Shown here in pieces: positions 1 to 32,000 of a stretch of 32,000 nucleotides of DNA. Numbering within the stretch: position 1 is the stretch's first letter; each line of letters opens with the position of its first letter. The DNA comes from Gemmata obscuriglobus (GTDB lineage: Bacteria > Planctomycetota > Planctomycetia > Gemmatales > Gemmataceae). The notes beneath the pieces are model-generated. The model worked only from the letters and a program-made list of their open reading frames with translations. It was not told the DNA's origin and searched no databases. Position numbers and translations under genes: made by a program. The stretch is from positions 1,470,001 to 1,502,000 of the forward strand of contig NZ_CP042911.1 in NCBI RefSeq assembly GCF_008065095.1, read 5' to 3'.

Positions 1-31
1 GTGCAAGGAGCCGCACCCGGCCCCGGGGGCG

Positions 32-505
32 GTGGTCGCGCGGACCGACGCGCTGGGCGACGTGACCGGCCCCGCGGCGGTGGTCGGCTACCCGGTGGGC
101 GGCACGCTGTTCGTCCACACGGTCATGGCGTGCCCGGTCGAAGACGGTGCGCTCAAGACCGCGATCGACGGGGCGGCGAAGAAGATCGACCGCCCGGCGC
201 CGAAGCCCGCCGGCGACAAGCCCGCGCCGAAACCGCTGAGCTGGGAGATCCGCGCGGCCGCCCCGCCGACGTGCCCGGATTGCGAGACCTGCCCCCACTG
301 CGGGAAGAACCTGAAGGACACGCCTGCGAAGGCCGTGGATGCCGAATGCTGGGACCGCGACGGCTTCCCCCTGCGGCGCACCGCGCGGGGCACCTACGAG
401 CGAGTTCCGGGGGCGGCGGCGGTCGCGGCGCCGGACCCGCCGCCGATTTCCGGTCACCCGCTCGCACCGAGCTGCCCGAACGGGCGCTGCCCGCTGCCCC
501 GCTGA
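32..505 (+). CDS. hypothetical Cys-rich protein, probably 5'-partial
   Basis: ORF track 32..505. The same frame has no stop back to nt 2. C-terminal cysteine clusters CPDCETCPHCG and CPNGRC. No family recognised. Confidence 0.45.
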   Translation: MVARTDALGDVTGPAAVVGYPVGGTLFVHTVMACPVEDGALKTAIDGAAKKIDRPAPKPAGDKPAPKPLSWEIRAAAPPTCPDCETCPHCGKNLKDTPAKAVDAECWDRDGFPLRRTARGTYERVPGAAAVAAPDPPPISGHPLAPSCPNGRCPLPR

Positions 506-661
506 CCCGTGTTATGGGTGCGGGTTTTCCCGGTTCGACCTGGGGAAAGCCCGGGTAGCCGGAAGCTCGGAAAATGCGATCATTCACACCCGCGTGTTCG
601 TGTACTCATGCCGCTCGCCCCGGTGTACTCAGTTCCTTACCCACAATTCATTAAGGTCGCG

Positions 662-1222
662 ATGAGTTACCGGGGAGTTGCGCACGAGGTCGGCGGGTCG
701 CTTTCGTCCGCGGTGCGGTTTCACGGCACACCCGCCTGGGCCGATGCGGGCGCGTCGTCCGGCCGAGCCGAGGGGCCGGTGCGTCCGATCCCGGGTGAGG
801 GCGAATGGCCCCAGCAGGAACTCGACGCCCGCAGCCCCGCGCCGCCCGTACCGGGCGCGGGGGGCCTGACGGTGCTGGTCGTGGACGACGACCCGGACGT
901 GCTGAACCTGATCGCTATCGTGCTCCGCCGGGCCGGGCTCGAAGTGGTGACGGCCCCGTCGGGGGCCCAGGCGGTCGCGGCGTACCGGGCCGGGATCGAC
1001 TTCGCGCTGATCGACATCCGGATGCCCGTCCAGGACGGCCCCCAGACGCTGGCCGCGCTCCGGCGGCTCTGCCCGCACCTGCGGGCGGCGTTCGTGTCCG
1101 CTTCGCCGGACGCGCTCGAGCCCTCCGCGGTGCGTGCGCTCGGCGCGTCGGCGGTCATCCGCAAGCCGTTCCCGAGCCTGGACGCCTTCGTGGCCCAGGT
1201 GCGGGCGCTCGCCACCTGCTGA
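662..1222 (+). CDS. CheY-like response regulator receiver-domain protein
   Basis: Receiver motifs LVVDDDPDVLNLI, DFALIDIRMPVQDG and VIRKPF in ORF 509..1222. ATG at 662 preferred because 560..660 looks like an AT-richer leader. Confidence 0.8.
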   Translation: MSYRGVAHEVGGSLSSAVRFHGTPAWADAGASSGRAEGPVRPIPGEGEWPQQELDARSPAPPVPGAGGLTVLVVDDDPDVLNLIAIVLRRAGLEVVTAPSGAQAVAAYRAGIDFALIDIRMPVQDGPQTLAALRRLCPHLRAAFVSASPDALEPSAVRALGASAVIRKPFPSLDAFVAQVRALATC

Positions 1223-1247
1223 CGCCGGCGGGCGGTAGAATGCCCGC

Positions 1248-1273
1248 ATGATTCACTTCCGGTGCTGGTTCTG
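1248..1273. repeat. attL core: 26-bp perfect direct repeat (ATGATTCACTTCCGGTGCTGGTTCTG)
   Basis: Identical 26-mer at 16682..16707. Flanking bases differ on both sides of both copies. Here it reads ATG..TTC followed by TGA, an 8-codon stub MIHFRCWF-stop. Confidence 0.85.
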
Positions 1274-1462
1274 AGACGGCACCAAGCGGACGGATCGCCC
1301 TAACATCTTACACTGAATCACTTACGGCACAACGCCAAAGCGGTACTGTATTGCCGTTCATCATGAAAAATACCGGAGAAAATGGCGGTTGTGCGTCGAA
1401 AGGTGTGGCAACTGCCATACCTGCCACATGTACACTTATTACCTTGTTCCAACTCGGTGCGC

Positions 1463-1490
1463 GAAACGAAAACACCCGGCATGGGCCGGG
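1463..1490 (-). terminator. rho-independent terminator downstream of CDS 1513..2037
   Basis: Minus strand has a CCCGGC-CCAT-GCCGGG hairpin (1475..1490) followed by TGTTTTCGTTTC, 22 nt after the stop codon. Confidence 0.55.
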
Positions 1491-1512
1491 CGAATGGTGC
1501 GGAAAGAGTGGG

Positions 1513-2037
1513 TCAGGAATACCGTTCTAAGAGTCTGTCGAAAGTCCCTTTGGCGTCTGGGGGCATCCAATTCCACTCTCCGACACACTCAAGCATTTTC
1601 TTCACCATCTGCTCCCGAGTCAGAATTAGTACGGCTTCCGCACGATACGTTTGCAGGTACACATCACGAGGGTAGAACCTCTGTAAAACTCCATCGAATA
1701 TTATGTCATCTGTGACTTCGACCCAAGAATGCGGGATAGGAACAAGCGGCCAATCCGGCGGCCAGTAGAATCCCTGCGCGAAGCGAATGCGTTCCGCAGA
1801 AAACGGTGAGGGTGCGGGAGCGTTATCGAGCACAAAATAAAAGGCTCGCTCGTGGCAACGCGTTGGGTAAACATAGGCTGGGGTGACGCGTTTCCACCTT
1901 ACGCCGGTGTCAATCTCGTACCCGTCGAATGGGTCAGTGCGTGCTGCAAAAAAGGCACTTCGCTTCTTTCGCGTCATCATGCTCGCTGGCCTCTGGAATC
2001 CCCTTCGGTTGAAGTGGCTCGTTTCATAACCGCACAA
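1513..2037 (-). CDS. hypothetical protein (AT-richer cargo next to attL)
   Basis: 174-aa ORF; alternative start MMTRKK near 1981. Followed by its own terminator. No family recognised. Confidence 0.55.
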   Translation of the reverse strand: MCGYETSHFNRRGFQRPASMMTRKKRSAFFAARTDPFDGYEIDTGVRWKRVTPAYVYPTRCHERAFYFVLDNAPAPSPFSAERIRFAQGFYWPPDWPLVPIPHSWVEVTDDIIFDGVLQRFYPRDVYLQTYRAEAVLILTREQMVKKMLECVGEWNWMPPDAKGTFDRLLERYS

Positions 2038-2311
2038 GACCGATTGCGGAAGGTAAGCACGGACCCTGCGAAGCCGACAGGGCCGCCCGACGCGCCAGGA
2101 TGCCCGCTGATTCGGTCAACACCTCCTCAATAATGTCCAACTCGTGAAAAGCAGCCGGCGCGGCCTCGCGTAGCGCCTGCGTGTCCGGGTCGTCGTTGAA
2201 CGCCTCGATCCTGCGCAACACGGCTTCGATCTCCCCCAGCACGGGCGCGAGCTTCGCCCATCCCGTCGTGAGGTCGCCCGCCTTCTTCGCCTTCCCGCTC
2301 TTACCCTTCAT
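2024..2311 (-). CDS. hypothetical protein
   Basis: 95-aa ORF whose 3' end overlaps the next minus-strand ORF by 14 nt (operon-like). No family recognised. Confidence 0.45.
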   Translation of the reverse strand: MKGKSGKAKKAGDLTTGWAKLAPVLGEIEAVLRRIEAFNDDPDTQALREAAPAAFHELDIIEEVLTESAGILARRAALSASQGPCLPSAIGLVRL

Positions 2312-2339
2312 CGTTGTGCCCTCAGTGGTGTGATTGGGG

Positions 2340-2498
2340 TTACTTCGTTCCGAGCTTCGTTGCGTGGCACCGCGGGCAGAACAGCCAGCGTTTCGGGTGG
2401 TAGCAGATCGGCCCGTTGCACTTCGGACACACGACGTTCGTTAGCGCGACGCTGCGGGCGGCGCGCACCTTCGGCACGGGCTTCCGTTTGGTAGCCAT
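2340..2498 (-). CDS. small zinc-ribbon protein
   Basis: MATKRKP... with CPKC-N16-CPRC. ATG at 2498 chosen within ORF 2340..2546. Confidence 0.5.
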   Translation of the reverse strand: MATKRKPVPKVRAARSVALTNVVCPKCNGPICYHPKRWLFCPRCHATKLGTK

Positions 2499-2564
2499 GT
2501 GGAATCTCTGAGTTGTGTTCAGGGGAATGGCCGCGGCGAGTCTCACGGCCTGCGTCAGGTCCTG

Positions 2565-2777
2565 TTACACGCCCTTCAGTTCGCCGCCGGCCGGTTCGTC
2601 CGCGATCGTCGCGACCAGTTCGACAGCCTTCGGCTTCGGCACCTTCACGACGAGTTTCACCAACCGCGTCGCCTCGCCCGCTGCCGCCTGAAGCTCGTCA
2701 GCCGCTTTCGCGACTTCGTAGTCTCCGGCCTCGCCCACCAAAACCCAAACCTGGACTTCGACCAGTTCCGCGGGCAT
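2565..2777 (-). CDS. hypothetical protein
   Basis: 70-aa ORF in the same-strand array of small early-type genes. Confidence 0.45.
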   Translation of the reverse strand: MPAELVEVQVWVLVGEAGDYEVAKAADELQAAAGEATRLVKLVVKVPKPKAVELVATIADEPAGGELKGV

Positions 2778-2841
2778 CTCTGCGCACTCCGAAGTTCGTG
2801 AGGAGAGGGCCGGGGAACCGTCCCCCCGGCCGCGGTTGGTG

Positions 2842-3036
2842 TCAGTAGGCGAACAGTTGGACCGGGTGCCGGTAGTCGGGGAGCAGGCGCCCGGTGTTCG
2901 CGTCCATTACCTCCACGCTGGTGGAATCCACCATCCGCACGAACCGCACCCGGCAGTTGTCCAGCGTGCAGAACAGCGGGTCACCGTGAACCACCGTCTT
3001 CTCAACCCCGTCCCGCGTCTTGAACTTGGCTTGCAT
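2842..3036 (-). CDS. hypothetical protein (first gene of the leftward early operon)
   Basis: 64-aa ORF divergent from the XRE gene. Confidence 0.45.
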   Translation of the reverse strand: MQAKFKTRDGVEKTVVHGDPLFCTLDNCRVRFVRMVDSTSVEVMDANTGRLLPDYRHPVQLFAY

Positions 3037-3214
3037 CTCACATCCCTTGCGTTCGTGTCGTTCGGCACATCCGACAGCGAAGGAATGCTAGGCACCCACT
3101 TGGGTGTACGTCAAGTGAGTGTACTCCATTTGGGTGTAAATCTTACCGGGATCGCAACGAACACCCGATTGACGTAGACTCGGCGCAGTCACTACACTTG
3201 AGCGAGGCAAGCCG
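3037..3214. promoter_or_regulatory. divergent switch region with operator-like repeats
   Basis: Lies between divergent genes. Palindrome CACCC-ACTT-GGGTG at 3093..3106. TTGGGTGTA direct repeat at 3100..3108 and 3130..3138, 30 bp apart. Further CACCC half-site near 3173. Confidence 0.5.
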
Positions 3215-3448
3215 ATGGAGCCGCAGTCGATGGGTCTGAAAGAGAATCTGAAACGGTTGCGGGCCGCGAAGGGCTGGACGCAGGCGCAAACCGCAGAGGT
3301 GGCGGAAGTGCCGTTTCGTAGCTACCAGAACTGGGAAGCGGGCACCCGGGAGCCGCGAATTGATGCGTTGCCGAGACTGGCAGCGGCACTCGGAGCAACC
3401 GTTGACCAACTTCTGGCAGACGTCGAGCCCACCGAAGAGAAGAAGTAA
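3215..3448 (+). CDS. XRE/Cro-CI family HTH transcriptional regulator
   Basis: LKRLRAAKGWTQAQTAEVAEVPFRSYQNWEAGTREPRIDALPRLAAALGATVDQLL is a canonical HTH_3 pattern. Confidence 0.8.
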   Translation: MEPQSMGLKENLKRLRAAKGWTQAQTAEVAEVPFRSYQNWEAGTREPRIDALPRLAAALGATVDQLLADVEPTEEKK

Positions 3449-3563
3449 AACCGCTCGTTTTTGTCGAACTCCCGCCCTCACCCGCGAATACCCTCCGGTC
3501 ACCCTCTGGAGGTTCGCTGTACAGTGGACCCCATTGTCTAGACCAAAAAGTTGCTATCCTTCG

Positions 3564-4334
3564 CTACTGTTTCGTCGGGGCCTTCGTGGCTCCGACGCCA
3601 TACACCTGAGCCGGGGTGCGGTAGTCCAGGGACTGGTGTAACCGCTCGGTGTTGTAGAACCCGAAGTACGCCCGGAGCCCACTCTCCAGGGCCGGCACCG
3701 ACTCGTAACCCTTGAGGTACACGTCCTCGTACTTGACGCTCCGCCACAGGCGCTCCACGAACACGTTGTCCAGGCACCGGCCCCGCCCGTCCATGCTCAC
3801 CGCGACCCCGGCCCGCTCCAATCGCCCGACCCACGCGGCGGCCGTGAACTGGACTCCCTGGTCCGTGTTGAACACCTCCGGCTTGCCCCGGCCCAAGGCC
3901 TCCTCCAGCATGTCCTGGCAGAATGACCCGTCCAACGTGTTGGACAGTCGCCAGGCCACCACGTACCGGCTGAACCAGTCCATCGTTGCGGCCAGGTACA
4001 TGAACCCGGTGGGCATCGGGATGTACGTGATGTCCGTGCTCCACACCTGATGGACCCGGTCGATGGCCACGCCCCGCAACAGGTACGGGTACACCTTGTG
4101 CCCGGACCCGACCGACAGCTTGGGCTTGGGGTACAGGGCCTCCAACCCCATGATCCGCAACAGCCGCTGCACCCGCTTGCGGTTCACCTCGTGGCCCTGG
4201 GTGCCCAGCCACGCGGCCAGGCGCCGGCTCCCGTAGAACGGGCACGTCGTGTACTGCTCGTCGATCAACCGCATCAGCGTCAGGTTCTCCGCGCTCTCCG
4301 GGGTCGGCTCGTAGTACACCGTCGAGCGGTTCAA
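3564..4334 (-). CDS. IS3-family transposase OrfB (integrase-core DDE domain)
   Basis: HQVWSTDITYIP...NTDQGVQFT...VERLWRSVKYE...YNTERLHQSL motifs. The frame stays open upstream to 4430, where it reads KKNRPPSAEAKRARIEAEHPELSVRRQCELIGLNRSTVYY. Confidence 0.85.
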   Translation of the reverse strand: MNRSTVYYEPTPESAENLTLMRLIDEQYTTCPFYGSRRLAAWLGTQGHEVNRKRVQRLLRIMGLEALYPKPKLSVGSGHKVYPYLLRGVAIDRVHQVWSTDITYIPMPTGFMYLAATMDWFSRYVVAWRLSNTLDGSFCQDMLEEALGRGKPEVFNTDQGVQFTAAAWVGRLERAGVAVSMDGRGRCLDNVFVERLWRSVKYEDVYLKGYESVPALESGLRAYFGFYNTERLHQSLDYRTPAQVYGVGATKAPTKQ

Positions 4335-4404
4335 TCCGATCAGCTCGCACTGGCGCCGGACGCTCAGCTCCGGGTGCTCGGCCTCGATCCGGGCACGCTT
4401 GGCC

Positions 4405-4692
4405 TCAGCCGAGGGCGGCCGATTTTTTTTTCACCCAGTCGAGTTCCACCTTGAGGCGGCCGATCTGCTCGTACAACTCGGTCGTCTTGTCTTCCGGGGG
4501 GCCGGTGCCCTTCGCCCCCGAGGCGAACACGGCCTCGGCCCCGGTGAGCAACTGCTTCTTCCACCCATGAATCAGGGTCGGGTGGACGCCGTGCTGACTC
4601 GCCAGTTCGTTGATGGTCTTGTCGCCCTTGAGGGCCGCCAGCGCGACCTGGGCCTTGAACGCCGCCGAGTGACTCTTCCGCTTGCCCGCCAT
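4405..4692 (-). CDS. IS3-family transposase OrfA (HTH)
   Basis: MAGKRKSHSAAFKAQVALAALKGDKTINELASQHGVHPTLIHGWKKQL is typical IS3/IS911 OrfA. It ends just after the A9 run. Confidence 0.85.
   Translation of the reverse strand: MAGKRKSHSAAFKAQVALAALKGDKTINELASQHGVHPTLIHGWKKQLLTGAEAVFASGAKGTGPPEDKTTELYEQIGRLKVELDWVKKKSAALG
4423..4431 (-). other. programmed -1 frameshift site (A9 on the minus strand) joining OrfA to OrfB
   Basis: OrfA reads GTG AAA AAA AAA TCG. The -1 frame has TGA immediately before, then opens AAA AAA AAT CGG into OrfB. Confidence 0.65.
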
Positions 4693-4759
4693 GGGTTCCC
4701 CTTTCCTGGGCCTCCGGTATAGCTTAACCGGCGGTCCAGTTTTCGGGGTCCACTATATC

Positions 4760-4969
4760 GTGTCCGACTTCGCCTTTGATGACGAAAGCCCCTCGCGCTA
4801 CCGCCGCTCATCCCCCGGACCGTCATGGCTTCACACCTTCAGCGCGGTGTTCGCAGGCGCCCTGCTCGCGGGCATCCTGCTGTTGGTCGGGCTGCGCGCG
4901 TACCTGAAGTGGTCGATTGAAGACGGCATTGAGAGGATGAAGAACCCGCCCTCGGCTAAGGGGGGATGA
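4760..4969 (+). CDS. possible small membrane protein; start abuts the IS3 end
   Basis: GTG at 4760 in the frame of ORF 4682..4969. One hydrophobic helix FAGALLAGILLLVGL. Start and promoter are uncertain because of the IS. Confidence 0.3.
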   Translation: MSDFAFDDESPSRYRRSSPGPSWLHTFSAVFAGALLAGILLLVGLRAYLKWSIEDGIERMKNPPSAKGG

Positions 4970-5005
4970 GCACTGACCTCGCCTGCGTGTCGTTCTCGTG
5001 GTTGA

Positions 5006-5782
5006 ATGCCGACATCCAAGCGGGCAACTGAAAGCTCCGCACTCTCATTGGATTCAGCAATGCGATTCATTCAGACGTGGATCAAGACTATCGGGGCAGC
5101 TTGGCCTTGGGCCAAGCGACTCCCCGCGACCATGAAGTTCATAGGTTCCATCTGCTCATGCGTTGGGATTGGCACGCTCGCGGCTTGGTCATTTTGGGGC
5201 CGTGAAGTGTCATTCGCTACTTGGCACCTGGCAATCTTACTCGTGGTTGTGATCGCAAGTTTCGGTGGGATCTTTGCTGCCGGCCTCGCCGTTGAGCGAA
5301 TGTCTCGCCCGCTCGTTTCAGTCGGCCCATTTATCTTTGATGTGCCTTACCGCACCCTCTCTTTGCGGGTAACGAACTGCTGCAAGATTCCGGTTAAGCC
5401 AAAGGTGATTATTCGCGAAATCACTTGCGACAACGGAGGGACAATATTTGCGTCGCGAGTTGATCCACATTGGCGCACCAAGCCACTTGGGCAAGACATT
5501 GTGCTGCCGGGCGGGGCGCCTGCTGATACGAGTTTGGTTTGGGTCGTTGGAGCTGGTCAAGAACGGCCGACGGGGCTGTATCTGACCCCGCTTGAGGGGG
5601 GCGATATTCCGCTTCACACCGGCCCGCCACTTACCGCCGGAACAATGTATGCCATTTACCTGATTGTTACCGCCGAAACGTTAACAGGTGAACAGGGGAC
5701 GCCACAGAATTACAAATTGTCATTCGTAAGCGATCCGTCTTGTAAGGGAGGCTACCGCATCCATGACATGCAGCTCGCCTGA
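5006..5782 (+). CDS. hypothetical membrane protein (AT-richer cargo)
   Basis: 258-aa ORF. Two N-terminal hydrophobic helices (FIGSICSCVGIGTLAAWSFW, LAILLVVVIASFGGIFAAGLAV). No family recognised. Confidence 0.55.
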   Translation: MPTSKRATESSALSLDSAMRFIQTWIKTIGAAWPWAKRLPATMKFIGSICSCVGIGTLAAWSFWGREVSFATWHLAILLVVVIASFGGIFAAGLAVERMSRPLVSVGPFIFDVPYRTLSLRVTNCCKIPVKPKVIIREITCDNGGTIFASRVDPHWRTKPLGQDIVLPGGAPADTSLVWVVGAGQERPTGLYLTPLEGGDIPLHTGPPLTAGTMYAIYLIVTAETLTGEQGTPQNYKLSFVSDPSCKGGYRIHDMQLA

Positions 5783-6081
5783 AAAGGGGATGGTCGCATG
5801 CGCCAGAGCAGGTGGAGGTGCGTCACATGACGCACCTCACCGCCTCGCAGGGCCGGCGCAGCAAGTGGCGAGGGAGTCGGATCGGGCGATTCGGGTTCTG
5901 GGTCGGGTTCCGGTTCAGGGGCAGGTGAAAACAAGTGTTCACCTGCCTTCATGTCCTTGATGACGCAGCTCTGACTCACTCCCACCGCATCCGCAATCGC
6001 CCTGGTGCTCATACCCTTTGCCCGGAGCTTCGCCACCCACTCTGCGCGCCCCTCTTTCGTGAGGTGGCGGATATCCGACAC
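5752..6081 (-). CDS. HTH-domain protein with Pro/Glu-rich tail
   Basis: N-terminal LRAKGMSTRAIADAVGVSQSCVIKDMK is an HTH pattern. Function unknown; a small-terminase-like N-terminus is only a possibility. Confidence 0.45.
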   Translation of the reverse strand: MSDIRHLTKEGRAEWVAKLRAKGMSTRAIADAVGVSQSCVIKDMKAGEHLFSPAPEPEPDPEPESPDPTPSPLAAPALRGGEVRHVTHLHLLWRMRPSPFQASCMSWMR

Positions 6082-6374
6082 CTGATTGAAGGCTTCGCGA
6101 GGTGGTCACAAAGGACCACCTGAGCGGCCCGCCCGTTGCGCAGGAGAAGTGAGCAGGCCTCCATACAGGGATTCGGGCGCTGCGGTCCCGATCGGCCCGT
6201 ATACGCGAATCTGTGCGAAATAACACGCATCGGGATCGTGAGGGATTTTGCGCGTTTGATGGGCCGATTCCTGTGGTGTTCACTTCTAGACATCAATCCC
6301 AACTTGGCGCGCCGTGTGGAGTGATGATATCAAGCGGATGTTTAATCAAAATCCGCATTACAAAAGGACATTGC

Positions 6375-6767
6375 ATGAACGAAGATGTCACGGACACGAC
6401 CACCACAGAAGTGACGGCAACGGAACTTGCGGAGATGTTTCTTGCTCATCGTGAGAAGTGCGGCGCCAAGCTCACTGTCGCGATGCGTCGATGCGACCCA
6501 GCCACTAAGCGATTTACGCAACTGATTGAGGTGCAAGAGCCTGGAGACGTTGCGCGATACGCGCCGGGCGCGGTGATGGGCGATATCCGGAACTTCATTC
6601 GCGCGCTGCCGGTCGATACCTGCGGTGAGGAAGACGTGGTCGTTGAATCAATTCACCGCTGCCTTTTGGGGCTGCTCTGGGATTCTCGCAAAATCGCCCC
6701 GGAACATAACGTTCAACCTCTCGGCGGTTGTGCGGTCAATGCGGCGAGTCCCCCAACCGCTTCGTAA
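6375..6767 (+). CDS. hypothetical protein
   Basis: ATG at 6375 inside ORF 6213..6767 (MNEDVTDTTTT...). No family recognised. Confidence 0.45.
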   Translation: MNEDVTDTTTTEVTATELAEMFLAHREKCGAKLTVAMRRCDPATKRFTQLIEVQEPGDVARYAPGAVMGDIRNFIRALPVDTCGEEDVVVESIHRCLLGLLWDSRKIAPEHNVQPLGGCAVNAASPPTAS

Positions 6768-6853
6768 ACGATCAGCTCGTGCATCAAAAGGCTGGGAGGT
6801 CGGGGAACCACTCCCCAGCCGCCCGACCCGCGTGGCACTATCGCGGGTTCACG

Positions 6854-7108
6854 TTAACGCCTTCGGTGCTTCCAGCAGCACGACGACGAACACCATTTGC
6901 GACGCCACCGGTCCGCGTCGAACTTCGCCCCGCATCCCTTGCAGGTCAGCCCAATGCGGAGTTCCGCCCGCCGGCTCGATTCTTTCACGTGGCCCGCCTT
7001 GGATCGGCACTCAGGCCCGCAGAAGACCGGAAGCGGCCCGCGTCGCGGAACGCGCACGATCGGCCCGGAGCAGTGCGCGCATTTTCGGTCTTCAACGGTA
7101 CGGCCCAC
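6854..7108 (-). CDS. small multi-Cys zinc-finger protein
   Basis: CAHCSG...CGPEC...CKGCG...CSSSCC cysteine pairs. Confidence 0.45.
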   Translation of the reverse strand: MGRTVEDRKCAHCSGPIVRVPRRGPLPVFCGPECRSKAGHVKESSRRAELRIGLTCKGCGAKFDADRWRRKWCSSSCCWKHRRR

Positions 7109-7252
7109 AGATACCCCCCTCCCCTCGGCTCGAAACAGCGGTCACATTTTTTTGTCAGGGGGCACACGGTCTTTTAGCTCGAAGCTGTAAAATCTGACCG
7201 GGTATCCCCACCCCCACGGAGCACAAGCAACCAACCTGTCGGGGCGCCCCGA

Positions 7253-7573
7253 TTACCCTTTCGCGTTGCGTCCCAAGCCGCCGTCTTCCCGAACCGTCTT
7301 CCTGCTATGGCACGGCTTGCAGAGGCTTCGGAGGTTATCGAGGTCGTGCCCTTTCGGTCCGAGCGGCCCCAACCCGTCGATGTGGTCAACCTCCGTCGCC
7401 CCGCAAGTCAGCCCGCGTTCGTCGCAGTCCTCGCACAGGGGATTGCGCGCGAGCTTCACCGCCCGCGTCCGATTCCACCGCCCGTCGTAACCACGCTTCG
7501 CCGCAGAGGGGCGCATTGCTTCTGTCGAGACGCCTCGCGGCCGGGTGTTCAGCGTTGGCGGTTTCCTCGGCAT
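7253..7573 (-). CDS. phage-type HNH endonuclease
   Basis: RGYDGRWNRTRAVKLARNPLCEDC...EVDHIDG...NLRSLCKPCHSRKT is an HNH motif. ATG at 7573 chosen so it does not overlap the upstream terminator or gene. Confidence 0.8.
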   Translation of the reverse strand: MPRKPPTLNTRPRGVSTEAMRPSAAKRGYDGRWNRTRAVKLARNPLCEDCDERGLTCGATEVDHIDGLGPLGPKGHDLDNLRSLCKPCHSRKTVREDGGLGRNAKG

Positions 7574-7610
7574 ACGGGAGGTGGTTTTCCGCCCGCGCTC
7601 AACATGTCCT

Positions 7611-7647
7611 GAAAACGAAAAGCGGCCTGGGACTTGCCCAAGCCGCT
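7611..7647 (-). terminator. rho-independent terminator after the pentapeptide-repeat gene
   Basis: Minus strand AGCGGC..GCCGCT hairpin with inner TGGG/CCCA pairing, followed by TTTCGTTTTC. Confidence 0.55.
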
Positions 7648-7665
7648 CGACAAACTTGACAGCAT

Positions 7666-8934
7666 TCAAAAGATGCTTATGTTTTTGATGATGTATGTTC
7701 CAGTGGTCCAAATCTTCGCGGCGATAACCCAGATCGCGCACGCCGCACCCGTGACGTAAAGGGTGCCACAAATGACACGTAACGTCGGCGTTTTCCACGC
7801 CAGCGGCCAATAGTGGAGGAGCGATCGCTTAAGCTCGTCGCACCACTTCTCTTGTGAGAATTCCCGTATTCGCGCTGGGCACCAAATGCTGTAGATTGTC
7901 GAAGCAACCGCAAGCAATATCGTTGAGGTGAATAAAAGCAGCGTTTGGGAAGGCAGCGGCAATTCGTGAACATAGTGACTCACCCATACACCCCGCGGGC
8001 TAGGGCTGTCGGCCAGCTTTTTAACCTGCTCATTATGCCAAGCAATGATGTATACGTAAGATGCGACGAAGGCGAATCCGGTCCAAGACGCACTGAACAA
8101 AGGCAGCCGTCCAAACGTCCGAAGTCGCTCCCAGCTACACCACCTTTCCCGCCAATTAATGTCGCAATGATCGAAATATTGTGCATTTGATTCGGGGTGC
8201 GTTTTGTCAAGGTGTAAAGACTGTGGCGCACCCTTAACTCTTGACCAAATGCCGTCGGTCAACTTAGCTTCAAAGAAATTTGCTTTTGAGACATCCGCAC
8301 CAGTCATGACGACATTTTCAAAAATTGTTTGTTGAAGTTTTGCATCAACGAAGTTTGCCCCCGGGATTACCGCAAAGGAGAAACTTGCAGCGACGAGATT
8401 GGCGCTGGCAAAGGATGTCATGTGATTCCCTTGGGCGCCACACCACAACGATTTCGGCAGATGCGCCCCCAAAAACGACGCTCCGTTAATGACTGAGCCT
8501 TCCATGCTAGCTTTTACAAAAACACAGCCTTCAAAATCAGAACCCGTTAAGTTGGCGTCTCTAAAATTGACATCCAGCCCCCCTATTGATGGGGACCCGC
8601 TATAGTGTGCTCGGTCGTTGTCAGCGCTGCGAAATTTTGAACGTTGGAGGTCCGCCTTGGTAAAGATGGCGGCGAAGAGGTGGCAACGATCAAAAATTGC
8701 CCCCCGCAGGTCTGCCCGACTAAATATAGCGCCCACAAGCGTCGATCCGGTAAAATCCGCCTCAGGCAAGATGCTATCGGTGAAATCTACGTGGCTTAAA
8801 TCAAGGTTGGAAAAGTTTGCTTTATTGAGTTGGCAGTGAGTCAAATCTAACCGGTCATCCTCACCTGCCTCCAGACGCCATTTTTTAATTTCTTCATTAC
8901 CCGCTTGCACAATAGCCAGATGCAATTGGTTCAT
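7666..8934 (-). CDS. pentapeptide-repeat protein with a C-terminal 3-helix transmembrane domain
   Basis: N-terminal GNEEIKKWRLEAGEDDRLDLTHCQLNKANFSNLDLSHVDFTDSILPEADFTGSTLVGAIFSRADLRGAIF..., a long run of A(D/N)LXX-type repeats. C-terminal hydrophobic helices. ATG at 8934 preferred over the TTG at 8991. Clearly AT-richer than its neighbours. Confidence 0.85.
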   Translation of the reverse strand: MNQLHLAIVQAGNEEIKKWRLEAGEDDRLDLTHCQLNKANFSNLDLSHVDFTDSILPEADFTGSTLVGAIFSRADLRGAIFDRCHLFAAIFTKADLQRSKFRSADNDRAHYSGSPSIGGLDVNFRDANLTGSDFEGCVFVKASMEGSVINGASFLGAHLPKSLWCGAQGNHMTSFASANLVAASFSFAVIPGANFVDAKLQQTIFENVVMTGADVSKANFFEAKLTDGIWSRVKGAPQSLHLDKTHPESNAQYFDHCDINWRERWCSWERLRTFGRLPLFSASWTGFAFVASYVYIIAWHNEQVKKLADSPSPRGVWVSHYVHELPLPSQTLLLFTSTILLAVASTIYSIWCPARIREFSQEKWCDELKRSLLHYWPLAWKTPTLRVICGTLYVTGAACAIWVIAAKIWTTGTYIIKNISIF

Positions 8935-8993
8935 CACGCACCCAAGTCTTTTTTGGTAAGGCTCACGTAGGAATGGCCTTGCGTTAGGCAACT

Positions 8994-9932
8994 TCAGATC
9001 CCCAGCAACGCCGTGAAGTTCTGAAGTTGAAGGCTCCTGGGCAGTCCCCGGAGAAATACCGGCTCCGCATCGGCTGCGAGCTTGCGCCCTTGCCCGTCCA
9101 GCGGGAATGGCCCATCTTCACCGTAAGGCCCCCTCATTGCTCTCCACGTCACGGGATGCTGTCCGTCAGGCGTGGTAGGTAGCTGGACAAGCTCCATCAT
9201 GCCCGCGTCGAGAACCTCCGGAATCCAAGTTTCGTTTTTGAGCGCCACTTCCACGGCAAACTCAACGAACGCCACGCCGTTTTCGTACTTCGAGCCGGCG
9301 CGGGTGCCGCGCACCTTTGCGCACCACTTAGGAATTCCCCGCCACATGCGGTCGTTAATGGCGTTCTCGAATTTAAGCAACTGCTCCCCGGAAATGTACG
9401 GGATGTTCCGCGTGAGCCGCCACACGGGCCGGGCGACTTCGATTTGTAACCCGGGGTCAAACGGGAGCTTGGCCGAATTGCGCACCGGTGTGAAGTTCGC
9501 CGCGAGGTTCCCGGCCGTGATGACTCGCCACTCGCGCGCAACCTCCGTCGTTGTCTCGAAACTCACCTCCCAGGTAACCGGGCGCAGCAGCGGGTTTTCG
9601 GGGATGTCCGCGGGGGACTGCCCGGCACCTTCTGGGCTGGTGCCGTTCGGGAGCGAAGGGTTGCTGTCGTACTTGATCGATACGAGCCAGTGAAACGGAG
9701 ACTCTTCACTTTGCGCCGCTTCGATCTCGACACACACCGCGAACGGGAACCGTGGGTGCGGTTGCCCCAGGCGGGGGAGCCCCACGAGCGCGGCAGTCCC
9801 GACAACGATTTCCTCATCGTCGAGCGGGTTATCGGTAATCACCTCCCACTGCTCGCGGTAGGTGCGCTGCCGGGTGAAGGTGTCCGTACCACCGCGACCG
9901 GTCCACGTCATGTTTGCGCTGACGACCGACAT
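8994..9932 (-). CDS. hypothetical protein (possible virion/structural protein)
   Basis: 312-aa ORF with good coding appearance, in the late-type gene array. No family recognised by eye. Confidence 0.6.
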   Translation of the reverse strand: MSVVSANMTWTGRGGTDTFTRQRTYREQWEVITDNPLDDEEIVVGTAALVGLPRLGQPHPRFPFAVCVEIEAAQSEESPFHWLVSIKYDSNPSLPNGTSPEGAGQSPADIPENPLLRPVTWEVSFETTTEVAREWRVITAGNLAANFTPVRNSAKLPFDPGLQIEVARPVWRLTRNIPYISGEQLLKFENAINDRMWRGIPKWCAKVRGTRAGSKYENGVAFVEFAVEVALKNETWIPEVLDAGMMELVQLPTTPDGQHPVTWRAMRGPYGEDGPFPLDGQGRKLAADAEPVFLRGLPRSLQLQNFTALLGI

Positions 9933-9962
9933 TCGTGCCCCCCGTATTGCTTGGTTGTTCGA

Positions 9963-10310
9963 TCAGTTAGCGCCATCGAATGCCGCTTGCGCTTCGTCTT
10001 TGGTCGCGAACTCCCGCGCTACGACTTCGCGCAGGGATGCGAGCAGCTTCGGGCTTTGGGAGTTGGGGAAGTCGCAGCACGCGGGCAGCATGCGCTCTGC
10101 GCCGGGGACGCCCGCCGCCTGCGCCTCTTGCAGGAGCAGTTGCGCCCGCTCAGTAGCGCCGATGTACGCGGACCACTTCAATGCGGCGTCGCGCCCGGCT
10201 TGCCGCAGTTCCGCGAGGTATTCGCCCTCGGTCTTCTGTGGTTGTGGTTCCACGTTCCAGCCTCGAAGGGGTTGAGAGAAGGCGCCGCGAACGTCGCGGC
10301 GCCTGACCAC
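9963..10310 (-). CDS. hypothetical protein
   Basis: 115-aa ORF in the same array; start uncertain. Confidence 0.45.
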   Translation of the reverse strand: MVRRRDVRGAFSQPLRGWNVEPQPQKTEGEYLAELRQAGRDAALKWSAYIGATERAQLLLQEAQAAGVPGAERMLPACCDFPNSQSPKLLASLREVVAREFATKDEAQAAFDGAN

Positions 10311-10314
10311 ACTG

Positions 10315-10698
10315 TTAGCTGAGCGAGACGTTGCGGACCGACTTAACCCACCACTTCCCGTTTCGCGCGATCAGGACGATGTTGTCCCCCTTCGCGCCGC
10401 CGAAGGTCGCCAAGTCGGAAGCCGTCCCGCCGTCGTTGAACCCGCTCCCGGCCGCGTTGCTCAGATAGTGGGCCGCGGCCGTCTCGGAGAGGATGGTGAG
10501 TTCCTGCCCGTCGTCGCCGCCGGCCGGGTCGCGGCGCCCGGCGCGCGGGTCCGCGATCGTGAGGGCCGCAGACGTCGCCTTCGTGATGCTCACCGTGCCG
10601 GAACACTGGGTGATTGCGCCGTCCCCGCTCTGCACCGAGTGCCGCGGCTGGAGGTCGCCTTCGAGCATCGTCGTTGCCGTCAAGTTGTTCTGCGGCAT
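10315..10698 (-). CDS. hypothetical small Gly/Ala/Thr-rich protein (possible structural or decoration-like)
   Basis: 127-aa ORF with beta-rich composition. The functional guess is weak. Confidence 0.55.
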   Translation of the reverse strand: MPQNNLTATTMLEGDLQPRHSVQSGDGAITQCSGTVSITKATSAALTIADPRAGRRDPAGGDDGQELTILSETAAAHYLSNAAGSGFNDGGTASDLATFGGAKGDNIVLIARNGKWWVKSVRNVSLS

Positions 10699-10756
10699 GG
10701 GTTCCTTTGGTTGGGGTTGGAAGGCGCCGCGAGGTGCGGCGCCCGTGTGAAGGATC

Positions 10757-11563
10757 TCAGATGCCGTGCAGGTACGGCATGACCACGAGCACCTCTTCGC
10801 GGGTCAAGTGCCCCTCTTGCACGAGGTTGCACACGATGCGGTTTTGCCAGTGGTCTAAGAGGTCGCTGTGGAACGTGGCCGGCGGCGGGTTAAAGCCTCC
10901 TGCGCGGAGTCGATCAGCCGCCCCGCGCTCTTCCCAATCGCATTTGATCAGCGCCAGGAGGGCCAGCGCCTTCGCTCGGCACGCGGGCACCAACTCGCGT
11001 TGCGCAGCTTCCGCCGAGAGCCGACGCACGGCCAGCTCGCGCGCGTCGCGAACCTTCTTGCTCGCGATCTCTTCAGCGCCGGCGAGCCGCCGGACGCGCG
11101 TCCGGAGACGTTCAAGCGTCTCGATGTCCGCGTCGGATTGGCCCGCGGCCAAGAGCTGCACCGCGAGCTTTTCCACGTCCTTCGCCGACGCGCCCGGCTT
11201 CAGCCCTAACGCGGTCTCCAGCGCCGTGATTTCCGCCACCAGCGCGAGGCGCTGTTCCGAGAGCCGGGTTAACCCCGCCTGCGCTTCGACCACCTCCGGC
11301 TCTTTGTTCGGATCGGGCAAGCCCACGATGGCTACGCCCGTGCGGGCCGGGAAGGGTACGGGTGCCGGTAACGAGGCCTTGGAAGCCACGGGCATCGGCT
11401 CCGGCCCCTGCCGCTTGTGCGGCGTCGTGGTGCGCGCCGGCTCGGCGCGTCGCATTCGCTCAGCAACCGCGGCGCCCGACTCGCTTTCGCCCGCGACATC
11501 CCGCGCCATCTGCGCGAGCATGTCGTTCACAACCGCCGCATCCGCCTCAGCTTCGTTCGCCAT
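10757..11563 (-). CDS. hypothetical Ala/Glu/Arg-rich coiled-coil protein (scaffold-like guess)
   Basis: ORF 10757..11602; ATG at 11563 (MANEAEAD). Long helical, low-complexity stretches. Confidence 0.55.
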   Translation of the reverse strand: MANEAEADAAVVNDMLAQMARDVAGESESGAAVAERMRRAEPARTTTPHKRQGPEPMPVASKASLPAPVPFPARTGVAIVGLPDPNKEPEVVEAQAGLTRLSEQRLALVAEITALETALGLKPGASAKDVEKLAVQLLAAGQSDADIETLERLRTRVRRLAGAEEIASKKVRDARELAVRRLSAEAAQRELVPACRAKALALLALIKCDWEERGAADRLRAGGFNPPPATFHSDLLDHWQNRIVCNLVQEGHLTREEVLVVMPYLHGI

Positions 11564-11623
11564 GATCACCTTTCGTTTCGTGATGCCGTTCAGCCCGACC
11601 ACAGCGGCCGGGTGGTTGCCACG

Positions 11624-12082
11624 TCAGCCGCACAGGCAATCGACGTAAAACTCTTCACCGCAGAAGTCGCACAACTCCTCTTTGGCAGGGCGAGCACAGC
11701 GGGGCGAGGTGTTCGCCAGCGCCGCCGCGATACGCTGCTGATCGGCCAACCCGGCGAGCGCCCGGCACTGCGCCGAGATGCGTTCCATGTCGCGGGTCAA
11801 CTGACTCTTCCCGGTCGAAGCGGGCCGCGCGCCCCCGCTTCGCTGGATGTGCGATCGCGCCGAGTCGAGCGGAACCCGCCGGCCCGAACGCAGGTGCAAC
11901 GTCGTGCTCCCCAATCCCAGACCGGGCGAGCGCTGCACCAGCATCAACTGTGTCTCGATCGCTTCCGCCAACTCGATGTCCCCCGCGGCTTCCGCCTCGT
12001 GCGACACCTTCTCCAAGTCCAGCAGCGCGGACGCGATCCCGGCCGTGTTCCCGCGCTGGTGTTCTTTCGATGCGTAGATCAT
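11624..12082 (-). CDS. hypothetical protein with C-terminal Cys cluster
   Basis: 152-aa ORF ending in CDFCGEEFYVDCLCG. Confidence 0.45.
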   Translation of the reverse strand: MIYASKEHQRGNTAGIASALLDLEKVSHEAEAAGDIELAEAIETQLMLVQRSPGLGLGSTTLHLRSGRRVPLDSARSHIQRSGGARPASTGKSQLTRDMERISAQCRALAGLADQQRIAAALANTSPRCARPAKEELCDFCGEEFYVDCLCG

Positions 12083-12099
12083 TCAGCCCCCGTGTGACT

Positions 12100-12324
12100 T
12101 CAGCCCCGAATCTCAACCACCTTGCCGCCTCGCGTCGCACCCAAGCCCGCGCCGTCCCCAAGCAACTCCCGCGGGATGCGCAGTTGCCGCCCGACCCGGT
12201 TCACGACCAGTGCGCCCGACTTGATGAGCCGGCGCACCGTTGATTCCGACACCTGCTTCGCCCGCGCGAATTGCGGAACGGTGAGGTCCGTTGCGCCTTC
12301 GGGCAGAACCGCGTTGGTGAGCAT
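12100..12324 (-). CDS. excisionase-family HTH DNA-binding protein
   Basis: LTVPQFARAKQVSESTVRRLIKSGALVVNRVGRQLRIPRELL matches the excisionase/MerR-like HTH_17 pattern. ATG at 12324. Confidence 0.6.
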   Translation of the reverse strand: MLTNAVLPEGATDLTVPQFARAKQVSESTVRRLIKSGALVVNRVGRQLRIPRELLGDGAGLGATRGGKVVEIRG

Positions 12325-12458
12325 TGGTGAATACCCCTGACCGCTCGTGACGCCCCCTGACGCCCGCAACTGTTCCCCGGGTGCCCGAAACGTCCTGGTG
12401 CGCACGAAAAAACCGCGCGGGGATTCCGCGCGGTCGTGTGGTACTAGGATCGCCGGGT

Positions 12459-12938
12459 TTACAGCATCTCGCCTTCGAGCACTTCGAGCGGTGCGCCGCG
12501 CACGGTCACCGTGGTTGCGAGGTACGCCGGGCTTGCCACCGGCGAGAAGGCCACAAGGTCAACGTCGAGGTGTTCGAGGACGCGCTTACCGCCGACGGTG
12601 AAGGACCGGGACGCGCGCGGATAAAAGCTCACGGACGCGCCCCGCAGGGTCCGGCCCGCGACCAGCTCGCGGACGTAGGCGCCGCCCGCACCCGTGAGCC
12701 GCACGGAGCACCACAGACCGGCCGCATCGGTCCACAGGCGAACGGTCCCGTCCGACGTGTACCCGAGACGGATTTCGCCGTTGTGGAGCAGATCGCACCG
12801 CACGTCACGGCGCCGGCTCAGCGTGCGCTCGAACGCCGACGGTGCGAACCGCTCGAAGCGGCCGTCAGCCAACTCGTATTCGGTGCCCGCATCGCCCGCG
12901 CGATAGAACGGGCACACCAGCCCGAATAGTTCGCCCAT
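12459..12938 (-). CDS. HK97-family phage prohead protease
   Basis: ERFAPSAFERTL...DVRCDLLHNGEIRLG...LWTDAAGLWCSVRL...LRGASVSF...VDLVAFSPVASPAY follows the prohead protease (S78/U35) motif order, with candidate His and Ser. Confidence 0.7.
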   Translation of the reverse strand: MGELFGLVCPFYRAGDAGTEYELADGRFERFAPSAFERTLSRRRDVRCDLLHNGEIRLGYTSDGTVRLWTDAAGLWCSVRLTGAGGAYVRELVAGRTLRGASVSFYPRASRSFTVGGKRVLEHLDVDLVAFSPVASPAYLATTVTVRGAPLEVLEGEML

Positions 12939-12954
12939 GACGCCCTCACGTTGG

Positions 12955-13509
12955 TTACCCGGCCGTCAGCCGCTTCTCACCGTTCCGCCGGGATGGGGTG
13001 ACCAACGGCCCATCATGAAGGAGCTTCGCGGCCTTCGTCAGGTGCACTTGCACCGTGTTCGGCGAGCGGCCCGTGAGCAGTCCAATTTCGCGCATGCTGA
13101 AGCCGTCGGTTAGGTACAAGCGCACGATGAACGCGAGGTCTTCTGGCAGGTCGTCCATCAGCACCGGGCGCACGGGTTTCTCCGTCCGTGCGCACATGCT
13201 CTCGATAGTGCCCTCCGTCGTCGGGTCCGCGGCCCGTGGACGGTTCGCCCGCTTCCGCTTGATCCGGTGCATCTGACGCCACACCCAGCGCCGAACCGCG
13301 GCCTTCGCGAAGTTCTCGAACGTGGTCGCGTCCGTGCAGTTCTTGATGGCCCACATGACCGCGTTGGTCGCCGCGTCCGTAAGCTCGTCCTCAACCTCGG
13401 TTGCACCCTTAGCGCGGTATCGAGCGTGTCCGCACGCCCACTCGTAAACCGCTGCGATCGCGGCATCTGGAACCGCCACCGTTACCTGAACCGTTTCGCT
13501 CACGCCCAT
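12955..13509 (-). CDS. ECF-like sigma-70 family RNA polymerase sigma factor
   Basis: Region-2-like DELTDAATNAVMWAIKNC...FENFAKAAVRRWVWRQMHRIKRKR. Region-4 HTH LPEDLAFIVRLYLTDGFSMREIGLLTGRSPNTVQVHLTKAAKLL. ATG at 13509 preferred; the 295-aa extension runs through non-coding-looking repeats. Confidence 0.7.
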   Translation of the reverse strand: MGVSETVQVTVAVPDAAIAAVYEWACGHARYRAKGATEVEDELTDAATNAVMWAIKNCTDATTFENFAKAAVRRWVWRQMHRIKRKRANRPRAADPTTEGTIESMCARTEKPVRPVLMDDLPEDLAFIVRLYLTDGFSMREIGLLTGRSPNTVQVHLTKAAKLLHDGPLVTPSRRNGEKRLTAG

Positions 13510-13570
13510 TCGCTGCCCTCGCAAAGTGTCTGTCGTTACCACGCCGAGTGGCCGGGGGTGCGTCTCAACA

Positions 13571-13710
13571 CGCATCTGTAAACGGATGCGCACGGACGAA
13601 AACGGATGCGCGCACAAGTGGGCAGATGAAAGCACCCGTGCGCAGGTGAAAACAGATGTACCGTATTCGTATTCGTATTCGGGTGCGTATTCGGGTTCGG
13701 ATTCGTTCTC
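13571..13710. repeat. phased short-motif array plus hexamer tandem repeat upstream of the sigma gene
   Basis: CRGRTG at 13583, 13603, 13623, 13643 and 13653, and inverted at 13573, all on a 10/20-bp register. 12-mer AAACGGATGCGC at 13580 and 13600. GTATTC-type hexamers x7-8 at 13663..13710. Confidence 0.6.
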
Positions 13711-14015
13711 TTGCTCGGAGGTGGCCAAGCCACCAACCGAGCCGGCGGTAGTGCCAGTGCGTGCCATAGCTCGATAGTGTTGCTTTTGAGGGGCGTATTT
13801 GTCGAGGTTCGCAATCTGATTCGTGGCCGCAAGCGGCGCCACTCGCCATTTTGAATTGAAGGGGTCTAAAATCGAAAACGCACCCTTTGCCGCCCGTCTG
13901 CCTATCTGTTCACCCGTTCACGCCCTGGCGCAAGTGCTAGGGCCGTTTCTGACCGTGTGGCGAAGCGTGCGGAGGATCGTGCCGCTGTGGGCGTGGGTTG
14001 ATGGAGGCGGGGGCG

Positions 14016-14053
14016 GTTGCCCCTGCGACAGGCTTCGGCCCCGCAGGGGCAAC
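14016..14053. other. long GC-rich stem-loop (possible terminator) downstream of CDS 14073..14435
   Basis: GTTGCCCCTGCG (14016..14027) pairs with CGCAGGGGCAAC (14042..14053), a 12-bp stem. T-rich tract only on the plus-strand side. Confidence 0.4.
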
Positions 14054-14072
14054 ACTGTCTTTAGTCTCTTCT

Positions 14073-14435
14073 CTACTCTTCTCTGGCGCCACTTTGTGAC
14101 GCTACAGTTACATCACTCGTGGCGCCACCGGTGACAGCCTTCCGAGACGCCTTTCGTTCACGGTAACGCCTCTGGCGCTCCGCGTGCGCGGCTCGCTGAT
14201 CGCCTGTCGGATCTACGTTAAAGTCCTCGAAGAAATGCGGGAAAACAAGGTTCCCGCCACTCTCCACGAGCCACCCGACCGCGATCATAGCCACACCCAT
14301 ACCGGGCATGTCCGCGATGGCGTCAATCACGCTGGCGCCGCACCCACGGATTACTAAGTCGTCACCGTCGCGATTCCCGCTGCGTCTCGCAACACCCCAC
14401 ACCGCCACCAGCGCGCCTACGGTGGCGTTACGCAT
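14073..14435 (-). CDS. hypothetical protein, weakly replisome-organizer-like
   Basis: 120-aa ORF. The C-terminal FFEDFNVDP...AAHAERQRRYRERK resembles the basic tail after the winged helix of phage replisome-organizer N-domains. This is recollection only. Confidence 0.5.
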   Translation of the reverse strand: MRNATVGALVAVWGVARRSGNRDGDDLVIRGCGASVIDAIADMPGMGVAMIAVGWLVESGGNLVFPHFFEDFNVDPTGDQRAAHAERQRRYRERKASRKAVTGGATSDVTVASQSGAREE

Positions 14436-14489
14436 GATGTCACGTGTGACGCTACCGTTGTGTCCGTCGTGACGACACGAGCGCGTCGC

Positions 14490-14540
14490 GAGGTTCCGTA
14501 GGAACCTCTATGTCTTTACTCTGATCTCTGATCTCTGAGG
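14490..14540. repeat. hairpin + (CTGATCT)x2 module, copy 1
   Basis: GAGGTTCC-GTA-GGAACCTC hairpin at 14490..14508, then CTGATCT CTGATCT CTGAGG at 14521..14540. Confidence 0.75.
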
Positions 14541-14572
14541 CTTTGGACATGGTTTGAGGCGACCTTTGCTGC

Positions 14573-15233
14573 ACCTTTGGGGCAACCTTTGGAGAACCTT
14601 TAAAGGTGTCGCCGGGAGTAGACTTTTGCGCCGCCTTCTCGCCAACATCGTTCGGCGGACTGCCCAATTCCGCCCGAGGCGCGTCGGCGCCCCCACCAGA
14701 CACCGAAACCACCCCCGACATGACCTTTGCAGACACCTTTAAAGGTCCGGTCAAAGGTGCCTGCGCAGAACCTTTAAGCCGGGGGCTGCCCCAACCTTTG
14801 GGGCAACCTTTGTCCGCCTTTGGGGGTGTCACCAAAAGCCCCAGTAGGTTCCGAAGGAACCTAATCTGATCTCTGATCTCTGATCTCTGAGGGAATATCC
14901 CCACCCTTAACCACACCCTTAAGGGTGCCCTTAACCGCTGCGCCGGGGGTGGGCTTATCCCTCCCCTTAAGGTCGGGGTTGCCGCCGAGCCGGCCCGCCG
15001 CGCTCGCCTTCGCCCTAAGTCCTTCATCCGCAACCATTCGCCGCGAGTAGATCGCTCCGTTCCCGTCGCGCAAGAACACCCCGGCGCTTTCAAGTTCGTC
15101 GAGAAGGTCAAGAACCACCTCGGACGATTCGCCGCACGCGCGAGCCAACTGCTCCGGGGTAATCGCAGCTTGGGGTTGGGCAGGGGTTGAGCCGCCGGTT
15201 AAGCCAACCCTTAACCCACCCCTTAAGGGTACG
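14573..15233. repeat. dense field of short direct and palindromic repeats (candidate iterons/ori)
   Basis: 19-bp perfect direct repeat ACCTTTGGGGCAACCTTTG at 14573..14591 and 14794..14812. 15-bp inverted pair at 14596..14610 and 14732..14746, containing the ACCTTTAAAGGT palindrome. CACCCTTAAGGGTG palindrome at 14914..14927. CCCTTAAGGG at 15220..15229. Several more CCCTTAA copies. Confidence 0.7.
14845..14893. repeat. hairpin + (CTGATCT)x3 module, copy 2
   Basis: TAGGTTCC-GAA-GGAACCTA hairpin at 14845..14863, then CTGATCT x3 + CTGAGGG at 14866..14893. Confidence 0.75.
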
Positions 15234-15265
15234 ACGTGTTCGAGTCCACCGCGACGCGAGCGTTC

Positions 15266-16558
15266 CTACCCCATCGCCCGCGCCACTTCGATTTTCGCCT
15301 GCCTCTTCGGATCGACGTGAACGTAGACCGCTGCCGCCACGGCCTCCGAGTCTCCAATTGCCGCCGCCGCGTGCGTCAAGCTCCGGAACCGCTCTGCAAC
15401 AGCCGTTGCCAGCGCGTGCCGCAACTGGTGCGGTGTCCACACGGGCACACCAGCTTTCACCGCCGCGAGCTTCACGGTAGCGCGGTAACAGTCGCGGTCG
15501 ATCGGGAACACCTTCTCGCCCGGCTTAGTCGCGGCGAGGTGCGGCCGGAGCAGCTCGACGGCTTGCGGCCCGAGGAAGTATTCTTGCCCCTGTCCGCGGT
15601 GTAGGTTCTTGTTCGCCTTGCCCACCTCGTAGCACCACACATCGCCCCTTTGGTCGATCTCCTCCGGCACCATCGCGCACACCTCGCCCGGCCGCATACC
15701 CGTGAGCCTCTGTAGCCTCACCATCGCGACGACACGCGAACGGCGCTCCGGGGAGCGGTTGGGGATGCACGCTAGCGCGGACTCAATTTGCGCGTCCGTG
15801 GTCGGCTTACGGCGCTGCCGATCCGGCGCCTTCGTGCGTCCCGGCGCAAGCCTCTCCACCAATTTCAGTGTGTTGTAGACCGTCTCGGACACAAGGGATT
15901 GTGCGGCACACCAGCGGAAGCACCGGACAATTCGAGCGGTGTACGAATTGCACACGCCGCGGGTGAGGCCGCCGTTTACAAACTCCTCGCGGCAAACGCG
16001 GAGCATGGCGGGTTTGAAATCTTGGGCGGGTGTGTTGCCGTACAAGCTAACCGCAACGCGGGCCGCCGCGCGGACGTGGGTCAACTCGCTCGTCTGCTCA
16101 CCGCCTTTGACGTAATGCCGCTCGCAGTGAGATACCCAGGCTTTGAACAGGCTCGCGACAGAAGTGCCGTCCGGTCCACCAGCCGCGATGAGGGTTTCGT
16201 AGGCACCGCTTGCCCACTCTGCGGCAAACCGCCGGTAGGCTGTTGCCGCTTCCGCGCTGCCGTACTTTCCGAAGTACCGTTCATGCCGCCGGCCGTTTGC
16301 TTTCCATCGGCAGTATGCTCGCCCTGATGGGTGGCGCTTGTACTCTGGGCACGCGCGAGGAACGCCAGCCTTCGGCCGCCCGCGCCGGCCCCGCGATTTC
16401 GCGGGTGTGTTCAGCGCTCGTGCCGTGTCCCACCCAAGCTGGTGAATCCGCGTCCATACCGTGTACGGCGAAATCTGGCGAATCCTCGCCCACTCCGCGA
16501 GCGTACGAGACTCTCCATCGAGTTCGAAAAGGGGAGACTTCGGCATTTTGCACCTCAT
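15266..16558 (-). CDS. int: tyrosine site-specific recombinase (phage integrase family)
   Basis: C-terminal catalytic pattern RLTGMRPGEVCAM...HQLRHALATAV...AAAVYVHV (R...HxxR...Y). Adjacent to attR. Alternative ATG at 16546. Confidence 0.9.
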   Translation of the reverse strand: MRCKMPKSPLFELDGESRTLAEWARIRQISPYTVWTRIHQLGWDTARALNTPAKSRGRRGRPKAGVPRACPEYKRHPSGRAYCRWKANGRRHERYFGKYGSAEAATAYRRFAAEWASGAYETLIAAGGPDGTSVASLFKAWVSHCERHYVKGGEQTSELTHVRAAARVAVSLYGNTPAQDFKPAMLRVCREEFVNGGLTRGVCNSYTARIVRCFRWCAAQSLVSETVYNTLKLVERLAPGRTKAPDRQRRKPTTDAQIESALACIPNRSPERRSRVVAMVRLQRLTGMRPGEVCAMVPEEIDQRGDVWCYEVGKANKNLHRGQGQEYFLGPQAVELLRPHLAATKPGEKVFPIDRDCYRATVKLAAVKAGVPVWTPHQLRHALATAVAERFRSLTHAAAAIGDSEAVAAAVYVHVDPKRQAKIEVARAMG

Positions 16559-16681
16559 TTTGAAAGGGTGAGTGCAATCCGATGCCGCTTGCGTGCTGTC
16601 TCAAAATGGCGGGCGCTGCCACCCCTCACATTTGGCCACTAGCGTATGAAACGCTAGAATTCCTAGCGAATTGAGGGGCTT

Positions 16682-16707
16682 ATGATTCACTTCCGGTGCT
16701 GGTTCTG
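16682..16707. repeat. attR core: second copy of the 26-bp direct repeat
   Basis: Identical to 1248..1273. Here it supplies codons 1-8 and part of codon 9 of CDS 16682..17038. Confidence 0.85.
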
Positions 16708-17038
16708 TAACCGCGCGTTCGTGAAACCCGACGAGCAGGTCGGCGCGCGGTTCGAGTGCGGGTGCGGGCGCCGGGTGAAGGTGCCGAAGCGGTCCGGCGG
16801 GGCCAGCCGGTCGCTCTCGCCCCTCGATCGGCTGCTCGAGGCGCTCGTCTACGGCGGCGCGGGCGCGCTGATCGGGTTCGCGCTGAGCGTGGCCGTACTG
16901 TCGCGGCTGGTGGTGTTCCGCCGGCCCGCCGAGGTCATCGCCGCGGCGACCGTGCTCGGGTTCGTGACGGGCACCGTGTTCGGCGAGCGCGGCATCAACT
17001 GGCTCGGCCAGAAGCTCCGCGACCGCGAGAACGCGTGA
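16682..17038 (+). CDS. zinc-ribbon protein with C-terminal membrane helices (integration target gene)
   Basis: MIHFRCWFCNRAF...FECGCGRRVKVP zinc ribbon, plus hydrophobic helices GAGALIGFALSVAVL and VIAAATVLGFVTGTVF. Confidence 0.7.
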   Translation: MIHFRCWFCNRAFVKPDEQVGARFECGCGRRVKVPKRSGGASRSLSPLDRLLEALVYGGAGALIGFALSVAVLSRLVVFRRPAEVIAAATVLGFVTGTVFGERGINWLGQKLRDRENA

Positions 17039-17403
17039 CGCGGTCGCCGCCGCGCCCGCCGTTCCGGATCAGGCACTTCCCGCCGGGGCTGAGGGCCGCA
17101 GTCATAGGGGCCGCCCCGATGCCTCAGAGCGTGGGCGGAGATCCCCCGCCCGGCGGGCGAGTACCGCCCAACCGCGCGTGCGTGTGGTTCCCGGCCCGAA
17201 GGCGGTGCGCGGAATTTGCGCGGCTCCAACGCCTGGAAATTCCAGTCTTTTCTCTCAGCTCGCTCGTCCGCATCCGGTCCCGCGCTCGTCCCGGCGTCCG
17301 GTTTGCGTTAGGGCCGGGCGGCTCCGGCACGCTTCCCGAACCGTGACCGCTCGCGCCACCCGGCCGGACCGCAACGGCGCGGGCCGTCACACGCACAACG
17401 GAG

Positions 17404-18228
17404 ATGATCATGCGATTCACCCCCGGCCGGCTTCTCGCGCCGGCCCTGTTCCTGGCCACCGGCTTACTGGTGGTCACCGGCGGGGCCGCCGGCCAGCCCG
17501 CCAAGGACAAAGAACCTGGCAAGGAGAAGAAGGACAAGGACAAGGGGCCGAAAGGCGGACCCGAAAAGGGCGCGAAGGAGTTGCGGAAGGCGTTCGACGG
17601 GATCACCGAGATCGCCCAGACGGCTCCGGCGGGCAAGGACGCCGCGCGGCTCCTGGAGCACGCGAAGGCGTTCTACCGGGCCGCACTGACGGCGCACCCC
17701 GATGACCCGCGCCGGGCGGGCGAACTCGCGCTCGCCGTCAACGACGCCGTTCGTGGCCTCGAACACCTGCGGCGGTCCTCGTTCCAGCCGGTCGCCGGGG
17801 TGCCCGAACCGCCGCTCGACCGCGACGGCCCGCCGGCACCGAAGGACGGCCCGAAGGGCAAGGGCGCGCCCCCGCCGCCGAAGGACGGCCCGAAGGGCCG
17901 CGACAACGCCCCGGCCGAACGCGGGCCGTGGTCCCCGTCGCTCGACGCGCTCACGGCCCTCCAGGATCAGCTCGCGGGCACCGACGCGCCGCCGAAGGGG
18001 GCGGGGCGGGATTTCTTCGAGACCGCGAAAAGTGCGTACCGCCAGGCCCGCACCGCTTACGAGACGGGCGACTACCGCAAGGCGGCCGAGCTTGCGCGGG
18101 CGGCCGACGCCTGGCTGCGGGTGAACGAGCACCTCGCCCGCGCCGAGTGGGACGGCGCCGGGGGGCCGCCCGCGGCACCCGAACCAAAAGGCAAGGGCGC
18201 GCCTCCGTTGCCGCCCATCAAGGACTGA
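17404..18228 (+). CDS. secreted hypothetical protein with internal repeats
   Basis: Signal-peptide-like N-terminus MIMRFTPGRLLAPALFLATGLLVV. Duplicated helical segments (AKAFYRAALTAHPDDPRRAGELA / AKSAYRQARTAYETGDYRKAAELA). Lys/Gly/Pro-rich linkers. Confidence 0.7.
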   Translation: MIMRFTPGRLLAPALFLATGLLVVTGGAAGQPAKDKEPGKEKKDKDKGPKGGPEKGAKELRKAFDGITEIAQTAPAGKDAARLLEHAKAFYRAALTAHPDDPRRAGELALAVNDAVRGLEHLRRSSFQPVAGVPEPPLDRDGPPAPKDGPKGKGAPPPPKDGPKGRDNAPAERGPWSPSLDALTALQDQLAGTDAPPKGAGRDFFETAKSAYRQARTAYETGDYRKAAELARAADAWLRVNEHLARAEWDGAGGPPAAPEPKGKGAPPLPPIKD

Positions 18229-18302
18229 GCCACGCCCGCCGGGCGCGCCGCCCGTTCGGCGCGCCCCTCTTCACCACCCGAACCGCCAAAGGAGCCTGAC
18301 TC

Positions 18303-18839
18303 GTGGGCAAGCATCGCAACCCCGCCGGATCCGAAACCCGACCGCTTGCCGGCACGGTCCGCCAGCACAACTTCAGCCCGAAGGGCGAGATCGAGGGCGT
18401 GCTCCTCGACACCGATTCCGGCCCGGTTCAGGTGAACTTTCTGCACGGGCCAGGAACTTCCGCCCGCCCCGTGCCGACGCCGGGCGCGCCCCTTCGCCTG
18501 ATCGTCGCACCGAACCACCGGGCCGCCGACCACGCCCCCGGCGACCACCCCGTGTACGAGTTCGTCGCCGACGCCGACACCCCGGAACCGGCCGCGGCGC
18601 CGGTCGCCGAAGGGGTCGTGACGCGCCTGAACTACGCGCGGCACGGCGAGCCGAACGGGGTGGTCCTGGACACCGGCGACTTCGTTCACCTGAAGCCGCA
18701 CGGCATGCGGCAGGTGGCGCTCGCCGTCGGCACCCGCGTGGCGGCCGAGGGAACCGCACGGCCGACCGTCACCGGTCACCGGGTGATCGAAGCGACCGTC
18801 GTCAACGGCACCAAACTCGCCCACGGCGGCCGGCACTGA
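18303..18839 (+). CDS. hypothetical protein with an internal duplication
   Basis: GTG start. Repeated segment NFSPKGEIEGVLLDTDSGPVQVNF / NYARHGEPNGVVLDTGDFVHLKP. Confidence 0.6.
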   Translation: MGKHRNPAGSETRPLAGTVRQHNFSPKGEIEGVLLDTDSGPVQVNFLHGPGTSARPVPTPGAPLRLIVAPNHRAADHAPGDHPVYEFVADADTPEPAAAPVAEGVVTRLNYARHGEPNGVVLDTGDFVHLKPHGMRQVALAVGTRVAAEGTARPTVTGHRVIEATVVNGTKLAHGGRH

Positions 18840-18885
18840 CGCCCGACCGCGGATCTGTTCGCCGCACCATCTACTGGAGCCACAC

Positions 18886-20106
18886 GTGTCAACCGTCGCC
18901 GGACCGCCGACCGCACCGACCTTTGTTCCGGGAGCTGCCCTGCGCGACCGGGTCGGGCTGAACGCGGCCAACTTCTTTCTCGCCGAACTCACCGGCGTGA
19001 TCATGCCGTTCCTGGCGAAGCTGCTGGCCGGGGACGGGTGGCGCGACGATGCGATCCAGTTCACCGCCGCCGCGTGCGGTCTCGGCGTGTTCCTCATGCA
19101 GACGCCCGCCGGCGTCCTGACCGATCGCGTCCGCAACCGCCGGCTCCTGCTCGCGGCGGCGTCGCTCGCGGTCGGCGCCTGCTTCGGTGTCCTGCCGCTG
19201 GTGCCCGCGACCGGGTGGGCGGTCGGGCCGCTCGTGTTCGTCGGCGGCGCGGCGCAGGCGTTCTTCGTTCCCCTTCTGGGCGCCCTGGCGCTGGGGCTCG
19301 CGGGGCACACGGCCCTGCACCGGGTGATGGGTGAGAACCAGGGGTGGAACCACGCGGGTAACATCGCCGCCGCCCTGACCGCGATGGCGGTGGCGAGCTG
19401 GCTCGGGCTGAGTGCCGTGTTCTACACCGTTGCGGCCGTGTCCGTGCTGGCCGCGGCGAGCGTGTTTCTGATCCGCCCGGGCGACCGCGCGAACGAACCC
19501 GCGGCGCGGACCCGAGCCGGGGCGGGCCTCCGCGACCTGTTCCGCGACCGGCGGGTGCTCGTGCTGTTCGCGTCGGTGGCCCTGTTCCACCTGGCGAACG
19601 CGCCGGTGATGCCCCTGGTGGGCCAGTACATCGCCCGGCTCGGCGGCTCGGACACGCAGGTGGCTGCCGTCGTGCTCGTCGCGCAGGTGGTGATGGTGCC
19701 GGTCGCGGTGCTCGCGGGGCGCTGGTGCCACACGTGGGGCCGCAAGCCGGTCTTCGCGGTCGGGTTCGTGGCGCTGCCGGTCCGCATCCTCCTCTACTCG
19801 TTCACGTCCGACCCGTGGGTGCTGGTCGCGCTCCAGGTGTTCGACGGGATCGGGGCCGGCATTTACGGCGTGGTCGTGGCGGTGGTGTGCGCCGACCTCA
19901 CCCGCGGGCGGGGCGGGTTCAACGCGCTCCAGGGTCTGCTCGCGACCGCGCTGGCGGTGGGCGGGGTGCTCGGCCCGCTCGTCGCCGGCCCACTGGTTCA
20001 GCACCTTGGGTTCGCGCCCGCGTTCCGGGCGTTCGCCGCCGCCGCCGCCGCTGGCGCGGTCGTGTTCCTCACCCTCATGCCCGAAACGAAGGAGGGCGAT
20101 CAGTGA
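18886..20106 (+). CDS. MFS transporter
   Basis: 406 aa, about 12 hydrophobic helices. MFS loop motif GVLTDRVRNRRLLL. Confidence 0.85.
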   Translation: MSTVAGPPTAPTFVPGAALRDRVGLNAANFFLAELTGVIMPFLAKLLAGDGWRDDAIQFTAAACGLGVFLMQTPAGVLTDRVRNRRLLLAAASLAVGACFGVLPLVPATGWAVGPLVFVGGAAQAFFVPLLGALALGLAGHTALHRVMGENQGWNHAGNIAAALTAMAVASWLGLSAVFYTVAAVSVLAAASVFLIRPGDRANEPAARTRAGAGLRDLFRDRRVLVLFASVALFHLANAPVMPLVGQYIARLGGSDTQVAAVVLVAQVVMVPVAVLAGRWCHTWGRKPVFAVGFVALPVRILLYSFTSDPWVLVALQVFDGIGAGIYGVVVAVVCADLTRGRGGFNALQGLLATALAVGGVLGPLVAGPLVQHLGFAPAFRAFAAAAAAGAVVFLTLMPETKEGDQ

Positions 20107-20109
20107 ACA

Positions 20110-20598
20110 CCTCCACACTCGCCCCGCGGAACCGGGCCGCACTGCGCGGCGCGTACTTCTCGTGTGGGTGCTGGCCGCCGTCGCAGGGCTGGTGCAGTTC
20201 CCCGTCGGGCTGTGGTCCGACCGCGTCGGTGTCCGCAAGCCGTTCCTCGTCGGCGACCCCGCGGTGCTGGCGGCCGCGACCGCCCCGGTCCGGTTTGTGC
20301 GGCTCAACAACCAGGAGGCGCGCCCGGTGGGGCTTTCGGCCGGGCGTGCACGTGGTTCCGGTCGGAGGTCGACGCGGCCCGAGCGGCGGGCGAGCGGGTC
20401 GTGGTGTTTCAGCACAACTACCCGTACCAAATCTGGGAGGACTTCGCCGGGCCGGGTGCCGACGAGTTCCGGGTGCGGGTGTGGTCGGCCGAACCGGTCC
20501 GGGCGGCCGGGCTGTGCGTGGACGGTGGCGCGTGGACGGGCCGCTACACCGCCGTGCCGGTGGTCCGTCCGCTGGTGACATCAACCGCTTTCTGCTGA
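20110..20598 (+). pseudogene. mosaic of gene fragments (MFS N-terminal fragment + metallophosphoesterase-like fragment)
   Basis: One frame reads VLLVWVLAAVAGLVQFPVGLWSDRVGVRKPFLVG (MFS TM2-loop motif). Another reads WFRSEVDAARAAGERVVVFQHNYPYQIW (phosphoesterase-like). No single long coherent ORF. Confidence 0.3.
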
Positions 20599-20614
20599 GC
20601 GAAATGGAGGAGCC

Positions 20615-21877
20615 GTGTCGGGAAGTGCCGCTCTTTGGCTGACGCTGTTGTGGTTCGGGCTGACCTATTTGGGGCTGGCCCTCGGCCGGGTGCCGTGGCT
20701 GCGCACCGACCGGACCGGGGTCGCGCTGGTCGGGGCGGCCGGTGTGCTGGCGTGTGGCCTGTTGTCGTTCGACGAGGCGGTGAAGGCGGTCGACTTCGCC
20801 ACCATCGCGCTGCTCCTCGGCATGATGGTGGTGGTCGCGTTCCTGCGCCGCGCCGGGTTCTTCGCCCGGCTCTCCGGCTTCGCCCTCGGCCGGGTGCGGT
20901 CGCCGAAAGGGCTGCTGGCGGTCACGATGATCCTCTCCGGCACCCTCTCCGCCGTCCTGGTGAACGACGTGGTGTGTCTGGCGCTGACCCCGCTCGTGGT
21001 GCACCTCACGCGCCGGCTGGGGCTGGACCCGCGCCCGCACCTGGTGGGCCTCGCGGTGGCGAGCAACCTCGGCTCGGCCGCGACCCTGACCGGGAACCCG
21101 CAGAACATGATCATCGGCGGGCTGTCGGGCATCTCGTACCTCCGGTTCGCCGCCAAGCTCGCCCCCGCCGCCCTCATCGGCCTGCTCATCGGGTACGTCG
21201 TGGTGCTGGCGGCCTACCGCACCGCGCTGAGGGCGAAGGACGCGGGCGGGCGCGCGCCGGAGCCGACCGGGAAACCCGACCGCGTCCCCGCCGGGCGGCG
21301 GCACACGGCGCTCCTCGTGAAGGGCATCGTGGTGACGGGCGCGGCCGTCGCCCTGTTCTTCGCCGGGCACACGATGGCGGTGGTCGCGCTCGGCGCGGCG
21401 GCCGTGCTGCTCCTCGACCGGGTGAACCCGGCGAAGGTGTACGGCCACATCGACTGGGGCCTGCTGCTCATGTTCGCGGGGCTGTTCGTCGTGGTCCGGG
21501 CGTTCGAGGTCCACGTCCTTTCGGTGTCCGGGGTGGACGGGTGGGCGGCCCGGGCGGACCCGGTGTGGGCGCTGTCGGGGCTGTCGGCGGTGCTGTCGAA
21601 CGTGGTCTCGAACGTGCCCGCGGTGCTGCTGTTCAAGCCGGTGGTCGCGGCGATGCCGGAGGCGGCCCGCGAGACCGCGTGGCTGGCGCTGGCGCTCTCC
21701 AGCACGTTCGCCGGGAACCTGACCGTTCTCGGCTCGGTGGCGAACCTGATCGTGGTCGAGCAGGCGCGGAAGGAAGGCGTTACCATCGGGTTCTGGGACT
21801 ACTGCCGGGTCGGCGTCCCGGTCACGCTCCTGACGCTCGTGGTCGGCGCGGCGTGGCTGGCCGTCGCGCGGTACTAA
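20615..21877 (+). CDS. ArsB/NhaD-superfamily anion permease
   Basis: 420 aa, polytopic. GNPQNMIIG and FAGNLTVLGSVANLIV motifs typical of the ArsB/NhaD/CitMHS permease fold. Confidence 0.8.
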   Translation: MSGSAALWLTLLWFGLTYLGLALGRVPWLRTDRTGVALVGAAGVLACGLLSFDEAVKAVDFATIALLLGMMVVVAFLRRAGFFARLSGFALGRVRSPKGLLAVTMILSGTLSAVLVNDVVCLALTPLVVHLTRRLGLDPRPHLVGLAVASNLGSAATLTGNPQNMIIGGLSGISYLRFAAKLAPAALIGLLIGYVVVLAAYRTALRAKDAGGRAPEPTGKPDRVPAGRRHTALLVKGIVVTGAAVALFFAGHTMAVVALGAAAVLLLDRVNPAKVYGHIDWGLLLMFAGLFVVVRAFEVHVLSVSGVDGWAARADPVWALSGLSAVLSNVVSNVPAVLLFKPVVAAMPEAARETAWLALALSSTFAGNLTVLGSVANLIVVEQARKEGVTIGFWDYCRVGVPVTLLTLVVGAAWLAVARY

Positions 21878-21892
21878 CGGGGGCGGGGCGCT

Positions 21893-23335
21893 ATGGGCCG
21901 GGCGCGGGTGGTCGTCGTGGTGCTGGTGTTCGTGGTGTCCCTCGCGGCCCTGGCGGCCAGCAGCGCGCTGGCCCTGTGGCAGGGCACCGACGAGCTGGCG
22001 ACCCGCGACCAGCTCCGCGCCGCCGCCACCGACCTCGCGGCGGCCCTCCCCGAACTCCCCCCGGACCGCCCGGGCGCCGTCCTGCCCGAGCCCGACAACC
22101 GGCGGCTCGCGGAGGCCGCCCGGCGCGTGCTGGCGAACTACCCCGGCGCGGAGGGCGGGTTCTACTTCACCGCCTCGGACCAGTTCGCCGGGGCCGTGGT
22201 CGGCGGGTCCGGGAACGGGGACGGCGAGAAGAAGGACAAGAAAAAGGGCGACCATAAGAAATCGTTCCCGAAAGAGGACGAGGGCCGGCCCAGCGGGGCA
22301 GTTGCGGTCCGGCGGGAGCCGCCCCCGCTGGAAACCGCGTCCATCCGCCAGCAGTGCCGCGAGGCCGCGCGCGCCGAGGCCGGGTGGCCGCCGGCGGTGG
22401 AGGTCCGCGACGTGGGGCCGAGCCGGGTCGCCGTGGCCGCGGCGGGCGTCGGCGGGGAGCGGCCGGCCCGCGCGGCCGTGTGGGTCATGGTCCGGCTCAC
22501 CGGCCCGGAGCAGCAGAAGACCCGGCTCGGGCGGCTCCAACTGGCGACCGGCCTGTCGCTCGGCGGCGTCCTCCTGGCCCTGACGCTGGCCGGCTGGCTG
22601 GTCGGCTCCCTGCGGGCCGAGGCCCGGCGGCGCGAGCGCCTCGGGGAGGAGTTGCGGAAGTCGGAACACCTCGCGGCGCTGGGCCGGCTGCTCGCGGGCG
22701 TGGCCCACGAGGTCCGCAACCCGCTGACCGCGATCCGCTCGACCGTGCAACTGTGGGAGCGGCTGCCCGCCGCGGCCCGCACCCCGGAGTCGCTGGCCGC
22801 GGTGGTCGGCTCGGTGGACCGCATCAACGAGCTGGTCGGCCGGCTGCTCCTGTTCGCCCGCGCCGGGCACGAGGCCCGCCGCCCCGTGGACCTGAACGCC
22901 GTCACGGCCGAGACGCTCGAACTGGTCCGCGCCCGCGCGGACGCCCTGGGCGTGGCGCTCGAACCGGACCTCGCCCCGGGGCTGCCGCCGGTGCCCGGCG
23001 CGGCCCAGGCCGTCGGCCAGGTGGTGCTGAACCTCGTGACCAACGCGCTCCAGGCGATGCCCGCCGGCGGGCGCCTGACATGCCGCACCCGCGCGACCGG
23101 CGGGCGCGTCGAACTGGCCGTGACCGACACCGGTCCGGGCGTCCCGCCGGAGGCGCGCGACCGCGCCTTCGAGCCGTTCTTCACCACCCGCGCCGACGGC
23201 ACCGGGCTGGGCCTGGCCCTGTGCCGCGAGGTCGCCCGGCAGCACGGCGGCGACGTGACCCTGGACCCGCCGGGCGGCGCCGGCGCGACGTTCCGGCTCA
23301 CGCTCCCACTCGCACCGAGCGGAGGACTCACATGA
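21893..23335 (+). CDS. sensor histidine kinase (NtrB/AtoS-like)
   Basis: N-terminal TM helix. H-box LLAGVAHEVRNPLTAI. N box and G boxes NLVTNALQAMP, DTGPGVPPE, GTGLGLALC. Confidence 0.85.
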   Translation: MGRARVVVVVLVFVVSLAALAASSALALWQGTDELATRDQLRAAATDLAAALPELPPDRPGAVLPEPDNRRLAEAARRVLANYPGAEGGFYFTASDQFAGAVVGGSGNGDGEKKDKKKGDHKKSFPKEDEGRPSGAVAVRREPPPLETASIRQQCREAARAEAGWPPAVEVRDVGPSRVAVAAAGVGGERPARAAVWVMVRLTGPEQQKTRLGRLQLATGLSLGGVLLALTLAGWLVGSLRAEARRRERLGEELRKSEHLAALGRLLAGVAHEVRNPLTAIRSTVQLWERLPAAARTPESLAAVVGSVDRINELVGRLLLFARAGHEARRPVDLNAVTAETLELVRARADALGVALEPDLAPGLPPVPGAAQAVGQVVLNLVTNALQAMPAGGRLTCRTRATGGRVELAVTDTGPGVPPEARDRAFEPFFTTRADGTGLGLALCREVARQHGGDVTLDPPGGAGATFRLTLPLAPSGGLT

Positions 23336-24711
23336 GCCGGCACGCGCAAACGGTCCTGGTCGCCGACGACGACCCCGCGACCCGCTCGAACCTCGCGCTG
23401 CTGCTTCGCTCGGAGGGCTACCGCGTGGTCGAGGCGGCCGACGGCGACGCGGCGGCCGCGGCGCTGGCCGACCCGGCCGTCGCGGCCGCGCTGCTCGACC
23501 TCCGAATGCCCAAGCGCGACGGCCTCGCGGTCCTCCGCGCGCACGCCGACCGGCTGGACGAGGTGCCGGTGGTGGTCGTCACGGCCTACGGCGGCAGTTC
23601 GGCCGCAATCGAGGCGATGAAGCTCGGCGCCTACGACTACCTGACCAAGCCGTTCGACCTGGACGAGGTGCTGTTCACTGTCCGCCGGGCGCTCACGCAG
23701 CGGTCCCTCGTGGCCCAGGTGCAGGCGCTGTCCGCCGACCCGCTGCGCGACGACCCCGACCCGGACGAGGACGAGCTGGTGGGCCGCTCGCCGGCGATGG
23801 TCGCGGTGTTCAAGGCCGTCGGGCTGGTCGCCCCGGCCGACGAGCCGGTGCTGGTGCTGGGCGAGAGCGGCACCGGCAAGGAACTGGTCGCCAACGCGAT
23901 CCACCGGAACTCGCACCGCGCCGCCGGGGCGTTCGTCAAGGTGAACTGCGCGGCCCTGAGCCCGACGCTCCTGGAGAGCGAGCTGTTCGGGCACGAGAAG
24001 GGCGCGTTCACCGGGGCGGTGGCCCGGCGCCGGGGCCGGTTCGAGCAGGCCCACGGCGGGACGCTGTTCCTCGACGAGGTGGGCGAGCTGGGGCTCGACC
24101 TCCAGGCGAAACTGCTCCGGGTGCTCCAGAGCGGCACGTTCGACCGCGTGGGCGGCGAGGAGACCCTGACGGCCGACGTGCGGGTGGTGGCCGCCACCAA
24201 CCGCGACCTCAAGGCGCGGGCCGCGGCCGGCGAGTTCCGCGAGGACCTGTACTACCGGCTCGACGTGGTCGCGGTCACGCTCCCGCCCCTGCGCGAGCGC
24301 CGGGACGACATCCCGCTCCTGACCGACCACATCGTGAAGCAGTTGTCCCGGAAGCACGGGTGGCCGGGCCTGGCCGTCGCCCCGGAGGCGGTCGCGGCGC
24401 TGACCCGGCGGGACTGGCCGGGGAACGTCCGCGAGCTGCGCAACGCGCTGGCGCGGGCCGCGATCCACGCGCGGGGTCGCGTCGTGCGCACCGAACACCT
24501 CGCCGGCGACCACGAGGCCGGCGCGATCCCCGCCCCCGCGCCGGGCGCCGACCCGCTCGACCTGCGGGCCGCGGTGGCCGAGACCGAGCGGCGGGTGATC
24601 CGCCAGGCCCTCGAGCAGGCCGACGGGAACCGCACCCGCGCCGCCAAGCTGCTCGGCATCAGCCGCCGCCAACTGTTCGAGAAGACGCGCGCCTACGGCC
24701 TCGACCGGTGA
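23332..24711 (+). CDS. sigma54-dependent response regulator (NtrC family)
   Basis: ATG overlaps the kinase stop (ATGA). Receiver VLVADDD...[14 protein letters not shown]+ Walker [15 protein letters not shown] loop. C-terminal Fis-type [19 protein letters not shown]. Confidence 0.9.
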
Positions 24712-24714
24712 CCG

Positions 24715-24739
24715 GGTCGGGCGGGCGGCGCACCCGACC
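24715..24739 (+). terminator. possible stem-loop terminator after the NtrC-family gene
   Basis: GGTCGGG (24715..24721) pairs with CCCGACC (24733..24739), directly after the stop. No U-tract, hence low confidence. Confidence 0.25.
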
Positions 24740-24906
24740 ACCGGCGCGTGCTGCCGCGTGGACCGGCCCGCCGGATTGCTGACCGCGTCGGGCGTCTTCG
24801 GTTTCCGAACCGCCTGCGACTTGTTAGACTTGGCCATGCGGCACCTCGGCTCGAACGGGTCCGGTGTCGTCGCCCGGGCGGTCGCGGACCGCCGAACGGT
24901 AGCCCC

Positions 24907-25001
24907 GGGAGCGTTTGCACGACTGGTGTCGGCCCAGGTCTTCAAAACCTGTGTAGGGTGTGAACAACGCTCTAGGTGGGTTCGATTCCCATCCGCTCCC
25001 G
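24907..25001 (+). tRNA. selC: tRNA-Sec (anticodon UCA)
   Basis: Hand-folded cloverleaf. Acceptor GGGAGCG/CGCTCCC (7 bp). T arm GGTGGG-TTCGATT-CCCATC (6 bp), so the acceptor/T helix totals 13 bp. Anticodon arm CAGGT-CTTCAAA-ACCTG, with U33 and A37 flanking TCA. Long variable arm of 7 bp (TAGGGTG/CGCTCTA). 4-bp D stem with a 4-nt loop. 95 nt; CCA not encoded. Confidence 0.75.
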
Positions 25002-25663
25002 CTGAAATCATGTCGCGTCCCCTGGTTCGCGTTCGAGCGCGGGGAAGGGCGGGGGGCCGGTTCCGTTCGGCACACCCCGCACATTCCGATCGCATTCCCC
25101 TCAAAACGCACTTCCGGCAGTTTTCCCGGCCCGCGTGGGTCCGTCGGCCCCGGTTCGCGTCCCACAGCGGAAACCCATGCCCCGATACATCCCCGCCACA
25201 ACTAGCGACCCGATCACACGTTGCGGCGCCTTCACTCACCGAAGCCGGCAACCCTTCTGCGTTCACCGGGAGCGTTCTCCGGGTTTTGCGGGCACGATTC
25301 GGTGGTAGCGGCGACCAGCGAGCGGGTAGCGAATCGGCAGTCCGAAGCCCCGCAGATGTCCAGTCGTGGCCCCATCGCCTGTTTCGCGTGCCTTGTAACC
25401 CCCGTTACAGCCCCGCGCGGGCACGATGCGCCCGAATGGGGCGGTGCGTGCGCGCGGACCGTCCCCCTACTTAACTGATGGCACCGCACGCGATCCGGCG
25501 GACGCCACGCGCGGTTGAAGAGTGTCGGTGGTGGGGAAGGGCGGTCTGGCTGGCACCCGTGGTTCGACCGTGGCTCGTCGAACCAGGGGGGGGCAACCGA
25601 ATTTCCAGTTGGTGTGGCGCATCCCCGCCGCCCATTAACATGAGCAAGGGGCAAGAGGTGCCT

Positions 25664-25673
25664 CCGTTCGGTC
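25664..25673. repeat. target-site duplication (CCGTTCGGTC), left copy
   Basis: Identical 10-mer abuts the other IS end at 26903..26912. Confidence 0.8.
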
Positions 25674-26902
25674 CAGGGCTACTCAGAGATTGAAGCCGGG
25701 GCGTTAAGTAGGTCCAGGGCGAGGTCGGGTCGGGCGACCATGGCCCGGGTTGCCGCGGCCACACTGGGGTGTTCGGCGTTCCGCAACAGGTACACGGCGA
25801 CGTTCCGTAGGGACGCCAACGCGCGTGGGGCGTGACCGCGCCGCACCCGGCACCGGTCCTCGCCGAGCGTCACGTCGCGGGTGTAATGCAACCCGTTCTC
25901 GATACCCCAGTGGCGGCGTGAGTAACCTAACAGGGCGGCCGCGTCGGCCGCCAAGCGGCTGAGGCTGGTGATCCCGTACACGACCTCCACCGTGGCCTTC
26001 CCGTTCGCCTTCCGGCGGCGCTCCAGTCGGAACACCTGTCCCAGGCCCGGCCAGTGGCTCAAGTACCCGTTGAGCCACGTCGTGGTGGTGATCGTCCGCC
26101 GCTCGACACGCCCGTGTCCCTTGCGGTGGTCGGTTGCCGTGCTCGCGTCCTCAGCCCACTGTGCCGGAACCGAGGGGGGAAAAGCCGCCGGACTCGGCAG
26201 CGAAGGCGGTCTCAATGTCCCGCCGCAGCTCGGACTGGTTGCCCTTGGCGTAGAGGATGTAATCGCCGCCCTTCTGGACCACCTTCGCGCACACGTCGGC
26301 GTGGGTAAACATGGCGTCGGCCGTGACCACGGTCCCGCCCAGCGAGGGCAGCACGTCCAGCAACCGGAGGGCCGCCTTGTGCTCGTTGGTGGTGGCTTCG
26401 ACGGTCATCTGGGCGAGCACCGCGGACGCCTGGGGGGCGTACGCGGCCAGCAGGTGGGTGCCCGGCACGTCCCCGTCCCGGGACCCGCACAACCGCTTGC
26501 CGTCCAACGCCAGGTGCTCCCACCCGTCCGGGTGCCGGTCCTCCAGCCATGCGCCGATGATCCGGTCCAGGTGGTCGGCGTCCAACTTCCGCAGCAACCC
26601 GGCAATGGTATTAGCGCACGGCATGTTGCCGTTCTTGAACCCCAGCGCGTGGCCCAGCCGCTTCTGGCGGAGACGGCCGAACTGGGCGATGGCCGCGGGC
26701 GTGGTGTGACCGGCCAGGATCGCCACCAGGCACAGGGTCAGCAGACCCACCAGCGGGTACTGGCGACCGTGCCGGCTCCGCGGGTCCGGTAACTCGGCCA
26801 ACCGCTCAACCAGTGACCCGGGCATCGACGACTCCCGAATGAGGAGTCGCTCACATACCCAGATGCAGCACCTTGCCCAAGGTCAATCCGTGCGTAGCCC
26901 TG
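25674..26902 (-). mobile_element. ISAs1-family insertion sequence
   Basis: Terminal inverted repeats CAGGGCTAC (25674..25682) and GTAGCCCTG (26894..26902), extending imperfectly for about 22 bp. Flanked by a 10-bp direct duplication. ISAs1-type transposase inside. Confidence 0.85.
25679..26825 (-). pseudogene. ISAs1-family (H-repeat-associated type) DDE transposase, frameshifted
   Basis: N-part 26151..26825 (LPDPRSRHGRQYPL...TADAMFTH...). C-part 25679..26215 (KGHGRVERR...HWGIENGLHYTRDVTLGEDRCRVR). The two frames overlap at the G6/A4 homopolymer run 26174..26183. Confidence 0.8.
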
Positions 26903-26912
26903 CCGTTCGGTC
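26903..26912. repeat. target-site duplication (CCGTTCGGTC), right copy
   Basis: See 25664..25673. Confidence 0.8.
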
Positions 26913-27125
26913 TTGACCGGCCACGCCGTGCGGGGAATGGTGCGAATCGGAGAATAGGGATGAAACGGTCATTCTCGACGCCATGCGTTTGCTGTTAACA
27001 TGAGTGGGATGCGGCGTTACGGGGCAGTTCGGCGGTGCGGCGTAGTCAGCCCTTTACCTCACACAATCGCAATGTCGTTTTTTCACCGCATCTGATGTCT
27101 CGGTCCAGCTCCACCAGGCCCAATC

Positions 27126-28109
27126 ATGAACGCAGATATCCTGAAACGCCTGGTGCGGGCCATCGCTGAAGGGGCTCAAGACGACCTGAACTCTCTTGCC
27201 CAAAAAGTCATCGAGACGGAGCGGGAAAGCGGGCATAGTAAGCTCGCCGGCGAACTCGACAGGATTCTTCAACGCACCCGCCAGCGTGGCCCAACCACCC
27301 CGGCACCGGACCTCCGCGAACTGCCCAGTAGCCGTCGCAACCGTGAGCTGCTCGTCTCGCTGCACCAACGCGACACCCTCGAACACTCGATGGTCTTGCC
27401 GGCAGACGTTGAAGAGCGCTTCGCCCGGGTCGAACGCGAGTACGCCGCCCGTGAGCGGCTCTCGGCCTACGGACTGCAACCGCGGAAGCGTGTGCTTCTT
27501 TACGGCCCGCCCGGCTGCGGCAAATCGCTCGGGGCCAAGCGGCTCGCCTGGAACACCACGTTGCCGCTCATGAAGGTGCGGTTCGACGCCCTGCTCTCGT
27601 CGTACTTCGGTGAATCGGCGGCGAACCTTCGGATGGTGTTCGAGGCGGCCAAGGAGCGGCCCTGTGTGCTGCTCCTGGACGAGTGCGACTTCATCGCCCG
27701 CTCCCGGACCGGGAGCCGCGACATCGGAGAGGCGTCGCGCGTTGTGAACGCACTGCTCCAGTTCCTGGACGAGTACGACGCACCGGGTATACTGGTTGCG
27801 ACAACCAACGTCGAAGAGTCACTTGACGAAGCTATTTTCCGCCGCTTCGACGACGTGTTCCTGATCCCTCTGCCCGGTCACACCGAGATCGAGCGCCTCC
27901 TCAGGCTGACACTTTCTGCCATCAAGGTTGGAAAGGTGGATTGGAACGCGGTCACCGGTGCGCTCGCGGGCGCCTCCGCGGCATACGTCGTCAAAGCCGC
28001 TCGGGACGCGGCGAAGGCGGCGGTTCTGGCCGGTCGAAAGGTCGTCGAGGAAGGCGACCTTCAACGGGCCATCGGCGAGATCAGAAAAGGTAATTCCTCC
28101 ACACCGTAG
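27126..28109 (+). CDS. classical AAA+ ATPase (IetA-like partner of the S8 protease)
   Basis: Walker A LLYGPPGCGKS, Walker B VLLLDECD, sensor/second region of homology ATTNVEESLDEAIFRRFD. About 130-aa helical N-terminal extension. Stop is 8 nt before the next start. Confidence 0.9.
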   Translation: MNADILKRLVRAIAEGAQDDLNSLAQKVIETERESGHSKLAGELDRILQRTRQRGPTTPAPDLRELPSSRRNRELLVSLHQRDTLEHSMVLPADVEERFARVEREYAARERLSAYGLQPRKRVLLYGPPGCGKSLGAKRLAWNTTLPLMKVRFDALLSSYFGESAANLRMVFEAAKERPCVLLLDECDFIARSRTGSRDIGEASRVVNALLQFLDEYDAPGILVATTNVEESLDEAIFRRFDDVFLIPLPGHTEIERLLRLTLSAIKVGKVDWNAVTGALAGASAAYVVKAARDAAKAAVLAGRKVVEEGDLQRAIGEIRKGNSSTP

Positions 28110-28117
28110 ACCGCTAC

Positions 28118-30769
28118 ATGCCGCCCACAAACAAGCCCTTCCCGCACCTACCACTCATCCTTCGCTACGACGGTCCCGCTCGCTCCGGGAAGCCACCACA
28201 CGGCGACCCGCGAACGAGGCTCGCCAAAGAGAACCGATCGGGGCACGGCGGCGGGCTCACCAACTCCGCCGCGAACGCTTCGGCCGCGTGGAGGCTACGG
28301 TTCGAGGACCGCGAACGGGCCAACTTGCCGGTTCTTCCGAAGAACGTCCCGCTCGTTCTCGAAGTGGACACGTCCCTCGACCTCGACGAGTTGCGCAAGA
28401 ACTTCGGCTTCGAGTTGGTCTCCGAGCAGGAGGACGGGTACGTCATCGTCGCCTCGGAAGACCTCGACCTGAGCCTCTTTCTGAAAAAGCTCCAAGACTT
28501 TATTGCTCAGGTGAAGGGCTCGGCCACCGTCGCGGCAATTTACCGGCTCGAAGACGACCCCGACCAATCGAAGCGGCTCTCCCGCATCCTCTCCGAACGG
28601 CTGCTGAGCGAATGGCCCACCCTCGCAGAAAACGGAGATTACATCGTAGACGTGGGGATCGCATGCAGCGGACAGATTCAAATCCCGCCCCAACCCGGCG
28701 CTCCCAAACGGAACCACCGCTGGTCCGATATGACCTGGGCGAAGCGGCAGGGCGAACACGCAACGAAAATGAAGGACTGGACCGAGCAGCGGAATGCCGC
28801 CTACATGGCCTGGCAAGACCTCGCCGACGCCAGGTATAACGAAGTGAGTGCGATTGTCAACTTTTACGGCGGGAGCATCCTCAGCCAGTCCGACAAGCCG
28901 CACACCGACACGGCTCTCGCCGACAGCTTCACGCTCCGCATCCGCCTCAACGGCAAGGGGCTCCGCGACCTCGTGCTGAACTACTCATTCATCTTCGAGG
29001 TCGTGGAACCCGATGACGTCTCGCTGCCGCAGGTACTGCGTGAGGCCGTCGCACGCGATAAGGAGAGTGTCACCCTCGTTCCCCCACCGCCGAACGCCCC
29101 GGCCGTGTGCGTCGTCGACAGCGGCCTTCAGCACGAGCACTACCTGCTCGAACCCGCCGTCGATCGGGACGCGGCCTTCTGCTTCCTACCGGGTGCCTCT
29201 CCCACCGACGTTGCCGATTACGTAAGGCCCGGGGGCCACGGAACACGTGTCGCGGGGGCCATTCTGTACGGCGAATCAATCCCTCGCTCGGGGAGCTACG
29301 AACTCGCGTGCTGGCTCCAAAACGCCCGCGTGCTCGACGCCGAATGCAGACTGCCCGACCGGCTCTTTCCCCCGGCCCTCCTGAACGAGCTGATTCGGCG
29401 CTTCCACGAGGGGCCGCGAAGGACCCGGATTTTCAACCACTCGATTACCGCCAGTGCCGCATGCCGGACGCGGCACATGTCGGCGTGGGCGGCAGAAATT
29501 GACCAACTCTCGCACCTCCACGACGTGCTCTTCGTGGTCAGCTCCGGTAACCTCTATTCTTCTGGCACGGCCGCTATTCCCGGAGTGCGTCAGCACTTGG
29601 TCGCCGGTCGCACGCACCCCGACTACTTGTGCGAGGCCGCGTGCCGCGTCGCGAACCCGGCCCAAAGCCTCCAGGCCCTCACGGTCGGCTCCATTAGTTA
29701 CCGAGAGTTTGAAGACCCCGATTGGTTGTCGTGTGCCCGGCAGGCGCATCACCCCTCGGCCTTCTCACGAAGCGGTCTCGGCATTTGGAACACAATTAAA
29801 CCCGAAGTCGTCGAGTTCGGAGGCGACAACCTCGTCTCGCGTAACACGCCCCCCGACGTCGGCACCCCGCCGTGCGGTCGTGAGTGCTACCCCGAGCTTG
29901 TCCGCTCGACGATGCACTCGCCCGGCCCCGCCTACGAGCGAGACGTCGCGGGAACCTCGTTCGCCGCTCCGAAAGTGAGCCGCATCGCCGCACACCTCCA
30001 AGACGTTCTGCCGGACGAATCGTGCCTGCTCTACCGGGCTCTGATTGTTCAGTCGGCCCGCTGGCCGGGGTGGACCAGGAACGCCACGCCCGCGGAACAG
30101 GGCAACATCATCCGATGGATCGGGTACGGCGTGCCCGACATCGAGCGGGCTTCATCGAACACCGAGCACCGCACAACGCTTGTGACCAGCGGCGACCGAA
30201 CGATTAAGGCCCGCGGGTGCCACATCTACCAAGTTCCCATCGACGCCGAGATTCGTCGGCCGGGCAGCGACTACGACGTACTCGTTGAAGTCACCCTCTC
30301 GTATTCGGCCGAGCCGCGCCGAACGCGGAGGAACCGCCGCCGTTACCTGTCAACGTGGCTCGACTGGAAGAGCAGCAATCAGGGCGAACCGCTCGAAGCG
30401 TTTCGTCGCCGGGCCATCAAAACGGAAACGGAAGATGAGGGCGCGGGCGCCCCGTTCGCCTGGGTGGTCGGAAGCAGCGCCAATCACGGAACCGTCCGCG
30501 GTGTGTCGCGAAGCGCCGGGACGGTCCAGAAAGATTGGGCAATCGTCAAGTCGAATGCCCTACCCGAGGACTTTTGCATCGCTGTTGTGGGCCACGAGGG
30601 GTGGAGTAAAGACCCCGACTCCGCAGCGACGTACACGCTTGCCGTCAGCGTGGAAATGGTGGGGAAAGAGATTCCGATTTACGAACGTCTTCGGGTCTCC
30701 GTGGATAACCTGCGAGCAGAGGTCGAGGTCGAAACCGAAGTCGAAGCAGAGATCGAAGCCCTCGGATAG
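28118..30769 (+). CDS. large subtilisin-family (S8) serine protease with unassigned ~330-aa N-terminal and ~250-aa C-terminal regions (IetS-like)
   Basis: Catalytic triad motifs in canonical order: VCVVDSG (Asp334, nt 29117), GHGTRVAG (His374, nt 29237), GTSFAAPKV (Ser614, nt 29957). No signal peptide apparent. Confidence 0.9.
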   Translation: MPPTNKPFPHLPLILRYDGPARSGKPPHGDPRTRLAKENRSGHGGGLTNSAANASAAWRLRFEDRERANLPVLPKNVPLVLEVDTSLDLDELRKNFGFELVSEQEDGYVIVASEDLDLSLFLKKLQDFIAQVKGSATVAAIYRLEDDPDQSKRLSRILSERLLSEWPTLAENGDYIVDVGIACSGQIQIPPQPGAPKRNHRWSDMTWAKRQGEHATKMKDWTEQRNAAYMAWQDLADARYNEVSAIVNFYGGSILSQSDKPHTDTALADSFTLRIRLNGKGLRDLVLNYSFIFEVVEPDDVSLPQVLREAVARDKESVTLVPPPPNAPAVCVVDSGLQHEHYLLEPAVDRDAAFCFLPGASPTDVADYVRPGGHGTRVAGAILYGESIPRSGSYELACWLQNARVLDAECRLPDRLFPPALLNELIRRFHEGPRRTRIFNHSITASAACRTRHMSAWAAEIDQLSHLHDVLFVVSSGNLYSSGTAAIPGVRQHLVAGRTHPDYLCEAACRVANPAQSLQALTVGSISYREFEDPDWLSCARQAHHPSAFSRSGLGIWNTIKPEVVEFGGDNLVSRNTPPDVGTPPCGRECYPELVRSTMHSPGPAYERDVAGTSFAAPKVSRIAAHLQDVLPDESCLLYRALIVQSARWPGWTRNATPAEQGNIIRWIGYGVPDIERASSNTEHRTTLVTSGDRTIKARGCHIYQVPIDAEIRRPGSDYDVLVEVTLSYSAEPRRTRRNRRRYLSTWLDWKSSNQGEPLEAFRRRAIKTETEDEGAGAPFAWVVGSSANHGTVRGVSRSAGTVQKDWAIVKSNALPEDFCIAVVGHEGWSKDPDSAATYTLAVSVEMVGKEIPIYERLRVSVDNLRAEVEVETEVEAEIEALG

Positions 30770-30853
30770 GACGATCGAGCCACTCACGCCTGGGAACATT
30801 TTGAAGGGACGGCAATTTGCCAGTCATCGAGTTCGGGCCGTTCCAGCAACTGA

Positions 30854-31525
30854 AAAGGCCCGAACCCGCCGTTCAGCTACCGGTGGGAGCCGGACGGGGC
30901 GATGAGCGAGGACCCGCGGTTCAAGGCCCACGGCGTGGCCCCGAAGAGCGCGGCCGACTTCGCGTTCCTGCTGCACGGGCTGCACGACCTGAAGGACGAC
31001 GGGGTGATGGCGATCATCCTGCCGCACGGGGTGCTGTTCCGCGGCGGCGCGGAAGAGCGCATCCGCACGAAGCTGCTGACCGACGGGCACATCGACACCG
31101 TCATCGGGCTGCCGCCGAACCTGTTCTACTCGACGGGCATTCCGGTCTGCGTGCTGGTGCTGAAGAAGTGTAAGAAGCCGGAGGACGTGCTGTTCATCAA
31201 CGCGGCCGAGCACTTCGCGAAGGGGAAGCGGCAGAACCGTCTGGAGCCCGAGCACATCGCGCGGATCATTGCGACGTACCAGGACCGCCCGGAGAAGGTC
31301 GAGCGCTACGCCCGTCGGGTGGGGATGAAGGAGATCGAGGCGAACGAGTACAACCTGAACATCTCGCGCTACGTCAGCACCGCCGAGCAGGAGGGGGAAG
31401 TGAAGCTGGATGAGGTCCATTCCGAACTGGTCGCGATCGAGAACGCCCTCCGGGCCGCGACCGAGAAGCACAACCGCTTCCTCAAGGAGCTGGGGCTGTC
31501 GCTGCTCCCGTCGGGGGACCAGTGA
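30854..31525 (+). pseudogene. hsdM: type I restriction-modification methyltransferase HsdM, 5'-truncated remnant
   Basis: The frame opens directly after a TGA at 30851 and reads KGPNPPFSYRWE... (NPPF motif IV at 30863..30874). It continues DFAFLLH...ILPHGVLFRGGAEERIRTKLL...IGLPPNLFYSTGIPVCVLVL...YNLNISRYV. The N-terminal AdoMet-binding half is absent. Confidence 0.8.
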
Positions 31526-31625
31526 TACCGAATCCAGTAGTTTCAAGTTGGGCGATTTATGAGTAGCGGGCCGCATGGGTTTACCGGTCAATGGTGGTTA
31601 CCACGCCTCCACTGTCGGAGCCCCC

Positions 31626-32000
31626 ATGCGACCCAAACGTCAGTCTATCCGAGCCACCCCGGCCCACGCCACCCGGCACCTCCGTCCGGTCCTGACCGAC
31701 TGGCTCGGCCGTGCGGTCCAACTGCCCAAGCGTCGCCGCACCTGTACACCCGAGGTGGTGTGGCGGGTGGTGCTGTTCGCCGCGGCGTTCGCCCGCTCGG
31801 TGGCCGCGGCCTGTGCCGCGATCGCCGACGCCCCGTCCGGGCAGGCCATCTGGGATTGCTTGTACCTCACGCTGCCCAAGCGGCGCCGCACCCTCGAGCG
31901 GCGGTTGCGGCCGGCCCTCCACGCCCCGCTCGGCAAGCGGAAGCGGGCGGCTCGGGTCGCGATCGACTACCACCGGATCGGGTACTTCGGGACGCCGAAC
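31626..32000 (+). CDS. IS4-like DDE transposase, N-terminal part (runs off the window)
   Basis: My own translation from ATG 31626 has no stop to the window end: MRPKRQSIRAT...TPEVVWRVVLFAAAFARSVAAACAAIADAPSGQAIWDCLY...RVAIDYHRIGYFGTPN. The pattern resembles IS4/IS701-type N-termini with the first catalytic Asp in AIDYH. This ORF is not in the supplied track. Confidence 0.5.
   Translation, partial: MRPKRQSIRATPAHATRHLRPVLTDWLGRAVQLPKRRRTCTPEVVWRVVLFAAAFARSVAAACAAIADAPSGQAIWDCLYLTLPKRRRTLERRLRPALHAPLGKRKRAARVAIDYHRIGYFGTPN

Follow-up and report, generated by a model that had tools for sequence, protein, structure and literature searches.

The 32-kb stretch of Gemmata obscuriglobus DNA analysed here (the window) contains two copies of a 26-bp sequence, separated by an interval of foreign appearance. 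What kind of element occupies this interval, and what has its arrival done to the gene in which it lies? The repeated sequence, ATGATTCACTTCCGGTGCTGGTTCTG, is present exactly twice in the window, on the plus strand, and no further match was found there with up to 3 mismatches. The earlier note on this DNA judged a chance match of this length negligible, and this was borne out, since 0 are expected and 0 were obtained across 100 dinucleotide-preserving shuffles. The repeat is also perfect with differing neighbours, as described: the bases outside the two copies are c/t upstream and a/t downstream, and in the 60 nt flanking each side 12/60 and 18/60 positions are identical. This is the level expected by chance, and the length of the repeat is therefore exactly 26 bp. 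The repeats coincide exactly with compositional boundaries, the GC content being 73.4% in the left flank, 61.6% in the interval and 74.3% in the right flank, so that the interval is indeed compositionally distinct. One unit of the element comprises 15,434 bp, or about 14.2 kb when its IS3 insertion is left out. The window is 100% identical to ABGO01000005.1 across 20.4 kb. The features discussed below are collected in Table 1.

Table 1. Features of the element and its target gene (window coordinates).
Feature	Position	Strand	Evidence or remark
Native -10-like box TAGAAT of target gene	1236..1241	+	6 nt ahead of ATG in left core; host DNA
Left core copy (putative attL)	1248..1273	+	ATG plus 8 codons of target gene, TGA stop at once after
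Degenerate third core copy TGAATCACTTACGG	1314..1327	+	12/14 identical, 40 nt inside element
Small-ORF run: 174, 95, 68 (Zn-ribbon-like), 70, 64 aa	1513..3036	-	Leftward
XRE-family HTH regulator, 77 aa	3215..3448	+	HTH_3, E = 2e-12
IS3-family insertion, ~1.24 kb	3518..4758	-	orfA 4405-4692, orfB 3564-4334; ends good to ~2 nt
Putative small membrane ORF (4761-4969); 258-aa predicted membrane protein (5006-5782)	4761..5782	+	Downstream of XRE, same strand
109-aa HTH_23-like ORF	5752-6081	-	Accessory
147-aa ORF	6324-6767	+	Accessory
84-aa ORF conserved in family	6854..7108	-	48-54% identical to L020:4674-4955, L025:19199-19483
HNH endonuclease	7253..7573	-	PF01844, E = 1.1e-6; gene callers
Pentapeptide-repeat protein	7666..8934	-	PF00805, E = 5.6e-38
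312-aa beta-rich protein	8994..9932	-	Large uncharacterised tailed-phage family
115-aa and 127-aa ORFs	9963..10698	-	
281-aa protein	10757..11602	-	Conserved in all family members
152-aa conserved protein	11624..12082	-	C-terminal part fused to protease in L021, L036
HTH_17 (MerR/excisionase-type) protein	12100..12405	-	PF12728, E = 1.4e-7; gene callers: 74 aa, 12100-12324
Prohead serine protease domain protein, 159 aa	12459..12938	-	Peptidase_S78, E = 1e-15
Sigma-70 region-4-type HTH protein, ~184 aa	12955..13509	-	PF08281 (Sigma70_r4_2), E = 3.6e-7
120-aa Rep-like protein, intact	14073..14435	-	phrog_2509, E = 6e-18, profile positions 29-130 of 277
Iteron-rich, origin-like region	14460..15230	.	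Repeat arrays
Tyrosine integrase, 430 aa, intact	15266..16558	-	PF00589
Sigma-70-like promoter TTGGCC-17-TAGAAT	16632..16660	+	Element DNA, facing target gene; consensus match only
Right core copy (putative attR)	16682..16707	+	True 5' end of target gene
Target gene GobsT_12730, conserved 118-aa protein	16682..17038	+	Cys-pair motifs, hydrophobic stretch; 61 homologs

The integrase gene begins 124 nt from the right copy, at the end to which the earlier note had assigned it, and is intact. In an alignment to XerD it has R289, K317, H377, R380 and Y412 opposite XerD's catalytic residues, and at no alignment column conserved without exception in 26 family members does it deviate. The 26 bp comprise the start codon of GobsT_12730 and the 23 bases after it. 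The earlier note had not recognised the repeat as the beginning of a gene, with its ATG. Homologs of GobsT_12730 are confined to Gemmataceae among matches bearing a name, and most of the 61 start with a close variant of M-I-x-F-R-C-W-F-C-N-R. The right copy runs on as the intact gene and the left copy ends after 8 codons.

Comparison with related genomes lacking the element, which had been proposed as a check, could be made at 18 loci, several of them redundant, that come from metagenomes or from further Gemmataceae. At each the gene start occurs once and continues as coding sequence, and none of the 28 window proteins queried (the target aside) is encoded beside it within the retrieved flanks. 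The orthologs L008, L010, L004 and L017 carry TAGAAT, TACAAT or TACAAC 5-9 nt before the ATG, and it is the left junction of the element that preserves such a box, where a formal two-hexamer promoter scan gave no match. The flank at this junction, ggTAGAATgcccgcATG, resembles those of L010 (ggTACAATtaccgcATG) and L008 (ggTAGAATgcaccATG); the right flank does not. If the interval is removed and one copy of the repeat is kept, a gene start with the conserved -10 box results, as in the orthologs.

These observations bear on the notion that the repeat has nothing to do with integration, being due to chance, to a dispersed repeat or to duplication of a gene start by some other rearrangement. The count of two copies does cover the 32-kb window, as opposed to the whole G. 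obscuriglobus genome. But with no chance matches expected, with the copies placed exactly at compositional boundaries and one of them close to an integrase start, with a gene start rebuilt when the interval is taken out, and with other genomes holding the sequence once, solely as the start of this gene, we find this explanation scarcely credible. The interval is thus an integrase-borne element of the sort that had been proposed, bounded by what we read as att core repeats.

In the account that we favor, the tyrosine integrase would have acted on a 26-bp core in attP and on its identical counterpart at the start of GobsT_12730, recombining the two and so duplicating the core. AttL would then keep the native -10 box, 8 codons and a stop, while attR would restore the full reading frame behind element DNA. 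In this DNA there is an SD-like GAGGGG, 4 nt ahead of the ATG, and the promoter scan near attR found 2 sites with 0.1 expected, these being consensus matches in a phylum, the Planctomycetota, whose promoters are poorly known. With the frame rebuilt and preceded by a promoter-like site and GAGGGG, GobsT_12730 is probably still expressed, under control of the element. Among the Streptococcus pyogenes chromosomal islands (SpyCI, e.g. SpyCIM1), some provide a promoter by which downstream expression is rescued (PMC4689407, PMC3430984), and the present island, lying within the first 26 bp of its target gene, bears an outward promoter-like site. In contrast to SpyCI, the host, target and proteins here are unrelated and the target frame is rebuilt intact, and any counterpart of the growth-phase excision and regulatory switch of SpyCI would be hypothetical.

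The recombinase, with its R, K, HxxR and Y, and the identical core duplicated as attL and attR within highly conserved host sequence also recall lambda, P2 and P4. Unlike these, the element is not a complete phage, and it has entered a protein gene at the 5' end, where they use tRNA or protein genes at the 3' end. In addition, Asp occupies the sixth canonical integrase position (His/Trp III), as it does in the family consensus. The XRE regulator of the element, called a switch in the earlier note and recognised as XRE by its HTH_3 domain, is divergent from the run of small ORFs, which reads outward through attL and includes a 70-aa protein with 46-68% identity to proteins of the related loci L020, L021 and L036. 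Transcription of this small-ORF operon would, in an excised circle, cross attP and continue into int, so that integration would split the operon from int. The attP would lie between int and the upstream operon, recalling the split-operon idea that Bertani is said to have advanced for P2 int. The third core copy is possibly an extra integrase binding site, a pattern picked after viewing the sequence, so that its statistics are optimistic. For this strain neither an excised circle nor an empty site was observed, the two Logan assemblies both having the integrated attR junction, and searches of IMG/VR and JGI metagenomes did not reveal the core within an attP.

What does the element carry? The earlier description of its content as phage-like holds for the domains, since integrase, sigma, S78, HNH, XRE and HTH_17 were all found, but it does not extend to a whole prophage, no capsid protein having been detected. 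Pfam and PHROG searches yielded no structural-gene match among the remaining scanned ORFs, and a portal or large terminase would need a longer ORF than any in the element. Only int and the pentapeptide protein reach at least 350 aa, and the single other ORF above 312 aa, of 344 aa on the plus strand, is antisense to the conserved 281-aa gene. The IS3 insertion that had been reported is confirmed by HTH_Tnp_1 in OrfA and rve, rve_3 and HTH_21 in OrfB, and its ends form imperfect inverted repeats (TGTACAGTGGACCCC / GGGGTCCACTATA). Each of two independent Logan assemblies has a break at 4728, 30 nt within the IS end, which fits a multi-copy IS repeat if the assembly k was 31, as we presume. The ORFs at 4761..5782 gave no family match. 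The pentapeptide-repeat protein, 48% identical to one of a Frigoriglobus element, is encoded where the GC content of the element is lowest (49-52%), has a C-terminal part that looks hydrophobic by eye and is probably cargo.

A further set of leftward genes would form a late-type block, made up of the sigma-like, S78, HTH_17, 152-, 281-, 127-, 115- and 312-aa proteins and HNH. The sigma-like ORF, of 295 aa, is over-extended: gene callers give 184 aa, and homologs align to residues 94-295 only. The HTH_17 domain is present as claimed. Because it adjoins S78 in 5 of 6 relatives (in two of them it is fused to S78), an excisionase role is doubtful, and no convincing excisionase was found among the element proteins. 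The 312-aa protein belongs to a family with 1444 representatives at E <= 1e-3. Its AlphaFold2 model (pLDDT 93) matched in BFVD uncharacterised Caudovirales proteins only, with E down to 1.9e-15. No match in the PDB had an E below 0.06; among these weak matches tail terminator, tube and baseplate proteins are numerous, a faint hint of a tail-tube-like fold in the model. The 281-aa protein has no Pfam or PHROG match and by eye is rich in Ala, Glu and Arg, as a helical, scaffold-like protein might be. The 127-aa protein shares 82% identity with the corresponding protein of G. massiliana. One of the 152-, 281-, 127- and 115-aa proteins, or the ~450-aa proteins of relatives, could be an unrecognised structural protein.

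A frameshifted replication gene had been proposed at 14452-15111. A 219-aa ORF lying there lacks coding bias, its GC1/2/3 being 0.57/0.59/0.62, and the region is dense in iteron-like repeats, which makes an origin the more likely interpretation. It contains AAAGGT arrays at 11-12 bp spacing and TTAAGGG arrays (12 of the 21 AAAGGT and 8 of the 9 TTAAGGG of the window), as well as two copies of CTCAGAGATCAGAGATCAGAG, 352 bp apart, each followed by an AGGTTCC-N3-GGAACCT palindrome. Together with the 120-aa protein, which matches phage replication-initiation protein families over their N-terminal part, this origin would form a replication module.

Six related loci were found in Gemmataceae genomes and in metagenome or run assemblies: L020 (Frigoriglobus), L021 and L025 (both Gemmata sp. 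G18), L024 (GCA_901538265.1), L026 (IMG/VR) and L036. They have in common, in the same order, the block sigma-like / S78 / HTH_17 / 152 / 281, with protein identities of 30-82%; for L025 no HTH_17 or S78 domain is on record. Their replication modules differ (DnaB, AAA_25, a D5_N/DUF5906 primase, or none called), 4 of the 6 have a Terminase_4 small terminase, and their integrases belong to the family of the element's own or to a divergent one, that of L026 being adjoined by tRNA-Ser. No att repeats were found in the retrieved DNA of the six. The far ends of all of them lie beyond this DNA, so that compact size is judged from one end of each and from gene order.

Might the element be non-viral, an ICE/IME or integrative plasmid with a few phage-like genes, moving by conjugation or mobilisation? 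Its integrase, the pairing of an iteron origin with a small Rep-like protein, and the presence of cargo-like genes, among them that for the pentapeptide membrane protein, would suit such an element. However, when the main ORFs were compared with Pfam and PHROG, no domain of a relaxase, a coupling protein or type IV secretion emerged, and the core of the family is of the phage morphogenesis and packaging type (S78, Terminase_4, chaperone-like, the Caudovirales protein family). We regard this origin as improbable.

A more serious contender is a decayed and now immobile remnant of a full-size temperate Gemmata phage, from which capsid, portal, terminase, tail and lysis genes were deleted, the integrase and att repeats having survived. 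The closest relatives of the integrase (55-61% identical) are on phage-like metagenomic contigs with RecT, DnaB, Prim-Pol and methylase, and these contigs carry a related sigma-like gene adjoining an HNH gene. The IS3 is present, the TerS, ~450-aa and chaperone-like genes of relatives are missing, and S78, HNH and a tail-fold-like protein are the leftover pieces to be expected. On the other hand, the same reduced block recurs in the same order in six loci, with three or four replication modules and two integrase types, and independent decay would not converge in this way. In addition, the two 26-bp copies have remained free of mismatches, none of the conserved ORFs is interrupted, and L036 has the layout int / HTH_17 / D5-type primase, which is typical of satellites. 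Decay thus seems to us possible but doubtful.

We favor, with moderate confidence, an integrated compact phage-derived island that is most likely a PICI-like satellite dependent on a helper phage. It resembles PICIs, including SaPIs, in size and genes, helper induction, packaging and transfer being conjectural here: it falls in the 12-16 kb size class with an integrase at one end, has a repressor-type regulator with divergent transcription and an iteron-origin replication module of a kind swapped among relatives, and has no detected capsid, portal or large terminase, with a small terminase in most relatives and, in L036, an AlpA-like HTH_17 beside int. It differs from PICIs in its host phylum and in the lack of TerS and primase from the G. 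obscuriglobus copy. We know of no described PICI packaging or interference module matched by the block (sigma-like, S78, HTH_17, 152, 281, 312 and ~450 aa). With cf-PICIs it shares small size, an S78 prohead protease, HNH and, in relatives, Terminase_4. In contrast to them it has no detected major capsid protein, portal or head-tail connector, and since no ORF has the size of a portal or large terminase, the capsid module that defines cf-PICIs is not in evidence.

Since the small terminase is missing and an IS is carried, the G. obscuriglobus copy may be crippled. As a whole, the block shared by six loci, the swapped replication modules and the small terminase of most relatives suggest that the element is a member of one PICI-like satellite family and not random prophage debris. 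Elements of this kind are fairly ordinary, yet to our knowledge none has been described in the phylum Planctomycetota.

The 26-mer ATGATTCACTTCCGGTGCTGGTTCTG is present twice in the window, both times on the plus strand, and these copies are designated attL and attR in the table below. No third copy was found in the window with up to three mismatches, and none in 100 shuffles. The bases adjoining the two copies differ and the 60-nt flanks outside them match at only 12/60 and 18/60 positions, so that the repeat is exactly 26 bp long, as the earlier note had maintained when it described a perfect direct repeat bounding an element. One unit, consisting of the interval and one core copy, comprises 15,434 bp with a GC content of 61.6%, compared with 73.4% in the left flank and 74.3% in the right, and the distinct composition reported for the interior is therefore also confirmed. 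At both junctions the identical core copies coincide with the edge of the foreign DNA, and the right-hand copy lies beside int, the integrase gene. Together with the rebuilt target gene described below, the duplicated core, the integrase gene and the foreign composition uphold the principal reading, that of a phage-derived island integrated at a specific site, and we are highly confident that an integrase-mediated insertion took place. An island of this sort is a known kind of element. This one stands above the routine on two counts: it takes over a conserved gene right at its start, and it belongs to a compact, apparently undescribed family in a phylum that has been little studied.

The window is identical to the G. 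obscuriglobus contig ABGO01000005.1 over 20,357 bp. Two Logan assemblies each differ from it by one base inside the element, SRR5887332 by G>A at 6367 in a 147-aa ORF and SRR5887367 by C>A at 8165 in the pentapeptide gene. At the attL end, 40 nt inside the element, there is a degenerate third core copy (TGAATCACTTACGG, 1314-1327), identical to 1249-1262 at 12/14 positions, which might serve the integrase as an additional binding site or be the relic of an earlier att. Outside the island, a tRNA-Sec gene (24907-25002) is followed within 25000-32000 by a stretch of lower GC content (65%) with fragments of DDE transposases, an AAA ATPase gene (27126-28109) adjoining that of an 883-aa subtilase (28118-30769), and a truncated N6 DNA methylase gene (30902-31525). 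This stretch may be a second island, located at tRNA-Sec.

Features of the island and of its junctions, in window positions
Feature	Position	Strand	Remarks
Response-regulator gene	509-1222		
TAGAAT box	1236-1241		left of attL core
attL core copy	1248-1273	+	
IS3-family element	about 3518-4758		OrfA with HTH and OrfB with DDE (rve) in overlapping frames; terminal inverted repeats
312-aa protein	8994-9932		conserved; no family match in Pfam/PHROG scans
127-aa protein	10315-10698		conserved; no family match in Pfam/PHROG scans
Rep-like protein, 120 aa	14073-14435	-	matches N-terminal part of phage replication initiators (phrog_2509, E = 6e-18)
Iteron-rich region	14460-15230		AAAGGT repeats at 11-12 bp spacing; TTAAGGG repeats
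Tyrosine integrase	15266-16558	-	PF00589; start 124 nt from attR core
Promoter-like site	16632-16660		sigma-70-like TTGGCC-17-TAGAAT (TAGAAT at 16655-16660), faces target gene
attR core copy	16682-16707	+	
Target gene, GobsT_12730	16682-17038	+	118 aa; Cys-pair motifs and hydrophobic stretch
Sigma-70 region-4 protein			real length about 184 aa; domain match and gene calls
S78 prohead protease			E = 1e-15
HTH_17 protein			downstream of S78
152-, 281- and 115-aa proteins			conserved; no family match in Pfam/PHROG scans
Pentapeptide-repeat protein			lowest-GC segment; C-terminus looks hydrophobic
HNH protein			domain match
84-aa ORF			conserved
Accessory ORFs			left part of element
XRE regulator			left part of element; HTH_3, E = 2e-12
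Five small ORFs			divergent from XRE gene; run reads outward through attL

The right core copy opens the target gene. A search returned 61 homologs of its product, of which all the named ones belong to Gemmata or Gemmataceae, and most of the 61 begin with a close variant of M-I-x-F-R-C-W-F-C-N-R. Since this N-terminus is conserved and the right copy is the start of the gene, the att core consists of a start codon and coding sequence under strong conservation, a length described here as eight and two-thirds codons in addition to the start codon. The left copy lies 25 nt 3' of the stop of the response-regulator gene, and there the frame remains open for eight codons and then meets TGA. Orthologous loci were gathered in two ways, by protein look-up and by a search of genome and metagenome collections for a codon-degenerate version of the core. 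The target gene has a relative in 18 loci from other species, several of them redundant copies of one region; in every one of these loci the core occurs once and runs on as coding sequence, and relatives of the other 27 window proteins queried are absent from the retrieved flanks. The comparison with related genomes lacking the element, which the earlier note had proposed, thus favors insertion, as a comparison across species only. Gene order around the target differs between species and does not permit a strict same-locus comparison.

Inspection of the DNA upstream of these gene starts identifies which junction retains the native flank. Immediately to the left of attL the sequence reads ggTAGAATgcccgcATG, and the corresponding sequences in L010 and L008, two of the loci that possess an ortholog and no island, are ggTACAATtaccgcATG and ggTAGAATgcaccATG. 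The box left of the attL core has its counterpart in orthologs, where a box of TAGAAT/TACAAT type precedes the ATG by 5-9 nt; in L004 and L017, two further loci of this kind, TACAAT or TACAAC is located 6-9 nt before it. This ortholog-like box implies that the outer flank of attL is the native upstream region of the target gene, and the presence of a -10-type box so near the start codon suggests that the native transcript would be leaderless. The DNA to the left of attR is unrelated to the ortholog upstream regions, and in place of the native box it presents the promoter-like site of the element, 21 nt upstream, and a Shine-Dalgarno-like GAGGGG 4 nt before the ATG. With a native flank at attL and a foreign one at attR, deleting the interval and one core copy restores a normal gene start. 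The target gene is intact at present, but it lies behind element DNA.

Scanning Genome_contigs with the exact and codon-degenerate core gave 10 matches. Single copies from Gemmataceae or Planctomycetia account for six of these; the remaining four, which come from cyanobacteria, an archaeon and a Lachnospiraceae bacterium, were taken for chance matches. The JGI metagenomes contained no exact match and nine degenerate ones (eight orthologous gene starts and L035, which encodes no relative of the target gene), and IMG/VR contained none. Neither a second occupied site nor an attP junction was found in these three collections, and the G. obscuriglobus assemblies show the integrated form only. In L017 (Gemmata sp. 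IIL30, HG799462.1, 5577-6831) the target ortholog looks split, with residues 1-62 and 89-117 about 1 kb apart, as if interrupted by an insertion.

The integrase has the residues R289, K317, H377/R380 and Y412 (R, K, HxxR, Y), which are invariant or nearly so in 26 homologs and which, in an alignment with XerD, we take to stand opposite its catalytic residues. The His/Trp III position is occupied by Asp, as it is in the consensus of the 26 homologs. Homologs with 50-61% identity are common in Gemmataceae, and some are encoded on phage-like metagenomic contigs together with RecT, DnaB, Prim-Pol and methylase genes. Three such contigs with related integrases (L018, L022 and L023) also possess dGTP_diPhyd_N and dATP-dGTP_PPHyd genes. 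These are presumably the MazZ- and DatZ-type enzymes tied to 2-aminoadenine (Z-base) phage genomes, a hint that some Gemmataceae phages use Z-DNA.

Next to the integrase gene, the frameshifted replication gene that had been proposed in the earlier note is probably not a gene. The 219-aa ORF in question has codon-position GC values of 0.57/0.59/0.62, whereas most other presumed genes reach 0.75-0.95 at the third position; its translation looks by eye like low-complexity noise, and it overlaps the iteron-rich region. That region contains 12 of the 21 AAAGGT and eight of the nine TTAAGGG motifs of the window, as well as two copies of CTCAGAGATCAGAGATCAGAG, 352 bp apart, each followed by an AGGTTCC-N3-GGAACCT palindrome. 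From these repeats we read it as a putative replication origin. An in-frame winged-helix-like stretch (14861-15265), with no conventional start before 15148, would be the only sign that a gene has been damaged here. The segment 13560-13720, which lies between the sigma-like gene and the Rep-like ORF, displays short tandem repeats (CGTATT x7.5, and 20-nt repeats at 13580-13651) and inverted repeats, and is probably non-coding regulatory DNA, though it lies inside an over-extended 295-aa ORF.

Most element genes are on the minus strand. Matches to PF00589, HTH_3, S78, HNH and sigma-70 region 4 bear out the integrase, XRE, protease, HNH and sigma-type genes that had been noticed in the interval. 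For the catalytic residues of the S78 protease, a PDB sequence search gave spurious WD40 matches only, and a PADLOC search for defence genes gave only a weak HNH (ZorE-like) match. The reported IS3 insertion is likewise present, with OrfA/OrfB, a length within the 1.2-1.5 kb usual for the family and terminal inverted repeats; the usual CA is absent at its right end. Two Logan assemblies, independent of each other, are interrupted at 4728, within the IS and 30 nt from its end, which fits a multi-copy repeat if, as we assume, these assemblies used k = 31. When the flanks of the IS were joined, no convincing ORF was restored across them, and the insertion therefore looks intergenic, with the XRE gene on one side and a small membrane ORF on the other.

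It was of interest to ask what kind of phage-derived element this is. A complete temperate tailed phage can be rejected. No Pfam or PHROG match to a major capsid protein, portal, large terminase, tail or lysis gene was obtained among the ORFs scanned. Only int, the pentapeptide-repeat protein and a 344-aa plus-strand ORF antisense to the conserved 281-aa gene exceed 312 aa; the first two are the plausible ones, so that a portal or a large terminase is not encodable. Two readings are then to be weighed, that of a decayed prophage remnant and that of a satellite, and the relatives of the island bear on the choice.

Six islands have the same block of genes as the window. They are found in Frigoriglobus tundricola (L020), in two copies in Gemmata sp. 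G18 (L021 and L025), in assembly GCA_901538265.1 (L024, LR593886.1), in an IMG/VR contig (L026) and in a Logan contig (L036). The chromosomal regions of relatives are situated in CP053452.2 around 478-500 kb, in JAGKQQ010000001.1 around 7.16 and 7.32 Mb, and in LR593886.1 around 1.35 Mb. The sigma-like, S78, HTH_17, 152-like and 281-like genes are common to them, except that no S78 or HTH_17 domain is on record for L025, and individual members also have the 127-, 115-, 312-, 84- and 70-aa proteins and the pentapeptide protein. Protein identities between the window island and these relatives range from about 30% to 82%. The upper value belongs to the 127-aa protein (against L024:16703-17086), whose neighbor genes show 40-55%, a pattern that suggests recent exchange or strong constraint. 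The replication module varies: L024 and L026 have a 289-aa protein and DnaB, L025 has AAA_25, and L036 has an HTH_17 gene and a 927-aa D5_N/DUF5906 primase-helicase directly after int. None was called in L021, and none was seen in L020, where it would fall beyond the retrieved DNA. A Terminase_4 small terminase (TerS) is present in four relatives (L021, L024, L026 and L036), and tblastn with these sequences found no match in the window. Several relatives encode a protein of about 450 aa with weak similarity to tape-measure proteins and a chaperone-like protein of about 120 aa. L026 and L036 have a divergent integrase that escapes tblastn with the window integrase; in L026 it adjoins tRNA-Ser. 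No capsid, portal or large terminase gene was recognised in the relatives within the 10-14 kb that separate int from the XRE end. Comparison of int-proximal DNA with the rest of L020, L021, L024, L025 and L026, whose far ends lie outside the retrieved DNA, revealed no exact repeat longer than 13 nt as a candidate att.

PICI-type satellites are islands of such a size with an int gene, a regulator, a swappable replicon, a packaging gene and no virion of their own. They are the closest functional analogues of the island. It shares with them a size within about 7-18 kb and an int at one end. Where a PICI has a divergent regulatory module and then a primase/replicase and an origin, the island has the XRE gene with its divergent small ORFs, the iteron region and the Rep-like protein and no primase, and its relatives have D5_N/DUF5906, DnaB or AAA_25. 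PICIs are devoid of phage structural or lysis genes, whereas the island encodes the S78 protease and the phage-family 312-aa protein. It lacks the packaging-hijack genes of PICIs (TerS or capsid-redirecting proteins), the four relatives with Terminase_4 differing from it in this respect. Other known systems fit less well: of the capsid module that a cf-PICI carries (major capsid protein, portal, protease and connectors) only the protease was found, the Pfam scans of window ORFs revealed no primase domain that might represent the alpha-type primase-helicase which P4-like satellites combine with the psu/sid/delta set, and they revealed neither a relaxase nor type IV secretion domains as expected of an ICE or IME. 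Because the same reduced gene set recurs in the relatives and the organisation is PICI-like, we infer that a satellite is to be preferred over independent decay. Judged from gene content, the island is somewhat more probably a satellite-type element than a remnant. This copy, without TerS and with an IS, may be a weakened member.

The 312-aa protein has 1444 cluster representatives at E <= 1e-3. Its structure was modelled from a 64-sequence alignment with a pLDDT of 93 (34 from the single sequence), and matches to the model are confined to uncharacterised proteins from uncultured tailed phages (Caudovirales), with E values down to 1.9e-15. Against the PDB it gave no significant match, and many of the best weak matches are to tail-type proteins (tail terminator, tail tube, Dit-like or baseplate) and not to capsid proteins. 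Searching the PDB by sequence and by profile yielded nothing, none of the 64 family members matched PHROGs, and tblastn against GenBank phages found nothing. Judging from the model, this is a phage protein and possibly one of tail type. The proteins of about 450 aa in the relatives are not long forms of this family, since a profile built from the 312-aa alignment (A2) did not match them. The 281-aa protein was considered as a major capsid protein and rejected, as four aligned homologs look by eye helical and rich in Ala, Glu and Arg, unlike an HK97-type capsid protein. A word-based search found two homologs of it, and searches of IMG/VR with its alignment and with the 127-aa protein gave no further matches.

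These data lead us to a more specific proposal, offered tentatively and short of an even chance: the island and its six relatives would form an undescribed satellite family of Planctomycetota (Gemmataceae) with a PICI-like layout and a distinct module that remodels or parasitises helper virion assembly. This module would comprise the sigma-like regulator, S78 linked to HTH_17, scaffold-like, tail-fold-like, tape-measure-like and chaperone-like proteins, and the small terminase. In G. obscuriglobus the element would also have put its own promoter in place of that of a conserved host gene whose transcript is probably leaderless. In full-text searches no paper dealing with satellites of Planctomycetota, or with this island, came up.

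In the mechanism that we propose, the integrase would recombine attP with the start of the target gene. Excision is predicted to yield an attB of GGCGGTAGAATGCCCGC-ATGATTCACTTCCGGTGCTGGTTCTG-TAACCGCGCGTTCGTG and a circle with an attP of GCGAATTGAGGGGCTT-ATGATTCACTTCCGGTGCTGGTTCTG-AGACGGCACCAAGCGG. In the circular form the XRE-controlled operon of small ORFs would continue over attP and reach int, the gene that its homolog in L020 directly abuts. Integration would then part int from the operon promoter and so stabilise the integrated state, and the element-borne promoter would keep the host gene expressed. Replication would start from the iterons and involve the small Rep-like protein, and the late-type block would act on the assembly line of a helper phage.

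Very little is known of the phages and mobile elements of Planctomycetes. If the island were merely a dead remnant, its description would be routine annotation. If it represents a true satellite lineage, phage-satellite biology would be extended to a new phylum, with a new kind of hijacking module built on a protease and tail-like proteins. The insertion itself appears to be a clean natural example of a conserved gene whose promoter an element has displaced, and with the promoter replaced in this way, control of the target gene by excision and re-integration is directly testable. Finally, Gemmata is a model organism for which few genetic tools exist, and an integrase with a defined 26-bp site could be put to use for integrating DNA into its genome.

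What the first reader, a model, noticed from the sequence alone, without database searches (positions are those of the whole stretch)
27126..30769. Tightly coupled AAA+ ATPase + giant S8 subtilase cassette in a tRNA-linked island (ietAS-like defence candidate)
Seen in sequence:
- A 327-aa classical AAA+ ATPase (Walker A GPPGCGKS, Walker B LLLDECD) ends 8 nt before an 883-aa protein.
- That protein has a complete subtilase triad (D334, H374, S614).
- I see no signal peptide, so it looks cytoplasmic.
- About 330 aa at the N-terminus and about 250 aa at the C-terminus have no motif I can assign.
- The pair is visibly less GC-rich than the chromosome.
- It sits between an IS, a decayed type I R-M methylase and another IS, directly downstream of a tRNA. 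That is classic defence-island context.

From knowledge: an ATPase plus S8 serine protease two-gene operon is the architecture of the ietAS (Gao_Iet) anti-phage pair. As far as I know its mechanism and trigger are unresolved.

Inference: this is either a divergent Iet homologue from a phylum where it has not been studied, or an analogous ATPase-gated protease system. The large unassigned domains of the protease are where a sensor or substrate-recognition function would sit.
Basis: partly seen in the sequence, partly recalled or inferred. Interest (0 to 1): 0.8.

Follow-up and report, generated by a model that had tools for sequence, protein, structure and literature searches.

The report
Divergent IetAS defence pair in Gemmata
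This is an intact but divergent copy of the already known IetAS (Gao_Iet) ATPase-plus-protease toxin–antitoxin/anti-phage module, carried on a small decayed mobile island beside the selenocysteine tRNA gene of Gemmata obscuriglobus. It is a routine database call, not a new kind of system.

Summary
A 327-aa AAA+ ATPase gene (27126-28109) ends 8 nt before an 883-aa cytoplasmic S8 subtilase gene (28118-30769). The pair has lower GC than its flanks. It lies between tRNA-SeC plus a frameshifted IS on one side and a truncated hsdM plus an IS4-type transposase on the other.

PADLOC IetA and IetS models hit at E 9e-76 and 8e-59. The pair is homologous to the founding pTiC58 ietAS pair: 37% identity over the full length for the ATPase, 27% over the catalytic and C-terminal region for the protease.

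The host is Gemmata obscuriglobus. The same full-length subfamily, at 48% identity or more, occurs in at least 380 species across many phyla. The ATPase sits directly upstream in 76 of 76 loci where this could be tested.

The "unassigned" domains are Iet-specific:
- The C-terminus is a beta-sandwich covered by the IetS models.
- The first ~100 residues are homologous to pTiC58 IetS (hhalign 82%, E 1e-5; Pfam Y4kK_N).
- Residues ~103-313 have no confident structural relative.

IetA keeps an invariant substrate-threading pore loop.

Likely mechanism: the ATPase restrains a toxic protease until phage infection, and release causes abortive infection.

Verdict: new member of a known kind, low interest. 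The Iet mechanism itself is still unsolved.

The parts
24907..25002 (+). tRNA-SeC (anticodon TCA). It marks the left boundary between the high-GC core and the lower-GC island.
   Evidence: ARAGORN. GC falls from 0.75 to 0.66-0.69 immediately after it.
25679..26825 (-). ISAs1/IS4-type transposase split into two overlapping ORFs (26151-26825 and 25679-26215). It is frameshifted and so probably inactive.
   Evidence: Pfam DDE_Tnp_1_assoc plus DDE_Tnp_1 on the first ORF, and the DDE_Tnp_1 C-terminal part on the second.
27126..28109 (+). ietA: a 327-aa classic-clade AAA+ ATPase, the putative antitoxin/regulator.
   Evidence: PADLOC IetA E 9.2e-76. Pfam AAA at residues 123-249. 37% identity over the full length to pTiC58 IetA. 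Closest solved relatives are Cdc48/p97 D2 and PAN.
27504..27527 (+). IetA Walker A (GPPGCGKS, aa 127-134; K133).
   Evidence: Sequence. Conserved in 73 IetA homologues.
27603..27617 (+). IetA pore-loop 1 (Y160-F-G-E-S164), the aromatic-hydrophobic-Gly motif that threads substrates in protein-unfolding AAA+ ATPases.
   Evidence: FGES is invariant in 73 homologues. The motif assignment is by analogy with p97 D2, PAN and FtsH (established knowledge).
27669..27689 (+). IetA Walker B (LLLDECD, aa 182-188; D185/E186).
   Evidence: Sequence; conserved.
28110..28117 (+). 8-nt spacer between the ietA stop and the ietS start, consistent with translational coupling.
   Evidence: In 72 related loci the inferred spacing clusters at 0-3 nt and mostly lies between -14 and +16.
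28118..30769 (+). ietS: an 883-aa cytoplasmic S8 subtilase, the putative toxin/effector.
   Evidence: PADLOC IetS E 7.6e-59. Pfam Peptidase_S8 at residues 328-662. 27% identity to pTiC58 IetS over residues 320-765. AF2 model with pLDDT 82.8.
28118..28423 (+). IetS N-terminal module (aa 1-102). It consists of a conserved FPHLxL...GGG...NR..H peptide, a long helix and a first strand, and is shared with pTiC58 IetS.
   Evidence: hhalign profile-profile comparison: probability 82%, E 1e-5, residues 1-102 against 1-105. The reversed control gave 0.5%. Invariant F8, L11, L13 and H43. Pfam Y4kK_N, weak.
28424..29056 (+). IetS middle N-terminal region (aa ~103-313). It is made of alpha/beta (ferredoxin/ACT-like) modules and a 46-residue helix, is specific to this subfamily, and is the candidate sensor or regulatory region.
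   Evidence: N-terminal model with pLDDT 89.6 and pTM 0.80. No significant PDB or viral structural match; best E 3e-3 at TM 0.2. Found only at the N-terminus of ~830-920-aa proteins, or in shorter, presumably fragmentary sequences, in 325 clusters.
29099..30103 (+). IetS S8 catalytic domain (aa 328-662) with D334, H374, N478 and S614.
   Evidence: Foldseek hits to Tk-SP, KP-43, Kex2/furin and subtilisins at E 1e-19 to 1e-11.
30155..30667 (+). IetS C-terminal beta-sandwich domain (aa ~680-850). It contains an invariant but low-confidence polybasic loop, P733-RRTRRNRRR-Y743 (nt 30314-30346).
   Evidence: Secondary structure and pLDDT. Covered by PADLOC IetS profiles. Invariant P733-R737. The top structural neighbours are subtilases with C-terminal beta domains.
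30680..30766 (+). IetS C-terminal amphipathic, acidic helix (aa 855-883, ...EVEVETEVEAEIEALG).
   Evidence: Helix H855-882 in the model; composition.
30863..31525 (+). Truncated type I R-M methylase (hsdM) remnant. Only the C-terminal part of the catalytic domain is left; the ORF is 30902-31525.
   Evidence: Pfam N6_Mtase positions 145-309 of 311. PADLOC MTase_I profile positions 319-483 of 857. DNA similarity to hsdM genes starts at window position ~30863.
31575..32000 (+). 5' part of a 402-aa IS4-type (DDE_Tnp_1) transposase gene that continues beyond the window, in the right part of the island.
   Evidence: Full ORF read in L083 13458-14666. Pfam DDE_Tnp_1 E 1.4e-7. GC falls again to 0.61-0.64 just past this ORF and returns to 0.72-0.76 only from about 500 bp beyond it, at the ECF-sigma fusion genes.

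Best explanation
The two genes are a complete, apparently functional member of the IetAS (Gao_Iet) family. They belong to a divergent subfamily that spreads by horizontal transfer. In Gemmata obscuriglobus they sit on a ~9-10 kb decayed island next to tRNA-SeC.

Proposed working:
1. IetS is a cytoplasmic subtilase whose proteolytic activity is toxic.
2. IetA is a classic-clade AAA+ protein remodeller made from the same transcript by coupled translation. It uses ATP to keep IetS harmless, which is the antitoxin role. It most likely does this by binding or threading part of IetS, and the conserved N-terminal module is the best candidate handle.
3. On infection, a phage protein or a phage-induced state disturbs this restraint.
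4. IetS then cleaves cellular and/or phage proteins and the infected cell arrests or dies (abortive infection).
5. The same logic makes the pair an addiction module for the element that carries it.

What is shown and what is inferred:
- Shown here: family membership, intact catalytic motifs, strict gene pairing, cytoplasmic location and the foreign-island context.
- Taken from the literature on other Iet systems: toxin/antitoxin roles, abortive infection and the phage trigger.
- Inferred: the unfoldase-type restraint and the N-terminal handle.

Confidence by part:
- Membership: about 0.9.
- TA/abortive-infection logic applying to this copy: about 0.6.
- The specific threading mechanism: about 0.2.
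For: **Membership**
- PADLOC IetA E 9.2e-76 with near full-length coverage, and IetS E 7.6e-59.
- NCBIfam's best hits are the anti-phage IteA and IteS models.
- 37% identity over the full length and 27% over ~450 aa to the pTiC58 ATPase/S8 pair. That pair is where ietAS was defined (reference 61 in PMC13069673).
- The N-terminal 100 residues are also homologous to pTiC58 IetS, and there is a Pfam Y4kK_N hit.

**Intactness**
- D334, H374, N478 and S614 are invariant in the protease.
- Walker A/B, the FGES pore loop, the ATTN sensor and the FRRFD arginine-finger region are conserved in 73 IetA sequences.

**Pairing**
- IetA lies directly upstream on the same strand in 76 of 76 loci that have upstream DNA.
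- Spacing clusters at 0-3 nt.

**Protein-remodelling type of ATPase**
- The closest solved or curated relatives are Cdc48/p97 D2, PAN and FtsH.

**Cytoplasmic location**
- No signal peptide or membrane segment.

**Literature on other Iet systems**
- Protease as toxin and ATPase as antitoxin; ietA mutants cannot be constructed; protease activity is needed for defence; the mechanism is unknown.
- Abortive infection, and toxicity triggered by SPbeta YosG.

**Mobile and defence context**
- Low GC, two IS elements, an hsdM remnant and the tRNA-SeC border.
- Relatives sit in variable neighbourhoods with R-M methylases, helicases, integrases, transposases and RepB.

**N-terminal handle**
- Residues 11-20 are confident (pLDDT 83, strand 14-19) only when the whole protein is modelled. 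They fall to pLDDT 49 in the N-terminal domain alone.
Against: - No experiment exists for this copy or this subfamily. Expression in Gemmata was not examined.
- Scores are far below NCBIfam's equivalog cut-offs: 221.6 against 510 for IteA and 116.2 against 900 for IteS. Function is therefore transferred across a large distance.
- No IetS profile aligns the ~310-residue N-terminus, so sensing could differ from the studied systems.
- The island around the pair is decayed, so the pair could be a silent relic.
- An orphan, N-terminally truncated IetS without IetA sits beside parAB on a Planctomycete plasmid. A strictly toxic protease would not be expected there unless that copy is dead.
- The threading idea rests only on motif conservation and a pLDDT difference. 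I could not inspect model coordinates.
Confidence: 0.75

Rival explanations
1. The pair acts mainly as a post-segregational killing or addiction module that stabilises the mobile element carrying it, which is the role first described for ietAS on pTiC58. On this reading it is not an anti-phage system in this host. The two roles are not mutually exclusive.
For: - ietAS was originally found as a plasmid-stabilising toxin-antitoxin system (reference).
- Relatives are abundant on conjugative plasmids: 502 plasmid records, 348 of them conjugative.
- RepB/partition genes neighbour some relatives.
- Here the pair lies on a horizontally acquired island.
Against: - Iet systems from E. coli and B. cereus protect against phages and act by abortive infection.
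- This copy is chromosomal, on an island with no integrase or replication genes left, so there is little left to stabilise.
- R-M genes adjoin this copy and several relatives.
Confidence: 0.15
2. The pair is a silent, decaying relic. The genes look intact but are no longer expressed or needed, like the frameshifted transposase and truncated hsdM around them.
For: - The flanking genes are degraded: a frameshifted IS and an hsdM fragment.
- No recognisable att repeat or integrase remains.
- Only two weak sigma-70-like promoter matches were found in the 26800-31000 scan.
Against: - Both ORFs are full length and keep every invariant residue of their families.
- A toxin gene whose antitoxin partner is intact is under selection for as long as the toxin works.
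- The promoter scan is not informative for Planctomycetes.
Confidence: 0.07
3. The pair is a housekeeping ATP-dependent proteolysis machine in which the AAA+ unfoldase feeds substrates to the protease, analogous to PAN-proteasome, FtsH or Lon.
For: IetA is closest to PAN, FtsH and Cdc48 and keeps the substrate-threading pore loop.
Against: - Distribution is patchy and driven by horizontal transfer across phyla at 48% identity or more.
- The pair sits on a low-GC island, and neighbourhoods of relatives are variable and rich in mobile-element and defence genes.
- S8 subtilases are not self-compartmentalised proteases (established knowledge).
- The family is experimentally a toxin-antitoxin and defence system.
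Confidence: 0.03

Closest known systems
IetA/IetS of Agrobacterium Ti plasmid pTiC58 (Yamamoto et al. 2009; the founding toxin-antitoxin pair). Read here as NC_003065.3 97873-101373.
   Same: - Same gene order, with the ATPase followed by the protease and a spacing of a few nucleotides.
- IetA is 37% identical over its full length.
- IetS shares the S8 domain and the C-terminal domain (27% identity over residues 320-765).
- IetS also shares the first ~100 N-terminal residues (hhalign 82%).
   Different: - Residues ~103-313 of the Gemmata IetS show no detectable similarity to pTiC58 IetS.
- The Gemmata protein is 883 aa against 836 aa.
- It is on a chromosomal island rather than a conjugative plasmid.
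Gao_Iet / ietAS anti-phage systems tested in E. coli and Bacillus cereus (Gao et al. 2020; Stokar-Avihail et al. 2022/2023)
   Same: Both proteins match the PADLOC IetA and IetS models built for this system. The best NCBIfam hits are the anti-phage IteA and IteS models. All catalytic motifs are intact.
   Different: - Scores lie well below NCBIfam's equivalog cut-offs.
- No IetS model aligns the N-terminal third.
- No phage or trigger is known for this subfamily. The known trigger, YosG, belongs to a Bacillus phage.
ietHAS (Liu-DS4), an ietAS variant with an SNF2 helicase (NAR 2026, PMC13069673)
   Same: The same ATPase and protease core.
   Different: No helicase gene adjoins this pair. Upstream is an IS and downstream is an hsdM fragment. 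Some relatives do have DEAD/ResIII/SNF2 neighbours.
Y4kK (Pfam PF27160, Y4kK_N). My recollection, not checked here, is that Y4kK is encoded next to the AAA ATPase Y4kL on Rhizobium plasmid pNGR234a.
   Same: The N-terminus of the Gemmata IetS carries a weak Y4kK_N hit. If my recollection of the pNGR234a genes is right, the architecture is the same ATPase-plus-S8 pair.
   Different: The hit is only weak, and the local Pfam copy lacks this model. The pNGR234a proteins are uncharacterised.
Classic-clade AAA+ unfoldases (Cdc48/p97 D2, PAN, FtsH, Vps4-type)
   Same: Walker A/B, the aromatic-hydrophobic-Gly pore loop, sensor 1 and the arginine-finger region are present. E values are 5e-49 to p97/Cdc48 and 2e-33 to PAN models.
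   Different: IetA has a single AAA module with a short (~100 aa) helical N-domain specific to Iet. It has no fused or chambered protease partner.
Subtilases with C-terminal beta-domains (Tk-SP 3afg, KP-43 1wmd, Kex2/furin P-domain)
   Same: The best structural neighbours of the IetS model: an S8 core followed by a beta-sandwich.
   Different: Those enzymes are secreted and are made with a cleavable I9 propeptide. IetS is cytoplasmic, has a ~310-aa N-terminal region of a different, unmatched fold, and shares only 12-20% identity with them.

Membership tests
IetAS / Gao_Iet defence (toxin-antitoxin) system | An IetA-family AAA+ ATPase is present (family HMM match). | tested here: met
   PADLOC PDLC02196 IetA: E 9.2e-76, residues 6-321 of 327 against profile positions 7-323 of 374. 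Three further IetA models score E 1e-62 to 1e-41.
IetAS / Gao_Iet defence (toxin-antitoxin) system | An IetS-family S8 serine protease is present (family HMM match). | tested here: met
   PADLOC PDLC02198 IetS: E 7.6e-59, residues 314-846. Seven further IetS models score E 3e-41 to 3e-9. The N-terminal 313 residues are not aligned by any of them.
IetAS / Gao_Iet defence (toxin-antitoxin) system | The two genes are adjacent and co-directional, with the ATPase first. | tested here: met
   8-nt spacer. The same arrangement holds in pTiC58 and in 76 of 76 testable related loci.
IetAS / Gao_Iet defence (toxin-antitoxin) system | Homology of both proteins to the founding pTiC58 pair. | tested here: met
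   IetA: 37% identity, E 1e-60. IetS: 27% identity, E 7e-26. N-terminal module: hhalign probability 82%, E 1e-5, against 0.5% for the reversed control.
IetAS / Gao_Iet defence (toxin-antitoxin) system | Catalytic residues needed for function are intact (ATPase Walker motifs, protease triad). | tested here: met
   The protease requirement is stated in PMC13069673.
IetAS / Gao_Iet defence (toxin-antitoxin) system | Equivalog-level similarity to the E. coli-type IteA/IteS (NCBIfam curated cut-offs). | tested here: not met
   IteA scores 221.6 bits against a cut-off of 510. IteS scores 116.2 bits against a cut-off of 900. The pair is therefore a divergent subfamily and not an equivalog. This does not exclude family membership as PADLOC defines it.
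IetAS / Gao_Iet defence (toxin-antitoxin) system | Phenotype: the protease is toxic without the ATPase, and the pair gives phage protection or abortive infection. | not testable with these tools
   This needs cloning and phage challenge. It is known only for the Agrobacterium, E. coli and Bacillus systems.
ietHAS (helicase-containing Iet variant) | An SNF2-type helicase gene lies in the same operon. | tested here: not met
   No helicase ORF lies next to the pair. The neighbours are a transposase and an hsdM fragment.
Classic-clade AAA+ protein unfoldases | Walker A/B, an aromatic-hydrophobic-Gly pore loop 1, and a second region of homology with arginine fingers. | tested here: met
   GPPGCGKS at 127, YFGES at 160, LLLDECD at 182, ATTN at 225 and FRRFD at 238, conserved in 73 homologues. 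Best PDB relatives are Cdc48/p97 D2.
Classic-clade AAA+ protein unfoldases | Hexameric ring that translocates polypeptide. | not testable with these tools
   No multimer prediction or biochemistry was available.
CBASS-associated TRIP13/HORMA regulators | A TRIP13-type ATPase with HORMA and CD-NTase partners. | tested here: not met
   The TRIP13 models hit far more weakly (E 7e-16) than IetA. No HORMA or cyclase gene lies in the locus.

The most novel reading that the evidence does not exclude
IetA may be an "unfoldase antitoxin". On this reading its invariant pore loops grip the strictly conserved N-terminal FPHLxL...GGG...NR..H peptide of IetS, a peptide shared even with the distant pTiC58 protein. 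IetA would then continuously remodel or hold the protease in an inactive state. The subfamily-specific middle region (residues ~103-313, tandem ferredoxin/ACT-like modules with no structural relative) would be the sensor whose engagement by a phage factor stops this restraint. The invariant polybasic loop (PRRTRRNRRRY) in the C-terminal domain could be an autoprocessing or docking site. If this is right, it would supply the missing mechanism for the whole Iet family.
Probability: 0.2. Interest if true: 0.6.

Novelty: new member of a known kind. Interest (0 to 1): 0.25.

Why it matters
As a genome feature it matters little. It adds one more Iet locus, in a public genome, that PADLOC-type tools recognise.

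Its modest value lies elsewhere. The Iet mechanism is still unknown (PMC13069673, April 2026), and this analysis defines a large, well-conserved subfamily. That subfamily spans at least 380 species across many phyla, with strict pairing of the two genes. It also yields concrete handles to test:
- an invariant substrate-threading pore loop in the "antitoxin" ATPase;
- an N-terminal peptide module conserved from Gemmata to Agrobacterium;
- a variable middle domain with no known fold;
- an invariant polybasic loop.

The subfamily also has close relatives in tractable Proteobacteria (Paraburkholderia, Variovorax, Komagataeibacter) where these ideas could be tested.

Tried and rejected
- **Island att sites.** I looked for a direct repeat of the tRNA-SeC 3' end in the window and in the extended locus L083. 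Only short chance-level repeats turned up.
- **Promoter and terminator scan of the cassette.** Nothing convincing was found, and the scan is not suited to Planctomycetes.
- **Solved structure of an Iet protein.**
  - The sequence search found no IetS-like chain in the PDB.
  - The fold search returned only generic subtilases.
  - No cryo-EM or mechanistic Iet paper is in the held library.
- **Fold of the N-terminal 325 residues.**
  - The model is good (pLDDT 89.6).
  - It has no significant match in the PDB; the best is E 3e-3 at TM 0.2, to ACT-like regulatory subunits.
  - It has no significant match among viral structures either.
  - I therefore reject any specific domain assignment beyond "tandem alpha/beta, ferredoxin/ACT-like".
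- **N-terminal alignment from genome loci for structure prediction.** I worked around this by aligning the N-terminal fragment to full-length database homologues.
- **N-terminal profile against the single pTiC58 sequence.** The result was inconclusive (probability 20%). It became significant only with a 112-sequence pTiC58-family profile.
- **Local Pfam copy.** It lacks PF27160, so hmmscan showed only Peptidase_S8 even at E 10.
- **Yamamoto 2009 paper.** It is not held, so it is cited through PMC13069673.
- **Alternative families considered and rejected.**
  - ietHAS: no helicase is present.
  - A TRIP13/CBASS regulator: the hit is weak and there are no partner genes.
  - A secreted subtilase: there is no signal peptide.
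- **Phage carriage.** Only 6 weak hits to the S8 core were found in 50,697 phage records.

Full report
**1. Observation**

The ORF table shows 27126..28109 (+), 327 aa, and 28118..30769 (+), 883 aa. The ATPase stop codon (TAG, 28107-28109) is followed by the 8-nt spacer ACCGCTAC and then the protease ATG.

The ATPase carries GPPGCGKS at residue 127 and LLLDECD at residue 182. The protease carries VVDSG (D334), GGHGT (H374), SSGN (N478) and AGTSF (S614). All four protease residues are invariant in an alignment of 70 homologues.

There is no hydrophobic stretch anywhere in the protease. The maximum Kyte-Doolittle score over 19 residues is 1.05, and over 12 residues in the first 70 residues it is 0.26. 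The protein is therefore cytoplasmic.

GC is 0.62-0.66 over the pair, against 0.72-0.78 in the core genes at 17-25 kb. Those core genes encode an MFS transporter, a CitMHS transporter, a histidine kinase and an NtrC-type regulator.

The only tRNA in the window is tRNA-SeC at 24907-25002. The features after it are:
- A frameshifted DDE_Tnp_1_assoc/DDE_Tnp_1 transposase at 25679-26825 on the minus strand.
- The ATPase/protease pair.
- A type I methylase fragment at 30902-31525, which matches only positions 319-483 of an 857-position profile.
- A 402-aa DDE_Tnp_1 transposase starting at 31575 and running beyond the window.

**2. Identity**

PADLOC models give IetA at E 9.2e-76 (residues 6-321) and IetS at E 7.6e-59 (residues 314-846). 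Several further IetA and IetS models also hit, and nothing else scores comparably.

NCBIfam's best hits are the anti-phage IteA and IteS models, but they score far below the curated equivalog cut-offs: 221.6 against 510, and 116.2 against 900. Pfam sees AAA at residues 123-249 and Peptidase_S8 at residues 328-662.

The protease is 100% identical to a Gemmata obscuriglobus protein annotated "Subtilase family protein". The locus is CP025958.1 6509589-6532240.

ietAS was defined on the Ti plasmid pTiC58 (reference 61 of PMC13069673). That plasmid carries an ATP-binding protein followed by an S8 peptidase gene 3 nt downstream. The Gemmata ATPase is 37% identical to the pTiC58 ATPase over its full length (E 1e-60). 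The Gemmata protease is 27% identical to the pTiC58 protease over residues 320-765 (E 7e-26).

**3. The "unassigned" domains**

*C-terminus.* PADLOC IetS profiles extend to residues 846-863. The AlphaFold model (pLDDT 82.8, pTM 0.68) shows an all-beta domain at ~680-850, followed by a long acidic helix at 855-882. The best PDB neighbours are subtilases with C-terminal beta domains: Tk-SP 3afg at E 1e-19, then KP-43, Vpr and Kex2/furin. No Iet structure is in the PDB by sequence or by fold.

*N-terminus.* A phmmer search of residues 1-320 against 1.84 billion cluster representatives found 325 clusters. In every listed match the domain sits at the N-terminus, in proteins of ~830-920 aa or in shorter sequences that are presumably fragments.

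A separate model of residues 1-325 is confident (pLDDT 89.6, pTM 0.80). It shows a long helix (40-67), several beta-alpha-beta units and a 46-residue helix (204-249). It has no significant structural match in the PDB, where the best is E 3e-3 at TM 0.2 to ACT-type regulatory subunits and NikR. It has none in the viral library either.

BLASTP and the PADLOC profiles do not align this region to other IetS proteins. A profile-profile comparison does link part of it. I compared 50 sequences of this subfamily with 112 of the pTiC58 subfamily. Residues 1-102 align to pTiC58 1-105 with probability 82% and E 1e-5, and a reversed-sequence control gives 0.5%. The shared signature is an N-terminal peptide FPHLxL...GGG...NR..H followed by the long helix. 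The collection's precomputed annotation also reports a weak Pfam PF27160 "Y4kK_N" hit; the local Pfam copy lacks that model.

The domain layout is therefore:
- A conserved N-terminal module, residues 1-102.
- A subfamily-specific alpha/beta region, residues 103-313.
- The S8 core.
- A beta-sandwich.
- An acidic helix.

**4. Conservation of the pair**

A scan of one genome per species (185,579 species) found 380 loci encoding full-length relatives. The best 80 are 48-76% identical over essentially the whole protein. They come from Planctomycetota, Acidobacteriota, Beta- and Alphaproteobacteria, Nitrospirales, Gemmatimonadota, Verrucomicrobiota, Myxococcota and others. That distribution is best explained by horizontal transfer.

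An IetA homologue (61-88% identity) lies immediately upstream on the same strand in 76 of these 80 loci. The other four have no upstream DNA on the contig. The inferred spacing clusters at 0-3 nt.

Across 73 IetA sequences the following are conserved:
- Walker A and Walker B.
- ATTN (sensor 1).
- FRRFD (arginine-finger region).
- The pore-loop motif; FGES of YFGES at residue 160 is invariant.

IetA's nearest characterised relatives are protein-remodelling AAA+ ATPases: Cdc48/p97 D2 at E 5e-49, then PAN and FtsH.

**5. Context**

The island runs from tRNA-SeC to about 1.2-1.5 kb beyond the window end. There GC returns to 0.72-0.76 at three ECF-sigma fusion genes. The island contains no integrase and no detectable att repeat. 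It is a small, decayed remnant.

I sampled 115 flanking ORFs from 29 related loci. No third gene is conserved. Defence and mobile-element functions recur:
- HsdM/type I methylase: 3-5 ORFs.
- DEAD/ResIII helicases: 4-5.
- Eco57I-type methylases: 2.
- Integrases: 2.
- RepB: 2.
- Also transposases, HEPN, JetD-like domains and SNF2.

I did not compute a background rate, so this counts as supportive only. Relatives of the catalytic region are common on plasmids: 502 records, mostly conjugative. They are rare in phage records: 6 weak hits.

**6. What is known about Iet**

- ietAS was first described as a plasmid-stabilising toxin-antitoxin pair, with the protease as toxin and the ATPase as antitoxin.
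- Defence needs protease activity, and ietA mutants cannot be constructed.
- A variant exists with an essential SNF2 helicase (ietHAS).
- The anti-phage mechanism "remains unknown".

All four points come from PMC13069673, April 2026.

The B. cereus system acts by abortive infection. It becomes toxic when the SPbeta gene yosG is expressed, and escaper phages map to replication-associated genes. E. coli ietAS gives limited protection alone and synergises with Zorya II.

**7. Mechanism proposed for this locus**

Shown here: both enzymes are intact, cytoplasmic, translationally coupled and strictly co-inherited. The ATPase is of the polypeptide-threading type.

Transferred from the literature: the protease is the toxic effector, the ATPase restrains it, and infection releases it, leading to abortive infection.

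Inferred: IetA restrains IetS by engaging it directly. The conserved N-terminal peptide is the best candidate handle. In the full-length model residues 11-20 are ordered (pLDDT 83, strand 14-19), but they are disordered (pLDDT 49) when the N-terminal domain is modelled alone. This suggests the peptide docks on the catalytic or C-terminal part. I could not inspect coordinates to see where.

The variable region at 103-313 is the natural place for trigger recognition. The invariant yet low-confidence loop PRRTRRNRRRY (733-743) may be a processing or docking site.

**8. Rivals**

- **Addiction module for the element.** This is compatible with the best explanation and is the historically first function.
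- **Silent relic.** The neighbours are decayed, but both ORFs keep every invariant residue.
- **Housekeeping AAA+/protease machine.** The patchy, transfer-driven distribution contradicts this.

**9. Verdict**

The cassette is a divergent but clear member of a known and catalogued defence/toxin-antitoxin family, in a sequenced model planctomycete. Novelty is "new member of a known kind". Interest is low (0.25). It is raised slightly because the family's mechanism is unsolved and this large subfamily offers clean, testable features.

Noticed in passing
window 8994-16558 (minus strand): This is a second, separate low-GC block (GC 0.49-0.69). It ends in a tyrosine integrase at 15266-16558 (PHROG integrase, E 6e-29). 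It also contains a head-maturation protease at 12459-12938 (Pfam S78, PHROG 80), a weak small-terminase-like ORF at 12100-12405, a sigma-70 region-4 protein at 12955-13842, and several ORFs with no family match, including a 281-aa ORF next to the protease that could be a capsid protein. It looks like a prophage remnant or a small capsid-encoding satellite-like element.
   Followed up: partly
window 7666-8991 (-) and 3564-4334 (-): A 441-aa pentapeptide-repeat protein lies in the lowest-GC stretch of the window (0.49-0.55). An IS3-type transposase (rve, HTH_21) lies nearby. Neither has a PADLOC hit.
   Followed up: partly
L002 (Planctomyces sp. SH-PL62 plasmid pPL62-2, NZ_CP011275.1) 7941-10496: A 66%-identical IetS homologue sits directly after parA/parB. 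It lacks the first ~58 residues, which form the conserved N-terminal peptide module. No IetA homologue lies anywhere in the 18-kb stretch. An orphan protease missing exactly the proposed IetA handle is either dead or informative about what that module does.
   Followed up: partly
window 30314-30346 (IetS residues 733-743): The polybasic loop PRRTRRNRRRY has P733-R737 invariant across 70 homologues, yet its pLDDT is below 50 in the model. A weaker version exists in pTiC58 IetS (EP..GERGQTRRHSY). It could be a cleavage, docking or nucleic-acid-contact site.
   Followed up: no
window 24907-25002: The tRNA bordering the island is tRNA-SeC (selC). From general knowledge, this is a classic integration hotspot for genomic islands in Enterobacteria. 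Here no integrase or att repeat survives.
   Followed up: partly
window 30770-31525: DNA similarity to hsdM begins at ~30863, only ~95 nt after the ietS stop. The remnant is 74-77% identical at the DNA level to plasmid-borne hsdM genes of Klebsiella, Raoultella and Comamonas. The fragment was therefore cut on its 5' side right at the cassette boundary.
   Followed up: partly
L083 15087-22652 (beyond the window, downstream): Three consecutive ~965-994-aa proteins fuse an ECF sigma-factor N-terminus (Sigma70_r2/r4) to CarboxypepD_reg-like repeats. They lie just outside the island at core-genome GC.
   Followed up: no
window 27054-27479 (-): A 141-aa antisense ORF overlaps the ietA start and passes a crude GC3 coding filter. 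It is most likely an artefact of the high-GC composition. I did not examine it further.
   Followed up: no
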